From assembly GCA_965223905.1 (NCBI GenBank), contig CBDCXV010000001.1, positions 384,001-448,000 on the forward strand: a DNA stretch of 64,000 bases, read 5' to 3'. Made by a program: the position numbers and the translations under genes. Within the stretch, counting starts at the first letter, position 1. Each line of letters opens with the position of its first letter. Of this stretch, positions 1-64,000 are shown piece after piece. The DNA comes from Candidatus Latescibacterota bacterium (GTDB lineage Bacteria; Latescibacterota; UBA2968; UBA8231). The notes beneath the pieces were generated by a model, which saw nothing but the letters and a program-made list of their open reading frames with translations, was not told where the DNA came from and did not search any database.

Positions 1-1403
1 GGCGCCGGCTGCTTAGACACGGCGGCGTCACAGGCCATCCTGAGATAGTCGAGGACGTTGCGCTGCTGCTGGCGCAGGGTATCGCGCACCGTGAGCAGGC
101 GCTCTACGAAACGGCTGCCTTCGGCACTGTGGGTGCCGAAGCTGGTGTGACGCCACAACACGCCATGGCGAAGGGCTCGTTCGGCGTCGTTGTTGGTCGG
201 CTCGACGCCGGGCCGGCGTGCGAAGGTCCACAGGGCCGGCCCGAGGTCGAGGAGATTGGCGCAGGTGGCCGCCGTCTTGGCGTCGGCGAACTGCTGCCCA
301 TAGCACAAATGAAACCGAAAGCGCAGACACAAATCGTCGATATAGTCCTGGAAGCGGGCGCGGGACAGGGTACCGTCGCGGACTTGATGCCACCAGGTAA
401 ACAGCTGCTCGCTGCGGTCCAACAGGTGTTGACCGACGCGCTCGGCCTCTCCGCCCCGGGCCACGAACTCCTCGAAGGCGCGCCGCAGGTGAGCCCAGCA
501 GACTTGCCGGCGTCGCAGCGGCAGATGCGCGTAGGCCGAATAGCGATCGCAGCCGACCACCGCCCGGTTATCCGCACCCAGCATCTCATCGACCCCGTCG
601 CGGTTACGTCTTTTGCGGATGGAGAACACGGTGACGCCGTCCGTCACCGCGGTCCACAACCAGGCCTTGGCGCGGCGCTGGCGCCAGCCGGTCTCGTCGA
701 CGTTGACGATGCCCTGTCGGCGAACGAAGGCGCGCGCCTCCTCGACCGCACCCGCCAGGGCCGTGGCCACTTCCTGTTCCAGCCGGCTGACGGTACCCAG
801 CGACACCTCCAGGCCGAAGGCGTCGGACAACAGCGCCCGGATGTTGCGCTTGCTCAGCCGGTAGGCCCCGGCCAACAGGCCGACCCAGGCTTGCACGCTG
901 GGACCGAAGGTGTGCCGCGATACGCCCTCGGGCCAACCGGCTTCGGTCAGGCGGTCGCAGTGACCGCAGCGCAGGGTGTGCAACTGATACTCGATGACCT
1001 CGGCCCGCACCGGCGGGATGACGACTGCCTGGTGACGCTGCGGATGGGGATCGTCTCCCGTCAACAGGTGCCCGCATCCGTGGCACGTACTCGGCTTGAC
1101 CGGGATCCGTTCGTCCACCTGCTCCACCGATACCCACGAGCGGCCGTGTCCTTCGTGCCCGGGCTGTCCGCCCGGCGAGCGCCCCGAGGATCGGCGTCGG
1201 GAGGCGTCGGTGCGAGGCGAGGAGGAAGCGCCCGATTCCGACGAGGCGGCCCGGGCACCGCGGCGGGACCGCCCCTTGCGGCGGGCCAATTCCCGCTCCA
1301 GCTCGGCGATCCGCGCCGTCTGTTGTTCCACGATTTGCTCGAGCTGGACAATGCGCTGACGCAAGTCGCCTTCGGAAATCGCACTCTCAGGGGGTCTCTT
1401 CAT
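1..1403 (-). CDS. IS66 family transposase (3' end runs off window)
   Basis: Read manually from ATG at 1403: coiled coil, PGGQPGHEGHGR, and C-terminal GVEPTNNDAERALRHGVLWRHTSFGTHSAEGSRFVERLLTV. Absent from the ORF track because no stop falls inside the window. Confidence 0.92.
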   Translation of the reverse strand, partial: MKRPPESAISEGDLRQRIVQLEQIVEQQTARIAELERELARRKGRSRRGARAASSESGASSSPRTDASRRRSSGRSPGGQPGHEGHGRSWVSVEQVDERIPVKPSTCHGCGHLLTGDDPHPQRHQAVVIPPVRAEVIEYQLHTLRCGHCDRLTEAGWPEGVSRHTFGPSVQAWVGLLAGAYRLSKRNIRALLSDAFGLEVSLGTVSRLEQEVATALAGAVEEARAFVRRQGIVNVDETGWRQRRAKAWLWTAVTDGVTVFSIRKRRNRDGVDEMLGADNRAVVGCDRYSAYAHLPLRRRQVCWAHLRRAFEEFVARGGEAERVGQHLLDRSEQLFTWWHQVRDGTLSRARFQDYIDDLCLRFRFHLCYGQQFADAKTAATCANLLDLGPALWTFARRPGVEPTNNDAERALRHGVLWRHTSFGTHSAEGSRFVERLLTVRDTLRQQQRNVLDYLRMACDAAVSKQPA

Positions 1404-1528
1404 GGGGTCGCCGTATCCAGGAAAATCTGCAACACACAACCGATTCCCGAAGATACCGACGAACCCCAAAACCCGCGTAGGTATTTCTTTATATGCTCAA
1501 ACTACTGCAGGGGGGACTGAACGGTTAC
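1..1528 (-). mobile_element. IS66-family insertion sequence (single-ORF, ISBst12-like), right end outside window
   Basis: The minus strand starts at 1528 with GTAACCGTTCAGTCCCCC, matching the GTAA terminus of IS66. The transposase ATG lies 125 bp inside, with no room for tnpA/tnpB. Confidence 0.85.
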
Positions 1529-4500
1529 CTGTTTGAACTGGTCCAGAACGCACTCGATGCAGGGGCAAATTCAATCGCCATTCGGCTCGCAGAAAACGGC
1601 GACGCTTTGACCCTCCAGCACGATGGAGGTCAACCTCTCGACGAGAAAGACGTCGAGGGACTCTCGAAAATCTTCCGGTCGACCAAGGGCGCCTGGTCCG
1701 TAGGCTTCATGGGTATCGGCTTCAAGAGTGTCTTCGGGAGGTTTCAAGAGGCCTGGATCTCTGGGAGCGGTTGGACATTCCGCTATGAGACCACCCAGGT
1801 AGTGGGCCAGGAGTATGGAGACAAACAACGCGATTTGCTGGGGGCGGTAATCCCAGTCTGGGATGACACGATCCCGGCACCCCAACCTGGTTTCACCACC
1901 CGTTTCGAGATGCACCGGCCAACCGAAGAAGGACGGGATCTCCAATCGGACTTGGCGCAATTTCTACCAGAGGGAAGTCGCACGATACTCGCGATCTTGG
2001 CGGCGTCCGGCCTGGAGCGCCTCGAAGTGAACGATCAAGAGTGGGAATTGGGCACCAGTGGGGAGCCCGGGGGGAGCTTGGTGGTGACCGCGTTTACGCA
2101 CGACGAAAACCTGCTCTGGCGGCTATTTCCGGCGCAATTCCGACCTTCCAGGGAAGCGGTTGCGTGTTTTCTCGAACACCGCAGAATCCAGCCTTCCGAG
2201 GAAGAGCGCGAGCAGGTCTATGCTGAAGCCGCCCGTGATCGCCGGGTGTTGGGGGTGCTGCCCCTGGACAACGACGGCATGCCCAAGCCACCGCCCAGGG
2301 GACGGGTCTGGGCCACCTTGCCCACTGAGGTTACTCTGCCTTTTGGCCTGCACATCAATGCCGACTGGCTGTTGAACATCTCCCGGACCGGGCTACGAGA
2401 GATTGAAGACAATCCCTGGCAGCGTGGTATCGCGGACAGCATCGCGGACATATTGGCGGGCTTCCTCGAGTGGTCTGCTGATACGCTTGCGGAGCCCGAC
2501 AGGGCCAAGGCGGCTTTCAAGGCCCTCGCGTTGCCATCTCTCGAAGCTGGAGGACTTGAAACACTTCTTGCCAGTGAGCACTGGCTATCGGGGTTGCGGA
2601 ATCGCCTTGAAGAGGCTGCGGTGTTTCCCGTTTGGACCGGGGAAACCGGGAGGCTGGCGTTCTCGAAACCGGGCGATACCGTCGTTCCGCCCGCCCCGTT
2701 GGCGAGAGCGTTCAGCAAATATCCGGATCTGCGACCGGCGGTTCTTCTGAAAGGGTCCGTGCTCATGGGCGATGTGCTTGGACCCGATGCGCTCAAGCTT
2801 CTGCGCCGAATTGGCCTTCTCTGCGAGATGTCGCCACAAGAATTGGAGCAAGCGTGGCAGGGTGGTCTGGAAGATTGCTGGAAACAGTTCCCCGGAGAGC
2901 ACGAGAGCCGGCGGCGCCTGCTTTTTCGCCTATGGGCTGCTGTCGCCGATCTGCTTTCTGATGAGGCTTGGCGGGATGTCGATCTTCATTGCATTCGTTC
3001 CGTCGCCGGCAAATGGCACCCGGTGACCGAGGTCGTATTCCTCAACGAGAGGCTTCCTACCAAAAGGGAGCCGGGCGGATCCGAAACCCGCGGATTCGTG
3101 GAGCCGCTCGTCCCGGACGAGAACCGCCTGGGGGACGAATGGGTTGCCACCCTTCGCCAACGGAGACGCAACGAGCCTGAGCAGAAGATCCTTTCGCAAG
3201 CTTGGGATTGGATCGAGAGGCACGCCCGCGGCATCAGTCTCCTGGAGGTAGTCGAGGCTGCCGTTAACAATCTGAAGTTGTCGGCGAATCCGGACTGGTC
3301 GGTGCTCGTACCACTTGGGCACTGGTCGAAGCACCGTAATCGTCCTGACCTGTTGGCTCACGTGCTCGTGGAGTCGGAGAACGGTCAGCGGGGGTTGCCG
3401 GTCGGCGAGGCACTCCTGGCAACTCCGTATGTCGAGCACGGTCGGGATCGCGCCCTTCTGTTTCCGGCGAACCCGGTGATCTCGTCGGCATACTTGGACC
3501 AAGACCCAAAACATGCAAGCTCAAGGGAATGGCGGGCGTTCTTCGAGAAAGCTGGCGCGAAGGGAGGGCTCGAAGTGAGGTGCTTGGAGGATTTTGCTTC
3601 CAGAGGAAAGCGGGAGCTCGTCGCGAAGTTCCTTGGTACCGACGTTAATGCGATCGGCGAATCGAATGACAGTGGCTATAGGCTTCTGGACTTCGACATC
3701 GAGCCAAGTCTTCCCGGACCGGATGCACCCAGAGAACTCCGAGGGGCTCTCGCTGCCTGGATCGAGGACGGTTCCCAAGTTCTCCATGCCAATGGGCGGC
3801 GGCAGTGTTCGTATTTCTATTACCATTCCAACACCCGCCATGGAACCACCCAGAGCGCCTGGGTGATCAAGCTATCCAAACTGGCATGGGTGCCCTGTGA
3901 AGATGGCGAACTCCGGCGTCCGCAGGACGTACTTCCATGGTCCGACCCAGCACGGGAAGACGCACCGGTTGCGCAACTTTCGCCCGAACTCCTGTCCGTA
4001 TTGGAGCAGGAAGGCGTGAAATTCGGTACGGCCATTCCCGAAGCTACATCCCTCCGCAGACTGGCGGCAGTAGGCTTCCGACTCGATGCAGAAGAGCTGG
4101 CGGAGCTTCTTTCCCAGTGCCGCCACCAGGTAACGTCGGACAAGGACAGGGGCTTGTTAGATCGAGCTCTCCAAGAGCTTACAGTTCCGTCGAGTAACAG
4201 CCAGCGTTTCCCGCTCGATCGGATCGTCCGGCGGGTCGGGGGTAGCCACCGAGGCGGGCTGGGTGGCTGGGTCGTACCGGTGGATCGGATCGAAGACGTG
4301 TTGCGCAGGGAATTGGAACATCCCGATTTCGCCCGCGACTTCCCGGACACTACTACCGGCGGCCAGGCTCTGGATTACATCCGGGAGGTCTGGAAGCGTG
4401 CCCGTTCGTCGCCCGAAGGGTTGGCGAACGAGGTGCGCGACGTGCTCCCGACCGCCTATGCCTACTGCCTGGAAGACTGTCAAGAGGATGTGGCGCTTTC

Positions 4501-5969
4501 TGAACAATGGGAGGAAGCCGCTACGGAGGCGGTGGTCTTTGCCGAGCGGGACTGGGTTGTCTTGACCGAGGCTGACAACACCTATTTGGACGACATCGAA
4601 GATCGGCTATTTCTCCCAAGCAAACACCAAGTGCGAATTGTCACGGGCGGACACCTTGGCCATTCCAGGTCGCAGCAACTTTGCACTGCGGAAGCGATTG
4701 GCCTGCCGCTTCTGTCGTCTTCGGTCATCATGGAGTGGCATTGCGAAGAAGAGACGCCAATCTCCGATGATTGGGTCTCCAGGTTCGACCTCACCTGTCA
4801 GCTTCTCCGACGGGTTCGGGGGAGTGAGCAAGAGGAAAGCGACGGAGCGGGAATCGAGACAGAAAAGCTACCGATGCTGATCCGCGTTCGCGAGCTTGCT
4901 CTCAAGGTTCGAGTACTTAACGGTGACAGCGAGCATGTGCCTGTGAACGCCCGCTTGCACAAGCGCGCCCTGAGCGTCGCGGGCCGCCCGATTCAGTTCG
5001 CGTCCGACGCGGCCAAGGAACTCCTACGAGAATATTCGTTCGGACAGCGCGCAGATCTTGCCGCCGACCTCACTGGCATGCTGACGGCAATTGACGTCGA
5101 TCGGGATTTCCATTTTGCCGCAGATAAGTTCCGGCGCTCCCATGCACCCAAATTCAAATGGCCGCCAGTGGTCCTGCTGGATTTGGATCATGAGGAAGCA
5201 ACCGGTCCGGGGGACGAGCCGACTGGACCCGCGAGTACCGCTGCACCGATCAGGGACGAAAGGCAGGGAGCGGATGCTCCTACGGACCAAGCGCGCCCTT
5301 CCGGCGCCTCTGGGCGTGGAAAGCCTAATCTGTCCGGCGATGGCAAGGCCGTCGATGACCAGACAGGACAACCCGGTGAGCTTGAGCGCGAGGAGTCTGG
5401 TTCAACGGGCGGCTCTTACACCAGGGACAGAGCTCTTGCCCGACAGAACGCCCTGGCGGAACAGTTGAGGAGTTCGCTGAAAGGGGAGATCGCGCCGAAC
5501 CCTGAAGAGGATGATGCAGCCGAGACCGGGATCTCCAACGAAGACCGGCCCACGGCTCTCGGGGACGAAGAGTACCGAAAAGTTGCGGCGCGATACGAGA
5601 GAGAAGCAGGCCGAGAGCCGGAGCTTGGGGATCCCCGTCAAACCGGCTGGGATATCCGCAGTACTGACCCGAGGACCAAGGCGGTTCGGCTGATCGAGGT
5701 GAAAGGAAGGGGCCGTCCCTGGGATGAAGACGAGGTCGTGGAGCTGACGCGCGCTCAGATAGGCAAGGCGTTTGAAACGGCGGAGAAGCAGGCGACGGAT
5801 TCGTGGTACCTCTATGTAGTGGAGAAGACGGATGACGACGGATGACGACGGCTACCAAGTGCTCCCCATCGGGAATCCGATTCAGACCGCCGCGAAATGG
5901 ATACTTCCCGGTAAATCGTGGCGGATGGCGGCGGAGAGCCCTAAATCTGTTGCCGGTCCTGAAAACTGA
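1493..5969 (+). pseudogene. Sacsin/NO VEIN-like GHKL ATPase with C-terminal DUF3883 PD-(D/E)XK nuclease; IS-disrupted 5' end and frameshifted 3' end (open frame 1493-5845)
   Basis: GHKL motifs ELVQNALDA, HDG and GFMGIGFKSVF; C-terminal GWDIRS...IEVKG. The first 12 codons derive from the IS end. A 10-bp duplication at 5831-5850 creates the early stop. Confidence 0.8.
5831..5850 (+). repeat. 10-bp tandem duplication (GATGACGACG x2)
   Basis: Directly visible; causes the TGA at 5843-5845. Confidence 0.95.
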
Positions 5970-6138
5970 TCCCGGAGGTTCATCTGAGGTGCGTTCGACG
6001 AATGTCCAGCTCCCGAAAGAATCCAGGGAATTTCGGGAAAACTTCCTGCCTCCTGTTGGCAAATTCGCAATAGACCATCGCCTTGGAGAGGCAAGCCCCA
6101 TTTTCCGTTGAAACAAAGCACAGGCTCGGTTGAGTTGA

Positions 6139-6710
6139 TCAGCCCGTCATGGCGAGCTGTTTGATACCGAGCTCGGCTTGCAGGGCGTGCCGTAGCGTCG
6201 GCAAGTGACGGTAGCCTTTGACCCGGCGCCTGCCCGCGAGCGGCGTGCAGGCGGGCAGACGCGGTTCGATGTCCAGCAGCGCCGTGGCGACCCAGCGGTG
6301 ACGCTGCGATGAATTGCTCCAGCGCCGCACATTGTGTGCGTCAACTGCTCAAAAAGGCCGTTGACGTTCTCGATACAGTTGGTGGTACGGAAGGTACGGA
6401 AGAATCCTTCAGCATCGGCATCAGCCCCAAACGGTGCAGCGCCAGAGTCTCTTCCAGACCTTCCTTGAGGCTTCGCAGGGCGGACCGCTCCCTCAGCTCC
6501 AAGCCCGGTTTGAACGCCTCCAGGGCGGCCTTGGCCTCCTCGTAGGCCGCTTGTGCGTAGGCCGCTTCCATTTTGCGACGGATACGGTCTTGCTCGCTCT
6601 TGGGCAGATACGAAACGACGTTCTGGCGCTTGTGCTGGCAGCGCTGCACGCAGGCATGCCATCCTAGCACCGACCGCACCGCCTTGTACAGTCCCTTACT
6701 CGAATCCGGC
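6139..6710 (-). pseudogene. IS256-family transposase remnant (C-terminal part, frameshifted)
   Basis: Pieces in three frames: KGLYKAVRSVLG..VQRCQ.HKRQNV, SLKEGLEETLALHRLG, FRTTNCIENVN, RRWSNSSQRHRWVATALLDIEPRL..RVKGYRHL. Confidence 0.85.
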
Positions 6711-6725
6711 CCGGCTTCATACTGC

Positions 6726-6901
6726 AATCCGGTCGTTACCGTTTCCCGACGTCAGGACTGCTCGGGCTGACCGCCCCGCCGACACGGAAGGGGATTGAAC
6801 TGCTGGAGGACCTTGGCGTGGTTCGCGAGATCACCGGCAAGCGTCGCGGCCGCGCCTACGCTAACCACGAGTACCTTCAAGTCTTTACCGGTGACGAGTA
6901 G
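6726..6901 (+). pseudogene. C-terminal remnant of a Fic-family protein
   Basis: GLTAPPTRKGIELLEDLGVVREITGKRRGRAYANHEYLQVFTGDE* resembles the HTH-like C-terminus of Fic/DOC proteins. No start codon; frameshifted. Confidence 0.65.
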
Positions 6902-7032
6902 GTGATCCTTCCGTCCGCGATACCTGGCCTGGCAAGTTCAGTAGCCGAACAAATCCAGACCGGGATGAAGTGGCTCTTGCGCAAGGGCACGTGCGGCGCA
7001 TCTTATCGAGATAAGATAAAAAGGAGATATAA

Positions 7033-7314
7033 ATGGACTATCTGGCGGTAAAGGATCTCAAAAAGACCAGAGAACTCTGGGAAAAGCTTGCCAGGGAGCG
7101 AGAGCTGGTCATTACCCGGGACGGCAAGCCATCGGCCTTGATGATCAGCATCTCACCGGAGACCGTGGAGGAGTCGTTGCGCGAGATACGTCGGGCGCTC
7201 TTCTCGGGCGCCGTCAGCCGGGTGCGAAAGCGGGCAGAGAAGGAAGGGATACCGGACGGCCCAACGATTGCAGCAGAGATCGATCAGAGCAGGAAGGACC
7301 AAGGCCTGTCTTGA
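7033..7314 (+). CDS. Phd/YefM-family antitoxin
   Basis: 93 aa, LVITRDGKPSALM motif, strong AAGGAG RBS, overlaps the PIN gene. Confidence 0.85.
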   Translation: MDYLAVKDLKKTRELWEKLARERELVITRDGKPSALMISISPETVEESLREIRRALFSGAVSRVRKRAEKEGIPDGPTIAAEIDQSRKDQGLS

Positions 7315-7736
7315 GAGTGGTCCTCGACACCAACGTCCTGGTATCGGGGCTGATCAACCCTCACGGCTACCCCGGGCGGATTGTCGACTTGCTGCGTGTG
7401 GACGTGTTGGAGGTCGTGGTGGATGACCGCATTCTGGCCGAGTACCACGATGTCCTTGCTCGCGAGGCTTTCGGCAGGTACTTCTCGAAGCCAGACCGGG
7501 AAGCCATACTGGACTACCTCGACAACAACGCACTGCACATCGCCCCTCACTTGGTCTTGGCCCCTTTCCCGGATCCCGGGGACACGCCGTTCCTGGAGGT
7601 GGCACTGTCCGAGGATGTGCCCCTGGTGACCGGAAATGCGAGCCACTTCCCTCCGGAAAGGCGGAGAAACTGCGAAGTGTTCAGTCCAAGGGAGTTTTTC
7701 CACAGGCACTATCCCGCCGGGTCAAAGGGGGAATGA
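7311..7736 (+). CDS. PIN-domain toxin (VapC-like)
   Basis: VVLDTNVLVSG, ILAEY, PDPGDTPFLEVA, LVTGN motifs. Confidence 0.9.
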   Translation: MRVVLDTNVLVSGLINPHGYPGRIVDLLRVDVLEVVVDDRILAEYHDVLAREAFGRYFSKPDREAILDYLDNNALHIAPHLVLAPFPDPGDTPFLEVALSEDVPLVTGNASHFPPERRRNCEVFSPREFFHRHYPAGSKGE

Positions 7737-8947
7737 ACTCCGGGGGGCACATCAGGACCGCCAACCTCCGTCCCTGCCTGCGCGCCGCGGGACTGGTGCT
7801 GCCGCTGCTTGCCTTCATCGGCCTGACCTTCATCGCGCCGCTGGCAACCATGCTCGTGCGCAGCGTGTACGATTCGGTGGTCGCGGAAGCTCTCCCCGAA
7901 ACCCTCGGCCTGCTGCGCCAGTGGGATGGGAAGGCCCCCCCCGCCGAAGCGGTGTACGAGGCAGCCGCACGAGAGCTGGCAAAGGCGCGCGCGGAGCGGA
8001 CCCTCGGCCAGGTGGCGACCCGGGTGAACCGCATTCACGGCGGACTGCGCAGCGTCCTGACCCGCAGTGCGCGCAAGTTGCAGAAGGTCGGCGAAGGGCC
8101 CTGGCGCGATGCCATGATCGGAGTCGACGATGCCTGGGGGGAGGTGCGGACCTGGCACGCGATCCGCAGCGCCGGGGAACGGTTCACCGCGCGGCACTAC
8201 CTGAACGCCCTCGACCTGCAACGGCTGCCCGACGGGTCGGTCGCCCGCCAGCCGGAGGAGCGCCGGATCTATCTGCCTCTGCTGTGGCGCACCCTGCTGG
8301 TGAGCCTGGGAATCACCGGGCTGTGCCTGTTGCTGGGCTATCCCATCGCTCACCTGATCGCCCATGCCCCCCCGCACCGCGCCAACCTGCTCCTGGCGCT
8401 GGTGCTCGTCCCCTTCTGGACCTCCCTGCTGGTGCGGACGACTTCCTGGATCGTCCTGCTTCAGAACCAGGGGGTTCTCAACGACGCCCTCGTGGCCCTG
8501 GGGCTGATCGGGGACGATGGCAGGCTAGCCATGATCTACAACATGACCGGTACCTTCGTGGCGATGACCCACGTGCTGCTCCCCTTCATGGTGCTGCCGC
8601 TCTACTCGATCATGCGCGCCATACCCCCGGTCCAGATGAGCGCCGCGGCCTCGCTGGGGGCCAATCCGCTACAGGCTTTCTGCCGGGTGTACTGGCCGCA
8701 GACGCTCCCCGGCGTCGGCGCCGGCTCGCTGCTGGTCTTCATCCTCGCCATCGGCTACTACATCACCCCCGCGCTGGTGGGGGGCAGCAGCGGCCAGCTG
8801 ATTTCCAACATGATCGCCTACCACATGCAGACCTCCCTCAACTGGTCTCTCGCCGCGGCCCTCGGCGGCATTCTCCTGGTCTGCGTGATCGCCCTTTACT
8901 GGCTCTACGATCGCCTGGTGGGCGTCGAGCGCATGAGGCTGGGCTGA
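7733..8947 (+). CDS. ABC transporter permease, PotB-like (polyamine/opine)
   Basis: PFWTSLLVRT, AAASLGANPLQAF EAA-loop region, multiple TM segments. Confidence 0.9.
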   Translation: MNSGGHIRTANLRPCLRAAGLVLPLLAFIGLTFIAPLATMLVRSVYDSVVAEALPETLGLLRQWDGKAPPAEAVYEAAARELAKARAERTLGQVATRVNRIHGGLRSVLTRSARKLQKVGEGPWRDAMIGVDDAWGEVRTWHAIRSAGERFTARHYLNALDLQRLPDGSVARQPEERRIYLPLLWRTLLVSLGITGLCLLLGYPIAHLIAHAPPHRANLLLALVLVPFWTSLLVRTTSWIVLLQNQGVLNDALVALGLIGDDGRLAMIYNMTGTFVAMTHVLLPFMVLPLYSIMRAIPPVQMSAAASLGANPLQAFCRVYWPQTLPGVGAGSLLVFILAIGYYITPALVGGSSGQLISNMIAYHMQTSLNWSLAAALGGILLVCVIALYWLYDRLVGVERMRLG

Positions 8948-8948
8948 A

Positions 8949-9779
8949 ATGACGCCGCAGGGCAGAGAGCGCATCGTCCGGTTTGCCTACCTGGCGTTTT
9001 GCGCCGCGGTGTTCGCCTTTCTCGTGGCGCCGATTCTGGTGATCGTGCCGTTGAGCTTCAACGCCGAGCCCTACTTCACTTTCACCGACGGCATGCTGCG
9101 CCTCGACGCCGAGGCGTACTCGCTGCGCTGGTACCGCCAGATCGTCGAAGAGGATGCGTGGACGCGCGCCCTGGCCAACAGTCTGATCATCGGGGTCGCC
9201 TCCACGGCGCTGGCGACCACACTCGGAACGCTGGCGGCCCTGGGCCTGTCGAGCGCCGCCATGCCGGCCCGCCGCCTGGCGATGGGATTGCTGATCTCGC
9301 CGATGGTGACCCCGGTGATCATCTCGGCTGCGGGCATGTTCTTCTTCTACTCGAGTCTCGGACTGTCCCAGACCCACCTCGGTTTGATCCTTGCGCACGC
9401 GGCGCTGGGCACGCCCTTTGTCGTGATAACCGTTACCGCGACGCTTTCCGCCTTCGATACGAACCTGACGCGGGCGGCGGCCAGTCTGGGGGCCGGACCG
9501 TTGCGCACCTTCCGCAGCGTGCAGCTGCCCCTGATCGCGCCGGGGGTCGTCTCCGGTGGACTCTTCGCCTTCGCCACTTCCTTCGACGAAGTGGTCGCCG
9601 TGCTCTTCATGGCCGCCCTGGAGCAGCGCACCATCCCGCGCCAGATGTGGGCCGGCATCCGCGAGCAGATCAGTCCGACCATCCTGGCGGTGGCTACCTT
9701 CCTGATCGTCTTTGCCGTGCTGCTGCTGTTCGCCGTGGAATGGCTGCGCCGGCGGGCGAGCTCGGGAGCGGCAGCTTGA
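8949..9779 (+). CDS. ABC transporter permease, PotC-like
   Basis: PLSFN, SLRWY, AAASLGAG, FATSFDEVV. Confidence 0.9.
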   Translation: MTPQGRERIVRFAYLAFCAAVFAFLVAPILVIVPLSFNAEPYFTFTDGMLRLDAEAYSLRWYRQIVEEDAWTRALANSLIIGVASTALATTLGTLAALGLSSAAMPARRLAMGLLISPMVTPVIISAAGMFFFYSSLGLSQTHLGLILAHAALGTPFVVITVTATLSAFDTNLTRAAASLGAGPLRTFRSVQLPLIAPGVVSGGLFAFATSFDEVVAVLFMAALEQRTIPRQMWAGIREQISPTILAVATFLIVFAVLLLFAVEWLRRRASSGAAA

Positions 9780-9868
9780 TCCCGGCAGCACGCAATGTGC
9801 ACCAAGGCGCATAACCGAATGGAAACCGGGGATTTGAACCAGCTGCTGCCTGACGCGACTTTGAGAGC

Positions 9869-11011
9869 ATGGATGTCTGCATAGCAGGGGCGGGAATCTT
9901 CGGCATGGCCGCGGCGCTCGAGCTGCGCGAGCGCGGCCACGAGGTGACCCTGATCGAGCGCGGTGAAATCCCCAATCCTGAGGCGTCGAGCACCGATGTC
10001 TCCAAGGTGATCCGGCGCACCAACTACCCGAACGAGATTTACGTCGAGCTGGTGACGCGGGCCGCGGCGCAGTGGCGGGAATGGCACGAGCGCACCAGCC
10101 GCTCGATCTACTTCCAGACCGGCAAGCTGATCGCGGTGCACGGATTCGGACCGGAGCACGAGGCGCTGGCCGGCTGGGAGACGCTGAGCCGGTTGGGCAA
10201 GGATGTAACCGAGTTGACCGCCAAAGAGGTGAACCGGCGGTTTCCCCAGTTCACCGTCAGCGACGAGGACCGGCTGTTCCACGATCCCTGGGCCGGGTAC
10301 CTGCGCAGCGGTCAGGCGCTGGCCGACCTCGCCGGGCTGGCCCGTGACTCGGGGGTGGCGATCTTGGAGAACACCCAGGTGACGGCCGTCGAAGAGACCG
10401 CATCCGGCGCCAGGATAAGGTGGGACACCGGATCGCATGACTGCGACCGCGCGGTGGTAGCTGCCGGCCCATGGGTGGGGAAGCTGCTGCCGGCGATGGC
10501 GACCCGGGTGCGGATTACGCGGCAGCAGATGGCCTTCTTCCACCCGAAGCATCCGGCCCCCTTCGAGCGCGGCCGCTTTCCGGTGTGGTCGATCCTGTCG
10601 CCCGGCAACCTCTGGTACGGATTCCCCTACCTGCACGAGGGGTTCGTCAAGGTGGCCGAGGACAGCAAGGTGGCCGACACCACGGTCGATGTCTCGCGCG
10701 AGCCGACGCCGGCGTTTCTCGCCTGGGCCCGCGACTTCGTCGCCGCTCGCATCCCCGCCCTCGACGGCGCCGCGCCGGCCGGCGGCCGTTCCTGTCTCTA
10801 CACCAACATGGCCGACATGGAGGACGAGGAGTTCGTCATCGACTGGGCCCCGGGGTGTGAGAGGGTGCTGATCGCCGGCTGCGGCTGCGGCCATGGCTTC
10901 AAGTTCGGCGGCTCCATCGGTCCGGTGATCGCCGACGCCCTGGAAGACAAGGAGAACCGCTTGGGAGACCTGTTCAGGATCGGAACGAGATTCGAGAAAG
11001 GAGCCGACTGA
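9869..11011 (+). CDS. FAD-dependent oxidoreductase, sarcosine oxidase/SolA-like
   Basis: GAGIFG Rossmann motif, ASSTDVSKVIR, CLYT, GHGFKFG. Confidence 0.88.
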   Translation: MDVCIAGAGIFGMAAALELRERGHEVTLIERGEIPNPEASSTDVSKVIRRTNYPNEIYVELVTRAAAQWREWHERTSRSIYFQTGKLIAVHGFGPEHEALAGWETLSRLGKDVTELTAKEVNRRFPQFTVSDEDRLFHDPWAGYLRSGQALADLAGLARDSGVAILENTQVTAVEETASGARIRWDTGSHDCDRAVVAAGPWVGKLLPAMATRVRITRQQMAFFHPKHPAPFERGRFPVWSILSPGNLWYGFPYLHEGFVKVAEDSKVADTTVDVSREPTPAFLAWARDFVAARIPALDGAAPAGGRSCLYTNMADMEDEEFVIDWAPGCERVLIAGCGCGHGFKFGGSIGPVIADALEDKENRLGDLFRIGTRFEKGAD

Positions 11012-12018
11012 TGGCGAGCGAAGCGAGGCGAATCTACGACGAGGCGATCGTCATCGACGGTCTCAACGTCAGCAACTGGGAGAGCGACGCCGTGTTCGAG
11101 CGTCTGCGGGCCGGCAACATCACCGCCATCAACGCCACCGTGGCAACGTGGGAAAACTTCCTGCAGACCATGGCTCATCTTTCGGTGTGGATGCGGCGCT
11201 TTCGCGAGCGCGACGACATCCTGCAGGTGAAGGAGACGGCCGACATCCGCACCGCCAAGAAGCTCGGCAAAACCGGGATCATCCTCGGTTTCCAGAACGC
11301 CTCGCCGATAGAGAACGACCTCGACCGCCTCGGGCTGTTCCTGGCCCTCGGGGTGCGGGTGATCCAGGTCACCTACCACGAGACCAATCTGCTCGGCAGC
11401 GGCTGCTGGGAGCGGAACGACGCCGGCCTGAGCAACTTCGGAGTCGACGCGGTGCGCGAAATGAACCGGCTCGGCATCGTCATCGACCTGTCGCACGTCG
11501 GCCCGAAGACGACGCTGGACGCCATCGAGGTCTCCGAGCAGCCGGTCGCCATCACCCATGCAAACGCGCGCAGCTTCTGCGGCCACCGGCGCAACAAGGA
11601 GGAAGAGGCGCTCCTCGCCCTGGCCGAAAAGGGGGGCGTCGTCGGCGCCACGTCTTTCGCCAACTTCCTTCCCAAGGCATTCGACTCGACGGTCGAGGAT
11701 TTCGTCGATGCCGTCGACGACATGGTGGAGCGGATCGGTATCGACCACGTGGCCATCGGCACCGACTCCACCCACGATCAGCCCCTGGAGTTCTGGCACT
11801 ACATCTCCTCGCAACAGGGCACGAAGTTCCCCTCGACCTTTGCCGACGGCTCGATCCCGTACACGGAGCTGAGCTTTCAGCCGAAGGGCATCGACAGCCC
11901 GGCGGAGTTTCCCAACCTCGCCGATGCGCTGGCAAACCGGGGGTACAGCGGCGAGGATATCACCAAGCTGCTGGGCGGGAACTGGATGAACCTTTTCGAG
12001 CGGGTCTGGAACCCGTGA
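11011..12018 (+). CDS. Membrane dipeptidase (M19, renal dipeptidase) family protein
   Basis: MNRLGIVIDLSHVG, ITHAN, HVAIGTD, LLGGNW. Confidence 0.9.
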   Translation: MASEARRIYDEAIVIDGLNVSNWESDAVFERLRAGNITAINATVATWENFLQTMAHLSVWMRRFRERDDILQVKETADIRTAKKLGKTGIILGFQNASPIENDLDRLGLFLALGVRVIQVTYHETNLLGSGCWERNDAGLSNFGVDAVREMNRLGIVIDLSHVGPKTTLDAIEVSEQPVAITHANARSFCGHRRNKEEEALLALAEKGGVVGATSFANFLPKAFDSTVEDFVDAVDDMVERIGIDHVAIGTDSTHDQPLEFWHYISSQQGTKFPSTFADGSIPYTELSFQPKGIDSPAEFPNLADALANRGYSGEDITKLLGGNWMNLFERVWNP

Positions 12019-12027
12019 GGGAAGGGC

Positions 12028-13410
12028 CTACAGCCTGAGGATCAGCTTTTCCGCGGCGAGCGCGAGAACGGTCTTTTCGAAGGCGGCCGCCGCTTCCTCG
12101 AGATCGCGGTCGCTGTGGGCCGACGAGACCACGCCCCCCGTGGAGCTCATGTTGTCGACGCCGTTGTGCCGCAGACGGCGCTGGTAGCTGTTGATCAGCT
12201 CTCCCGGCATCCCCTTCAGCTTGCTCGGATCGCTGGTGCGCAGGTCGCCTCGCTGCCCCGCGGCGGCGGCAACCGCGGCGTCGGTCTCGAAGAAGACGTG
12301 GAAGGTCGAGCTGATGCCGTAGACGTAGCCGGCGATGGCGTGGCGCTCGAGGACTTCCTCGAACCCGCCCCGCAGCCGCGCCGCCAGGGCGTCCGCCTTT
12401 TTCGTCGGTTCGCCGGTCGCCACCTGTTGCAGACAGGCGACGCCCGCCGCGGCGGACAGCGGCGAGGCGTTGAAGGTGCCGAAGTGGACGACGCGCCGGT
12501 GGCGGTCGCGCTCGGCGTCCCCGGTGAAATCGAACAGCGACATGATCTCCTCGCGGCCGGTCACCGCCCCCCCAGGCATCCCTCCGGCGAGGATTTTGGC
12601 GAAGCAGGACATGTCCGGGGTTATCCCGTAGTACTGCTCGGCGCCCCCCGGTGCGAGACGGAAACCGGTGACCACTTCATCGAAAATCAGCAGCACGTCC
12701 CGTTTCGCCGTCAGGGCGCGCAGACCGTGGAGAAACTCCGGCTCGGTGGGGATGCGCCCCCACGAGGCCCCCGACGGCTCGACGATGGCCGCGGCGATGT
12801 CGCCATCCTCTGCCAGAATCTCGTCGATTCGGTCGATATCGTTGGCAGGCGCGGTGACGAAGCTTTTCCAGACCTCCGGCGGCACTCCGAGAGAGCCGTC
12901 GGCGTCGAACGGCGGCTGGAAGCCGTGAACGACGCCGTCGTGCCAGCCGTGGAAGTGGCCCTCGAAGCGGAGCACCTTGTTCCTCCCGGTGAAGGCCCTG
13001 GCGAGGCGCAGGGCGAGCAGCGTCGCTTCCGTACCGGAGTTGACGAACCGCACCTTGTCGGCCGAGGGGACGAGCTGCTTGACGATTTCGCCCCACTCCA
13101 CGTGCAGGGGGTGGTCGTTGCCGAAGTGGGTGCCGTCGGCGAGGGCGCGCTGAATCGCCTCGACGACGGCCTGAGGCGAATGCCCCAGAAGCAGGGCCCC
13201 GTTGCCCAACAGGAAATCGACGTACTCGTTGCCGTCGACGTCCCACTTGCGGGCCCCCTGGCCCCGCGTGACGTACATGGGAACCGGTTCGAAATGGCGG
13301 ACGTCGTGGCCGACCGCGCCTCCCAGTGCGTCGACCGCGCGCGCGTACAGGACCGCCGACTGCCTCCGCGCCTCGGAGTAGGTCTGAAGGAAGTCGCCGG
13401 ATGGTGACAT
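12028..13410 (-). CDS. Class III aminotransferase (GSA aminomutase-like)
   Basis: DVDGNEYVD, NSGTEA, FEGHFHG, LIFDEVVTGFR, FAK PLP lysine, GTFN. Confidence 0.9.
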   Translation of the reverse strand: MSPSGDFLQTYSEARRQSAVLYARAVDALGGAVGHDVRHFEPVPMYVTRGQGARKWDVDGNEYVDFLLGNGALLLGHSPQAVVEAIQRALADGTHFGNDHPLHVEWGEIVKQLVPSADKVRFVNSGTEATLLALRLARAFTGRNKVLRFEGHFHGWHDGVVHGFQPPFDADGSLGVPPEVWKSFVTAPANDIDRIDEILAEDGDIAAAIVEPSGASWGRIPTEPEFLHGLRALTAKRDVLLIFDEVVTGFRLAPGGAEQYYGITPDMSCFAKILAGGMPGGAVTGREEIMSLFDFTGDAERDRHRRVVHFGTFNASPLSAAAGVACLQQVATGEPTKKADALAARLRGGFEEVLERHAIAGYVYGISSTFHVFFETDAAVAAAAGQRGDLRTSDPSKLKGMPGELINSYQRRLRHNGVDNMSSTGGVVSSAHSDRDLEEAAAAFEKTVLALAAEKLILRL

Positions 13411-13849
13411 GGTATCTCCAGGAATGGGGGAACCGCGTGCAGTAGCTGAACCAAATAACAGCAGCGGACTTTGCCGGACAACGCGAGATCCGCATACGGA
13501 TCGAGTGCGCCCGCATTCCCGCCGCCGGCCGGGGTCCTTCCTGGGGCTGACAGCGCCGGGAACGGGCAGAAGCAGTTATGCAGCCAAACCGCACTTATGG
13601 AGATTGAGGGAATGAATCGCACGGATAATCTGGTTTGGATCGAACCGCGATTTCCTCTCAAGGATGCGTCGGCGTCCGATCCAAGCGGAATTGCGCGCGC
13701 GGGCAGTTAGGTCCTGCAGGCCGGATGGGTCCTCCGATGGGGCGAGCAGTTGCTGGAGCGGCACCTTGCGGGGCGGATGGTGATTGCGCTTCCCGAGGAC
13801 GAGTTTCTGTTGCCGAGGTTCAACTCCATCAAGTGGTGAACCAGAGATC

Positions 13850-14734
13850 ATGGATGGTCCGTCGCCTGAAGATGTCGCTCGCATAGGCGTTCTGACCGGC
13901 CGGCGGCCTACCGGCTTTCGCCGCGCGGCCGGAGGCTACACCGCGGCCGCGCGCTGGGTGGTGGACCTGGAGGGCGCCACCGCGGCGTTCGCCAAGATCG
14001 GCGTCGATAGATTGACGGCGAGGTGGCTGCGAGAGGAACACAGAGTGTACTCCGCCCTCGACGGCGACTTCATGCCGGAGTTGCTCGGGTGGGACGAGGG
14101 CGAACGGCCGCTGCTGTTGCTGGAGGACCTGAGCGGCTGCTTCTGGCCGCCGCCATGGGATGCCGGGAGAGTCGACCAGGTCCTCGAAGCGCTCGCGCGC
14201 CTGCGAGCAGTAGGTCACCGCGGCCTTCTCTCGCCCCTGGACGCTGCCGATTCGGGTCTTGCGGGATGTTGGCAGAGCGTGGCAGAGGAACCTGGCCCGT
14301 TCCTGTCTCTCGGTTTGGCGACCGCGCGCTGGCTGCGGGACAGCGCCCCGGTACTCGCCGCGGCCGCAGACGGGGCGGTGATCGAAGGCCCTTTCCCCAC
14401 CCACCTGGACGTGCGCAGCGACAATGTCTGCTTCCGCGACGGGCGGGCGGTCATGGTGGACTGGAACCACGCCGTTCTCGCCCACCCGGATCTGGACATC
14501 GCCGGATGGGCGCCGAGTCTGCACGCCGAGGGGGGACCGGCTCCGGAAGAGATCCTGCCCGGCCGCGGGCAAATGGCCGCGGTGATCAGCGGCTACTTCG
14601 CCAAGCGGGCAGGCATGTCGATCATCCCTGCGGCGCCGCGCGTGCGCGAGGTGCAGCGGCAGCAGCTCCGCACGTCGCTGCCCTGGGCGGTGCGCGAGCT
14701 GGGACTGCCGCCGCTCGATGGTCCGGCGGTGTGA
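13850..14734 (+). CDS. Aminoglycoside phosphotransferase/kinase-like protein
   Basis: HLDVRSDN catalytic loop and VDW motif. Confidence 0.8.
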   Translation: MDGPSPEDVARIGVLTGRRPTGFRRAAGGYTAAARWVVDLEGATAAFAKIGVDRLTARWLREEHRVYSALDGDFMPELLGWDEGERPLLLLEDLSGCFWPPPWDAGRVDQVLEALARLRAVGHRGLLSPLDAADSGLAGCWQSVAEEPGPFLSLGLATARWLRDSAPVLAAAADGAVIEGPFPTHLDVRSDNVCFRDGRAVMVDWNHAVLAHPDLDIAGWAPSLHAEGGPAPEEILPGRGQMAAVISGYFAKRAGMSIIPAAPRVREVQRQQLRTSLPWAVRELGLPPLDGPAV

Positions 14735-14802
14735 GCCGTGTGCGCGCAGAGCCGCTGAACGGATGTCTCCGAGGTCCGGACTGACGCTCGGGGAAGGGTC
14801 GC

Positions 14803-15570
14803 CTACTTCGTTTCCTCTGTCGGTTTTTCCTGGGGTGTTTCTTCGTTCGCCGTTTTTTCGGGAGCTGAGATTTCAGCAGTCGGTTTTTCGAGCGTCGGTC
14901 CAGGTGAGGCCTTTTCGGCCGGTATTTCTTCGCTCACCGTTTTTTCAGGTGCGGCCTTTTTCGAGGGCGTCGTTTCCACCTGGGCTTTTTCTGAAGCGGC
15001 AGTTGTTTTTTCAGGTACAGGCGTGCCGGTTGCCTTTTCCTCTTTCGGTTTTTCAGGGGATGCCATTTCGGCCGCTGTTTTTTCGGAGGTTGCCTTTTCA
15101 GCGGATGGTGGTTCGCTCACCGTTTTTTCAGGGGCGGTCTTTTCGGAAGGCGTTGTTTCGCCCGGGAGTTTATCTGGAGCGGCGGTCTTTTCGGCTTTCG
15201 TTTTTTGAGGAGCCGGTTTTTCAACCGCTTTGGGTGGTTTTGGGGCCTTTTTCGCCGCCGCCGGCTTGGCGGGTTCCATGGGTTTCTTGGCCTGGGCTTT
15301 TTTGGCCGCAGTTTTGGGTTTTTTCAGGTGCTTGCTCACCAGGGTAGCGACCTGAAAGATGTTGACCTGTTTCTTGCCCCCCAGCACCTGCTGAAGAACC
15401 TTGTCGGCATTGATCATGCGCCGGTCCGTGTCCTGCAGGCTGCGCTCGTTGATGTAGTCCCAGAATTTGCGGATGATCTCCCCGCGAGTCCGGGGAGTAC
15501 CGCCGACGATTGCGGCGAGCTTCTTGTCGGGCTCAAGTATCTGGGTGGAAACTTTCTTGAAGTCCATCAT
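14803..15570 (-). CDS. SWIB/MDM2-domain protein with long Lys/Ala- and EKT-repeat tail
   Basis: LAAIVGGTPRTRGEIIRKFWDYINERSLQD..RMINADKVL..SKHL, followed by a low-complexity tail. Confidence 0.88.
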   Translation of the reverse strand: MMDFKKVSTQILEPDKKLAAIVGGTPRTRGEIIRKFWDYINERSLQDTDRRMINADKVLQQVLGGKKQVNIFQVATLVSKHLKKPKTAAKKAQAKKPMEPAKPAAAKKAPKPPKAVEKPAPQKTKAEKTAAPDKLPGETTPSEKTAPEKTVSEPPSAEKATSEKTAAEMASPEKPKEEKATGTPVPEKTTAASEKAQVETTPSKKAAPEKTVSEEIPAEKASPGPTLEKPTAEISAPEKTANEETPQEKPTEETK

Positions 15571-15710
15571 CTACCTCCTGGGGCGAATCTGCGGAGAATG
15601 TTGCGGGAGAATGTTGCGCAGGTATGGTTCGAAATCACTTGCGGCCGCTCAAGGGTATTGGTGAGGTGCAGTTTGCGCAAATACCGGATAAACAGCCGGA
15701 TAGGCAGGCG

Positions 15711-16940
15711 ATGAAAACTCTGGCGCATGCGGATTTCCCACGGCGGGAGTACGTCGCGAGATACACGCGCATGCAGGAAGCCCTGAAGCGGCGCGGGCTG
15801 GACGGCCTGCTTCTCACCGGGCGGTCCAACCTGCGCTACTTCGCCGGACTCCGGGACGGCGCCTGGGACGCCCACCACTTCTACTTCCCGGCGGTCCTGC
15901 CCGCGGAAGGCGAGCCGGTGTTGATGGCGTCCGACGGCTTTCAGCACCTGGTGAAGCAGTGCTGGATCGAGGACGTGCGGCACTGGCCGCTGTCCAGGGA
16001 GTTCTACATGTCGAGGGAGTTCGCGGGGACGCCCCTGATCCTGGAGGTGCTGCGCGAAAAAGCCCTGGACCGCGGCGTTCTCGGCATGGAGCTGAGCTCC
16101 GACATGCAGCCGCACATGGGCCACGAGCATTTCGCCGGAATTCTGGCCGGACTTCCGCGGGCGCGCGTCGTCGATGGCAGCGACGCGGTCTGGTCGATCC
16201 GCAGCGTCAAGTCGGAGGCCGAGATCTCGCGTCTACGCAAGGCAGCCGAGATTTCCGCAAAAGGAGTGAAGGCCGGTTTCGAACGGCTGCAGGCGGGAAT
16301 GACCGAAAAGCAGGTGGCCGACGTGATGACCTCGGCCATGTGCGCCGCCGGGGCCAGCGAGCAGCGCTTCAACGCTCTCTATGCCGGCCCGCGCGCCATG
16401 TGGGCCGACGGCATGCCGACCGACTACGCCATACAGCCCGGCGACCTCGTGCAGTTCGACGGCGGCTGCGTGTACGAGGGCTACTGGTGCGATTTCAAAA
16501 GGATGGCGGCCGTGGGCGAGCCGCGGGCGGATCAGCGCCGCCACTTCGATCTTGCCCGCACGGGCCTGGAAGCGGCCGTCGAATGGGTGCAACCGGGTGT
16601 CGAGATCGCCGCCCTCCTGCACGCGGCTTTCGCCGTCAACAACCGCGCCGGGTACCGCCCCTTTTCCGAGTGGTGCCTGCGATCGGGTTGGGCGGCGATC
16701 GGGCACGGGCTCGGCCTCGACCTGCACGAGCAGCCGGGACTGTCCGCAACAAACACCGAGCTCCTGGAGGAGAACATGGTGCTCTGCGTGGAGCCGTTCA
16801 TAACCCTCGACGGCGTGTTCCCTTTCTGGGAGGCGAGCGAGAAGTTCGGCCTCGAAGACGTCATTCTGGTGACCTCCGCCGGGGCCGAGGTGCTGACCTC
16901 CGAGGAGGCGGTCACGCGGGATCTTTGGGTGACCGGATGA
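15711..16940 (+). CDS. M24 family peptidase (Xaa-Pro/creatinase-like)
   Basis: VKSEAEI; metal ligands in DGG..YWCD, GHGLG, VEP and GLED. Confidence 0.9.
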   Translation: MKTLAHADFPRREYVARYTRMQEALKRRGLDGLLLTGRSNLRYFAGLRDGAWDAHHFYFPAVLPAEGEPVLMASDGFQHLVKQCWIEDVRHWPLSREFYMSREFAGTPLILEVLREKALDRGVLGMELSSDMQPHMGHEHFAGILAGLPRARVVDGSDAVWSIRSVKSEAEISRLRKAAEISAKGVKAGFERLQAGMTEKQVADVMTSAMCAAGASEQRFNALYAGPRAMWADGMPTDYAIQPGDLVQFDGGCVYEGYWCDFKRMAAVGEPRADQRRHFDLARTGLEAAVEWVQPGVEIAALLHAAFAVNNRAGYRPFSEWCLRSGWAAIGHGLGLDLHEQPGLSATNTELLEENMVLCVEPFITLDGVFPFWEASEKFGLEDVILVTSAGAEVLTSEEAVTRDLWVTG

Positions 16941-17311
16941 AGCGCCGGCAGCGCAATGCGTCGCTGGTCTATTCGACCGAACACGGCCGCGTCTGTCCCG
17001 GGTGCGGCCGGCCGGCCGCCGAGTGCAGATGCACCGGCCAGGCCCCAGGGAACCCGAAGGCGTCGAAAGGGGGCGGCGTGGTCCGTGTCGGGCGCGAGAC
17101 CAAGGGACGCAAGGGGAAGGGGGTGACCGTCGTCACCGGCCTTCCCCTCGGGACCGGGGAGCTGCAGGAACTGGCGAAGCGTCTCAAGGCCTGCTGCGGA
17201 GCCGGCGGTACGGTCAAGGACGGGGTGATCGAGATTCAGGGAGAGCACCGCGACGCCGTGGTGCGCGCCCTCGAAGCGGAGGGAATTGCCGCCAGGAGGG
17301 CCGGCGGTTGA
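16937..17311 (+). CDS. yciH: Translation initiation factor SUI1/YciH
   Basis: LVYSTEHG, RETKGRKGKGVTVV, CGAGGTVKDGVIEIQGEHRD. Confidence 0.92.
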   Translation: MKRRQRNASLVYSTEHGRVCPGCGRPAAECRCTGQAPGNPKASKGGGVVRVGRETKGRKGKGVTVVTGLPLGTGELQELAKRLKACCGAGGTVKDGVIEIQGEHRDAVVRALEAEGIAARRAGG

Positions 17312-17372
17312 GTGGGCGGCCGCGCCCACCTTCAGATGCCGGGGGGGCGGTCGGCCGCGGTCACTAATCGAC

Positions 17373-18296
17373 TCAGGGAGAACCGGAGCCAGGGACGTCG
17401 ACGTCGACGGCGCGGATGCGTCCGTCGCCCGGAAAGCGCTCCTGTCCCAACACCTTCGACTCGCACAGGAACAGCGTTCTCATCTCCGGGCCTCCGAGCG
17501 TACAGGCGTAGGCGCTGTACCCCTCGACGTCGATGCGGTCTGCGATCTCACCTCCTTCCCGGACTCGCACGTATCCCCCCGGGCCGCCGTATTCGAAGTA
17601 GCAGAGGGCAACCCACAGGCATCCCTCCTCATCCATGCAGATGCCGTCAGGCGGAGCGCCGAGGTCCGCCCAGGGCCGGCGGTTGACGAGCGAGCCGGCG
17701 GCGTCGATGTCGAAGGCGGTGAGGCGGAAGCCTATCGACTCGGCGAAGATGAGGGTCTTGCCGTCCGGGGTGATGCAGGCGCCGTTGGGGCAGGTCACGC
17801 GGTCGGCGACGATGCGGGATTCGAAGCGGTCCCCGTCCTGCCCGACGAGGACGACGGACCCGAACCCCTGCATGTTGCCGGGGTTGGGTATCTTCGACTC
17901 GTCCCAGCCGCCCGCGGGGCTGCCGATGTAGGCGCCCCCCCCGGCGTCGACCACCATGTCGTTGCAGAGGTTGCCTGTGACCGCCATCATGTCGGCGACC
18001 TCCTCCAGCCCGCCGCCGCGCACCGCCATCAGCCTGCCGTCCATGACCGAGACGACCACCAGGGTGCCGTCCGGGAGCCACCCGAGGCCGGAGGGCATCC
18101 CGGGAACCTCGGCGATCTCCTCGAGGCTTCCGTCGAGGCCGAGGCTCATCACCTTTTTTCCGAGGATGTCGGAGTAGAACAGCCGGCCTTCGCCGGCGCT
18201 GTCGGCGGCGGCGGGGGGCAGCATGTCCGCGGTGCGCCAGCGGGGTCCTTCGGGAAAGAACAGGCCGTCAGCGAGTATTTCGGGGGTTCTGGTCAC
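17373..18296 (-). CDS. SMP-30/gluconolactonase/LRE family protein
   Basis: FPEGPRW, CNDMVVD, PNG, PDGICMD; GTG start with AGGAG RBS. Confidence 0.88.
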   Translation of the reverse strand: MTRTPEILADGLFFPEGPRWRTADMLPPAAADSAGEGRLFYSDILGKKVMSLGLDGSLEEIAEVPGMPSGLGWLPDGTLVVVSVMDGRLMAVRGGGLEEVADMMAVTGNLCNDMVVDAGGGAYIGSPAGGWDESKIPNPGNMQGFGSVVLVGQDGDRFESRIVADRVTCPNGACITPDGKTLIFAESIGFRLTAFDIDAAGSLVNRRPWADLGAPPDGICMDEEGCLWVALCYFEYGGPGGYVRVREGGEIADRIDVEGYSAYACTLGGPEMRTLFLCESKVLGQERFPGDGRIRAVDVDVPGSGSP

Positions 18297-18393
18297 AATT
18301 TGTCTCCTGTTTAGTGCGATTGAGATCTCTGCGGGTGCGTATATTTTCGGGAAAACGTGAGGGCGTAGCGACAATTTAACCGCGAGAGAAGAG

Positions 18394-19284
18394 ATGAGCC
18401 TGGCCCTTGAACAGCTGGCGGAATACGACGACCGGGGCGTTGTGGTCGCCCGGGGGATCCTCGAACAGGAGGACCTGCAGCCGGTCATCGACGAGATCGG
18501 CGAGTTCATCGATTCCAGGGCGAAAGAGCTGCATATCGCCGGCAAGATCGAGCACTTGTACGAAGAGGAGCCGTTCGACCGACGCTTCGGCCTGCTGGCG
18601 CGGCAGTGCGGGGAGATCGCACAGGGCATGGATATCATGCACCACCGCGGTCCGGCGATGTTCGAGTTTCTGTTCAACGACAACCTTCTCGACGCCGTCG
18701 AATCGATCGTCGGACCGGAGATCACCTGCAGCCCGATCCAGCACATTCGCCCCAAGCCGCCGGCCTCCGAGGATGGGGAGGGAACCGACGGCTTCAACGC
18801 GGTTCCCTGGCACCAGGACGCCGGCGTTATGATGGAGGAGGCGGAGGGGACCAACATCGTCACCTGCTGGCTGCCCCTGGGAGATTCGACCAGGGAGATG
18901 GGATGCCTGCAGGCGCTGCCCGGGGTCAACAAGATCGGCTACGTCAAGCACCAGGCCGCAGGCGGAACCACGGTCGCCCCCGGCCAGATCTCCCAAATGG
19001 ATCCGGTCGACCTCGAATGCCGCCGCGGCGACGTCATCTTCATGCACCGTTTCATCCCCCACCGCTCGATGCCCAACCGCTCCGACCGCTGCCGCTGGTC
19101 GATGGATCTGCGCTACCAGACCAGAGGGCAGCACACCGGTCGTACCGGACACCCGGCGTTCGTCGTGCGCAACGCATCCGACCCCGGCAGCGTGCAGCGG
19201 GATTACGACGGGTGGTGCGAGCGCTGGGTGGACGCCTTCGAGAACCCCAGAGGGTTCGTCGGCCATCGCCGCGACGTAGAGTAG
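18394..19284 (+). CDS. Phytanoyl-CoA dioxygenase (PhyH) family protein
   Basis: PWHQD, distal H in IPHRS, RWSMDLRY. Confidence 0.9.
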   Translation: MSLALEQLAEYDDRGVVVARGILEQEDLQPVIDEIGEFIDSRAKELHIAGKIEHLYEEEPFDRRFGLLARQCGEIAQGMDIMHHRGPAMFEFLFNDNLLDAVESIVGPEITCSPIQHIRPKPPASEDGEGTDGFNAVPWHQDAGVMMEEAEGTNIVTCWLPLGDSTREMGCLQALPGVNKIGYVKHQAAGGTTVAPGQISQMDPVDLECRRGDVIFMHRFIPHRSMPNRSDRCRWSMDLRYQTRGQHTGRTGHPAFVVRNASDPGSVQRDYDGWCERWVDAFENPRGFVGHRRDVE

Positions 19285-19291
19285 CACTTGT

Positions 19292-20866
19292 ATGGGACCG
19301 CGTCCGGCCTTGCCGGCACTGGGGCTTTTTTTCGCTGCCGCGCTCGCGGCGCAGGAGTACCCACCCGGCACCTTCGAGCTGACTTCCACCCGGGACCTGG
19401 GGTTGCAGTCGATCCCGCTCGTCGTGCCGGAACGGTTCGCAGGCGAGATTCCCGGGGACATCACCCTCAACATGCCACCCGGTTTCAGCGCCCGGGTGTT
19501 TGCCGCCACCGGACTGGTCGGTCCGCGTTTCATGGCCTGGAGTCCCGATGGCGTGCTGCACGTCGCCAGCATGCGCCGGGGAAGCGAGGTGGTCGCGCTC
19601 CCGGACCATGACGGCGACGGCGTCGCCGACGAGTGGTACGTCGCCGCCGGAGGTTTCCGGTGGCTGAACAGCATCGCCTTCTTCGCCGGCGATCTGTACG
19701 CGGCCGACACCCACATGCTGGTGCGCCTGTCCGACCGCGACGGCGACGGCGTGTACGAGGAGCGCCTCGACCTCGCCCCGCTGCCGGAAGTAGACGGCGA
19801 CCTGCATCCGGCGCGCAGGGTAGTGATCGACGAGCTTCGCGAGAAGATCTACGTCAACGTCGGTTCCACCTGCGACCTGTGCCGCGAGGATACACCGGAA
19901 CGGGCCGCGGTTCTCGAGTTCGACTTCGACGGCTCCAATCGCCGCGTCTTCGCTTCCGGCCTGCGCAATGCCACGGGACTGGCGCTGCACCCCTCGACGA
20001 ACGAGCTGTGGGGGGTCGTCAACGGCCACGATCGCGAAGGTTCCCGGTTGCCGCCCGAGCGCATAGACATCATTCGGGAGGGCGGCTTCTACGGCTGGCC
20101 GTTCGCCTACGCGTACCGGTCGTGGGTCGATTTTTCCGTGCTTCAGTACGCCCCGGTGCTTCCGATAACCCGGGAGGACAGCCTGCTGGTCACCGTGGTT
20201 CCGCGTCCCGTGGCGCTCCCTCCGGCGCGGCTGGCCCCGATGGGTATTCATTTCTACACCGCCGACCGGTTTCCCAGGGAGTACCGGAACGCCGCCTTCA
20301 TCTCCTTCCGCGCCGGCCACAAGGCCGCGGTTCCCGGGTGGAAGGTGACGGTGCTGTTCGTCGACGCCGACGGCAGCGGCGCGGTGCTGTCCGACTTCAT
20401 GACCGGACTCGGTCCGCTGGTCAGGGATCCCGCCGCGGCTCCCGGCGAGGGTGTGCGCGGACAACCGGTAGGGCTCATCACCGACGCCGGAGGCAACCTC
20501 TACGTCACCAGCGATTTTGTGAATCACATGGTGATTCGGGTGACTTACGAAGCCGCTACCGCGGTCGAGGAGGCAGCCGCGGAGCCGGCTGAATTCGAGC
20601 TGGAAGCCAACCACCCCAACCCGTTCAACGCGAGCACCGCCATCCGCTACTCGTTGCAGGCGAACACGCACGTCGAGCTGGCTCTGTTCGACGTCTCCGG
20701 CGGCCGTGTGGCAACCCTCGTCGACGGGGTGCAGCCGGCGGGCAGGCACACCGCCTACTGGGACGGCCGCATGAACAGCGGCGTCGAGGTCGCCAGCGGT
20801 ATCTACTTCTACCGCCTGCGGGTTGGAGACAGGCAGCGGGCGCGCAAGCTGCTGCTGCTGCGCTGA
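19292..20866 (+). CDS. Secreted sorbosone/glucose dehydrogenase-like beta-propeller with C-terminal FlgD/T9SS-like domain
   Basis: Signal peptide, ASGLRNATG, GGFYGWP; C-terminal NHPNPFNAST...ASGIYFYRL...KLLLLR. Confidence 0.85.
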   Translation: MGPRPALPALGLFFAAALAAQEYPPGTFELTSTRDLGLQSIPLVVPERFAGEIPGDITLNMPPGFSARVFAATGLVGPRFMAWSPDGVLHVASMRRGSEVVALPDHDGDGVADEWYVAAGGFRWLNSIAFFAGDLYAADTHMLVRLSDRDGDGVYEERLDLAPLPEVDGDLHPARRVVIDELREKIYVNVGSTCDLCREDTPERAAVLEFDFDGSNRRVFASGLRNATGLALHPSTNELWGVVNGHDREGSRLPPERIDIIREGGFYGWPFAYAYRSWVDFSVLQYAPVLPITREDSLLVTVVPRPVALPPARLAPMGIHFYTADRFPREYRNAAFISFRAGHKAAVPGWKVTVLFVDADGSGAVLSDFMTGLGPLVRDPAAAPGEGVRGQPVGLITDAGGNLYVTSDFVNHMVIRVTYEAATAVEEAAAEPAEFELEANHPNPFNASTAIRYSLQANTHVELALFDVSGGRVATLVDGVQPAGRHTAYWDGRMNSGVEVASGIYFYRLRVGDRQRARKLLLLR

Positions 20867-20970
20867 GTTTCCCGCTCGCCGCGGCGCCTTGTCGGCGAAG
20901 GGTCGGCGATGGCCTACCTTATCCTGTTGCAGCCGCAGACTGCCGGCGCGACAACCAGAAAGGGCTTCCG

Positions 20971-21186
20971 ATGCCTATCCGCGAGTACCAGTGCCAGGAG
21001 TGTCAGCACCAGTTCGAGGTTGTCGAGCTCTCCGCAGCGACGGCCACCGTATGTGAATCCTGCGGCGCCGATCGGCTGGACCGCCAGCTGTCCTCCTTCG
21101 CCAGCCTCCCTGCGCGCTCCGCCCAGCAGACCCCTTGCGGCCCCTGCGGCTGCGCGCCCACCGAGGCCTGCACCTGGGAGAACTGA
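20971..21186 (+). CDS. FmdB-family zinc-ribbon protein
   Basis: MPIREYQCQEC..FE..CESCG. Confidence 0.85.
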   Translation: MPIREYQCQECQHQFEVVELSAATATVCESCGADRLDRQLSSFASLPARSAQQTPCGPCGCAPTEACTWEN

Positions 21187-21222
21187 CGCCCGGCGCGGGC
21201 GGGTGACGGAGGGGCCTGACGG

Positions 21223-22848
21223 ATGCGCGGCGGCGATCTCCTGATCGAGTGCCTGAAAGCACAGGGAGTCGGCTGCATCTTCGGCATGCCGGGGACGCAG
21301 AACATCCAGATCTACGACTCCCTGCTGCGCTGCGGAGGGGACGGGCTCGGCCACCTGCTGGTGCGCCACGAGTACTCCGCCTCGGTGATGGCCGACGGGT
21401 ACGCCCGCGCCACCGGAGACGTCGGGGTGGCACTCACAGTACCCGGCCCGGGCGCCAGCAACGCCTCGACCGGGATCCTCCAGGCCTGCACCGATTCGGT
21501 CCCGGTGCTGCTGATCACCGGGCAGCACGAGTCGAAGCATTATTCCCGCGATCCAAGCAAGCATTTCCACGGCCTCGATCAGCTCTCCTTCTTCGCGCCG
21601 ATAACCAAGTACCGCGCCAGCGTCCGTTCCGTCGAGGATATCCCCGTCCACGTCGAGAAGGCGTTCGCCGCCATGCGCTCGCCGCGGCCGGGCCCGGCAC
21701 TGCTGGAGTTTCCCCAGGATGTGATCACCGCGGACGGCAGCGCACGGGTATGCCCACGCGTCGAGCACCAGGCCGCCCCGGCTCCGGACGAGTCTCTCAT
21801 ACAGGCGGCGGCAACCATGCTTGGCGCGGCGCGACGGCCGCTGCTGCTGGCCGGCGCGGCCGTCATTGCGAGCGGCGCCCGTGCCGAGCTGCGGCAGCTG
21901 GCGGAAAAGATCCATGCCCCGGTCGCTACCACACGGCGCGGAAAGGGGGTGCTGCCCGAAGATCACGAGCTGGCGCTGTGCGATCTCAACGGCTACCGCG
22001 GCCAGCAGGCCCTTGCCGCGGCCGACTGCACGGTGGCGGTCGGCTGCCGCTTTACCTCGATCGACACCAACAACTGGACCCGCGAGTTCCCGCGGCCGCT
22101 GCTGCAGCTCGACCCCGAGGAGAGCGAGATCGGCCGCGAATACGAGTGCGACATCGGCGTCCCCGGCGATCTGCGGGAGAGCCTGCGGGGACTGTCGGAA
22201 ACCGCCGGCACTCCCACCTGCCAGTGGAGCGGCCTGATCGAGGAATGGCAGGGGCGGTTTGCGGCGCAGCCGGCGCTGCCGTTGCTGCCCGAGATACGCG
22301 CTGTGCTGCCGGAGGGGGGCATCCTCTCCGTCGACGTGCACGGCATCGGTTACTCGGTCTTCTCCGAGTACGCGATCACCGACCCGAAGACCTTCATCTA
22401 TCCCTGCATCGGGGTATCCCTCGGACACGCCTTCCCCGCGGCCCTCGGCGCCAAGGTCGCCCATCCGGAGCGGCCGGTGGTCTGTTTCAGCGGCGACGGC
22501 GGGTTCCTGATGGGAAGCTTCGAGCTGGCCACCGCGGTCCGCTACGGGATCAACGTGGTTGCCGTTGTCGTCAACGACGGCGCCCTGACGGCGATCAAGG
22601 GCTCTCAGCAGCGGGACTGCGAGGGCCGCACCATCGACACCGAGCTCACCAACCCGGACTTTGTCGCTTTTGCGCGCTCGTTCGGCGCCCATGCAGAGCG
22701 CGTCGAGGATCTCTCCGGATTTCGCCCCGCTCTCGAAAGGGCCCTGGAAGCGGAGCGCCCGGCGGTGATCGAGGTCCTCATGCAGGACCGCCACCAGGAA
22801 ATCATCAGCTGGGTCACCTGGCTGCGAGAGGATCCTTTGAGAGGGTAG
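21223..22848 (+). CDS. Thiamine pyrophosphate-binding enzyme (acetolactate synthase-like)
   Basis: FGMPG, RHE, GPGASN, GDGGF...ND TPP motif. Confidence 0.9.
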   Translation: MRGGDLLIECLKAQGVGCIFGMPGTQNIQIYDSLLRCGGDGLGHLLVRHEYSASVMADGYARATGDVGVALTVPGPGASNASTGILQACTDSVPVLLITGQHESKHYSRDPSKHFHGLDQLSFFAPITKYRASVRSVEDIPVHVEKAFAAMRSPRPGPALLEFPQDVITADGSARVCPRVEHQAAPAPDESLIQAAATMLGAARRPLLLAGAAVIASGARAELRQLAEKIHAPVATTRRGKGVLPEDHELALCDLNGYRGQQALAAADCTVAVGCRFTSIDTNNWTREFPRPLLQLDPEESEIGREYECDIGVPGDLRESLRGLSETAGTPTCQWSGLIEEWQGRFAAQPALPLLPEIRAVLPEGGILSVDVHGIGYSVFSEYAITDPKTFIYPCIGVSLGHAFPAALGAKVAHPERPVVCFSGDGGFLMGSFELATAVRYGINVVAVVVNDGALTAIKGSQQRDCEGRTIDTELTNPDFVAFARSFGAHAERVEDLSGFRPALERALEAERPAVIEVLMQDRHQEIISWVTWLREDPLRG

Positions 22849-22863
22849 TTCGGGGCCATCGCG

Positions 22864-24546
22864 ATGCTGAAGCTGATCTCCTTTTTCCTCGAAGATCCCC
22901 AGCGGCGCCGCAACTTTTCGCGCCTGCTGCGCCTGTTGTCGGTGTTCGCCGCGCTGGTGTCGCTCTTCAGCGTCCTCTTCCACGTCCTGATGCTGCACGA
23001 GGGCCGCAACTACAGCTGGTTCACGGGGTTGTACTGGACGCTGACGGTGATGTCGACCCTCGGGTTCGGCGACATCACCTTCCACACCGATCTCGGGCGC
23101 GCCTTCAGCATGGTGGTGCTGCTGAGCGGCACCCTGTTCATGCTGATGCTGCTGCCCATCACCTTCCTGCAGTTTTTCTGGATGCCCTGGGTGCAGGCGC
23201 GGACCGCGGCGCGGAGACCGCAGGAGCTCGACTCCGGCATCCGCGACCACGTCGTGCTCACGCAGCACGATCCGGTTTCCATGGCCCTGATCGAGCGGCT
23301 GACCCAGTTCAACTACTCCTACGTGCTAATGGAATCGGACGGTGCCGAAGCGATGCGTTTCTCCGACGAGGGCCTGAAAGTCATTGTCGGAGATCTCGAC
23401 GATCCGGACGCCTACCGCCGCGCGCGCGTCTCCGAAGCGGCGCTCGTGGTCACCGCCTGCAGCGACGAGGTCAACGCCCAGGTCGCCTCGACGGTGCGCG
23501 GGATTTCAGAGGTGACGCCGATTATCGGCACCGCCGATGCCCCGGCCTCGGTCGACATCCTGCAGCTCGCCGGATGCACCCACGTGCTGCAGCTGGCGGA
23601 CATGTTGGGGGAATCGCTGGCGCGGCGCATTACCGCGGGGGACGCGATGGCGCACGTGATCGGGGAGTTCGAGGAGCTGATGATCGCCGAGGCCACGGTC
23701 ACCCGCACCCCGCTGGTGGGCAAGACCCTGGCGCAGGCCGACCTGCGCCGGAACGTGGGAATCACCGTCGTCGGCGTGTGGGAGCGGGGTGAGTTCCAAC
23801 CGGCGCGGCCGGAAGCACCGATCGCCGAGAACACCGTGCTGGTCCTGGCGGCCAACCGGCAGCAGCTGTACCGCTACGACAGCCTGTTTGCGATCTACAA
23901 CCAGAACCCCGATCCGGTGATCATCATCGGCTCGGGGCGCGTCGGCCGGGCGACGGCGAGAGCCCTGGCCGAACGCAAGGTCGACTACCGCATCGTCGAG
24001 CGCGACCCTGGAGCAGTGGACGACCGTGAAAAAACCGTGATCGGGTCGGCTGCCGAGCTCGAGGTGATGAAGGAGGCCGGAATCGACAAGGCCCCTGCGG
24101 TGGTGCTGACCACGCGGGACGACGAGACCAACGTATACCTCGCCATATACTGCCGGAAGCTGAGGCCGGATATACAGATCATCGCCCGGGCGAACCTCGA
24201 GCGCGGCGTGCCGACGTTGCACCGGGCCGGCACCGATTTCGTGATGTCCTACCCCTCGATGGGTGCCCGGGAGATCGCCAATCTCCTCAAACGCAGCAGC
24301 ACGTTGATGATCGCCGAGGGACTGGAAGTTGTGCGCCTTCCTGTGCCGGACAGTCTCGCGGGCAAGAGTATAGCCGCCTCCGGGATCCGCCCGCGCACCG
24401 GTTGTTCCGTCGTCGCGACCAGCCTCAACGGGTCGACCAGCGTCAACCCGGATCCCGGGGGGAAGTTGCCGGCAGGTGGAGAGATGATCCTGATCGCGAC
24501 CGCCGAAGGGGAGCGCAAATTCCTCGGAGAATTCCGGGAGGCCTGA
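22864..24546 (+). CDS. Potassium channel with tandem RCK (TrkA-N/C) domains
   Basis: Pore signature STLGFGD; GSGRVG NAD-binding motif. Confidence 0.9.
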   Translation: MLKLISFFLEDPQRRRNFSRLLRLLSVFAALVSLFSVLFHVLMLHEGRNYSWFTGLYWTLTVMSTLGFGDITFHTDLGRAFSMVVLLSGTLFMLMLLPITFLQFFWMPWVQARTAARRPQELDSGIRDHVVLTQHDPVSMALIERLTQFNYSYVLMESDGAEAMRFSDEGLKVIVGDLDDPDAYRRARVSEAALVVTACSDEVNAQVASTVRGISEVTPIIGTADAPASVDILQLAGCTHVLQLADMLGESLARRITAGDAMAHVIGEFEELMIAEATVTRTPLVGKTLAQADLRRNVGITVVGVWERGEFQPARPEAPIAENTVLVLAANRQQLYRYDSLFAIYNQNPDPVIIIGSGRVGRATARALAERKVDYRIVERDPGAVDDREKTVIGSAAELEVMKEAGIDKAPAVVLTTRDDETNVYLAIYCRKLRPDIQIIARANLERGVPTLHRAGTDFVMSYPSMGAREIANLLKRSSTLMIAEGLEVVRLPVPDSLAGKSIAASGIRPRTGCSVVATSLNGSTSVNPDPGGKLPAGGEMILIATAEGERKFLGEFREA

Positions 24547-24589
24547 CGGTCAGGATCGCCGCCGGGAAGACTCCCCGCACCCGGATCCG

Positions 24590-25639
24590 CTATTCGGCGG
24601 GAACCCCATCCAGCTCGCGCAGCACCGCATGCGCTATCTCGACCTGGGGCGGACTGAGGTTGTTGCGAACCACCCTCTGCAGGGCGATCCGCCCCCACTG
24701 GTCTCCCTTCCGTGCGAGGTCGACCGCTTCCTCGAAACCGCGTTCGGCATAGCTGAAGTCGCGCGGCCGGGTCTCGAGGTCGAGCGCTTCCCAGTAGTAG
24801 CGCAGATCCCGGGAACCACTCCAGTCCGCGTAGACCTCCTCCCAGGTAAGGCCGCTGAGCCGCTGCAGGTGGGGCTGCAGCATGTGTTCGGCGATGAGGT
24901 CGGAAGCCGCCTGGTAGCGGTTGTCGAGCGACACCCGCAGCCGGTCGGCGGTGAGGTTGGGCAGCGCCTTGTGAACCATCAGGGCGTTGAAGACCAGGGT
25001 GTCCCCGAGTTCGAAGTCGGTGCTGTACCACTCACCCTCGAGTTCCCCGGGTTCGATCTTCAGGCCCCCGGCGCCGAGGGAGAAATGGTGGTCGAGGAGG
25101 TGCTCGAGCTCGTGCGACCGCGGCAGGATCGCCAGCGGCCCCAGCTCGATCGGGCAGTCGCCTACCGGCGCCCAGCAGGTGTAAGTGTCGAAGTTGCCCT
25201 GAAAGTGAACGAAGTCCTGGTGCACGGGGGTGGTATGGTCGGAGAACTTCGGGAACCAGAGACGGGCGATCTTCTGGGGGTGCGGCAACACCGGCTGGCC
25301 GATGATTTTGCCCATCAGCTCGAGAACTTCGGGCCAGTGACCGGAACGGTGGAACGACTCGAGCCTGTAGACTGCGGAGTACACCTCGGTGTACTCGGGA
25401 TCGCCCTCGGTGCAGGCCCTGGACGGGTCGGCGATGCCGTCGGCAGGGTCGGTACCGGGGACCAGCCAGCCGGCCTCGGCTATCACCGAGAGCATGTCGC
25501 GGCGCAAGGCGAGCATGAGGTCGGCGTCCTGCAGGCCTCGGAAGAACAGGTAGCCCTCCTCGGCGATGCGGCGGCGCAGTTCCGGCCCGTCGTCGAGAGC
25601 GTCGTTCGAGCCCCTGAATTCCTTCAGCGCATCACTCAT
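24590..25639 (-). CDS. PhyH family dioxygenase
   Basis: TPVHQD, VHKALPN, RVSLDNRY. Confidence 0.9.
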   Translation of the reverse strand: MSDALKEFRGSNDALDDGPELRRRIAEEGYLFFRGLQDADLMLALRRDMLSVIAEAGWLVPGTDPADGIADPSRACTEGDPEYTEVYSAVYRLESFHRSGHWPEVLELMGKIIGQPVLPHPQKIARLWFPKFSDHTTPVHQDFVHFQGNFDTYTCWAPVGDCPIELGPLAILPRSHELEHLLDHHFSLGAGGLKIEPGELEGEWYSTDFELGDTLVFNALMVHKALPNLTADRLRVSLDNRYQAASDLIAEHMLQPHLQRLSGLTWEEVYADWSGSRDLRYYWEALDLETRPRDFSYAERGFEEAVDLARKGDQWGRIALQRVVRNNLSPPQVEIAHAVLRELDGVPAE

Positions 25640-25697
25640 TGGGTTTCACCTTTCTTTGGCCGCGTCGTTGAAACGCACCGCTCCCCGACTTCCACGA

Positions 25698-27503
25698 TCA
25701 GGGCCGGTCCCAGGGAAAGGCGAACGTCGGCGGGTGCGCGTAGCGTCGCTGCCGGATGCTCAGCACCCCGCCGCATCCCGGCGTCAGGCGCACGACAAAC
25801 GCGGACCGTCGCTGCGAGTCGAACCCCCCTTGCAGCTCGGCATCCTGGCCGCCGCAGGAAACCAGCTCGCTGCGGTGCTCGGCGTAGGCGCCTCCCTGGA
25901 CGACGACGGTGCGCTCGTGCACCGGGCTGAGATTGACCAGCGACACGTCTACGTTTTCCGCGTCCATGCGCTCGACGAGTGCGCCGACGTCCGGCGGCAA
26001 CCCCGCGCGCCGGCGGTCGGCGTCGAAGTAGCGCAGGCGGCAGTGCAGGGAGTGGCCGTCCCGTCCCGTTGGCAGGCCCCCGAGCATGAGGCGGGTCAGG
26101 TTCTCGGTGACCGCCGGATTCAGGCCGTTCATGTCGTCCGAAAGGCGGGTATCGGGGGTGGTACTGTCGGCGCGCATCTCCGCTACCCGGCGGCGCAGCA
26201 GCTCGAGGTCGGATTCGAGCGCTTTTTCGGGAAACGAACCGCCTCCTCCGCGCACGAACTCCACCCAGTCGTCGCCGACGCGTTCGGCATCCTGCGCGTC
26301 CTGCGACCAGAACCAGGTCTGCAGGGCGCCTGCGTCGAAAGGTGCCGGCTGATGGGCGTACCAACCCTCGTCTCCGTGCATGCGCGGATACATGGTGCGG
26401 CCGTCGATCTCGGCGGCGTTGTCGTTGACGCGGTCGATGACCCCTCTCCAGAGATCGACGTACGACTCCTTCCCCGTCATCAGCAGGGCGTTGGCGAACC
26501 CGTAGAAGGGGCGGCTGTAGGCGCAGCAGCGGTGCGCCGGCTCCCCGGTCTGCGGGACGGTTACGGTGAATCCCCAGCCGTAGCAGCCGCCCCACCACCT
26601 GCCGCCGCACTCGCCGCCGACACGGCCGTCGAGACCGATGTTGCTCGGAATGATGCCGTCGTTTTCGTCGGTGCGCTCGACCCAGGCGTCGACGTACTCC
26701 AGCAGCCAGTCGCGGTAGCGCTCGCCGCCTCCGAGAGCGAAGGCGGTCAGGGCGAGCTGCGTCGCCCCGAGGTTGTTCGGGTGGTCGCCGGCGACGTCGG
26801 TGTACTCCTCGAAATGCGCCAGCATTTCCGCGTAGCTGCCCTCGTTGTGCACGAGCCGGAAACGCCCCTCCACCTCGATCGGGTCACCGGCCCAGTCGAG
26901 AGCGGTGGCCTTGCGCAGCATCGGCCCCCGGCTGCCGTTCATCAGCGAACGAATAAGGCGGTGCCGCGGGTCGTAGTTGGGCGCCTGCGGATCCTCGTCC
27001 ATGTAGAAGCCTGCGTAGCGCCGGGAGCGCTGCAGGTAGCGCCGGTCGTACGGGTCGCTCAGTCCGTAGTGGAAGAAGGAGCTGAACCCCTCGCCGTGGT
27101 GGAACCAGTCGAGGCTGACGGGAAACTCCTTGTAGTACATGCCGTCCCTGGCGAACGGCACCTCGACGGTTTTCGCTTCGGTGTACTGTCGCAGGTGGCC
27201 CTCGAAGCCGCGGCGGAACAGGTCGAGGATGTCGTCGTCCGCGCCGAGGGCGTGCAGCACGGTCCAGTTCAGCTGGTTTTCCGCGGCGTCGTCCGGGCCG
27301 TCGTCTCCCCCCCAGCGCGGCACGCACAGCAGGTACCCTCGCTCGTCGAAGTAGCGCTCGTAGAACTCCCGGCATGCCTCGGCCTGGGCGTCGAGAAGCT
27401 GGCGCTCGAGCAACGCCCACCGCGGCGGGCTCATCGGCGTGTCGAGTGTCAGGTTCGGCGCATGCGGTGCGTGTCCGCCCGGTGGACAACCATGTTTTTT
27501 CAT
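25698..27503 (-). CDS. Hypothetical protein (~600 aa), start uncertain
   Basis: Long natural-looking ORF rich in W/Y/D/G (RWGGDDGPDDAAEN, DWFHHGEG); no family recognised. Confidence 0.8.
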   Translation of the reverse strand: MKKHGCPPGGHAPHAPNLTLDTPMSPPRWALLERQLLDAQAEACREFYERYFDERGYLLCVPRWGGDDGPDDAAENQLNWTVLHALGADDDILDLFRRGFEGHLRQYTEAKTVEVPFARDGMYYKEFPVSLDWFHHGEGFSSFFHYGLSDPYDRRYLQRSRRYAGFYMDEDPQAPNYDPRHRLIRSLMNGSRGPMLRKATALDWAGDPIEVEGRFRLVHNEGSYAEMLAHFEEYTDVAGDHPNNLGATQLALTAFALGGGERYRDWLLEYVDAWVERTDENDGIIPSNIGLDGRVGGECGGRWWGGCYGWGFTVTVPQTGEPAHRCCAYSRPFYGFANALLMTGKESYVDLWRGVIDRVNDNAAEIDGRTMYPRMHGDEGWYAHQPAPFDAGALQTWFWSQDAQDAERVGDDWVEFVRGGGGSFPEKALESDLELLRRRVAEMRADSTTPDTRLSDDMNGLNPAVTENLTRLMLGGLPTGRDGHSLHCRLRYFDADRRRAGLPPDVGALVERMDAENVDVSLVNLSPVHERTVVVQGGAYAEHRSELVSCGGQDAELQGGFDSQRRSAFVVRLTPGCGGVLSIRQRRYAHPPTFAFPWDRP

Positions 27504-27624
27504 ACCGAAAAGGGTACGCAAAGGGCCGCGGCTTGAGTAGCCGTTCCCGAGCGATCACAGCGCCCGGTCAGGCGCACGTCCCCGCTTTTCCCGGTTCCAG
27601 CCAATGCGGATCTTCAGGGGTGCC

Positions 27625-29166
27625 ATGCTGTTTGCCGAGATAGTCCGAACCTCCCGGTCCGTGGGCGGCACCCGCGCGCGGCTGCAGAAAATCGCCCGCC
27701 TCGCCGAGTGCCTGCGCGGCCTCGACCCGGCAGAGGGCCAGGCCGGCGTCGCCTTCCTTGCCGGCGAGCTGCGCCAAGGCCGCATCGGGCTCGGGTACGC
27801 CGCGGTCCGCGACGCCATGCCGGGCAGCGCCGCGCCGGGGCCGCAGCTGGCGGTCGCCGCGGTCGATCTCGCTTTTGCGGAGATCGCCTCGATGAGCGGC
27901 CCCGGTTCGGCCAAGGCAAAACTGCAGAGACTGGGGCAGCTGCTGTCGCAGGCGACGGTGGAGGAGCAGGAGTTCCTGGCGCGACTGGTTTTCGGGGAGC
28001 TGCGCCAGGGGGCGCAGGAGGGGATCGTCGTCGAGGCGGTCGCCAGGGCCGCGGGCCTTTCCCCGGCATCGGTTCGGCGAGCGGCGATGCTGTCGGGAGA
28101 CCTGCGCGAGGTCGCCGTCGCCGCTCTCACCGGAGGAGAAGGGCCCCTCGCCCAATTCCGGCTGCAGCTGCTGTCGCCGGTCCAGCCGATGCTGGCCCAG
28201 ACCGCACAGGACCTGGAGGAGGTGTTCGGCCGTCACGAGCGCGTCGGCCTCGAACACAAGCTCGACGGGGCGCGCGTGCAGGTGCACCGGCTCGGCGGCG
28301 ACGTCCGCGTGTTCACGCGCAAGCTGAACGACGTCACTGCCGCGGTTCCCGAGGTAGTCGAAGCGGTGCGAGCGCTCCCTGGTACGCGCCTGATTCTCGA
28401 CGGCGAGGCGGTCGCCCTGACCGGCCAGGGCCGGCCGGCCCCGTTTCAGATGACGATGCGCCGCTTCGGACGCCGGCTCAACGTCGAAGAGATGAAAGCC
28501 GAGCTGCCGCTGTCCCCGTTTTTCTTCGACTGCCTGCACCTCGACGGCGAAGACCTCATCGACCTCCCGGGCCGGGAACGCGCCGAGGCGATGAGCGGCC
28601 TGGTGCCGGAGGCCGGACGGGTACCTGTCCTCGTCACCGCGTCGCCCGGGGAAGCCCGCCGGTTCATCGACGGCGCCCTGCAGGCCGGGCACGAAGGGGT
28701 GATGGCCAAGGATCCGGAGGCACCCTACGAAGCTGGACGCCGCGGGGCCGGCTGGATGAAGCTGAAACCGTCGCACACCCTCGACTTGGTGGTCCTGGCC
28801 GTCGAGTGGGGCAGCGGCAGACGCCGCGGCTGGCTTTCAAACCTCCACCTCGGGGCCCGCGACGAGGCCGGCGGGTTCGCCATGCTCGGCAAGACGTTCA
28901 AGGGAATGACCGACGAGATGCTGCGCTGGCAGACCGCAAAGCTGCAGGAGCTGAAGGTGGCCGAGGAGGGCAACGTCGTGCACGTGCGGCCCGAGCTCGT
29001 GGTCGAGGTCGTATTCGACGGGGTGCAGGCGAGCCCCAAATATCCCGAGGGGATGGCGCTCCGCTTCGCCCGCGTCAAGCGCTACCGTCCCGACAAGCGC
29101 GCCGCCCAGGCCGACACGGTCGTCGCAGTGCGGGAGATCTTCCACCGATCACGGGAAAGCGGTTAA
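27625..29166 (+). CDS. ATP-dependent DNA ligase
   Basis: Motif I EHKLDGARVQ, LDGE, FFFD, EGVMAK, WMKLK, ALRFAR. Confidence 0.93.
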   Translation: MLFAEIVRTSRSVGGTRARLQKIARLAECLRGLDPAEGQAGVAFLAGELRQGRIGLGYAAVRDAMPGSAAPGPQLAVAAVDLAFAEIASMSGPGSAKAKLQRLGQLLSQATVEEQEFLARLVFGELRQGAQEGIVVEAVARAAGLSPASVRRAAMLSGDLREVAVAALTGGEGPLAQFRLQLLSPVQPMLAQTAQDLEEVFGRHERVGLEHKLDGARVQVHRLGGDVRVFTRKLNDVTAAVPEVVEAVRALPGTRLILDGEAVALTGQGRPAPFQMTMRRFGRRLNVEEMKAELPLSPFFFDCLHLDGEDLIDLPGRERAEAMSGLVPEAGRVPVLVTASPGEARRFIDGALQAGHEGVMAKDPEAPYEAGRRGAGWMKLKPSHTLDLVVLAVEWGSGRRRGWLSNLHLGARDEAGGFAMLGKTFKGMTDEMLRWQTAKLQELKVAEEGNVVHVRPELVVEVVFDGVQASPKYPEGMALRFARVKRYRPDKRAAQADTVVAVREIFHRSRESG

Positions 29167-29222
29167 ACGCCCGCTTTGGCCAAGCTGTCTCAATGAGGAC
29201 ACCCGTTCAGGAGGATAAATCC

Positions 29223-29630
29223 ATGGGAATGAAAAGGATCGTAACCCTGTTCGCCGCGCTGATGCTCATCGTCGCGGTGACGAGCTACGCGCAGCGGTTC
29301 GGCGGCGGCGGACGCGGACGGGCAGGTGGCGGCGGCATGCTGCCGCTCGAGAGCGACTGGGCCCTGATCAGCTTCGAGCTCGACGTCTCTCCAGCCACCC
29401 TCGGCAAGCTGCGAACCGTGTACCAAAAAGCCTGGGATCAACGCAGCGACCTGTTCGCCCGCATGCGCAACCAGGAGGTCGATCGCACCCGGATGCCGGA
29501 CCTGATGGGAAATATCCAGGCTGAACTCGACGGCGCCCGCAACGAGACTCTTTCGGAAGCACAGGTCGCCCGTCTCGTCGAGCTGCGCTCGAGGCGCCGT
29601 GACGTTGCTGGAGGTTTCGGCCGTCGGTAG
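29223..29630 (+). CDS. Secreted hypothetical helical protein (Spy/CpxP-like architecture)
   Basis: Signal peptide ending SYA-Q, Gly-rich linker, helical body, AGGAGG RBS. Confidence 0.7.
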   Translation: MGMKRIVTLFAALMLIVAVTSYAQRFGGGGRGRAGGGGMLPLESDWALISFELDVSPATLGKLRTVYQKAWDQRSDLFARMRNQEVDRTRMPDLMGNIQAELDGARNETLSEAQVARLVELRSRRRDVAGGFGRR

Positions 29631-29716
29631 ACGCTGAGGCGTGAATCCCATTCCTTACCCCGAAGAGAGGTTTCCAGGCGAACCCGGTTACGGGCCGCAA
29701 ACGAAAGCGAGCGGAA

Positions 29717-30451
29717 ATGAACGACGAAGAACGCTTCCTGTTCGACCTCGAGGGGTATCTCATCATCAGGAACGCGCTGTCGCCGGAGGAGGTAGCCGAG
29801 ATAAACCGCGTCGCCGACGAGAGGTATCCCTACGGCGAGCCGGAGGAAAAAGGGGAGTGGTCGGTGTTGCCGTGGGCCGAGCGGGTGAAACGGCTGATCG
29901 ATCACCCGAAGATTCTGCCTTACCTCGTGGAGCTGCTCGGGGACCGCGTCCGCCTGGACCACGACTACGCGCTCTTCATGGATGAAGGGGAAGAACGCGG
30001 CGGTCTTCACGGCGGAACCGGTTATACCCACTGGTATCGCTACCGCAACGGGAGGATGTCGAACGGGCTGACGGTGGTCACATGGTTCCTGACCCCGGCC
30101 CCGTCGGGGGCCGGTGGCTTCGCCTGCGTGCCCGGGAGCCACAAAAGCAACTTCGATGCGGGGGACATCCCGGATGAGGTGCGTTCCTTCGAACGCCCGG
30201 TGGAGTACGTCGTCCAGCCGGCCGCGGAAGCGGGGGACGCCCTGATTTTCACCGAGGCGGTGATTCATGGAACGATGCCCTGGCGCTCCTCGATGGAGCG
30301 GCGGACGCTGCTGTTCAAATACAGCCCGGGCCACTCGTCGTGGGCCAGGGACTGGTACGGCGGTATTGACGTCGGCGAGCTCACCGCGCAGCAGCAGCGA
30401 CTGCTGGCCCCCCCCTCCTCGCAGGCTCACGAAGCGGTGATTCAGCCATAG
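29717..30451 (+). CDS. PhyH family dioxygenase
   Basis: FDLEGYL, LHGG, VPGSHK, HGTMPW, RRTLLFKY. Confidence 0.88.
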   Translation: MNDEERFLFDLEGYLIIRNALSPEEVAEINRVADERYPYGEPEEKGEWSVLPWAERVKRLIDHPKILPYLVELLGDRVRLDHDYALFMDEGEERGGLHGGTGYTHWYRYRNGRMSNGLTVVTWFLTPAPSGAGGFACVPGSHKSNFDAGDIPDEVRSFERPVEYVVQPAAEAGDALIFTEAVIHGTMPWRSSMERRTLLFKYSPGHSSWARDWYGGIDVGELTAQQQRLLAPPSSQAHEAVIQP

Positions 30452-30476
30452 GACCGCAGGTCTCGATATCGACATG

Positions 30477-30514
30477 AAAAGGCCGCGCCCGTTTTTTGCG
30501 GGCGTGGCCTTTTT
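30477..30514 (+). terminator. Rho-independent terminator, possibly bidirectional
   Basis: AAAAGGCCGCGCCCG-loop-CGGGCGTGGCCTTTTT hairpin about 25 bp after the stop of 29717-30451. Confidence 0.8.
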
Positions 30515-30908
30515 CCATTGCCCCCTGTCCTGCAAGGGGGGAGTTCGAAAAGCGGTTATTCCCTCTCCCCCGCTTTCGTTTCGGTTTTCACCTTGCCCCG
30601 GCAGTTACCGCCTTCCCGGTCGCGGAGTCCGTCTCCGTCGCCCTTCGTCCACTTCTCCCATCCTCCTGAAGCCGTGAAGCGTGCAGCCGGTCTCCATCGT
30701 CCTCTCCCCGGATCTGTAACTCCTTGGACTGCCGCTTGCCGGAGGGCGTTTAACCGGGCCCCCCGAAACGGTGGACCCCATCCATTTGCCCCGGTGGAGG
30801 CACCGGACGTACGCTCCGGTTTCCATTGGAAACTGCGCAGCCAGCCCCCGCCGAGCCCGAACCGCGGCCGGCTGTCCACCCCACCGCTTACCTGGAGACC
30901 TCCGAAAA

Positions 30909-31679
30909 ATGAACCTGTCCTGCTGTGCCTGGGCTTTGTCCGGGACCGCCTGCGAAGTGCTCGGCCAGGCCGCCGGCCTCGGTTTCGAATCGGTCGACCT
31001 GCGGCCCTTCGCCTTTGTCGGAGAGAAAGGAGGGGAGCAGTTGGACTCCGCCGGCCTCCAGGTCCGCTGCGTCGCGGCTTCCGCCGCCGTTCACGAGGAT
31101 CTCGCGCTCGAGTCGGCCGACGAGGCGGTCGTGAGCGCGGCGCTGCGCCAGCTCGACATCGCCTTCGAGTACGCCTCCGCCCTGGGCGCCGGCACCGCCT
31201 ACATCGTGCCCGGCCACGAAGCGGTGGGCGACCTCGGGAGGTATGCCGCCGCCCTCGGCGAGGCGGCCGGGCTCGCGCAGCAACGCGGCCTGCGGCTGGC
31301 GGTAGAGCATTTCCCGGGCCGCGCCCTGCCGACCGTGGCAGGTACCCTCGACTTTCTGGCCGAAATCGATCACCCCAATCTCTACCTGCTGTTCGACCTC
31401 GGGCATGCCCAGATGTCGAACGAGGATCCTGTGGAGGCAATCGAAGCGGCCGCCCCGCGGCTGGGGTACGTCCACCTCGACGACAACAACGGCGTCGACG
31501 ATTCCCACCTCGCCTTGCTGGACGGCGTCCTGACCAGGCAAACCCTGCGCCGAACCCTGTCAGCCCTGCCGTCGGTCGGCTACGATGGTCCGGTCAGTCT
31601 CGAGCTCAACCCCGAACTCCCAGACCCGGCTGATGCCCTCAGGAGGAGCCGGGAGGCCGTCGAAGAGGCGCTTGGCTGA
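30909..31679 (+). CDS. Sugar phosphate isomerase/epimerase (xylose isomerase-like TIM barrel)
   Basis: LAVEH, FDLGH, VHLDD, SH, SLE metal-ligand pattern. Confidence 0.88.
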   Translation: MNLSCCAWALSGTACEVLGQAAGLGFESVDLRPFAFVGEKGGEQLDSAGLQVRCVAASAAVHEDLALESADEAVVSAALRQLDIAFEYASALGAGTAYIVPGHEAVGDLGRYAAALGEAAGLAQQRGLRLAVEHFPGRALPTVAGTLDFLAEIDHPNLYLLFDLGHAQMSNEDPVEAIEAAAPRLGYVHLDDNNGVDDSHLALLDGVLTRQTLRRTLSALPSVGYDGPVSLELNPELPDPADALRRSREAVEEALG

Positions 31680-31854
31680 GGGAACCGGTTCCGCAGGTCG
31701 CGACTCCTGCGATGAAGGGGCCAATCCTGCGGCCGTCGAGTGTACTGTCTCGGCGACGAATCGCGTCGTCTCCCAGGCTCGGTCGGCCGTGCGGAATAGC
31801 GGCCGCAAAGCCGGAGACCCCGGCGAGTGTGAGCCGAAACCGGCTGGAAGGAAC

Positions 31855-31916
31855 GCTGCTGGAGCTGAAGGTGGCCGAAGAGGGCCGTGTCGCGCACGTG
31901 CGGCCCGGGCTTGTGG
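31855..31916 (+). repeat. Diverged copy of ligase gene segment 28941-29002
   Basis: 54 of 62 positions identical by manual ungapped alignment. Confidence 0.85.
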
Positions 31917-31963
31917 AGAAGCGGGCCCTCCCCTCGGGGGCGGCGGGCAGTCGCCGGCGCCGC

Positions 31964-32848
31964 TCAACCGGCGTAGAAGTAGGAGGGGACCCCCTCTACG
32001 CCGGGCTTCAGCCGGAACAGCGAGCCGGCCAGCGGTTGCCCGGCCAGGGCTTCCTCGTCCAGGCCCTCGCGCGCGCAGGTGACGTAGAGGTCTTCGAGGT
32101 TGTCGCCGCCGAAGGCGCAGAAAGTCACGTTGCTGACCGGCAGCCTCAGCTCGCGAATCAGGGTGCCGGAAGCAGAATCGTAACAGCGCACCCCCGACCC
32201 CTGGTACACGGCGATCCAGAGGTTGTCCTCGGCATCGATCGCCATGCCGTCGAAGCCGCCTGCGCGCTCGTTGACGACCACGACGCGCTCGTTGCCGATC
32301 TCCCCGCTGTCGATGTCGTAGTCGTAGGCGCGCACGTTGTTGGCCGCGGTGTCGATGTAGAACATGGTGTCGCAAGCGCCGTTCCAGACGATGCCGTTCG
32401 AAATCGTCACCGGCGAAATCTTTTTGGTGAGGGTGCGGTCCGTATCCAGGCAGTACAGGGCTCCGGCGTCGGGTGTGGCGTCGAAGGCCATGGTGCCTGC
32501 CCACAGGCGTCCGGCCGGATCGCACTTGCCGTCGTTGAAGCGGTTGCCCGGGATATCCCGTTCCGGATCGACGATCGGCGCGATCTTCCCGGACTCGAGG
32601 TCGAGGGTGGCGATACCGTTGTGGAGGGCGACCACGACGCCGGCGCCGGCATGGGGGACAACGGTCCCGACCGCCTGACAGGTCGGGATGGCGCGATTGG
32701 AGCCGGTTTCGGGGTCGTAGAGATAGAGCTCGTGGTCGAGGATGCTCACCCACAGGAGCAGCTTGCGCTGCGGGTCCCAGAGAGCCCCCTCTCCGAGGCG
32801 GGCGGGCTTCTCGACGACGGCTTCGAATTCAGCGTATTCGTTGGCCAT
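31964..32848 (-). CDS. SMP-30/gluconolactonase/LRE family protein
   Basis: LGEGALWD, RFNDGKCDPAGRLWAGTM, ISNG, DGMAID. Confidence 0.92.
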   Translation of the reverse strand: MANEYAEFEAVVEKPARLGEGALWDPQRKLLLWVSILDHELYLYDPETGSNRAIPTCQAVGTVVPHAGAGVVVALHNGIATLDLESGKIAPIVDPERDIPGNRFNDGKCDPAGRLWAGTMAFDATPDAGALYCLDTDRTLTKKISPVTISNGIVWNGACDTMFYIDTAANNVRAYDYDIDSGEIGNERVVVVNERAGGFDGMAIDAEDNLWIAVYQGSGVRCYDSASGTLIRELRLPVSNVTFCAFGGDNLEDLYVTCAREGLDEEALAGQPLAGSLFRLKPGVEGVPSYFYAG

Positions 32849-33060
32849 GAACAGTTTCCTTATTGGATGGGCGAAAGCAAAGAATACGGGGCGGCGGCCT
32901 GGTTTGCCATCCTCTCGGAGGGGGACATACACTTCTGCGCGCGTTCGGAAACCGCGCCGGCCGCAAGGACCCGTGCACTTTCCGGGCAGAGCGCACTGCG
33001 CGTTGCTGGACGATCTGCACGCCGTTGGCCGGCGCCCCCTGGCCGGCGCCCCCGCATCTC

Positions 33061-33678
33061 ATGAAAACCGATCTGCCACAGGCACCCCTGGCCGGCCGCA
33101 GCCACTGGGTGTTCGACATGGACGGCACCCTGACAGTGGCGGCCCACGACTTCGACGCCATCCGCAGCGAGCTCGGAGTGCAGCCGGGGAAGCCCCTCCT
33201 GGAGACGCTGGCAACCCTGCCGGCCGATGAAGCCGAAAGGGCCAACCGCCGGCTCGCCGAAATCGAGCTCGAAATCGCGGCGGACGCAGTCGCCCAGGAA
33301 GGGGTGGGCGAGCTTCTCGCCCACCTGCGCGATGGCGGGCGAAACATCGGCATCCTGACGCGAAATACCGCCCCGGCCGCCAGGGAGACGCTCGCCGCGG
33401 CCGGCCTGATGCGGTATTTCGACGACGGCGCCATCGTCGCGCGCGAAACCTGCGCACCGAAACCGAGCCCCGCCGGGGTGCACCACCTGCTGGGGCACTG
33501 GCGGGCCCCGGCCGCTGCCGCCGTCGTCGTCGGGGATTACCTGTACGATCTGCAGGCGGGACGGGCAGCGGAGGCAACGACCGTCCACCTCGACGTCACC
33601 GGACTGTTTCCCTGGCCGCAGTTCGCCGACTACGCCGTCAACCACCTCCGGCAGCTGCTCGTCTTGGCGGGCGGGTAA
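33061..33678 (+). CDS. HAD-family hydrolase
   Basis: FDMDGTL, LTRN, KPSP, GDYLYD. Confidence 0.9.
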   Translation: MKTDLPQAPLAGRSHWVFDMDGTLTVAAHDFDAIRSELGVQPGKPLLETLATLPADEAERANRRLAEIELEIAADAVAQEGVGELLAHLRDGGRNIGILTRNTAPAARETLAAAGLMRYFDDGAIVARETCAPKPSPAGVHHLLGHWRAPAAAAVVVGDYLYDLQAGRAAEATTVHLDVTGLFPWPQFADYAVNHLRQLLVLAGG

Positions 33679-33701
33679 GTCGGGCAGCATACCGAGTTTC
33701 C

Positions 33702-34031
33702 GTGCCGTACGACGAATCCCTGGGACAACGAGTACGCGACCTGCTGGCAGCCCAAAAGGGATTGTCGGAGCGCAAGATGTTCGGCGGGCTCTGCTTCATG
33801 CTGAACGGCAACATGTGCTGCGGAGTGATTGCCGGCGACCTGATGTTGCGCGTCGGGCCGGACCGGTACGCCGAGTGTATCGAGCACCCGCACGCGCGGG
33901 AGATGGATTTCACCGGCAAAGCACTGAAGGGGTTCGTTTATGTCGGGCCCCAAGGCCAGGAATCGGACGCGGAGTTGGCCGGATGGGTGCAGTTGGCGGC
34001 CGATTTCGCGCTTGGTTTGCCGCCCAAGTAG
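33702..34031 (+). CDS. TfoX/Sxy N-terminal domain protein
   Basis: ERKMFGGLCFMLNGNMCCGV...LPPK. Confidence 0.88.
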   Translation: MPYDESLGQRVRDLLAAQKGLSERKMFGGLCFMLNGNMCCGVIAGDLMLRVGPDRYAECIEHPHAREMDFTGKALKGFVYVGPQGQESDAELAGWVQLAADFALGLPPK

Positions 34032-34037
34032 GCGGGA

Positions 34038-35027
34038 TCAGCCCCAAAGCTCCGGGGCGGGCGGGTACAGCAGAGAGCCCTCGTAACGCAGCCCCGGGTT
34101 GCGGTCTCCTTGCAGCAGCAGCGGACCGTCGAGGTCTACGAAGTCGGCTTCCCGGGCGAGCAGGGCGGCCGGGGCCATCGCCAGGGAAGTCCCCACCATG
34201 CATCCGACCATCACCCCGAGGGAGGCCGCGCGGGCGGCGGCCACGACGGCCAGGGCTTCGGTCAGGCCGCCGGTCTTGTCGAGCTTGACGTTGACGAACT
34301 CGTAGCGGCCGGCGAGGCGCTCGAGGTCGGCGCTGGTGTGGCAGGACTCGTCGGCACACAACGGCACCGGGTGCACGAGCCGCTCCAGGACGGCGTCTCC
34401 GGCGGCCGGCAACGGCTGCTCGATGAGGGCGACATCGAGATCGGCCAGCCGACTGCCGCAGCCTTCCAGTTCCGCAGCGGACCACCCTTCGTTGGCGTCG
34501 ACGATGAGCTGCGATTGCGGGGCGTTCTCGCGGATGGCCGCGATGCGCTCCATATCGCCTTCTCCTCCGAGCTTGATTTTGAGCAGGGGGCGCTCCTTCT
34601 GGGCCGCCGCCGCCCGTCCCATCGCCTCGGGGGTGTCGAGGCTCAGGGTGTAGGCGGTGGCCACCGGGACCGGCGGCGGCAGACCGGCGAGCTCGTACAC
34701 GCGCCGGCCTGCCCGGCGGGCCTCAAGGTCCCAGAAGGCGCAGTCAAGGGCATTGCGCGCCGCCCCTGCGGGCAGGGCGCGCTGCAGTTCGGCGCGGCCC
34801 ACGCCGCCGGAGGTCAGCTCGCCGCGAAGCGCCTCGACCGCGGCGGCCACCCCCTCGAGCGACTCGCCGTAGCGGGCGTAAGGGACGCATTCCCCGCGGC
34901 CTGTGGCGGCTCCATCGGCCAGCTCGACAACCACGACATCGGCAGAGGTCTTGGCCCCCCGGGAGATCTCGAAGCTGCCGGTGATCGGCCAGCTCTCGGT
35001 GCGGACGCGCAGTTCGAGGGATGCCAC
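34038..35027 (-). CDS. dgcA: Enolase-superfamily epimerase, N-acetyl-D-Glu racemase/L-Ala-D/L-Glu epimerase
   Basis: FEISRG, KIK, DANE, EQP, ADES, KLDKTGG, DLDG; adjacent to a DUF1611 gene. Confidence 0.8.
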   Translation of the reverse strand: MASLELRVRTESWPITGSFEISRGAKTSADVVVVELADGAATGRGECVPYARYGESLEGVAAAVEALRGELTSGGVGRAELQRALPAGAARNALDCAFWDLEARRAGRRVYELAGLPPPVPVATAYTLSLDTPEAMGRAAAAQKERPLLKIKLGGEGDMERIAAIRENAPQSQLIVDANEGWSAAELEGCGSRLADLDVALIEQPLPAAGDAVLERLVHPVPLCADESCHTSADLERLAGRYEFVNVKLDKTGGLTEALAVVAAARAASLGVMVGCMVGTSLAMAPAALLAREADFVDLDGPLLLQGDRNPGLRYEGSLLYPPAPELWG

Positions 35028-35036
35028 GCGGGGCAG

Positions 35037-36038
35037 CTATTGAAGGGCGTCGACCAGCCGGCCCGCGCCGTGGCGGCAGGCGTCGACGGCCGGCAGTCCG
35101 GTTTCCTCTTCGAGAGCTGCCAACAGCGACTCGGCCTCGCCGTCCTCCAGCTTCGACGTGTTGATGGAAATGCCGGCTACGCGGCAGTCCGGGTTGGTGA
35201 GGCGGGCGGTGCGTTCGTTGAGGTCGATGCAGGCCGCCAGGGAGGGGAGGGGGTAGCCGGGCAGGCCGCGCATGTGCTCGCGGCCCGGGTCGTGGCAGAG
35301 CACCAGCCGGTCCGGCTGCGAGCCGTGGATGAGCCCGAGGGTGACGCCGGCGTACGAAGCGTGAAACAGCGACCCCTGCCCTTCGACGAGGTCCCAGTGG
35401 TCCGGGTCGGCGTCGGGGCTCAGCTGTTCCGCGGCCCCGGAGATGAAGTCGGCGATCACCGCGTCCACCGAGATGCCGCTGCCGGCGATGAAGATCCCCG
35501 TCTGCCCGGTGGCGCGGAAGTCGGCGGAGATGCCGCGCGCCCGCATCTCCTTCTCGATCGCCAAAGCGGTGAACATCTTGCCGCAGGAGACGTCGGTGCC
35601 GACCGTGAGCAGCCGCTTGCCGGTGCGCCGGACGCCGTTGCCTACCGGGGGATCGATCTCGGGATAGCGCACGTCGACGAGGTCGAGGCCCGCGGCTGCG
35701 GCCGTTTCGGCGAGCGCGGGGATTTCCCCGAGCCTGGTGTGGAGACCGCTGGCGATGTCGTATCCCAGGTCGAGGGCCGCGGACAGCGTGGCAATCCACT
35801 CGTCGGAGATGACGCCGCCGCGATTGGCGACTCCGACGATCAGGGTGCGGGCCCCGGCGGCGCGTCCTTCTTCCAGGGTGAGGTCCGGCAGGCCGAGGTC
35901 GGCGCGGCAGCCGTCGAGGCGCAGCTGGCCGACGCACCAGCCGGGCCGCCAGTAGGCTATGCCCCCGGCGGTCTTGGCGGCCAGCTGGTCGGCGGCGTCT
36001 CCGAGAAACAGCAGGTAGGGTTTTTTGAGGGGCTGCAC
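35037..36038 (-). CDS. dgcN: DUF1611 protein, D-glutamate N-acetyltransferase DgcN-like
   Basis: PYLLFLGDA..AAKTA, VGTDVSCGKMFT, ATGQTG, VEGQGSLFH. Confidence 0.82.
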   Translation of the reverse strand: MQPLKKPYLLFLGDAADQLAAKTAGGIAYWRPGWCVGQLRLDGCRADLGLPDLTLEEGRAAGARTLIVGVANRGGVISDEWIATLSAALDLGYDIASGLHTRLGEIPALAETAAAAGLDLVDVRYPEIDPPVGNGVRRTGKRLLTVGTDVSCGKMFTALAIEKEMRARGISADFRATGQTGIFIAGSGISVDAVIADFISGAAEQLSPDADPDHWDLVEGQGSLFHASYAGVTLGLIHGSQPDRLVLCHDPGREHMRGLPGYPLPSLAACIDLNERTARLTNPDCRVAGISINTSKLEDGEAESLLAALEEETGLPAVDACRHGAGRLVDALQ

Positions 36039-36273
36039 CGGTCGGACAGGGGAGTTTGGTGGGGCGGAAATCGAGGCACCAACCTACCAGCGACGCCCCC
36101 CGCGGTCAAGGCGCCGGAGAGCGGAAGCACAAGCGCTGGAAGGGGATGCGTCATCCGCGTGCGGAACCGGCCCGCTGCCGTACTGTATATTCCCCGGCGC
36201 GGAGTCCGGCTCGAGATAGAGCAGACTCCTCGCCGGGGCTCTGGCGGCCAACTGAAGGGAAAGCGGACGACTC

Positions 36274-36693
36274 GTGGAAACCCTGGTCATATGTCCCGAA
36301 TGCGGCAAAAGGGTCTCCCTGCGGGGACTGAACGGGCATCTGCGCTTCGAGCACGACTACGGCCTTCAGAAAGCCAGGAAGATGGCCGCGGCAATCGACG
36401 TCGACGCCACGCTGAATCGCCTCGAGCAGGAGGTGATGCAGCACGTCGCTCTCCTGTACCAGCTAAAAAAGAAGGCAGAGGAGCTGAAGGAGGCGTACCG
36501 GGAAGGGGTCATCGGAGAGGCCCTGTACGAGCGCATGATCACCCAGAAGGGCCAGGAGCTCACCGCCGCGAGCCGGTACCTGCAGCGGCTGGAGAGCAGT
36601 TGGCTGGAGCGCATGGGGGAGCGCACCGGTATTTCCGACCTTGGCGAGAGCATGGGAATCGAGGGTCCGGCCGACGCTTCGGGATCCGGTTGA
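36274..36693 (+). CDS. Hypothetical protein with C2H2-type zinc finger and coiled coil
   Basis: CPEC-x11-H-x4-H followed by heptad-rich helices. Confidence 0.72.
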   Translation: METLVICPECGKRVSLRGLNGHLRFEHDYGLQKARKMAAAIDVDATLNRLEQEVMQHVALLYQLKKKAEELKEAYREGVIGEALYERMITQKGQELTAASRYLQRLESSWLERMGERTGISDLGESMGIEGPADASGSG

Positions 36694-36946
36694 TCGACTG
36701 ATAGTTTTTCTGGATTCGGACGGCACGACCTTGCTTGAACAAGACCAAACCAATGTGACGCAGACCGACCCGGGGAAGACACCTCGGTCGAGTCGGTCAC
36801 CCGGGGCCGAATCAAGCCCTCCCTGGAGATGGAGCAGGCGGCGTACCGGCCACCCCATCGCAGCCTTCGACCCGGCCGATCCCGCCCCTGAAAATCAGCC
36901 CCAGCCTTCCACAGCCTTGCACCTGCCTCTGCTAACCATCTGATCC

Positions 36947-39130
36947 ATGCCTGGATCGCTTTCAAAGCCGATGGTTCTCCTGGTAACCGCCCTGGCCGCG
37001 TGGACATCCGCCTGCAGCCAGGATCTCCCTCCGCAGGAGCCGGCCGGATCGGCAGAGATCCTGTGGGACACCTGGGGTGTGCCGCACATCTTCGCCCCCG
37101 GCGCCGAGCAGCTGTTCCACGCCTTCGGCTGGGCGCAGACGGCCAGCCACGGCGACCTGCTGCTGGAGCTGTACGGCCAGGCCCGGGGCCGGGCCGCCGA
37201 GTACTGGGGAACCGGCTATCTCCGGGGCGACCAGTACGTGCGGACCATGGGGGTCCCGCAGCGCGCCCGCGCCTGGCACCGGGCCCAGACTCCCCTCATG
37301 CGCGCCTGCCTCGAGGCCTTCGCCGCCGGAATCAACGCCTATGCCCGCGCCCACCCGGAGCGGCTGGATCCCGTGCGGCAGGTGGTGCTGCCGGTCGAGC
37401 CTGAGGATGTGCTGGCCCACCTGCAGCGCGTCGTCCACCTCTCCTTTGTCGCCGGCGGTCAGTCCCGGGCGGCTGGTCTCTGGCAGCATGCCGGATCGAA
37501 CGCCTGGGCCGTGGCCCCGTCCCGGTCGGCGAGCGGCAATGCCCTGCTGCTGGCCAACCCCCACCTGCCCTGGGGCGGCATTACGACTTGGTTCGAGGTG
37601 CAGCTGCAGGGGCCGGGCGTGGACGCCTACGGGGCGACGCTGGTCGGCTTCCCCATCCTGGGGATCGCCTTCAACGACCACCTCGGCTGGACCCACACCA
37701 ACAACCCCATGGACGGGGCCGACCTGTACGAGCTGGAGCTGGTGGAGGGCGGTTACCGCTGGGACGGCGGGGTGAGGGCTTTCGAGCAGAGCATCGACAC
37801 CCTGCGTGTGCGGCAGGAGGACGGGACGCTCAGGGCCGAGTCGCTGCCTGTATTGCGGTCGGTTCACGGGCCGGTGCTGGCCCGCAAGCGGGACCGGGCG
37901 GTGGCCCTGTGTCTCGTCGGCCTCGACCTGCCCCATGTCATGGAGCAGTACTGGGACATGATTCGGGCGGCATCGCTGGCGGAGTTCGAGGAGGCGCTCG
38001 CGCGCTTGCAGATGCCCTTCTTCAACGTGATCTACGCCGACCGGGAGGGCCATATCCTCTACCTGTTCGGGGGGCGCACGCCGAAGCGGCCCCAGGGTGA
38101 TCGGGAGTTCTGGCATGGGGTGGTGCCCGGGAACACCTCGGCGACCCTGTGGACCGAATCGCACTCCTACCGGGAGCTGCCGCGGCTGCTCGACCCGCCC
38201 GCCGGCTGGGTGCAGAACTGCAACGACCCGCCTTGGACGGCGACGCTGCCCCTGCTTCTGGATGCGGGGCAATTTCCCTCCTACATGGCGCCGCCCCCGC
38301 ACCTGGATTTCCGCCAGCAGCGCTCGCTGCGCATGCTGAGCGAGGATGCGTCGATCAGCTTCGAGGAGCTGGTCTCGTACAAGCACTCGACCCGACGGGA
38401 AATGGCCGACCATGTGCTCGAAGATCTGCTCGCCGCGGTGGAGGCACACGGCGGCGAGAAGACGCGTGGGGCCGCGGCGGTGCTGGCGGCCTGGGACCGG
38501 AAGGTGGCCGCGGAAAGCCGCGGGGCGGTGCTGTTCGACCAGTGGGTCGCCGAGGCGGGTCCGTCCCTGTTCCTCACGCCCTGGCAGGTCGAGGACCCGC
38601 TGGGCACTCCCTCCGGTCTCGCCGATCCTCCGGGCGCCGTTGCGGCCCTGGAGAGGGCGGCCGGCAAGGTGCTGGAGGCGCACGGTGCGCTCGATATCGC
38701 CTGGGGCGAGGTCCACCGCCTGCGTTCGGCAGGAAGGGACCTGGCGGCCAGCGGCGGGCCTGTTTTCCGCAGGCTGTGGTTCGCTCCGGGCGCCGACGGC
38801 CGCATGGAGGCGCGCGGTGGGGATTCGTACGTCGCAGTCGTGGAATTCGGCGACCCGGTTCGGGCCCGGGCGCTCCTGGGGTACGGCAACGCCAGCCAGC
38901 CTCATTCCCCACACCGGGGCGATCAGTTCGAGCTGATGGCGCGGCAGGAGCTGCGGCCGGTGTGGCGCACCCGGGAGGAAGTGGAGGCGCACCTGTGGAG
39001 CGGCGGGAGATGGTGGAGTGGGATGGGGAAAGTGAACGCGGTGAGAGCTCCCCCGCCGTTGCCCGCGACAGGTAAATTCCGCTTTTTGAAACGGTTCGCG
39101 AGGAACGGAACCGGCCCCCTTCCCCCATGA
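36947..39130 (+). CDS. Penicillin acylase family Ntn-hydrolase; last codons probably frameshifted
   Basis: WDTWGVPHI, GSNAWA (Ser nucleophile), LANPHLPW, QNCN, YGNASQ. Confidence 0.9.
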   Translation: MPGSLSKPMVLLVTALAAWTSACSQDLPPQEPAGSAEILWDTWGVPHIFAPGAEQLFHAFGWAQTASHGDLLLELYGQARGRAAEYWGTGYLRGDQYVRTMGVPQRARAWHRAQTPLMRACLEAFAAGINAYARAHPERLDPVRQVVLPVEPEDVLAHLQRVVHLSFVAGGQSRAAGLWQHAGSNAWAVAPSRSASGNALLLANPHLPWGGITTWFEVQLQGPGVDAYGATLVGFPILGIAFNDHLGWTHTNNPMDGADLYELELVEGGYRWDGGVRAFEQSIDTLRVRQEDGTLRAESLPVLRSVHGPVLARKRDRAVALCLVGLDLPHVMEQYWDMIRAASLAEFEEALARLQMPFFNVIYADREGHILYLFGGRTPKRPQGDREFWHGVVPGNTSATLWTESHSYRELPRLLDPPAGWVQNCNDPPWTATLPLLLDAGQFPSYMAPPPHLDFRQQRSLRMLSEDASISFEELVSYKHSTRREMADHVLEDLLAAVEAHGGEKTRGAAAVLAAWDRKVAAESRGAVLFDQWVAEAGPSLFLTPWQVEDPLGTPSGLADPPGAVAALERAAGKVLEAHGALDIAWGEVHRLRSAGRDLAASGGPVFRRLWFAPGADGRMEARGGDSYVAVVEFGDPVRARALLGYGNASQPHSPHRGDQFELMARQELRPVWRTREEVEAHLWSGGRWWSGMGKVNAVRAPPPLPATGKFRFLKRFARNGTGPLPP

Positions 39131-39690
39131 TCGCCAAGACCCGCAAAGCACCCCGGAAAAAGAACGCCACGCCGATCGAGATCGGCGCCCTGCTGATGGA
39201 GACCGTGTGTGTTTCGGGGGTCTCCGAGCAGCCGGCCCTCGAGGAGCTGGCCGAGTACCTCGGCACGCCGCTGGGGCGGATGCAGTCCGAGTTGCTGTTT
39301 CTGCGCGCCTTTGCCGTCGATTTCGCCCTCAACATGTCGCTTGGTGACGGTCCGGCGCGCTGGGCGATAGCCGAGCAGTACTACCGGCACTGGGAGACCG
39401 TGGCGGAGGGCGCCGGGGAGGATACGATGGACGGCCTGGAAGAGCATCTCAATTTCTACACTGAAGTGATCAACACCTCCCACTTCGGGGCCGCCGGCTT
39501 GACGGAGCAGGTCGGCATGGCCTTCGCCTCGCGCTGCCTGTCCGCCGACGCGGCCGGGGGGGAGGACGGAGACTCCCAATCCGGAAACACCGTCGACCTG
39601 GCGATGCTCGGCGGCTCGATGTTCGTCGCCCTGTTCGACGAGGTCTCCGACATGCTCACCCAGATCGAAATCGTTCTTATCGATCCATGA
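39127..39690 (+). CDS. Hypothetical protein
   Basis: 187-aa acidic helical ORF with host-like codon usage. Confidence 0.7.
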   Translation: MIAKTRKAPRKKNATPIEIGALLMETVCVSGVSEQPALEELAEYLGTPLGRMQSELLFLRAFAVDFALNMSLGDGPARWAIAEQYYRHWETVAEGAGEDTMDGLEEHLNFYTEVINTSHFGAAGLTEQVGMAFASRCLSADAAGGEDGDSQSGNTVDLAMLGGSMFVALFDEVSDMLTQIEIVLIDP

Positions 39691-39709
39691 GAAAGGAGGA
39701 TGGGCAGTC

Positions 39710-41011
39710 ATGACTGTCGCCGCCGCTTGTTCCGCGGTCGAGACAACGCTTGGCCTGGTCGAGCAGGTCTTCGGCGGGCTCGACCAGCGCAGCATCGCCA
39801 TCCGGCTCTGGGACGGCACCACCTGGGATCCGGCCCCGGGCACGGAAGCGAAATGCACCGTCGTGCTGCAGCACCCGGGAGCCCTGCGCCGGATGCTCCT
39901 CACTCTGACCGAGCTCAATCTTGCGGAGTGCTACCTCTACGACGACTACGATATCGAGGGAGACATCGAAGCCCTCATGCCGGTCGGCGAACAGCTGGTC
40001 GCTCAGCCCCGCAGCTTCTGGGACAAGCTTCGAATCGGGCGCCAACTGCTCAGTCTGCCATCCGGCCGCGGGCGCTGGCAGAACGGCTTCGGGAGGGCAC
40101 GGCTGTCCGGCTCGGAGCATTCCGTCGACCGCGACAGCGCCGCGGTCACTCACCACTACAACGTTTCCAACGCCTTCTATTCCCTCTGGCTCGACCGCAA
40201 CATGGTCTACTCCTGTGCCCTGTTCGGCTCAGAGGAGGAGTCGCTGGACGCCGCCCAGGAACGCAAGCTCGACTACATCTGCCGCAAGCTGCGGCTGCGG
40301 CCGGGAGAGCGCTTTCTCGACATCGGCTGCGGCTGGGGGGGCCTGATCATCCACGCCGCACGCGAGTACGGGGTCGAGGCCCTCGGCATCACTCTCAGCC
40401 AGCCGCAGGCCGATGTCGCCAACGAGCGCATCCGCGAGGCGGGACTGCAGGACCGCTGTCGCGCCGAGGTGGTCGATTACCGGCAGTTCGGCGAGTCGGA
40501 GTTCGACAAGCTCGCCAGCATCGGCATGGTCGAGCACGTGGGGGAAGAACGGCTGCACGAGTACTTCGGCGCCGCCTTCGGGCTGCTGAAGCCGGGCGGG
40601 GTGTTCCTCAACCACGGGATCGGCGAGCTGCCGGGCCGCCCGCGCAGCCGCAAGCCCGGGTTCGTGCGAACCTACGTCTTCCCCGACAGCGCCCTGCCCT
40701 CGATCGCGTCGGTCGTCAAAGCCGCGGAGGACAACCGTTTCGAGCCGCGCGACGTCGAGAGCCTGCGCGAGCATTACGCCATGACCCTGAGGCACTGGGT
40801 GCGGCGCCTCGAGGCGCGGCAGGAGGAGGCGAAGAAGGAGGTGGGAGAGACGACCTACCGGGTGTGGCGGCTCTACATGGGGGGCTGTGCCCACTGGTTC
40901 GCCGCCGCCTACGCCGGGGTGTATCAGACCTTGCTGGTCAAGCGCCGCGAGGGCTGCAGCGGCTTTCCCCTGCTGCGCAACGACTGGTACGAACCGAGAT
41001 CCGATTCATAG
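39710..41011 (+). CDS. cfa: Cyclopropane-fatty-acyl-phospholipid synthase family methyltransferase
   Basis: HHYNVSNAFY, YSCA, LDIGCGWGG, SIGMVEHVG, YVFP, HYAMTL. Confidence 0.9.
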   Translation: MTVAAACSAVETTLGLVEQVFGGLDQRSIAIRLWDGTTWDPAPGTEAKCTVVLQHPGALRRMLLTLTELNLAECYLYDDYDIEGDIEALMPVGEQLVAQPRSFWDKLRIGRQLLSLPSGRGRWQNGFGRARLSGSEHSVDRDSAAVTHHYNVSNAFYSLWLDRNMVYSCALFGSEEESLDAAQERKLDYICRKLRLRPGERFLDIGCGWGGLIIHAAREYGVEALGITLSQPQADVANERIREAGLQDRCRAEVVDYRQFGESEFDKLASIGMVEHVGEERLHEYFGAAFGLLKPGGVFLNHGIGELPGRPRSRKPGFVRTYVFPDSALPSIASVVKAAEDNRFEPRDVESLREHYAMTLRHWVRRLEARQEEAKKEVGETTYRVWRLYMGGCAHWFAAAYAGVYQTLLVKRREGCSGFPLLRNDWYEPRSDS

Positions 41012-41093
41012 CGCTCGGGCAACTATTTAGAGGATCTCCGGATGAAGCAAATCCCAAGGCAGCATCCGTTGATCTTCGATTAAAGGAGATACA

Positions 41094-41898
41094 ATGGCAG
41101 AATTCCTCACTACAACAGGCGTCTCGGAGCGGCTTGAGAATATCATTACGGGCGCCACGGAGCAGCTTGTGCTCATCAGCCCGTACCTCAAAATCAATGA
41201 CCGTATCAAAGGTTTCCTTGGGGATAAGGACCGCGAGTTCCTCGAGGATAAGGAGGGCCACATCGATTCGCATAAAAAACTTTATTTTCGACAGCGAAAA
41301 AGACCAGAAAAAAATCTATATGATCTACGGAAAGAAGCTCGATCAGCAGGAAGTAAGCAACTGGCTCACGTCGGCTTCTTCCATAACGATTCGTTTTCGA
41401 AAAAACCTCCACGCCAAATGCTATCTGAACGAAAACGAGGCGCTGTTGACCTCAATGAACCTTCATGAGTTCTCCCAGCAAAATAACGATGAAATGGGGA
41501 TTCTCGTTTCTCGAAAGAGAGACCGGGAACTTTACGACAAAATCCATGAGGATGCGATGCGAATCGTGACAGGGAGCGAAGAGATTGTTCTTGTTACGGG
41601 TGCGGGGGACAAGGATCCCGAAGACGGCAGGGAGCGTTTAGAGAAGAGAGATCAACGAGAGACTCCCGGTACTCCGAGTGAAGGTTTCTGTATCCGGTGC
41701 GGAGGTGGCCTACCCGCCTCGCCATTAAGACCGTACTGTAAGCGCTGCTATACGGATTGGAAGGAGTTTGAAAACTCGGAATATGAGGAAAATTATTGCC
41801 ACACGTGTGGCAATGGGTGCGAGACGACTCTATTGAAGCCCCTTTGTTTCGCCTGCTATAAGAAGTACAAGGACGTCTTTGAATTCGCAGCCGATTAG
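41094..41898 (+). pseudogene. Phospholipase D-like (nuclease-type) protein with C-terminal Cys4 zinc ribbons, +1 frameshift
   Basis: Frame A: MAEFLTT..LISPYLK. Frame B: IYGK..LHAKCYLNE..TSMNL..NNDEMG..CIRC/CKRC/CHTC/CFAC. The shift lies within about 41240-41320. Confidence 0.8.
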
Positions 41899-42109
41899 CA
41901 TACCCGCGGGAGATCGTCAACGTCATTCTACACCGACGGAAGTGGGGTGCGAAGCTCGAATACCCCGCCCGGCTGGTCGAGGCGGGCATGATAGATCACC
42001 CGGACGAAAGCCCGAAATAACAAGGGCGAGGCATTTCCCCGGGTAGTTGGGTCAGGAGCTTGGTGGCGGTTTGGGTACCCCTATCTGAATGGGAAAATGA
42101 AGGGAAGAC

Positions 42110-42761
42110 ATGTCGACTTCCGTACACATCGGCCAGACCATCCGGAACGCCTGCGTCTTCAACTTCCGCCGATACGAGAAATCCCCGATGAATGCGGATG
42201 CCCTGGTGCAAACCGTATCCCGCTTTTTTTCGCTTTTGGACGAACGGGAAGTCGAGTACTTGCTGGTCGGGGGCGTGGCGATGCTCCATTACGTTGAAGG
42301 GCGCAATACCGAAGACATCGACCTGATCGTGGGCGTCGCTTCCCTGGGGGCACTTCCCGAAATCACTATCGAACACCGGGACGGCCACTTTGCGTGCGGC
42401 AGGTTTGACGACCTGCGGGTGGAGTTGCTGCTGACCACCAATCCGCTCTTCGCCTTGGTGCAGCGGCGATACGCAACCCAGCACACTTTTCGGGAGCGCA
42501 GGATTCCCTGCGCAACGGTCGAGGGCCTCATCCTGCTCAAGCTGTACGCCCTTCCGTCCCTGTACCGCCAAGGCAACTTCGCCCCCGTTGGTCTCTACGA
42601 AAACGATCTCGCCACCCTGATGCACACCTACCAGCCCGACCTCGAACCACTCTTTGCGGATCTCGGTTCCCAGCTCAGCCCCGCCGGACCTGGGGGAGGT
42701 GCGCCGAATCACCGCAGAGCTCCAGCAGCGCATCGAGCGTTTCCGGCGTCCTTGGAAGTAG
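42110..42761 (+). pseudogene. Nucleotidyltransferase-fold protein (AbiEii-like), probable +1 frameshift near 42685
   Basis: LVGGVAM..GRNTEDID motif. The alternative frame gives a natural end, DLGEVRRITAELQQRIERFRRPWK*; the uncorrected ORF runs to 42847. Confidence 0.65.
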
Positions 42762-42856
42762 GTCCCCGTCTCTGCCCCTCGAAGGCCCGCTCCGGTCAGC
42801 CACTCCCCTGGAATCTCGAACGGCGGATGCGGTCCGGAGGCAGGTGAGTTGATACG

Positions 42857-43510
42857 ATGCACATAGAAAACCACCGGCTCCGGGGTGACGGAGTGGAGTT
42901 CACCGAATCGCCGAACATCGGCGACCCCTTCGCGCCGGGCTACCCCGACACCATCGTCATACACTACACCGCCTGCCGCGACGCGCGCGCGGCCATCGCC
43001 ACCCTGACCGATCCGGAGCGGAAGGTATCCGCACACCTCGTGGTCGTCCGGGAGGGGGCCGTCGCGCAGCTGGTTCCGTTCGATACGGTCGCCTGGCACG
43101 CCGGGGTCAGCGCGTGGAAGGGGCGCACCTCCCTCAACCGGTTTTCGCTCGGAATCGAGGTCGACAACGCCGGGCGTCTCGAAGCGAGGGACGGCCTGTA
43201 TCTCACCCGGTTCGGAGACAGCTGTCCGGCGGCGGAGACGGTGCGCGCCGTGCACCGCAACGAGACCGAGGTGGCGTACTGGCACGCCTATCCCGAGTCG
43301 CAGCTCGACGTAGTCGAGAAGCTCTGCCGTCTGCTGATAGCGGAGTACGGAATCGTCGAAATCGTCGGCCACGAGGAGATCGCCCCGGATCGCAAGGTCG
43401 ATCCGGGCCCCGCATTTCCCCTCGACGAGATGAGGATCCGGCTTCTGGGCGGGACGGGGCCCGGTGGACTGGCGAACGGTAGCGGGGCGGCACTTCAAAC
43501 GGCCTCGTAA
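42857..43510 (+). CDS. N-acetylmuramoyl-L-alanine amidase (Amidase_2, AmpD-like)
   Basis: IVIHYT, SAH, AWHAGVS, SLGIE, GHEEIAPDRKVDPG. Confidence 0.92.
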   Translation: MHIENHRLRGDGVEFTESPNIGDPFAPGYPDTIVIHYTACRDARAAIATLTDPERKVSAHLVVVREGAVAQLVPFDTVAWHAGVSAWKGRTSLNRFSLGIEVDNAGRLEARDGLYLTRFGDSCPAAETVRAVHRNETEVAYWHAYPESQLDVVEKLCRLLIAEYGIVEIVGHEEIAPDRKVDPGPAFPLDEMRIRLLGGTGPGGLANGSGAALQTAS

Positions 43511-43559
43511 CCACCGGAAAGCCGCCAGGCCGAACATTTACAGAAAGGGAGGCAGACGG

Positions 43560-44708
43560 ATGAAGATCACCGCCATAAAACCGGTCCTGGTCAGCGAAGG
43601 GGGCCGCAACTACTCCTTCGTGAAGGTGGAAACCGACGAGGGCATCTACGGTCTCGGCGAGGCCGGCGTCGGCCGCCGCGTCACCGCCGTGGCCGAGGTG
43701 TGGAAGTCGTTCGAGCGCGACCTCGCCGGAGCCGATCCGTTCCGCATCGAGCACCTCTGGCAGGTGATGTTTCGCGGCGGCTTCTTCCCGGGAGGGGTGG
43801 TGCAGACCGCGGCCGTGAGCGCCGTCGACATCGCCCTCTGGGACATCAAGGCGAAGGCGCTGAACGTCCCTGTCTACGAGCTTCTCGGCGGCCGCGTCAG
43901 GGACAAGGTGGCCTGCTATCCCCACGTCGTCGGCGCCGACACCGACAGCCTCGTGGCCGGCTGCCGGGCGCGCGCCGAAGCGGGGTGGAAGTTCGTGCGC
44001 TTCTCTGTCGACGACGTCGAGGGAAGAGAGCGGCTGTTCGAGCCGGGGCGTGCGCTGCGCCGGACCGTGGAAGGGGTGCGCGCCGTCCGCGAGGAGCTGG
44101 GAGAGGAGATTGAGATCTGCGTCGACGTGCACACCCGCCTCGACCCGCCGGACGCCATTCACTTCTGCCGCCAGGTGGAGCCCTACCGACCCTTCTTCAT
44201 CGAGGATCCGCTGCGCAGCGAGAATGCCGCCAGCCTGCGCACGGTGCGCCAGCAGACCAGCGTGCCCCTGGCGATCGGCGAGCAGTTCGCCAGCAAGTGG
44301 CAGTTCCGCGAGGTCCTGGAGGAGGACCTGCTCGACTACTGCCGCCTCGACCTGTGCATCGTCGGCGGTCTCACGGAAGGCAGGAAGATCGCCGGCTGGT
44401 GCGAGACCCATTACGTCGCCCTGGCGCCGCACAATCCCCTCGGCCCGGTCTGTACCGCGGCCAGCCTGCACTTCTGCCTCGCCTCGTCGCTGGTCGGGGT
44501 GCAGGAGCTGTCGCGCGAGCCTGGGACCGTCCTGAACGACGTCTTCCCCGTCCAGGTCGGCTTCGCCGACGGCCACCTGCTGGTGCCGGACGGCCCGGGG
44601 CTCGGGGTCGAGATCGACGACGAGGCCGCGGCCGCCAATCCCCACGTCGAGAACGACGGCCCGGTCTTGGGGTACCGCCGCGTGGACGGCTCCTATTCCA
44701 ACTGGTAG
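43560..44708 (+). CDS. Mandelate racemase/galactonate dehydratase-like enolase-superfamily enzyme
   Basis: SAVDIALWDIK, DVH, IEDP, GE, PHNPLGP. Confidence 0.9.
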   Translation: MKITAIKPVLVSEGGRNYSFVKVETDEGIYGLGEAGVGRRVTAVAEVWKSFERDLAGADPFRIEHLWQVMFRGGFFPGGVVQTAAVSAVDIALWDIKAKALNVPVYELLGGRVRDKVACYPHVVGADTDSLVAGCRARAEAGWKFVRFSVDDVEGRERLFEPGRALRRTVEGVRAVREELGEEIEICVDVHTRLDPPDAIHFCRQVEPYRPFFIEDPLRSENAASLRTVRQQTSVPLAIGEQFASKWQFREVLEEDLLDYCRLDLCIVGGLTEGRKIAGWCETHYVALAPHNPLGPVCTAASLHFCLASSLVGVQELSREPGTVLNDVFPVQVGFADGHLLVPDGPGLGVEIDDEAAAANPHVENDGPVLGYRRVDGSYSNW

Positions 44709-44784
44709 CGAGGGTCCGGAAGCCGGGTGCGGGTTCCGAACCCCGGGGTCAACCCGTATTATTGACCTACCCTCCTGGCACCTC

Positions 44785-47025
44785 ATGGTTCTACTCCTTC
44801 TCGCAATCGTCCTCATCCCGATACCGGACCCTGCCGGGGCCGACGGCTGGCCCCACTGGAGGGGCCCCGGCCATAACGGCGCTTCCGGCGAGACCGGTCT
44901 GGTTTCGGCCTGGTCCCGATCCGGAAGCGGCCTGCTCTGGAGCGCCGACTTCAGCGGCCGCTCGACTCCCATCCTCATGAACGGCCGTGTCTACGTCATC
45001 GGCCGGGTCGGAGAGGGGATCACCGAGCAGGAGCGCATCGCCTGCTTCGACGCCGGCACCGGCGCCCTGCTCTGGGAGGACCGACTCAACGTCTTCCACA
45101 CCACGATCCCGTTCAACCGCGTCGGCTGGGCCAACCTCGCCGGCGATCCCGAGACCGGCAACGTCTACGCCCACGGGGTACAGGGGATCTTCAACTGCTA
45201 CTCCGGCCACGGCGAGCTGCTGTGGTCGCGGTCGCTGACCGAGGAGTTCGGCCGCATCTCCGGATACGGGGGCCGCACCCACACCCCGTTCGTCGACGGC
45301 GACCTCGTGGTGATCTCGTTCCTCAACTCGAGCTGGGGGAACCAGGCCGTGCCCCGGCACCGGTATTTCGCCTTCGACAAGAACGGCGGCGAGGTGGTGT
45401 GGGTGTCGACTCCGGGCGGGCGGCCCCTCGACACCACCTATTCGACCCCCGTGGCCGCCGATATCGGCGGGCAGCGGCTGATGATCGCCGGCAACGCCGA
45501 CGGGGCCGTTTACGCCCTGCGCGCGGCGACCGGAGAGAAGGTGTGGGGCTTCCGGCTCAGCAAGCGCGGCATCAACGTCTCCGTAGTAGCCGGCGGCGGC
45601 CGGGTCTACGTCTCCCACAGCGAGGAGAACGTCGACAACACCGAAATGGGCCGTGTCGTCTGCATCGACGCCACCGGCACGGGGGACGTGACCGGCACCG
45701 GGGAAATCTGGCGCCGCGACGCCTTTCTGGCCGGCTACGCCTCGCCCGCTCTCGACGACGGCAGGCTCTACGTCGTCGACAACTCCGCCAACCTGCTCTG
45801 CCTCGACGCCGGCGACGGGACCCTGCTCTGGGAGCGCAACATCGGCACCATCGGCAGGGGCTCCCCCGTGGTCGCCGGCGGCAAGATCTTCGTCGCCACC
45901 GTCAACGGCAGGTTCGAGATCCTGCAGCCGGGAGAGGGGGAGTGCCTGCTCCTCGACGAGGAGCTGCTGGCCGCGGAAGGGGGACGGCCGCTGGAGATCT
46001 ACGGCTCGCCGGCGGTCGCCTGGGGCTGCGTCTACTTCGCGACCGAAAACGGGCTGTTCTGCCTCGGCGATTCCTACCGCGGGCCTTCGACATCCGCACC
46101 CTCCGGCTCTTCGGCAGCGCCGCCGGGTGCCCCTGTTCCGGCGGATAACCCGCCTGCATCGATTCAGCTCGTTCCGGCGGAGGTTCTTCTCGCCCCGGGA
46201 GAGTCGGCGCGGTTCGCCGCCCGCCTCTTCGATGCCGCGGGCAGGCTGTTGTCGGATGCAGGCGCCGGCCCGCAGTCCGTGGACTGGAGCCTCGAAGAGC
46301 TGGCGGGGGAAGTCGAGGCGGAAGAAGCGGCAACGGCCCTTTTCACCGCGGTTCCCGAGGTTTCGCAGACCGGCCTCGTAAGCGCGAGCCTCCGTTTCGG
46401 GCCCGAGGAGAGGGCGGCCCTGGCCGCACTCGCCCGGGTGCGCGTGGCCGCGGAGCGCGGCTGGAGCGAAGACTTCGAGTCCCTGAGCGCGACCGAAGGG
46501 GAGAACGCCGCCCCCGCCCACTGGATCGGCTCGGCGCGCAAGTTCTTCGTCCGCGAGCTCGACGGCAGCAAGGTCCTGGCAAAACCTCTGGCAAAGCGCG
46601 GTCTGCAGCGTTCCAACGTCTACCTCGGCCCGCCGGGGATGTCGGGATACACCATCCAGGCGGACATGATGGCCGCCCGGGGCAAGCGCAACCGTCCCGA
46701 CATGGGGCTGATCGCCAACCGCTATACCCTCGACATGATGGGCAACCACCAGCGCCTGCAGATCCGCTCCTGGGCCTCCGACCTGCGCATGGCGAAAACC
46801 ATCGACTTCGAGTGGGAACCGGAGGTCTGGTACACCGTCAGGATGACCGTGGATGTCGAAGCGGACAGGGCGGTCGTCAAGGGCAAGGTCTGGCGCCGCG
46901 GCGAAGACGAGCCGCAGGACTGGACGATCGAAGCGGAGGACCCGCTGCCGAACCGCAACGGAAGTCCGGGGCTCTACGGGTACTCCGCCGCCGAGATTTT
47001 CTACGACAACGTCCGCGTTTGGTAG
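44785..47025 (+). CDS. Secreted PQQ-like beta-propeller protein with Ig-like and C-terminal beta-sandwich domains
   Basis: Signal peptide, WPHWRGP, repeated D..TG..LW and S(T)P blades. Confidence 0.88.
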   Translation: MVLLLLAIVLIPIPDPAGADGWPHWRGPGHNGASGETGLVSAWSRSGSGLLWSADFSGRSTPILMNGRVYVIGRVGEGITEQERIACFDAGTGALLWEDRLNVFHTTIPFNRVGWANLAGDPETGNVYAHGVQGIFNCYSGHGELLWSRSLTEEFGRISGYGGRTHTPFVDGDLVVISFLNSSWGNQAVPRHRYFAFDKNGGEVVWVSTPGGRPLDTTYSTPVAADIGGQRLMIAGNADGAVYALRAATGEKVWGFRLSKRGINVSVVAGGGRVYVSHSEENVDNTEMGRVVCIDATGTGDVTGTGEIWRRDAFLAGYASPALDDGRLYVVDNSANLLCLDAGDGTLLWERNIGTIGRGSPVVAGGKIFVATVNGRFEILQPGEGECLLLDEELLAAEGGRPLEIYGSPAVAWGCVYFATENGLFCLGDSYRGPSTSAPSGSSAAPPGAPVPADNPPASIQLVPAEVLLAPGESARFAARLFDAAGRLLSDAGAGPQSVDWSLEELAGEVEAEEAATALFTAVPEVSQTGLVSASLRFGPEERAALAALARVRVAAERGWSEDFESLSATEGENAAPAHWIGSARKFFVRELDGSKVLAKPLAKRGLQRSNVYLGPPGMSGYTIQADMMAARGKRNRPDMGLIANRYTLDMMGNHQRLQIRSWASDLRMAKTIDFEWEPEVWYTVRMTVDVEADRAVVKGKVWRRGEDEPQDWTIEAEDPLPNRNGSPGLYGYSAAEIFYDNVRVW

Positions 47026-47045
47026 CGGCACGGGGGGAAACAGGA

Positions 47046-48491
47046 ATGATGAAGGGTGTCTTCTCGAAGCCGCGACTCCGCGGTGCGGTCCTGGCCGCCA
47101 TGGCCGCAGCTGCGCCGGCCGCGGCTGCTGAAACCGCGATGTTCGGCTTCACCCCGGGACGCAACATGACTGTCGAGGCCAGTTCCCTGCCGGCCGGCTG
47201 GAACGTGGAGACCGGGGAGGGAATCCTGTGGACGGCGCAGCTCGGCTCCCAGACCTACGCCGGCCCCCTGATCCACGGGGGCAAGGTGTTCGTCGGCACC
47301 AACAACCAGGCGCTGTACAACGGGAAACTCACCGGCGACCGCGGCGTCATCGCCGCCTTCGCGCTGGGAGACGGCAGCTTCCTGTGGCAGTCGACGCACA
47401 CCAAGCTCCCTTCCGGGCGGGTCAACGACTGGCCGCAGCAGGGAGTCTGCTCGACCCCGTACGCCGAGGGGGAGCGCCTGTACTACATATCCAACCGCTG
47501 CGAGGTCGTCGCCGCGGACACCGAGGGGTTCCGCGACGGCGAGAACGACGGGCCCTACCGGGACGAGGCGGATTCCAGCGACATCGACGGGGACGTCGTG
47601 TGGAAGCTCGACATGATCGAGGAGCTCAACGTCTTCCCGCACAACCTGGCCGTCTGCTCTCCCGTGGCGGCCGGCGACCTGCTGTTCGTTATCACCGGCA
47701 ACGGCGTCGATGAAGGCCACGTCCACATCCCGTCGCCGTTCGCCCCCAGCTTCATCGCCGTCGACAAGAGAACGGGCGAGTTGGCCTGGGAGGACGCCTC
47801 CCCGGGGGAGAACATCCTCCACGGCCAGTGGTCGAACCCGGCTTACGGGGTCATCGCCGGCCGCCCCCAGGTGATCTTCTCCGGCGGCGACGGCTGGGTC
47901 TACGCCCTCGACCCGGCGACCGGCGCGCTGCTCTGGAAGTTCGACTGCAACCCCAAGGAATCGGTCTGGGAGCTGGGGGGCAGGGGGACGCGCAACGCCA
48001 TCATCTCGACCCCCGTCATCTACGGGAACCGCGTCATCATCGGCGTCGGCCAGGATCCCGAGCACGGCGAAGGGGTGGGCAACCTGTGGTGCATCGACGC
48101 CACCGGAAACGGCGACGTCACCGCGACCGCGGGGGTCTGGCACCTCGGGGGCAGGAGCTTTCACCGCACCATGTCGACGGCCGCCGTCGAAGGGGGCCTG
48201 GTGTACCTCGCCGACCTCAGCGGCTTCGTCTACTGCATCGACGCCGAGACCGGTGAGGTGCAGTGGAAGTACGACGCCTTCGCGGCGATCTGGGGGTCCG
48301 CCCTGGTCGCCGACGGCAAGGTCTACATCGGCGACGAGGACGGCGACGTGGCCATCCTCAAGACCGGGCGCGAGCTCGAGGTGATCGCCGAGATCAACAT
48401 GGGCAGCTCGGTGTACACCACCCCGGTCGCCGACTCCGGCATCCTCTACATAGCCAGCCGCAACCGCCTGTTCGCCATCGGTGCGCCGTAG
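47046..48491 (+). CDS. Secreted PQQ-like beta-propeller protein
   Basis: Signal peptide, GSQTYAGP, GVCSTP, repeated D..TG..W blades. Confidence 0.88.
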   Translation: MMKGVFSKPRLRGAVLAAMAAAAPAAAAETAMFGFTPGRNMTVEASSLPAGWNVETGEGILWTAQLGSQTYAGPLIHGGKVFVGTNNQALYNGKLTGDRGVIAAFALGDGSFLWQSTHTKLPSGRVNDWPQQGVCSTPYAEGERLYYISNRCEVVAADTEGFRDGENDGPYRDEADSSDIDGDVVWKLDMIEELNVFPHNLAVCSPVAAGDLLFVITGNGVDEGHVHIPSPFAPSFIAVDKRTGELAWEDASPGENILHGQWSNPAYGVIAGRPQVIFSGGDGWVYALDPATGALLWKFDCNPKESVWELGGRGTRNAIISTPVIYGNRVIIGVGQDPEHGEGVGNLWCIDATGNGDVTATAGVWHLGGRSFHRTMSTAAVEGGLVYLADLSGFVYCIDAETGEVQWKYDAFAAIWGSALVADGKVYIGDEDGDVAILKTGRELEVIAEINMGSSVYTTPVADSGILYIASRNRLFAIGAP

Positions 48492-48501
48492 CCGTCCGGG
48501 G

Positions 48502-49605
48502 ATGAGCGCGACCCCGGCAGAAAACCCGCCCGCCTCCCTGGCCGCGAAGGCCGCCGCTGCCCGGGAGCGGCTCGACGCCCACGTGCGCGAGCTGGTGCGC
48601 TGGCATTTCGGCCCCGATACCGGGTGCCCCTTCTGGCTCCAGTTCGCCGGACAGCTCGACTTCGACCCCCGCACCGAGATCGGCGGCTACGATGACCTGA
48701 AGCTGCTCGGGCACTTCCGCGACGAGTGGCTGCGCGGCGGGCCGGTGCGCAGGTGGGTGCCCAAGGCGTACGCGAACGATCCCGTGTACGTGTTCGAGAC
48801 CGGCGGCTCGACCGGCCTTCCCAAGAACCGCATCAACATCCGCGACTTCGAGATCGACTACCGGCAGTTCGGCGAGCGCCTTTCCGAAGAGGGGTTCCCA
48901 CAGGGCGGCGACTGGCTGATGCTGGGACCGACGGGACCGCGGCGACTGCGCCTGGCGGTCGAGCGCCTGGCCCAGATGCGCGGCGGCATCTGCTTCTTCG
49001 TCGACCTCGACCCCCGCTGGGTCAACAACCTGATCCGCCGCCGGGCCCACCAGGAGCTCGAGGCCTACAAGAGCCACGTCGTCGACCAGGGGCTGAAGAT
49101 CCTGCGCGCCCACGACAGCGTCCGCTGCCTGTTCACGACCCCGAGGCTGCTCGAGGCGCTGTGCGAGAAGGTCTCGCTCCCAAGGGCCGGGATCACCGGG
49201 ATCTTCTGCGGCGGCACCGAGATGGACGCCCAGTTCCACCGCTTCGCCCGCGAGGAGCTCGTCCCCGGCATCGACTTCGTGCCGACCTACGGCAACACCC
49301 TGATGGGTTTGGCGCACTGCCGGCCCTTCGAGCCGGGGCTGGGATACGACATCATCTACCATCCGCCGCACCCGCGCGCCGTCATCGAGCTCGTGGACCG
49401 GGAAGACAGCAGCCGTACGGTCGCCTACGGGGAGACCGGGCGGGTGATGCTGACGACGCTCACGCGGGAGTTCTTCATGCCCCGCTTTCTCGAGCGCGAC
49501 GAGGGGGAGCGCGCCGAGCCGGTCGACGACTACCCGTGGGACGGGGTCGCCAACGTGCGCCTGCTGTCGTCGCTGCAGGAGTCCGTGACCGTAGGGGTGT
49601 ACTGA
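48502..49605 (+). CDS. EhpF/GriC-like adenylate-forming (arylcarboxylate-activating) enzyme
   Basis: WHF..TG.PFWL, ETGGSTGLPK, GPTGP, FFVDLDPRWV, TTP, GGTE, YGNT, ERD and C-terminal GVY match my recollection of EhpF. Confidence 0.8.
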   Translation: MSATPAENPPASLAAKAAAARERLDAHVRELVRWHFGPDTGCPFWLQFAGQLDFDPRTEIGGYDDLKLLGHFRDEWLRGGPVRRWVPKAYANDPVYVFETGGSTGLPKNRINIRDFEIDYRQFGERLSEEGFPQGGDWLMLGPTGPRRLRLAVERLAQMRGGICFFVDLDPRWVNNLIRRRAHQELEAYKSHVVDQGLKILRAHDSVRCLFTTPRLLEALCEKVSLPRAGITGIFCGGTEMDAQFHRFAREELVPGIDFVPTYGNTLMGLAHCRPFEPGLGYDIIYHPPHPRAVIELVDREDSSRTVAYGETGRVMLTTLTREFFMPRFLERDEGERAEPVDDYPWDGVANVRLLSSLQESVTVGVY

Positions 49606-49610
49606 CCGCC

Positions 49611-51047
49611 ATGGCCGCACCCTGCCACATCCCGATTCTCAGACAGGGAGAGCCGTACCGCAGCCTGCGCCTGGAAACCCTGCGGCACACAGCCGGGGGC
49701 GAGCCGGTCGCCGAGGTCTCCCAGGCCAACGCCGGCCTCATGGCGCGCGATCTGTCGCGGGCCCACCTCGCGCAGCAGCAGCTGGCAGCGCTGCCGGCGG
49801 AAGAGCTGCTGCGGATCTGCCGCCGCGCCGGCGAGCTGTTCGCCTCCGCCGACCTGCCGCTCGGGGAGCAGGCGCAGCCCTTCGACACCTACGTCGCGCA
49901 GCTGTCGGCCACCACCGGACTGCCCCGGACCCTGTGCCGCAGCAATGCCGCCAAGATCGCCTCCGCCCTCGGACAGATGGCCGAGATCGTCGGCGGACTG
50001 ACGCGCGGCGCCGGGCTCGATATCATCGACAGCGGCTGGGGGGAGCAGGGCGCCCGCCCGCTCAGCTACCGGCGCCTGGCCGACGCTCTCGGAGCGGTGC
50101 TGCCCAACAATTCCCCCGGGGTGCACACCCTGTGGCTGCCTGCGCCGGCTCTGAAGATTCCGGTGGCGCTGAAGCCGGGCAGCAGGGAGCCGTGGACTCC
50201 CTTCCGCATCGCCCAGGCCTTCATCGCCGCCGGCTGTCCCCCGGCCGGCTTCAGCCTCTATCCCGGCGGCCACGACATCGCCGGGGAGCTGCTGCTCCGC
50301 TGCGGCCGCTCGCTGCTGTTCGGGGGAGAGGAGACGGTCGCCCCCTGGGCCGGCGACCCCCGCGTCGAGATACACGGCCCTGGGTGCAGCAAGATCCTGT
50401 TCGGCAGCGATGCCGCCGGCGACTGGGAAAGGCATCTGCCGCTGCTGCTCTCCTCGGTCGCCGACAACGGCGGCCGCTCCTGTATCAATGCCTCCGGGGT
50501 GTGGGTTCCCGCCCGGGGGCGCGAGATCGCCGAGGCCCTGGCCCGGCGCCTGTCCGAGATCGAGCCGCTTCCCCTCGACCACCCCGAGGCCGCCCTCGCC
50601 GCCTTCCCGGACCCGGACGCGGCCCGGCGGATTTCCGACTTCATCGATCAGAGGCTGGAAACTCCCGGGGCCGCCGACCTGACCGCGGCGGTTCGGGCAA
50701 ACGGCCGCGTCGCCACCGCCGGCGGGTGCACCTTCCTGCGCCCGACGGTGATCTGGTGCGAGGATCCGGAGCACCCGCTCGCCGACACCGAGTTCCTGTT
50801 CCCGTTCGTCGCCGTGGTCGAGGCTCCCGCGGAAGAGATGGCGGAACGGATCGGCCCTTCCCTCGTCGTCACCGCCGTGACCGAAGACGCGACGCTACGG
50901 GCGCAGCTGATGGGCTCTTCCAGGATCGACCGCCTCAACTTCGGGGAGGTGCCGACGAACGAGATCTCCTGGGACCAGCCGCACGAGGGAAACCTGTTCG
51001 AGCTGCTCTACAGGCAGCGGGCCTTCACCATGAGGCGGCGCGCCTGA
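49611..51047 (+). CDS. Aldehyde dehydrogenase-fold protein, EhpG/GriD/LuxC-like reductase
   Basis: LPNNSP, LKPG..EP, GRSCINAS catalytic Cys, EFLFPF; HGPG in place of the usual ELGG. Confidence 0.82.
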   Translation: MAAPCHIPILRQGEPYRSLRLETLRHTAGGEPVAEVSQANAGLMARDLSRAHLAQQQLAALPAEELLRICRRAGELFASADLPLGEQAQPFDTYVAQLSATTGLPRTLCRSNAAKIASALGQMAEIVGGLTRGAGLDIIDSGWGEQGARPLSYRRLADALGAVLPNNSPGVHTLWLPAPALKIPVALKPGSREPWTPFRIAQAFIAAGCPPAGFSLYPGGHDIAGELLLRCGRSLLFGGEETVAPWAGDPRVEIHGPGCSKILFGSDAAGDWERHLPLLLSSVADNGGRSCINASGVWVPARGREIAEALARRLSEIEPLPLDHPEAALAAFPDPDAARRISDFIDQRLETPGAADLTAAVRANGRVATAGGCTFLRPTVIWCEDPEHPLADTEFLFPFVAVVEAPAEEMAERIGPSLVVTAVTEDATLRAQLMGSSRIDRLNFGEVPTNEISWDQPHEGNLFELLYRQRAFTMRRRA

Positions 51048-52183
51048 TGCAGGGGTTCGAGTACGAGAGCGTAACCCGCCTGGTGTTCGGCACCGGGGCC
51101 CTGGCCAGGCTCGGCGGTCTGGCCGCAGAGCTCGGGGCCGGGCAGGTGCTGGTGGTCACCGACCCCGGCATCGCCGCCGCCGGCATCCTCGACAGGGCGA
51201 CCGAATCCCTCGCCGCGGCCGGATTGCAATACGCCGTCTTCGACGGGGTCGAGAAGAATCCTGGCAGCCGCCACGTCGAGACCGGGCGCCGCTTCGCCGA
51301 GGAGCTGCCGCGGCCGGCCGACTTCGTCGTCGCTCTTGGCGGCGGCAGCGCCATGGACTGCGCCAAGGGAATCAACTTCCTGCTGACCAACGGCGGCCGC
51401 ATCGAGGAGTACCGCGGCGACGGCAAGGCGAAAAAACCGCTGCTCCCGGCCATCGGCGTCCCGACTACCGCGGGGACCGGCAGCGAGGCCCAGCGCTTCG
51501 CCCTGATCGGGGAAGCGGAGAGCCGCATGAAGATGGCCATCGGCGACCGCACCGCCCGCTTCCGCGTCGCCCTGCTCGATCCCGAGCTGACCGCGACGGC
51601 TCCGCGAGAGGTGGCCGCGGCCGCGGCGGCCGACGCCATTTCGCACGCCGTGGAGAGCTTCGCCAGCGCCAACGGCAATGAGGTCTCGCGGATGTTCGCA
51701 GGCCGCGCGCTGCAGCTTCTGGCGGCCAACCTGCGCGAAAGCCTGCGCGCCGGCTCGGTCGCGGCGCGCGCCGGCATGCTGCTCGGAGCCCACTGGGCCG
51801 GGGCCGCCATCGAGAACTCGATGCTGGGGGCCGCCCACGCCTGCGCCAACCCCCTGACGGCCCGCTACGGGATCACCCACGGAGTGGCGGTCGGGGTGAT
51901 GCTGCCGCACGTGATCCGCTTCAACGGCGCCGCGGTCGACGGAAGCTACACCGAGCTTGCAAGAGCGGCCGGTCTGGAGGGGGCGGGGGCGGAGGCCCTG
52001 GCGGAGTGCGTGCGCTGCTGGAACGCCGAGGCGGACCTGCCTGAACGCCTGCGCGATCTCGACGTCGAAGCGGCCTCCCTGCCGGGCCTCGCGCGCGAGG
52101 CCGCGGCGCAGAGAACGGCGCGCTTCAATCCCCGGCCCGCTGGAGAGCGGGAGCTCGCGGGCCTGTACGAGGCGGCCTTCTGA
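51047..52183 (+). CDS. Iron-containing alcohol dehydrogenase
   Basis: GGGSAMDCAK, PTTAGTGSE, DAISHAVE, H..A, HG metal ligands. Confidence 0.93.
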   Translation: MQGFEYESVTRLVFGTGALARLGGLAAELGAGQVLVVTDPGIAAAGILDRATESLAAAGLQYAVFDGVEKNPGSRHVETGRRFAEELPRPADFVVALGGGSAMDCAKGINFLLTNGGRIEEYRGDGKAKKPLLPAIGVPTTAGTGSEAQRFALIGEAESRMKMAIGDRTARFRVALLDPELTATAPREVAAAAAADAISHAVESFASANGNEVSRMFAGRALQLLAANLRESLRAGSVAARAGMLLGAHWAGAAIENSMLGAAHACANPLTARYGITHGVAVGVMLPHVIRFNGAAVDGSYTELARAAGLEGAGAEALAECVRCWNAEADLPERLRDLDVEAASLPGLAREAAAQRTARFNPRPAGERELAGLYEAAF

Positions 52184-53316
52184 TGCGGGCGCCTCACCTC
52201 CTGACCGTCCCGGTCCTGGTTGCGTGCACCGCGGCCGCGGCTTCATCCGACTGGCCGAGCTTCCGCGGCGGCCCGCGCCTGACCGGCGTCGCAGCCTCCC
52301 CCGTTGCCGGCGACCTGGAGCTTCTGTGGGCCCTGGATACCGCCGCCTACGGGGACAGCTCCGCCCAGGGGGGAAGCGCCGGAATCGAATCGACGGCGGC
52401 GATCAGCGGTGGAACGGTCTACGTCGGCACCCTCGGCGGCCGCCTTCTCGCCGTATCCCTTATCGACGGCCGCATCGAGTGGACCTACAAGGCGGCAGGC
52501 GAGGTGAAGTCGTCCCCCGCGGTCCACGGGGGCGCCGTCCTGTTCGGCGACGAGTCCGGAACCTTTCACGCCGTCGACCGGGCCAGCGGCGCCGCCCTCT
52601 GGACGTTCGCCGCGGAAGGGGCGATCACCTCTTCACCGAACCTGTCCGAGGGCCGCGTCCTTTTCGGCAGCTACGACAACCACCTTTACTGCCTGGCGCT
52701 CGAGGGCGGGGAACTGCTGTGGAAATTCGAGACCGGCGGCTTCGTGCACGCATCCCCCGCAGTGGCCGGCACCCTCGCCGTCGCCGGAGGCTGCGACGGG
52801 CAGCTGCGCTTCATCAGTATCCGCACCGGGGTCGAGACTGCGAACATCCACGCCGGCCAGTACATTGCAGCCAGCGCCGCGATCGCGGGGGATGCAGCCT
52901 TTGTCGGCACCTTCGACAACGAGGTGGTGGCCGTCGACCTGGGAACGGCCCGGTTCGCCTGGCGCTACGCACCGGAACGCCGGTTCCCGTTCTATTCCTC
53001 GGCGGCCGTGAGCCGCGGGACCGTCGTCGTCGGCGGGCGCGACAAGCAGGTGCACGCCCTCGACGCGGCGAGCGGAACCCCGCGCTGGACCTGGGCCGCG
53101 GGCGCCCGCGTCGACGCCTCTCCCGTCATCGCCGGCGGGCGCGTCTTCGCCGCCACCACCGCCGGCAAGGTGGTCGCCCTCGACCTCGCCGACGGCAGCG
53201 AGCGCTGGCAGTTCGACACCGGCGAATCGTTCACCGCCTCTCCTGCGGTGGCCGCAGGCAGGCTCGTCATCGGCTCGCAGGAGGGCATACTCTACTGCTT
53301 CGGAAAGTCAGGATGA
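52183..53316 (+). CDS. PQQ-like beta-propeller protein (BamB-like repeats)
   Basis: Signal peptide, WPSFRG, about eight SSP..G..W repeats. Confidence 0.88.
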   Translation: MRAPHLLTVPVLVACTAAAASSDWPSFRGGPRLTGVAASPVAGDLELLWALDTAAYGDSSAQGGSAGIESTAAISGGTVYVGTLGGRLLAVSLIDGRIEWTYKAAGEVKSSPAVHGGAVLFGDESGTFHAVDRASGAALWTFAAEGAITSSPNLSEGRVLFGSYDNHLYCLALEGGELLWKFETGGFVHASPAVAGTLAVAGGCDGQLRFISIRTGVETANIHAGQYIAASAAIAGDAAFVGTFDNEVVAVDLGTARFAWRYAPERRFPFYSSAAVSRGTVVVGGRDKQVHALDAASGTPRWTWAAGARVDASPVIAGGRVFAATTAGKVVALDLADGSERWQFDTGESFTASPAVAAGRLVIGSQEGILYCFGKSG

Positions 53317-54665
53317 CTACCCATCTCCCGGAACCGGCGACCACCCGGCTCGACGACCTGCTGACCGACACCGAGGTCGGCAGCGTTTTCGTCTCCAACT
53401 ACCCGCCGTACTCGTTCTGGAACGAGGACGACGTCGCCGGGGCCCGCGCCCTTCTCGACACCCCGGCGGCGCCGGGGGCCGTTCCCGATCTCGGCCTCTA
53501 CCTGCACGTGCCGTTCTGCCGCAAGCGCTGCAAGTTCTGCTACTTCCGCGTCTACGTAGACAAGAACGCCGCGCAGATCCGGCAGTACCTCGACTCGATG
53601 GCGCGGGAAGTGGAGCTCTACGCCGGCTCGCCCAGGATCGCCGGCCGCGAGCTGAGATTCGTCTACTTCGGCGGCGGCACTCCCAGCTACATAAGCGCGC
53701 GCCACCTGAAAGCGCTGGCGGCTCGCCTCAATGCTGCGCTGCCGTGGGACGCCGCCGCGGAAATCGCCTTCGAGTGCGAGCCGGGAACCCTGACCGAGGC
53801 CAAGCTGGGGGCGATCCGGGAGATCGGGGTGACCCGCCTGAGTCTCGGCATCGAGAACATGAACGACGCCATCCTGCGCGAGAACGGCCGCGCCCACACC
53901 ACCCGCGAGGTGTTCCGCGTGCAGCCCTGGGTCGCGGCGCAGGGGTTCGCACAGGTCAACGTCGACCTGATCGCCGGCATGGTCGGCGAGACCTGGGAGA
54001 CCTGGAAGGAAACCGTCGAGCGCACCGTCGATCTCGACGCCGACAGCATCACCGTCTACCAGATGGAGCTGCCGTTCAACACGGTGTACTCGCAGTCGAT
54101 TGCCGGGGGCGGACGCGAGGAGATGATCCTCGCCGACTGGCGGACCAAGCGGGAGTGGCACGCCTTCGCCTTCGACCGTTTCGAGGCTGCCGGGTACGAG
54201 CGCTCGAGCGCCTACACCGTCGTCAAGCAGGGGACGGAGCAGTCCTTCGTGTACCGCGACGCGCTCTGGCGCGGCAGCGACATGATCGGCGCCGGGGTCG
54301 CCTCCTTCTCCCACATGGGCGGCATCCACTACCAGAACGCCTCTTCCTGGGAGCAGTACCTCGGCGATCTGGGGGAGGACCGGCTGCCGCTGGCGCGGGC
54401 CTTCGCGACCAACGCCGAGGAGCGCCTGACGCGGGAGCTGATTCTGCAGCTCAAGCTCGGGCAGGTCAGCACCCGTTACTTCGAGGAGAAGCACGGAGTC
54501 GACATCCTCGATCGCTTCGCCGCCCCCCTCGAGGGCCTGCGCGACGAAGGGATGCTGACCTGGGACGGCACGACCGTCGCCCTCACCCGCACCGGCCTGC
54601 TGCGCGTCGACCAGCTGCTGCCTGCATTCTACGATTCGAGGTACCGCAATGCGCGCTACACCTGA
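53313..54665 (+). CDS. HemN-like radical SAM enzyme
   Basis: YLHVPFCRKRCKFC, YFGGGTPS, RLSLG, DLIAG, GAGVAS. Confidence 0.9.
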   Translation: MTTHLPEPATTRLDDLLTDTEVGSVFVSNYPPYSFWNEDDVAGARALLDTPAAPGAVPDLGLYLHVPFCRKRCKFCYFRVYVDKNAAQIRQYLDSMAREVELYAGSPRIAGRELRFVYFGGGTPSYISARHLKALAARLNAALPWDAAAEIAFECEPGTLTEAKLGAIREIGVTRLSLGIENMNDAILRENGRAHTTREVFRVQPWVAAQGFAQVNVDLIAGMVGETWETWKETVERTVDLDADSITVYQMELPFNTVYSQSIAGGGREEMILADWRTKREWHAFAFDRFEAAGYERSSAYTVVKQGTEQSFVYRDALWRGSDMIGAGVASFSHMGGIHYQNASSWEQYLGDLGEDRLPLARAFATNAEERLTRELILQLKLGQVSTRYFEEKHGVDILDRFAAPLEGLRDEGMLTWDGTTVALTRTGLLRVDQLLPAFYDSRYRNARYT

Positions 54666-56742
54666 GATCCGGGCCTGGGGGCGCCAGCTCCTGTTGCTGG
54701 CCGCCCTTGCCCCTGCTGCCGCCCTCGCCGACGAGCCGGAGAGCACCCCGGACCCGCCGGCCTACACCGCCGGCGAGGTGGTCGTCACCGGGTCGCGCTA
54801 CACCCTTCCGGAACGGGGCGGGATGGTGACCCGGTGGCCGATGGCGCTGCGCGACACCCCGGCCTCGGTCGCCGTGGTGCCGGGGGCTCTCGTCGCGGCG
54901 CAGCACGGCGAGGTTCTCGGCGACGCGCTGGCCAACGTCAGCGGCGTCAACGTGCAGAGCGGCTTCGGGGTCTCCGACTACTTCGTCGTGCGCGGCTTCG
55001 ACTCGCTGTCGAGCGGCATGGTCCTCTACGACGGCGCCGTCGAGCCGGAGGTCAGCTTCTACCCGATGTACAACGTCTCCCGCATCGAGGTCCTGAAAGG
55101 CCCGGGCGCCTTCCTGTACGGAGGCAAGCCGCTGTCCGGCGCGGTGAACCTCGTCCGCAGGAAACCGGTCTTCGCCGCCGGCCCGTTCGCCGTTCTCGGG
55201 GGCAGCTACGGCAGCCACGGCAGCTACCGGACGACCGCCGACGCCGGCTGGAGGCGGGGAGAGCGCGTGGCGCTGCGAGTCAACGCCATGGGGCGCGGCT
55301 CGGACAACTACCGCGACGACAAGGGGTACTCCGAGTGGGCCATCAACCCGGCCGCTGCGGTCCGCTTCGGCGACCGCGCCGTCATCGAGGCGAGCGCCGA
55401 GTACATCGCCAACGACTACAGCCCGGACTCCGGGCTGCCCCTGCTCGGCGAGGACCTGGCGCCGGTGCCGCGCACGCGCTCGTACCAGGCACCCGGCGAC
55501 TTCTCCGAGCAGGCGATTCTGCGCCTTAGGCTCGACGGCGAGCTCAAGCTGTCGGACCGCCTGACCCTGCGGGACAAGCTCTACTTCACCAACTTCGAGT
55601 GGCCCTCCGCCGGCACCCTGCTCAACGGCGTCCTTCCCGGCGAGGACGGCTCCCTGAGCGTGTTGCGCACGCGGCTGTCGCTCGACGACCGCCAGCGCTT
55701 CACCGGCAACCAGCTCGAGGCGGTCATGGCCGCCGGCAGGCACCGGCTGCTTGCCGGCCTCGAGGTCGCGCGGCTGACAGACGACTTCACCCTCGATGCG
55801 GTGCTGCTGCCAGTGATCGGTCTCCACCGTCCGGTCGAGCCGGGGGGGAGCGGGTTTCCGGTTCAGTCGCAGACCGCCGAGGCCCGCGCCACCGTCCTCG
55901 CCCCGTACGTCGCCGCCCAGTCGTCAATTACCGGGAGTCTCGAATCGATAGCAGGACTCCGCTTCGACCGCATCGGCTACGAAGAGGAGATCTCGGCGAG
56001 CGAGCGCAGTTACGGCAAGCTCAGTCCCTTCCTCGGCGCCACCTGGTCGGCGACGGAGGATCTGCGGCTGTACGCCAGCGCCGGCAGGGCCTTCGCACCT
56101 CCTTCCACCCAGATAACCGGCGAGCGCGAGGCCGAGGAGAGCAGGCAGCTCGAAGCCGGTGCGCGCCGGCAGTGGCTGCAGGGGAGGGTGCGGGCTTCGG
56201 CCGCCGCCTACCTGCTCGAGAAGGAGAACATCGCCATCCCGGACGGGACCGGGGTCGTGAAGGAGAACGGCGCCCAGCGCTCCCGGGGGATCGAGCTCGA
56301 GGTCGCCGCGCAGCCGTCCCGGCGCTGGTATATCCTCGCTGCCTACGCCTTCGCCGACGCCGAGCTGACGGCCTTCACCGAGCTCGTGCCGACATTCACC
56401 GGCGAGTACGTCTTCGCCGACCGGGCCGGCAACGTTCCCGCCTTCGCGCCGGCGCATATCCTGAACCTCTGGAGCTCGGCCCGCACCGTGCTCGGCATCG
56501 AGGCCGCCCTCGGCGCGCGCTACGTGAGCGAGCAGTACATCGCCCCGGACAACGGCTACCGGATCGATCCCGCTTTCACCGTCGACGCTGCCCTGGGGTA
56601 TCGCGCCGGGGGTGCGCGCATCCGCCTGCACCTGCGCAACCTGACCGGCGCCGAGTACGAGACCCGCGGCTTCGGCGGCGGCTCCGTCATTCCGGGGGAT
56701 CCGGCTTCCTTCTACTCGAGCCTGGAGTGGGCCATCCAGTGA
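54649..56742 (+). CDS. TonB-dependent receptor
   Basis: Signal peptide, EVVVTG TonB box, VRGF, RIEVLKGPGAFLYG, RSRGIELE, NLT..Y. Confidence 0.92.
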   Translation: MRATPEIRAWGRQLLLLAALAPAAALADEPESTPDPPAYTAGEVVVTGSRYTLPERGGMVTRWPMALRDTPASVAVVPGALVAAQHGEVLGDALANVSGVNVQSGFGVSDYFVVRGFDSLSSGMVLYDGAVEPEVSFYPMYNVSRIEVLKGPGAFLYGGKPLSGAVNLVRRKPVFAAGPFAVLGGSYGSHGSYRTTADAGWRRGERVALRVNAMGRGSDNYRDDKGYSEWAINPAAAVRFGDRAVIEASAEYIANDYSPDSGLPLLGEDLAPVPRTRSYQAPGDFSEQAILRLRLDGELKLSDRLTLRDKLYFTNFEWPSAGTLLNGVLPGEDGSLSVLRTRLSLDDRQRFTGNQLEAVMAAGRHRLLAGLEVARLTDDFTLDAVLLPVIGLHRPVEPGGSGFPVQSQTAEARATVLAPYVAAQSSITGSLESIAGLRFDRIGYEEEISASERSYGKLSPFLGATWSATEDLRLYASAGRAFAPPSTQITGEREAEESRQLEAGARRQWLQGRVRASAAAYLLEKENIAIPDGTGVVKENGAQRSRGIELEVAAQPSRRWYILAAYAFADAELTAFTELVPTFTGEYVFADRAGNVPAFAPAHILNLWSSARTVLGIEAALGARYVSEQYIAPDNGYRIDPAFTVDAALGYRAGGARIRLHLRNLTGAEYETRGFGGGSVIPGDPASFYSSLEWAIQ

Positions 56743-56764
56743 GAGCAGCGGCCCCGGCGGCAGG

Positions 56765-58030
56765 GTGCGGCGCGGGATAAGCGCCGGCCAGCTCGCCAGG
56801 CTCAGGGAGCTGCTCGGGCCGGTTCTGGAGCGGAACGGGTTCTACCGCCGCAAGCTGCGCGCCTCGGGGCTGGCAGAGGCCGGTGACGTGAGAACGACCT
56901 GGGACTACGCGCGGCTGCCGTTCACCACAAAGAGGGAGCTCTCGGTCGACCAGACCGCCCGACCTCCGTACGGCACCAATCTCACCTTCGACCGCGACCG
57001 CTACACCCGCCTGCACCTGACCTCGGGCACCACCGGCGAGCGCCTGCGATGGCTCGATACCGCCGAGAGCTGGGACTGGTGGGGCCGCTGCTGGGAAGAG
57101 GTGTACGCCGGCGCCGGGGTGCAGGGTAACGACCGCATTTTTTTCGCCTTTTCGTTCGGGCCCTTCATCGGCTTCTGGAGCGCCTGGGAAGGGGCCCGCC
57201 GCCTCGGGTCGCTGGCGATACCGGGCGGCGGCATGAGCTCCCAGCAGCGGATTGAGGCGATCGCCGCCAACGAGGCGACGGTGCTGGTCTGCACGCCTAC
57301 CTACGCCCTGCACCTGGCCGAGGTGGCGGGGGAACTCGGCGAGGACCTGCCTTCGGGCAGCGTCGCCATCACCATCCACGCCGGGGAACCGGGAGCCGGC
57401 CTGCCGGCCACCCGGGCCCGCATCGAGGCGGCTTGGGGTGCCCGCTGTTTCGACCACGCCGGCGCCACCGAGGTCGGCGCCTGGGGGTTCGAGTGCGGCG
57501 AACGGAGCGGGATGCACCTCAACGAGAAGGAGTTCATCTTCGAGGTGCTGGCCCCCGGCGGCAGCGACCCTGTCGCCGAAGGGGAGCTGGTCGTCACCAA
57601 TCTCGGCCGCGCCGGGATGCCGGTGATCCGCTACCGCACCGGAGACCTGGTGCGCCTCGCCGGGGACGGCCCCTGCAGGTGCGGCCGCCCGGGCAGACGG
57701 CTGCAGGGGGGCGTGATCGGCCGCCTCGACGACGCCCTGCTGATTCGCGGCACCAACGTCTACCCCAGCGCCATCGAGAACGTCGTGCGCCGCTTCCCGC
57801 AGGTGACGGAGTTCGCCGTCGACGTGCGCCGCCGGGGCGCCCTCGACGAGCTCGAGGTCCGGGTGGAGCTCGAAGCCGCGGACCCGGCCGGTCTCGAGTC
57901 GGAGCTGGCGCAGGCCCTGCACAGCGGCCTCGGCCTGCGCGCCGCGGTCGCCGTGGTTCCCGCAGGCACCCTGCCGCGCTTCGAGCTCAAGGCGCGGCGC
58001 GTCACCGATCACCGCGCGAACGATGGCTGA
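56765..58030 (+). CDS. Phenylacetate-CoA ligase (PaaK)/F390 synthetase-like adenylating enzyme
   Basis: LPFTTK, TSGTTG, AGEPG, HAGATE, RYRTGD, GRLDD, NVYPSAIE. Confidence 0.9.
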   Translation: MRRGISAGQLARLRELLGPVLERNGFYRRKLRASGLAEAGDVRTTWDYARLPFTTKRELSVDQTARPPYGTNLTFDRDRYTRLHLTSGTTGERLRWLDTAESWDWWGRCWEEVYAGAGVQGNDRIFFAFSFGPFIGFWSAWEGARRLGSLAIPGGGMSSQQRIEAIAANEATVLVCTPTYALHLAEVAGELGEDLPSGSVAITIHAGEPGAGLPATRARIEAAWGARCFDHAGATEVGAWGFECGERSGMHLNEKEFIFEVLAPGGSDPVAEGELVVTNLGRAGMPVIRYRTGDLVRLAGDGPCRCGRPGRRLQGGVIGRLDDALLIRGTNVYPSAIENVVRRFPQVTEFAVDVRRRGALDELEVRVELEAADPAGLESELAQALHSGLGLRAAVAVVPAGTLPRFELKARRVTDHRANDG

Positions 58031-59294
58031 TCCGGGCTACGACGTCGTCGTCGTCGGCGGGGGACCGGCCGGCGCCACCGTCGCTGCGCTGGTGGCGGAA
58101 AAAGGCCACCGCGTGCTCCTGCTCGAGCGCGAGGCCACCTCGCAGTTCCAGGTCGGCGAGTCGCTGATGCCGGGAACCTGGGCGACCTTCGCCCGCCTCG
58201 GCATGCTCGACCGGCTTCGGGCGAGCGCCTTCCCCAGGAAGTACAGCGTCCAGTTCTACGGCCGCTCGGGGCGCGCTTCGGCCCCCTTCTACTTCTTCGA
58301 AACCAACGACCACGAGAGCGCCGTCACCTGGCAGGTGCTGCGCAGCGAGTTCGACCGGCTGATGCTGGAGAACGCGCGCGAAAAAGGGGCCGAGGTGGAG
58401 GAAGGGGTGCCGGTGCGGGAGGTGGTTTTCGAGGGGCAGCGCGCCACCGGCGTAATCGCCGGGATGCCGGACGGAACCAGGAAGCAGATCCGCGGGCGCG
58501 TCGTCGTCGACGCCACCGGCCAGAGCGCCCTGGTCGCCCGGCGGCTCAAGCTGAAAAGCGACGAACCGGAGCTCAGGAAAGCCTCGATCTACACCCATTA
58601 CGAGGGGAGCGTCCGCGACGGGGGGATCGACGAAGGGGCCACCCTGATCCTGCATACCCGCAACCAGGACTCCTGGTTCTGGTACATCCCGTTGCCCGAG
58701 GATCGCGTCAGCGTCGGGGTGGTAGGCTCGCTCGACTACCTGCTGCGGGACCGCGCCGACGGCGGGGCGCAGCGGGTTTTCGACGCCGAGCTGGCGCTCT
58801 GCGAGCCGTTGCGGGAACGGCTGCGCCCGGCCCGCCAGCTGTTCCCCGTCAAGGTCACCAGGGACTTTTCCTACCGCGCCGACCGCATCTCCGGGGACGG
58901 CTGGGTGCTGGTTGGGGACGCCTTCGGCTTCATCGACCCGATCTACTCCTCCGGCCTCTTCTTCGCCCTGAAATCGGGAGAGATGGCGGCCGACGCCATC
59001 TGCGAGGGACTGGACCGCGGCGACCTGTCGGCGCAGCAGCTCGGCAAGTTCGGGCCCCGGTTCATCACCGGCATGGAGGCGGTGCGCAAGCTGGTCTATG
59101 CGTTCTACACCAGGGAATTCAGCTTCGCCGAGTTCCTGAAGCGCTACCCCGAGTGCAAGCAGGGGATCGTCGACATCCTCAGCGGCGACGTGTACAAAGA
59201 GGGAGTGCTCGACGTATTCGGGCCGATGTCGGAGATGATCGACCTCCCTGCGGACAAGGTCCTTATTAGGCGGAGCCTTTCGGATAGTTGCTGA
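58023..59294 (+). CDS. Flavin-dependent halogenase-like oxidoreductase
   Basis: GGGPAG, VGESL, Lys in FPRKYS, WFWYIP, GDAFGFIDPIYSSG. Confidence 0.85.
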   Translation: MADPGYDVVVVGGGPAGATVAALVAEKGHRVLLLEREATSQFQVGESLMPGTWATFARLGMLDRLRASAFPRKYSVQFYGRSGRASAPFYFFETNDHESAVTWQVLRSEFDRLMLENAREKGAEVEEGVPVREVVFEGQRATGVIAGMPDGTRKQIRGRVVVDATGQSALVARRLKLKSDEPELRKASIYTHYEGSVRDGGIDEGATLILHTRNQDSWFWYIPLPEDRVSVGVVGSLDYLLRDRADGGAQRVFDAELALCEPLRERLRPARQLFPVKVTRDFSYRADRISGDGWVLVGDAFGFIDPIYSSGLFFALKSGEMAADAICEGLDRGDLSAQQLGKFGPRFITGMEAVRKLVYAFYTREFSFAEFLKRYPECKQGIVDILSGDVYKEGVLDVFGPMSEMIDLPADKVLIRRSLSDSC

Positions 59295-59398
59295 CCCGGT
59301 CGTCCAAGTTTGGCGTTTATGGCTTCAATATTTTCCTTACAGGGAACCATTGTGCTATTGGCACTGCCCGATCCCCACAGCAGCCGAGCCTAGGATTA

Positions 59399-59419
59399 TT
59401 CCGATTTCCGAAATCGGAA
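59399..59419. promoter_or_regulatory. Perfect palindrome, candidate operator
   Basis: TTCCGATTTC-C-GAAATCGGAA: 10-bp arms with a 1-bp spacer. Confidence 0.45.
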
Positions 59420-59465
59420 GGGGTAGGGTAGGGCCAATGGACGGCTCCACGCAGCTGCTCCGGTT

Positions 59466-59648
59466 TGGAGGGATTTTGAGAAGCATTCTTTCGTAAAAAT
59501 CATTCAACTAGTTGCCCGTTCGCTTGGCGTACGTCTTACCAAAGCTGAATTAGCACAAATAGTACCTGTTACGGGTGCAGTAGTGGGGGCCGGTTTTAAT
59601 GCCTATTATACAGACAAGGCTTGTGACGCCGCTTTTTTTCTTGTATAG
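59466..59648 (+). pseudogene. C-terminal remnant of an EcsC-family protein
   Basis: WRDFEKHSFVKIIQLVARSLGVRLTKAELAQIVPVTGAVVGAGFNAYYTDKACDAAFFLV*; no start codon. Confidence 0.65.
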
Positions 59649-59653
59649 CCGAT

Positions 59654-60151
59654 ATGGACAGACCACGCGTATATGTTGAGGCCACGATCCCCAGCTTCTA
59701 CCACGAAGAACGCACCGCCCCCGACATCGTGGCGCGCCGGGAGTGGACCCAGCGGTGGTGGGACGGTGGTGCGTTCGAGCGCTACGAGCTGGTCACCAGC
59801 CCAGCCGTGCTGGACGAGCTGGCAGGCGGAATACCGGAGCGCAGCGCCAAACGGCTGGCACTGGTTCGGGATCTACCGCTCCTTCCCGTCGAGTTGCCCA
59901 TCGCCGAGATAGTACAGGGATATATCCGGCACAAGCTGATGCCGGCTGATCCTGGTGGTGACGCGCTGCACTTGGCGCTTGCATCATATCACAAGTGCGA
60001 TTTTCTGGTAACCTGGAATTGCCGGCATCTTGCAAACGCGAACAAGTTCGCACACATCCGCCGTGTGAATGCCATGTTAGGTCTTTTCGTACCCGGGTTG
60101 GTGACACCCCTGGAACTACTTGGAGGTAGTGATGGAGCAGAACCTGAGTGA
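59654..60151 (+). CDS. PIN-domain toxin (VapC-like)
   Basis: VYVEATIPS, VLDEL, DALHLALA, DFLVTWNCRHLAN. Confidence 0.88.
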   Translation: MDRPRVYVEATIPSFYHEERTAPDIVARREWTQRWWDGGAFERYELVTSPAVLDELAGGIPERSAKRLALVRDLPLLPVELPIAEIVQGYIRHKLMPADPGGDALHLALASYHKCDFLVTWNCRHLANANKFAHIRRVNAMLGLFVPGLVTPLELLGGSDGAEPE

Positions 60152-60728
60152 TCCGGTAATCGCGGAGATCCGTGAAGTGCGGCACCGCATCTCCGCGCGC
60201 TTTGATCATGATCCTGCGCAACTAGTGGGTTATTACATGGAACTGCAGATGCAGTACCAGGACCGAATGATTGGGACCGCCAAGGCAAGAGTAAGTAGCG
60301 GAAACAGAATTGTAGCCGGCAAGCAGACATTTCATACGAACTCGCATGGTCCTGATCAAGACGCCCTTCAACGCGGATTTGCGAAAACGACAGCATTGGC
60401 ACAAGCATTCTCGGGCAGCGCCTACGTTGCTGTTCATGGTGAGCGGAACATCCAGGATTGCTTTGAACCTCTTGTCGGGTCTGCAGGTGTGAAGGAACTT
60501 CTCAAATCGAAGTCAGTAAATCTTAATGACGTTGAATTCTATCTCCTGACCGAATGCATTGCACCAGTGTATGACGATCCGGCTCCTGTCTTTGCCCCTT
60601 ATGATAGTTTGAAATATACATTGTCTCTTCTACAGCAAGAGAAGTATACCGCGTTAGTATACGTACCGTGGACAAAGAGAGAACTCGACCAGTTCCTCGA
60701 AAAAATCCCGGATTCAGTTGAAATCTAG
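60132..60728 (+). CDS. Putative antitoxin-like N-terminus with long unknown extension
   Basis: DPVIAEIREVRHRISARFDHD resembles the small partners found downstream of this PIN type; overlaps the toxin. Confidence 0.55.
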   Translation: MEQNLSDPVIAEIREVRHRISARFDHDPAQLVGYYMELQMQYQDRMIGTAKARVSSGNRIVAGKQTFHTNSHGPDQDALQRGFAKTTALAQAFSGSAYVAVHGERNIQDCFEPLVGSAGVKELLKSKSVNLNDVEFYLLTECIAPVYDDPAPVFAPYDSLKYTLSLLQQEKYTALVYVPWTKRELDQFLEKIPDSVEI

Positions 60729-60841
60729 TCCAGGGGCAATCTACCTGAATGATGACCGCCGAGGGCATTCTGACGCCCAAGCTCATCTTGCACTGTAAAG
60801 CGCCGTAACGACATCCCCCCAACCTGGCCTTTTCATCCTCC

Positions 60842-61069
60842 GTGCGCGCCATCCTATACATCCTCCTTCTTCTCCTCTACGCCCTCCACAACGACCTCTG
60901 GCTGTGGGACGACGGCACCCTGGTGCTCGGCCTGCCCCCCGGGTTCCTCTATCACATCGGCTACTGCGTCGCAGCCGCCGGTCTCCTGGTCCTGCTCGTC
61001 AACTTCGCCTGGCCCCGGCACCTGTCCGAACCTGAGGGCGGGGAAGAGCCGGAGGACTCGCGGCCATGA
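60842..61069 (+). CDS. DUF3311-like small membrane protein (symporter accessory)
   Basis: LHNDLWLW..LGLP..YH, two TM helices, coupled to the symporter gene. Confidence 0.8.
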   Translation: MRAILYILLLLLYALHNDLWLWDDGTLVLGLPPGFLYHIGYCVAAAGLLVLLVNFAWPRHLSEPEGGEEPEDSRP

Positions 61070-62538
61070 CCCTGGGCGTCATCCTCGTCTACCTGCTGCT
61101 CGTCCTCTTCGTCGGGGGGCTGAGCCACCGCCTCTTCCGGGGGACCGGCGAGGACTACTTCGTCGCCAGCCGCACCGTCGGGCCGTTCCTGCTGCTGATG
61201 TCGCTGTTCGGCACCAACATGACCGCCTTCGCCATCCTCGGGGCCTCGGGAGAAGCCTACCACGAGGGGATCGGGGTGTTCGGCCTGATGGCCTCGGCCT
61301 CGGCCCTGGTCATTCCCTGCGTCTTCTTCTTCGTCGGCACGCGGCTGTGGGCGATCGGCAAGCGCCACGGGTTCCTGACCCAGGTACAGTACTTCCGCCG
61401 GCGCTGGGACAGCGACGGGCTGGGGCTGCTGCTGTTCGCGGTGCTGATCGCCCTCGTCGTTCCCTACCTGCTGATCGGGGTGATGGGAGGCGGACTGACG
61501 CTGCACCAGATCACCAAGGGGCAGGTCCCGGAGTGGGTCGGTGGGCTGCTGGTCTGCGCCGTGGTGATGACCTACGTCTGCTACGGCGGCCTGCGCGGCA
61601 CGGCCTGGGCAAACGCCTTCCAGACCCTCGTCTTCATGGTTCTCGGCGGCGTAGCCTTCGTCGTCATCCTCGGCGAGCTCGGCGGCCTCGAGGCGGCGAT
61701 GACGGCGGTGGCCGCCGCCCATCCCGACCTGATGGTCAGGTCGGCGCACATCGAGCCGGCCAAGTGGCTTTCCTACACCTGCATCCCGCTGTCGGTCGGC
61801 ATGTTCCCGCACATGTTCATGCACTGGCTCACCGCCCGCAGCGCCGGGACCTTCCGCTACCCGCTGATGTTCTACCCCCTGTGCATCGCCGCGGTCTGGG
61901 TGCCGAGCGTGACCCTCGGCATCGCCGGGCGCCTCGACTTTCCCGACCTCGCAGGGCCGGCGGCCAACTCGGTGCTGGTGAAGATGATCGACCTGCACGC
62001 GCCGGAGCTGCTGGCCGGGCTGCTGGCGGCCGGGGTATTCGCCGCGGTCATGTCCTCCCTCGACTCGCAGGTGCTGTCGATCGGGACCATGTTCACCCAG
62101 GACATCGTCCGCCACTACGGCGGGAAGGACAGCATGAGCGAGCGCCGGCAGGTGCTCTACGGCCGCCTCTTCGTCGCGGGGGTTCTGGTCGTCACCTTCC
62201 TCCTGGCGCAGGTGGCCGACCGCAGCATCTTCAAGCTCGCGGTCTGGTCATTCACCGGGTTCGCCTCCCTTTTCCCGGTGGTTCTGGCGGCGCTGTTCTG
62301 GCGCCGGAGCACGAAGGCGGGAGCCTTCGCCTCGATCGTCAGCGTCGTCCTGCTCTGGAGCTACTTCTTCGCCCGCGGCTGGGAGACCCCTGACTACACC
62401 GTCGCCGGCAGCGGCGTCATGCCGGTGGCCGTCATCCTCGCGGCGTCCGCGGCCGCCATGGTCGCCGGGTCGCTGCTGACGCGCCCGCCCGCGCCCGAGG
62501 TGCTGCGGCGCTTCTTCCCGGATCGGAACGGTTCGTAG
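61066..62538 (+). CDS. Sodium:solute symporter family protein
   Basis: DYFVASR, GGLRGTAWANAFQ, AAVMSSLDSQ, many TM helices. Confidence 0.92.
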   Translation: MTLGVILVYLLLVLFVGGLSHRLFRGTGEDYFVASRTVGPFLLLMSLFGTNMTAFAILGASGEAYHEGIGVFGLMASASALVIPCVFFFVGTRLWAIGKRHGFLTQVQYFRRRWDSDGLGLLLFAVLIALVVPYLLIGVMGGGLTLHQITKGQVPEWVGGLLVCAVVMTYVCYGGLRGTAWANAFQTLVFMVLGGVAFVVILGELGGLEAAMTAVAAAHPDLMVRSAHIEPAKWLSYTCIPLSVGMFPHMFMHWLTARSAGTFRYPLMFYPLCIAAVWVPSVTLGIAGRLDFPDLAGPAANSVLVKMIDLHAPELLAGLLAAGVFAAVMSSLDSQVLSIGTMFTQDIVRHYGGKDSMSERRQVLYGRLFVAGVLVVTFLLAQVADRSIFKLAVWSFTGFASLFPVVLAALFWRRSTKAGAFASIVSVVLLWSYFFARGWETPDYTVAGSGVMPVAVILAASAAAMVAGSLLTRPPAPEVLRRFFPDRNGS

Positions 62539-62575
62539 GGACCGGGCCGGGCCGCGTGGCTTTTCTCGTTCCCCC

Positions 62576-63907
62576 ATGCGCGTAGGCTACATCACCGCCG
62601 GGGCCGCGGGCATGTACTGCGGCGCCTGCATCCACGACAACACCCTTGCCGCGGCGCTGATGCGCCGGGGGGTCGAGGTCGCCCTGGTGCCGACCTACAC
62701 CCCGCTGCGCACCGACGAGGCGGACGTCAGCCTGAAGCAGGTGTTCTACGGCGGCATCGGGGTCTATCTCGAGCAGAAGCTGCCGCCGTTCCGGCGCATG
62801 CCCCGGTTCGTCGACTGGGCCCTCAGGCGTCCCGCCCTGCTGAAGGGGGTGTCGCGGTTCTCCGCGGCGACGCGGGCCGAGGACCTCGGGGCCCTCACCG
62901 TGTCCGTGCTCAAGGGACCGGAGGGCCATCAGCGACGCGAGCTCGAACGGCTCGTCGAGTGGCTGCGCACCGATTTCAGGCCCGATATCGTGCTGCTCAC
63001 CAACAGCCTCTTCCTCGGCCTGGCGGGGAGGCTGAAGAGCGCCCTCGGGGTACCGGTGCTGTGCGCGGTGCAGGGGGAGGAGATCTTCCTCGAGGCGCTC
63101 GTCGAGCCGTACCGCTCCCAGGTCCTCGGCCTGCTGCGCGAGCGAGCCGGCGACGCCGACGGTTTCGTCGCCCCCAGCACATACGCCGCCGACTTGATGG
63201 CGCAGTATCTCCAGGTCGAGCGCGACCGCTTCCGCGTGGTGCCCCTCGGGCTGCACCTCCCCGGACACGGCGAAGGCGACGCCGCGGCGCCCCCTTCCGC
63301 GGAGGCGCCGTTCACCATCGGGTTCCTGGCGCGGATCTGCCCGGAGAAGGGGCTGCACCTGCTCGCCGAGGCGTTCGCGCTCCTCGCCGAAGAGAGAGGT
63401 GCGGAGTCGGTGAGGCTGCTGGCTGCCGGTTGGCTCGGCGCCGGCGACCGCCCCTACCTGAGGGAGGTCGAGGAAACCCTGCGGCGGGCCGGACTCGCGG
63501 CGCGCTTCGAGTACCGGGGGAAGCTGGATCGGACGCAGAAGATCCGTTTCTTACGGGAGCTCCACGTGCTCTCGGTGCCGGCCCCCTTCAAGGAGCCGAA
63601 GGGGCTCTACGTCCTCGAGGCGCTGGCCAACGGCGTGCCGGTCGTCCAGCCCGATCACGGCGCCTTCCCGGAGCTGATCGCGGCAACAGGCGGCGGCCTT
63701 CTCGCCGCCGGGGCCACGGCGGAAGCGGTCGCGGCCGGCATCGGGCAGCTGGTCGACGACGAGGCCCTGCGGCAGCGCCTGGCCGCCCGCGGCAGAGAGG
63801 CGGTTCGCGAGCGCTTCAACGACGGCGTCATGGCCGCCGAGACCCACGCCCTGTTCGAGCGCTTCGTTCCATCCCGCCCGTCCACCCGCAAAGAGGAAAT
63901 CCCATGA
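62576..63907 (+). CDS. Glycosyltransferase family 4 with N-terminal YCGAC motif
   Basis: ARICPEKG, EPKGLYVLEALANGVPVV. Confidence 0.9.
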   Translation: MRVGYITAGAAGMYCGACIHDNTLAAALMRRGVEVALVPTYTPLRTDEADVSLKQVFYGGIGVYLEQKLPPFRRMPRFVDWALRRPALLKGVSRFSAATRAEDLGALTVSVLKGPEGHQRRELERLVEWLRTDFRPDIVLLTNSLFLGLAGRLKSALGVPVLCAVQGEEIFLEALVEPYRSQVLGLLRERAGDADGFVAPSTYAADLMAQYLQVERDRFRVVPLGLHLPGHGEGDAAAPPSAEAPFTIGFLARICPEKGLHLLAEAFALLAEERGAESVRLLAAGWLGAGDRPYLREVEETLRRAGLAARFEYRGKLDRTQKIRFLRELHVLSVPAPFKEPKGLYVLEALANGVPVVQPDHGAFPELIAATGGGLLAAGATAEAVAAGIGQLVDDEALRQRLAARGREAVRERFNDGVMAAETHALFERFVPSRPSTRKEEIP

Positions 63908-64000
63908 CCTGGTTGCTGTTCGCCTTCATCACCGTGGCCTCCTGGGGGCTGTACGGAGTCCTCCTGCACAGCGGACAGACGGCGATGGCCGATCCCGTCA
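63904..64000 (+). CDS. Membrane protein (DMT/EamA-like), partial
   Basis: MTWLLFAFITVASWGLYGVLLH; ATGA overlap with GT4; GAGG RBS. Confidence 0.65.
   Translation, partial: MTWLLFAFITVASWGLYGVLLHSGQTAMADPV

Follow-up and report, generated by a model that had tools for sequence, protein, structure and literature searches.

Genes for exported beta-propellers, an acid-activating enzyme, a halogenase-like protein and a glycosyltransferase lie side by side in a Candidatus Latescibacterota genome, which raises the question of whether they act together and, if so, what they make. They occupy the plus strand at positions 44785-64000 of the window, the whole stretch of 64,000 nucleotides that was analysed. 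A preliminary description had read them as an uncharacterised pathway modifying an imported carboxylic acid, an interpretation that is partly supported by the present analysis. The ORF listing of the window contains 16 co-directional ORFs in this interval:

g1, 44785-47025, + strand: exported PQQ_2-type beta-propeller (PQQ_2 116.6 bits) with a C-terminal beta-sandwich and a predicted ConA-like lectin (CBM66-like) domain
g2, 47046-48491, + strand: exported PQQ_2-type beta-propeller (PQQ_2 93.2 bits)
g3, 48502-49605, + strand: stand-alone adenylating enzyme of EhpF (GriC) type, putative first half of a two-protein carboxylate reductase (EhpF match)
g4, 49611-51047, + strand: ALDH-superfamily partner, EhpG/GriD type (Aldedh 53.7 bits)
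g5, 51047-52183, + strand: iron-containing alcohol dehydrogenase (Fe-ADH 155.9 bits, ADH_Fe_C 119.3 bits)
g6, 52183-53316, + strand: beta-propeller lipoprotein, PQQ_3/PQQ_2 type (Beta-prop_ACSF4 179.7 bits, cut-off 133)
g7, 53313-54665, + strand: HemN-like (class C type) radical SAM enzyme (Radical_SAM 74.4 bits, HemN_C 31.6 bits)
g8, 54649-56742, + strand: TonB-dependent outer-membrane receptor (Plug 70.2 bits, barrel domain 149.3 bits)
g9, 56765-58030, + strand: PaaK-like aryl/acyl-acid adenylating ligase (AMP-binding_C_2 71.9 bits)
g10, 58023-59294, + strand: flavin-dependent halogenase, phenol/pyrrole type (Trp_halogenase 95.8 bits)
g11, 59654-60151, + strand: weak PIN-domain ORF outside the conserved cluster (PIN 21.4 bits, below the cut-off of 23.6)
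g12, 60120-60728, + strand: ORF of a family without a name (reading frame)
g13a, 60842-61069, + strand: small (75-aa) DUF3311-like membrane protein whose gene is coupled to that of the SSS transporter (DUF3311 28.8 bits, cut-off 30)
g13, 61066-62538, + strand: sodium:solute symporter family (SSS) transporter (SSF 140.2 bits)
g14, 62576-63907, + strand: GT4 family glycosyltransferase (Glycos_transf_1 83.2 bits, Glyco_transf_4 52 bits)
g15, 63904-64000, + strand: start of a 156-aa membrane protein ending at window-equivalent position 64374 (reading frame)

Layout and conservation of the cluster

The region is a genuine, tightly packed cluster. GC3 was 0.86-0.95 in 13 of the 16 ORFs, compared with 0.67-0.75 in long antisense "shadow" ORFs. 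Tight junctions range from a 17-base overlap (g7/g8, at 54649) to a 37-base gap (g13/g14). Between these extremes are gaps of 20 (g1/g2), 10 (g2/g3), 5 (g3/g4) and 22 bases (g8/g9) and overlaps of 1 base (g4/g5 at 51047, g5/g6 at 52183), 4 bases (g6/g7 at 53313, g13a/g13 at 61066, g14/g15 at 63904) and 8 bases (g9/g10 at 58023). All seven overlaps named in the preliminary description are present, the one at 61066 involving the DUF3311-like ORF. Its tight co-directional run of about 14 mostly abutting genes was recovered as well, but comprises 16 ORFs and is broken by two real gaps, 359 bases 3' of g10 and 113 bases 5' of g13a. These gaps flank g11 and g12. Neither ORF was found in any of 18 related loci; their GC3 is 0.64 and 0.50, respectively, g11 had no PADLOC match, and g12 matched nothing in Pfam, NCBIfam or PADLOC. 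In a genome of the same genus (G002) the site is taken by a gene for an Mrr-type nuclease plus another ORF. Together, g11 and g12 (59654-60728) are a foreign, variable insert outside the pathway.

The run does continue past the window end, as had been proposed, but only for 374 bases, to the end of g15, its last gene. Inspection of the downstream contig revealed a 426-base gap followed by a conserved ABC exporter pair in the same direction, a LolD-like ATPase (243.9 bits, cut-off 307.75) and a 1126-aa FtsX-type permease; the ATPase follows g15 in all four related loci that extend that far. A penicillin-amidase gene lies 5.6 kb upstream of the cluster. Promoter and terminator scans gave site counts no higher than in shuffled sequence. 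Short near-identical contigs within g1, g2, g6, g7, g8 and g13 occur in two sponge metatranscriptome libraries of one study; DNA carry-over is possible, so that they document presence in the libraries and are no proof of transcription.

The synteny expected beforehand was strongly borne out: gene order recurs in a set of 18 related loci and, for g1-g4, in most of a set of 80 loci, and occurrence was surveyed across 168 genomes of the phylum. Thirteen cluster genes keep the same order in related genomes, and the arrangement g1-g2-g3-g4-g5-g6-g7-(fourth propeller)-g8-g9-g10-(g13)-g14-g15 was encountered again in 18 genomes from four families. Upstream of g3, g1 is found in 70 of the 80 loci and in 15 of the 18 related loci, and g2 (67-75% identity) in 73 and 17; for g4 the figures are 67 and 18. 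Among the 18 related loci, g5 is present in 17, g6 and g7 in 16 each, g8 and g9 in 13 each, g10 in 11, g14 in at least nine and g15 in seven (67-97% identical); these counts come from 20-kb loci, several of which stop before the 3' genes, and are lower bounds for the latter. The SSS gene g13 is in the cluster at six of the 18, which speaks against the proposed import of a carboxylic acid as a fixed part of the system; the g13a-equivalent ORF also precedes g13 in G002.

Across the 168 genomes, g3 occurs in 98 (70-98% identity; 70-78% across one class) and a g10 orthologue in 96. Both are present in 96 genomes, neither was found in 70, and g3 stands without g10 in two, the family tallies being identical save for two genomes. 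At least ten genomes retain both genes although these lie far apart or on separate contigs, and four genomes with an isolated g3 keep g4 and g10 elsewhere (58-65% identity). The system is missing from two whole genera of the same family (0/8 and 0/5 genomes), which indicates that it is dispensable. Clusters for secondary metabolites are seldom inherited so stably and widely, and a role in core physiology would explain the pattern at least equally well. The record titles of the 80 relatives listed read Poribacteria (75), Latescibacterota (2), Gemmatimonadaceae (1) and "uncultured bacterium" (2); none names the Planctomycetes, Verrucomicrobia or Acidobacteria mentioned in the preliminary description. 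Many uncultured bacteria associated with sponges keep the genes clustered. In the Poribacteria-titled loci, genes for sulfatase, M19 dipeptidase and PhyH are interspersed.

Predicted functions of the encoded proteins

For every cluster gene, all NCBIfam equivalog models scored below cut-off, so that no specific function can be inherited from a characterised orthologue. The radical SAM, GT4 and transporter assignments made earlier nevertheless hold at family level (Pfam/NCBIfam matches). The halogenase call was strengthened: g10 carries the motifs GGGPAG and WFWYIP, the Lys of its FPRKY aligns to FPKKF of PltA, and its PDB matches are solved halogenases (8zop, E 6e-62; PltA, 2e-54; CndH, 2.5e-52; Bmp2, 5.5e-47), which score higher than the cofactor maturases QhpG (133.6 bits) and LodB (99.4 bits). 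By these sequence criteria g10 is a genuine flavin-dependent halogenase. PltA, Bmp2, Mpy16 and CndH, the closest solved halogenases, use carrier-bound substrates; no acyl or peptidyl carrier protein is encoded near the cluster on its contig. The HemN-like protein g7 matches HemN (1.2e-34) and the methyltransferase NocN (8.5e-30) in the PDB. Assignment as ChuW/HutW (179 vs 400), HemN (173.5 vs 325) or HemW (149 vs 205) was rejected on the NCBIfam cut-offs, and a true HemW is encoded elsewhere in the genome. Likewise, g9 matches 2-hydroxyisobutyryl-CoA synthetase (1.8e-51) and PaaK (1e-49) and is not PaaK proper, the PaaK equivalogs lying far below cut-off (212.6 vs 646.3). The best equivalog for g5 was ErcA (272 vs 550), and none reached its cut-off for g14.

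Signal-like N-termini are found on the propellers and the receptor g8, whereas the cluster enzymes lack hydrophobic segments. The N-terminus of g1 contains a hydrophobic segment, that of g2 is signal-like and residues 12-15 of g6 form a lipobox-like LVAC, the latter two as read by eye. PDB matches of g2 were confined to BamB-type or designed propeller repeats. The C-terminal 306 aa of g1 had no Pfam or PDB sequence match; a structure prediction (pLDDT 75.7) models this part as a ConA-like, CBM66-like lectin fold (best compact match 4b1m_C, TM 0.67 on target), which would fit a glycosylated ligand. The two halves of g1 are separate genes in Poribacteria-titled loci. The single-copy receptor g8 falls slightly short of the TonB-dependent siderophore receptor subfamily (219, cut-off 223.5). 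For g13, with 12 hydrophobic segments, a full-length match (32% identity, E 4e-62) was obtained to the SSS gene adjoining an EhpF-like/ALDH pair in Halalkalicoccus. Also single-copy in the genome, g15 has no Pfam or NCBIfam match; it contains five hydrophobic segments, and a model of low confidence (pLDDT 55.6) shows five helices.

Proposed pathway and rival explanations

The region forms a single conserved system, inherited for the most part vertically, and we consider it an even call that a tailored aromatic small molecule is made by it in the cytoplasm and passed to the envelope. From the family assignments, catalytic motifs, conserved order and cross-genome co-occurrence observed above, we infer a substrate class, reactions and their order, a direction of transport and a role for the propellers. 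An aromatic carboxylic acid, self-made or in some lineages imported by g13, would be adenylated by g3; g4 would reduce the adenylate to the aldehyde, as described for EhpF/EhpG and GriC/GriD, and g5 would convert the aldehyde to the alcohol. Next, g10 may halogenate the ring and g7 may C-methylate it or add another alkyl group, while g9 could activate a second carboxyl group towards a CoA-ester, ester or amide. After addition of a sugar by g14, the product would leave through g15 and the downstream ABC exporter, and the exported propellers g1, g2 and g6 together with g8 might bind, process or re-import it. The most likely product is thus a halogenated, sugar-tagged aromatic compound handled in the cell envelope. 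Consistent with the preliminary description, core domains of PKS, NRPS, terpene or phenazine pathways were not found in Pfam searches of the 15 cluster proteins and of 25 of the 26 upstream ORFs chosen (150 aa or longer; all except that at 15205-15714). No enzyme building an aromatic scaffold, including chorismate-derived, PKS and NRPS genes, is present in cluster or window, and the substrate is consequently a guess.

Since g8 and g13 are importers, flow could also run inward. It is possible, if unlikely, that an aromatic acid from outside the cell (e.g. host-derived) is captured by g8, the propeller lipoproteins and the SSS transporter and then converted by the cytoplasmic enzymes for salvage, detoxification or nutrition. 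Two importers in the cluster (the receptor in 13/18 loci, the SSS in 6/18) and the absence of a scaffold-forming enzyme would suit such a role, as would the resemblance of g13 to the SSS of a catabolic-looking haloarchaeal locus with an IclR regulator and amine oxidase, the genes interleaved in Poribacteria-titled loci and the upstream penicillin-amidase gene. However, reducing an acid at the expense of ATP and NAD(P)H is energetically costly, genes for ring cleavage, beta-oxidation or a paa oxygenase are missing from the cluster (a search of the genome, G000, at 93.6% completeness, found no PaaA), a conserved ABC exporter lies downstream, and halogenases, class C-type radical SAM enzymes and GT4 transferases are not known to take part in catabolic routes. 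Conservation of the GT4, the five-helix protein and the LolD/FtsX-type pair at the 3' end raises the alternative that a lipid, lipoglycan or polysaccharide is decorated and put in place by these proteins, the propellers being assembly helpers like BamB, which they resemble in fold. Stable vertical inheritance and the lectin-like domain on g1 agree with a structural role, but g3 and g4 are of aryl-acid type with no LuxE/LuxC match, the cluster showed no gene for an acyltransferase, a polyprenyl-phosphate transferase or a Wzx/Wzy-type protein, and whole genera of the same family do without it; we regard this explanation as improbable.

By analogy with PQQ and quinoprotein dehydrogenases, the enzymes might instead synthesise a small, aromatic and redox-active cofactor, which the propellers would use after its export. 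In favour of this, the enzyme genes are constantly accompanied by three or four exported propellers, the inheritance of the system resembles that of a core function, flavoproteins of the halogenase type have cofactor maturases among their relatives, and PqqC was not found in the genome, a weak negative as the control search matched in no genome. Yet the propellers are BamB-sized, reach only 26-70 bits with PQQ-dehydrogenase models (cut-off 480) and offer no nameable catalytic or cofactor-binding residues; g10 resembles halogenases more than maturases, and a glycosyltransferase has no obvious place. The idea is accordingly rather far-fetched. Lastly, the run might be several unrelated small operons whose genes are mere neighbours, given the two gaps around g11 and g12, the uninformative promoter and terminator scans and the splitting of the cluster in some genomes. 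This is highly implausible and is disfavoured by the co-occurrence of g3 and g10, which includes genomes where they are unlinked, and by a gene order kept across four families. The best reading, about evenly poised, is that the cluster produces a tailored aromatic alcohol or glycoside, which leaves the cell and is then bound or re-imported. The enzyme set, comprising a reductase that consumes ATP and NAD(P)H, a halogenase, a radical SAM enzyme and an NDP-sugar transferase, is characteristic of biosynthetic rather than degradative routes.

Comparison with known systems

The only literature found on such clusters is a 2026 preprint, which lists as orphan, with no product assigned, clusters of sponge Latescibacterota and Poribacteria that combine a halogenase, adenylation and PQQ-like domains. 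Closer comparison is offered by the acid-reductase pair, where the carboxylate-reduction module of the preliminary description stood up. The single-copy g3 matches EhpF (PDB 3l2k/3hgu) over its full length (E 7e-44; residues 23-357 on 19-355 of 366), and its P-loop TGGSTGxPK is invariant in 18 sequences. Across 17 sequences of g4, Cys291 within the motif GRSCxNASG does not vary; similarity was detected to the ALDH-family protein whose gene comes immediately after ehpF in Pantoea (27% identity, E 1e-37, full length), as well as to the same partner in Halalkalicoccus (28%, E 5e-38), and g4 would thus reduce the acyl-adenylate to the aldehyde. The Pantoea pair corresponds to ehpF and ehpG in a published gene table (PMC11278526). 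EhpF-like/ALDH pairs are also present on Streptomyces plasmids, where some matches are annotated "arylcarboxylate reductase", and in a haloarchaeon. GriC is described as forming the acyl-AMP of 3-amino-4-hydroxybenzoate, which GriD reduces to the aldehyde (PMC10179220, citing Suzuki 2007). The likeness of g3 to GriC rests on annotation labels, whereas that to EhpF rests on the PDB match. Taken together, these similarities suggest that g3 and g4 form a two-protein carboxylate reductase of the EhpF/EhpG, aryl-acid type.

The gene run and its limits

The genome to which the window belongs (G000) comprises 7.92 Mb in 11 contigs, has a GC content of ~64% and is 93.6% complete as judged by marker genes. 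From position 44785 onwards, 16 open reading frames (ORFs) are found on the + strand. They encode three propeller proteins (g1, g2 and g6), a reductase pair (g3/g4), an iron-type alcohol dehydrogenase (g5, assigned by Pfam), a radical SAM protein (g7), a TonB-dependent receptor (g8), a PaaK-like ligase (g9), a halogenase (g10), an insert of two ORFs (g11/g12), a DUF3311-like protein of 75 aa (g13a), an SSS transporter (g13), a GT4 glycosyltransferase (g14) and a membrane protein (g15). The local DNA has a GC content of ~70%, which puts long ORFs in every frame; hence, GC content was examined by codon position. Third-position GC was 0.86-0.95 for g1-g10, g13a, g13 and g14 on the + strand and 0.67-0.75 for long antisense ORFs, which displayed a high value at position 1, a shadow pattern.

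The junctions between the genes vary between an overlap of 17 bases and a gap of 37 bases. All seven overlaps named in the preliminary description were recovered by junction analysis, the one at 61066 being that of g13a with g13. Two real gaps flank the insert, one of 359 bases 3' of g10 and one of 113 bases 5' of g13a. The final gene, g15, reaches its stop 374 bases past the window end and is followed by a gap of 426 bases and two further genes:

64801-68882 in window-equivalent positions (locus L111, 1001-5082), same direction as the cluster: LolD-like ABC ATPase and FtsX-type permease of 1126 aa

The LolD-like ATPase is 62-69% identical and lies directly 3' of g15 in all four related loci that reach that far. 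Thus, the conserved system probably extends past the end of the run as originally described. Scans for promoter-like sites (3 in the region, 0.9 expected) and terminator-like sites (8 in the region, 8.7 expected) yielded none at an informative place and are therefore unusable for setting operon limits. The absence of PKS, NRPS, terpene and phenazine core genes, also part of the preliminary description, held for the cluster and for 25 of 26 chosen upstream ORFs (150 aa or longer), the scan having left out 15205-15714.

The insert g11/g12 differs from its neighbours in coding signal. g11 carries a weak PIN domain and has a third-position GC of 0.64; g12 (202 aa) belongs to no family and has a value of 0.50. 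Neither had a PADLOC match. At this halogenase-SSS junction (59295-60841) other genomes are empty, and in a genome of the same genus (G002) a gene for an Mrr-type restriction nuclease and a 354-aa ORF without family are found instead, which marks the junction as a site of variable cargo.

Nine sequencing runs contain half or more of the words sampled from the stretch, and two metatranscriptome libraries ('sponge metagenome', one study) contain a small share of them. Short contigs from these RNA libraries with 0-2 differences fall within g1, g2, g6, g7, g8 and g13, and some contigs show 5-9 differences; they establish presence in the library rather than proven transcription. The g11/g12 bins were covered by no contig of the two libraries.

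Several other genes of the window were observed upstream of the cluster. The gene at 39710-41011 belongs to the cyclopropane-fatty-acyl-phospholipid synthase family (CMAS, 302.6 bits), and 3' of it, on the - strand (41996-43537), lies a 513-aa ORF without family and with low third-position GC. An ORF of 1450 aa (1493-5845), in DNA of lower GC content (~0.61), has a C-terminal NOV_C match (34.5 bits) as its sole Pfam match. The gene at 27604-29166 encodes an ATP-dependent DNA ligase with all three ligase domains present.

Enzymes and propellers encoded in the run

The AMP-binding protein g3 aligns end to end with EhpF in the PDB (E 7.2e-44, residues 23-357 of 367 against 19-355 of 366) and shares its short length (~365 aa); EhpF reportedly lacks the C-terminal ANL subdomain, as described by Bera and colleagues in 2010. 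Adenylate-forming enzymes carry the P-loop motif (T/S)GG(S/T)TGxPK. In g3 this loop is present as ETGGSTGLPK, with T100-G105, P107 and K108 invariant in 18 sequences. g3 is the most conserved member of the cluster (70-78% identical outside the genus), and its family comprises at least 8000 clusters in metagenomes, the best 120 of which are 74-98% identical. In the ESM Atlas, a homologue of the window protein led to generic AMP-binding clusters only.

The start of g4 lies 5 bases 3' of g3, and an ALDH-type partner is likewise found directly downstream in Pantoea, Streptomyces and Halalkalicoccus. g4 is a divergent member of the ALDH superfamily whose Cys291, within G-R-S-C-x-N-A-S-G, is invariant in 17 sequences; judged by this motif, we take it to be the canonical ALDH nucleophilic cysteine. 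g4 is 27% identical (E 1e-37, 31-476 against 42-464) to the product of the ALDH-family gene directly 3' of ehpF in Pantoea agglomerans, which a published gene table names ehpG (PMC11278526). By every sequence feature tested, g3/g4 are a pair of the EhpF/EhpG kind, with a different substrate.

Other views of the pair were considered and rejected. A fatty-acid reductase of the LuxE/LuxC type did not hold, since g3 showed no LuxE match (E <=0.01) and none of 17 members of the g4 family matched LuxC (E <=1). An open frame of 833 aa suggested a g3-g4 fusion; the two genes are in different frames, and the frame is an upstream read-through in GC-rich DNA. Among 15 matches to longer forms of g3 were proteins of 703-830 aa with Aldedh and AMP-binding domains, one of 1258 aa with ADH_Fe_C as well, and PQQ_2 proteins joined to a g3-like part (740-803 aa). 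As these are single members on single contigs and possibly read-through calls, they were not used as evidence of coupling.

Near-full-length matches link g10 to solved halogenases (8zop 6e-62, PltA 2e-54, CndH 2.5e-52, Bmp2 5.5e-47), and its Trp_halogenase score in Pfam is 95.8 (cut-off 21). It carries the FAD motif GxGxxG as GGGPAG and WxWxIP as WFWYIP. The Lys of its FPRKY aligns with that of FPKKF in PltA, presumably the catalytic Lys. These features are shared with the phenol/pyrrole-type enzymes PltA, Bmp2, Mpy16 and CndH. A score of 177 against a cut-off of 900 for the CmlS equivalog shows that g10 is not CmlS, and at 423 aa it is without the long C-terminal extension found in CmlS (591-residue chain) and CndH (512-residue chain). 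As judged by motifs and profiles, g10 genuinely belongs to the flavin-dependent halogenases, but to no named equivalog. The substrates of PltA, Bmp2, Mpy16 and CndH are bound to carrier proteins. No carrier protein was found in or near the cluster; G000 contains five PP-binding matches, none of which is on the contig of the cluster (C1).

g7 contains CRKRCKFC (CxxxCxxC) and GGGTP motifs and exceeds the Pfam cut-offs for Radical_SAM (74.4, cut-off 29.5) and HemN_C (31.6, cut-off 24). Its PDB matches include HemN (1.2e-34) and the methyltransferase NocN (8.5e-30). It thus shares motifs and HemN_C with the class C radical SAM proteins (HemN, HemW, ChuW/HutW, NocN/NosN), however it reaches the cut-off of no named family: ChuW/HutW 179.1 of 400, HemN 173.5 of 324.95 and HemW 149.3 of 205.4. 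A true HemW (275.5 bits) is encoded on another contig of G000. Going by its family, g7 may act as a methyltransferase. In g8 the Plug and barrel domains score well over their Pfam cut-offs; the siderophore-receptor subfamily TIGR01783 scores 219 (cut-off 223.5) and the haem-receptor model 67.4 (cut-off 316.85). Anaerobic haem degradation was rejected as a specific reading, with ChuW at 179 of 400, barely above HemN, and the haem receptor at 67 of 317.

The PaaK model TIGR02155 gave g9 a score of 212.6, below its cut-off of 646.3. The PaaA oxygenase (TIGR02156) was not found in the 93.6% complete G000 (the control search was positive in four genomes), and canonical phenylacetate catabolism was rejected on this ground. 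Between g13 and the SSS gene next to the EhpF-like pair of the haloarchaeon Halalkalicoccus, identity is 32% (E 4e-62). g15 (156 aa) has five hydrophobic helices and no family match; its model (pLDDT 55.6) was too poor for fold comparison.

Penicillin-type acylases release aryl-acetic or fatty acids. A penicillin-amidase family gene (36947-39130, 436.5 bits) was observed 5.6 kb upstream of the cluster, and in Halalkalicoccus (L092) the EhpF-like/ALDH/SSS trio also has a gene of the penicillin acylase family nearby. Given the acids that such enzymes release, the amidase gene and the cluster could be linked, or their proximity may be chance.

g1, g2 and g6 are beta-propellers of the PQQ_2/PQQ_3 type (Pfam), with N-termini that appear signal-like or lipoprotein-like by eye and in a crude hydropathy scan. 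This repeat type is common to BamB, PQQ-dependent dehydrogenases and the three proteins, and their PDB matches are to generic propeller repeats only. Neither the BamB equivalog TIGR03300 (g1 60.2, g2 74.1, g6 151; cut-off 285.2) nor the quinoprotein model TIGR03075 (26.2, 45.1 and 70.3; cut-off 480) was reached. PqqC was not found in G000, the control search being positive in no genome. Unlike BamB and the dehydrogenases, the propellers are encoded three times within a single enzyme cluster, and one copy is joined to a lectin-like domain. That domain belongs to the C-terminal 306 residues of g1, which matched no Pfam family and no PDB sequence in a profile search. A model of this part built from 19 sequences (mean pLDDT 75.7; 80-96 across most of the last 160 residues) predicts a beta-sandwich and, after it, a jelly roll. 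Among compact matches, the predicted jelly roll is closest to the carbohydrate-binding module CBM66 (E 1.2e-5, rmsd 3.9 over 168 columns, TM 0.67 on the target), and further structural matches are ConA-like lectin domains. On profile scores, g7, g8, g9 and the propellers reach no named family's curated cut-off and are describable by superfamily only.

The g1 gene is a fusion in G000 (44785-47025). In loci titled Poribacteria it is represented by two adjacent separate genes (L013, 5529-7768), one for a propeller of ~439 aa and one for a lectin-like part of ~306 aa with its own lipoprotein-like signal. In 56 of 79 clustered loci (for example L013, 11269-11964), g3 and g4 are separated by a further small gene, X (~231 aa, with a weak match to Vgb-lyase-like propellers); that position is empty in the window. 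The sole close copy of X in G000 (59% identical) is on contig C10, in an unrelated neighbourhood.

Conservation of gene order and co-occurrence of g3 and g10

The closest public relative by g3 (98% identical) is titled 'Candidatus Latescibacterota bacterium'. Eighty loci were fetched with g3, including 10 kb on each side; by title, 75 are Poribacteria, two Latescibacterota, one Gemmatimonadaceae and two 'uncultured bacterium'. Upstream of g3, g1 was found in 70 and g2 in 73 of these loci, and g4 was found downstream in 67. The later genes were found less often (g5 25, g6 25, g7 15, g9 8, g10 5), owing to interleaved genes and to loci ending 10 kb after g3. The genes interleaved in the Poribacteria-titled loci are the small propeller X, a sulfatase and an M19 dipeptidase.

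A second set covered 20 kb around g3 in 18 genomes from four families, all within the same class. The conserved synteny that the preliminary description had put forward as a check was found: the order g1-g2-g3-g4-g5-g6-g7-(fourth propeller)-g8-g9-g10-(g13)-g14-g15 recurs across these genomes. The fourth propeller, between g7 and g8, is present in 11 of 18 loci. Several loci end at 20 kb, and in two (L095 and L098) only the front part of the cluster is at the g3 locus.

Genes of the cluster in 18 loci around g3
g1, propeller with lectin-like part: 15/18
g2, propeller: 17/18
g4, ALDH-superfamily protein: 18/18
g5, iron-type alcohol dehydrogenase: 17/18
g6, propeller: 16/18
g7, radical SAM protein: 16/18
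g8, TonB-dependent receptor: 13/18
g9, PaaK-like ligase: 13/18
g10, halogenase: 11/18
g11 and g12, insert: 0/18
g13, SSS transporter: 6/18
g14, GT4 glycosyltransferase: 9/18
g15, membrane protein: 7/18

Within the phylum, g3 is present in 98 of 168 genomes and an orthologue of g10 (E <=1e-100) in 96 of 168. Both are confined to the same families, and g3 without g10 was seen in two incomplete genomes (84% and 86% complete).

Occurrence of g3 and g10 in families of the phylum
f1: g3 48/75, g10 46/75
f2: g3 28/31, g10 28/31
f3: g3 1/3, g10 1/3
f4: g3 20/22, g10 20/22
f5-f14: g3 0/36, g10 0/36

Whole genera of f1 lack both genes (0/8 and 0/5), indicating that the system is dispensable. In at least 10 genomes g3 and g10 lie far apart or on separate contigs, and both are retained. 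A further four loci, titled Poribacteria (L026, L047, L069 and L070), carry a g3 (75-76% identical, at ~10000-11090) outside the cluster, amid unrelated genes and flanked by a gene for a LON-substrate-binding-domain protein and one for an M16 peptidase of ~970 aa. These four chromosomes keep g4 (58-59%) and g10 (64-65%) elsewhere. Since related genomes are not independent, no statistic was computed for the co-occurrence. Family assignments, motifs, synteny and co-occurrence are matters of observation, and on these the system is real, conserved and orphan, an arrangement of known enzyme families that has no characterised counterpart.

Proposed function and relation to known clusters

Substrate, reaction order and flow direction are inferred as follows. 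An acid reductase that consumes ATP and NAD(P)H, together with a halogenase, a radical SAM protein and a glycosyltransferase, points to synthesis. An acid would be reduced to the aldehyde by g3/g4 and to the alcohol by g5, and the alcohol be converted to a glycoside by g14, which would make a chemically coherent chain. The ring may be tailored by halogenation through g10 and C-methylation through g7, and a second carboxyl group could be activated by g9. The product might be exported via g15 and the downstream ABC pair, and the exported propellers, one of them lectin-like, would then bind, process or re-import it together with the TonB-dependent receptor, as in metallophore systems. We give this synthesis-and-export reading as a whole roughly an even chance of being correct.

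Chief among the rival readings is that the cluster takes up and converts an aromatic acid from outside. Two importers in the cluster, the haloarchaeal context of the SSS gene beside an EhpF-like pair and the lack of a scaffold-forming gene speak for uptake, the energy-consuming reductase and the tailoring enzymes for synthesis; on balance we consider uptake unlikely. That the genes build an envelope component is an outside chance. Should uptake or an envelope pathway apply instead, the cluster would still be a lineage-defining trait without a described function. Fainter still is the prospect that the product is a new small aromatic cofactor (an aldehyde, alcohol or quinone bearing a halogen or methyl group), exported as the prosthetic group of the three or four 'empty' PQQ-like propellers; if true, it would constitute a second PQQ-like cofactor system and give function to the very large orphan PQQ_2 propeller family. 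The co-occurrence of g3 and g10 is the pattern predicted by a single functional system, and mere neighbourhood of the genes seems scarcely credible.

Among these readings, the biosynthetic one agrees with the preliminary description, which had regarded the run as an orphan biosynthetic operon; that broad interpretation survived every test run here, and the description proved right in nearly all particulars. To our knowledge, this is the clearest case of orphan PQQ-like propellers genetically locked to a defined enzyme set, and the linkage provides a handle on orphan propeller function. Sponge microbiomes are reported to contain abundant halogenated aromatics whose producers are mostly unknown (Loureiro et al., bioRxiv 2026, 10.64898/2026.08.03.742642). 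A genuine halogenase, the presence of the system in 98 of 168 genomes and the mostly Poribacteria-titled relatives make the cluster a concrete, testable candidate for a widespread symbiont metabolite.

The literature searched (EhpF, Poribacteria halogenase/PQQ, combined enzyme names) contained no other description of the operon than a class definition. The 'Halo_AMP' pseudoclass is defined by a flavin-dependent halogenase combined with an AMP-binding enzyme; according to the accessible text of the preprint, its clusters show PQQ-like domains at high frequency and also contain radical SAM proteins, TonB-dependent transporters, toxin-antitoxin genes and glycosyltransferases, Latescibacterota account for 9% of its families and Poribacteria for 8%, and its authors report no MIBiG match (10.64898/2026.08.03.742642). 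The present cluster contains both defining elements (g10, with g9 and g3), and its composition, matched on the class description, fits the pseudoclass. That accessible text names no EhpF/EhpG-type reductase, however, and presents the clusters as producers of small halogenated peptides (10.64898/2026.08.03.742642).

In gene order and tight coupling, the g3/g4 pair resembles EhpF/EhpG of Pantoea agglomerans, which belong to the cluster for the phenazine D-alanylgriseoluteic acid (PDB entries of EhpF: 3hgu and 3l2k); the proteins are only 27-33% identical. EhpF/EhpG were reportedly proposed by Bera and colleagues in 2010 to reduce phenazine-1,6-dicarboxylate to a 6-formyl compound. None of the core genes for phenazines (phzA/B, D, E, F, G) was found in the cluster or the scanned upstream ORFs, and the substrate of g3/g4 must therefore differ. 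The same pairing is also found on Streptomyces plasmids, with some copies labelled 'arylcarboxylate reductase', and in the haloarchaeon Halalkalicoccus. In the grixazone pathway of Streptomyces griseus, an aromatic acid is likewise reduced in an ATP-dependent manner by two proteins, an AMP-binding protein and a reductase: as far as the source describes them, GriC converts 3-amino-4-hydroxybenzoate to its acyl-AMP, from which GriD produces the aldehyde by reduction (PMC10179220). The link of g3/g4 to GriC/GriD comes from the labels of the ~37% identical Streptomyces homologues and, unlike in the grixazone cluster, no 3,4-AHBA synthase genes of the griH/griI type were seen in the window. The cluster places the little-studied two-protein aryl-acid reductase of the EhpF/EhpG and GriC/GriD kind in a new and far more widespread setting.
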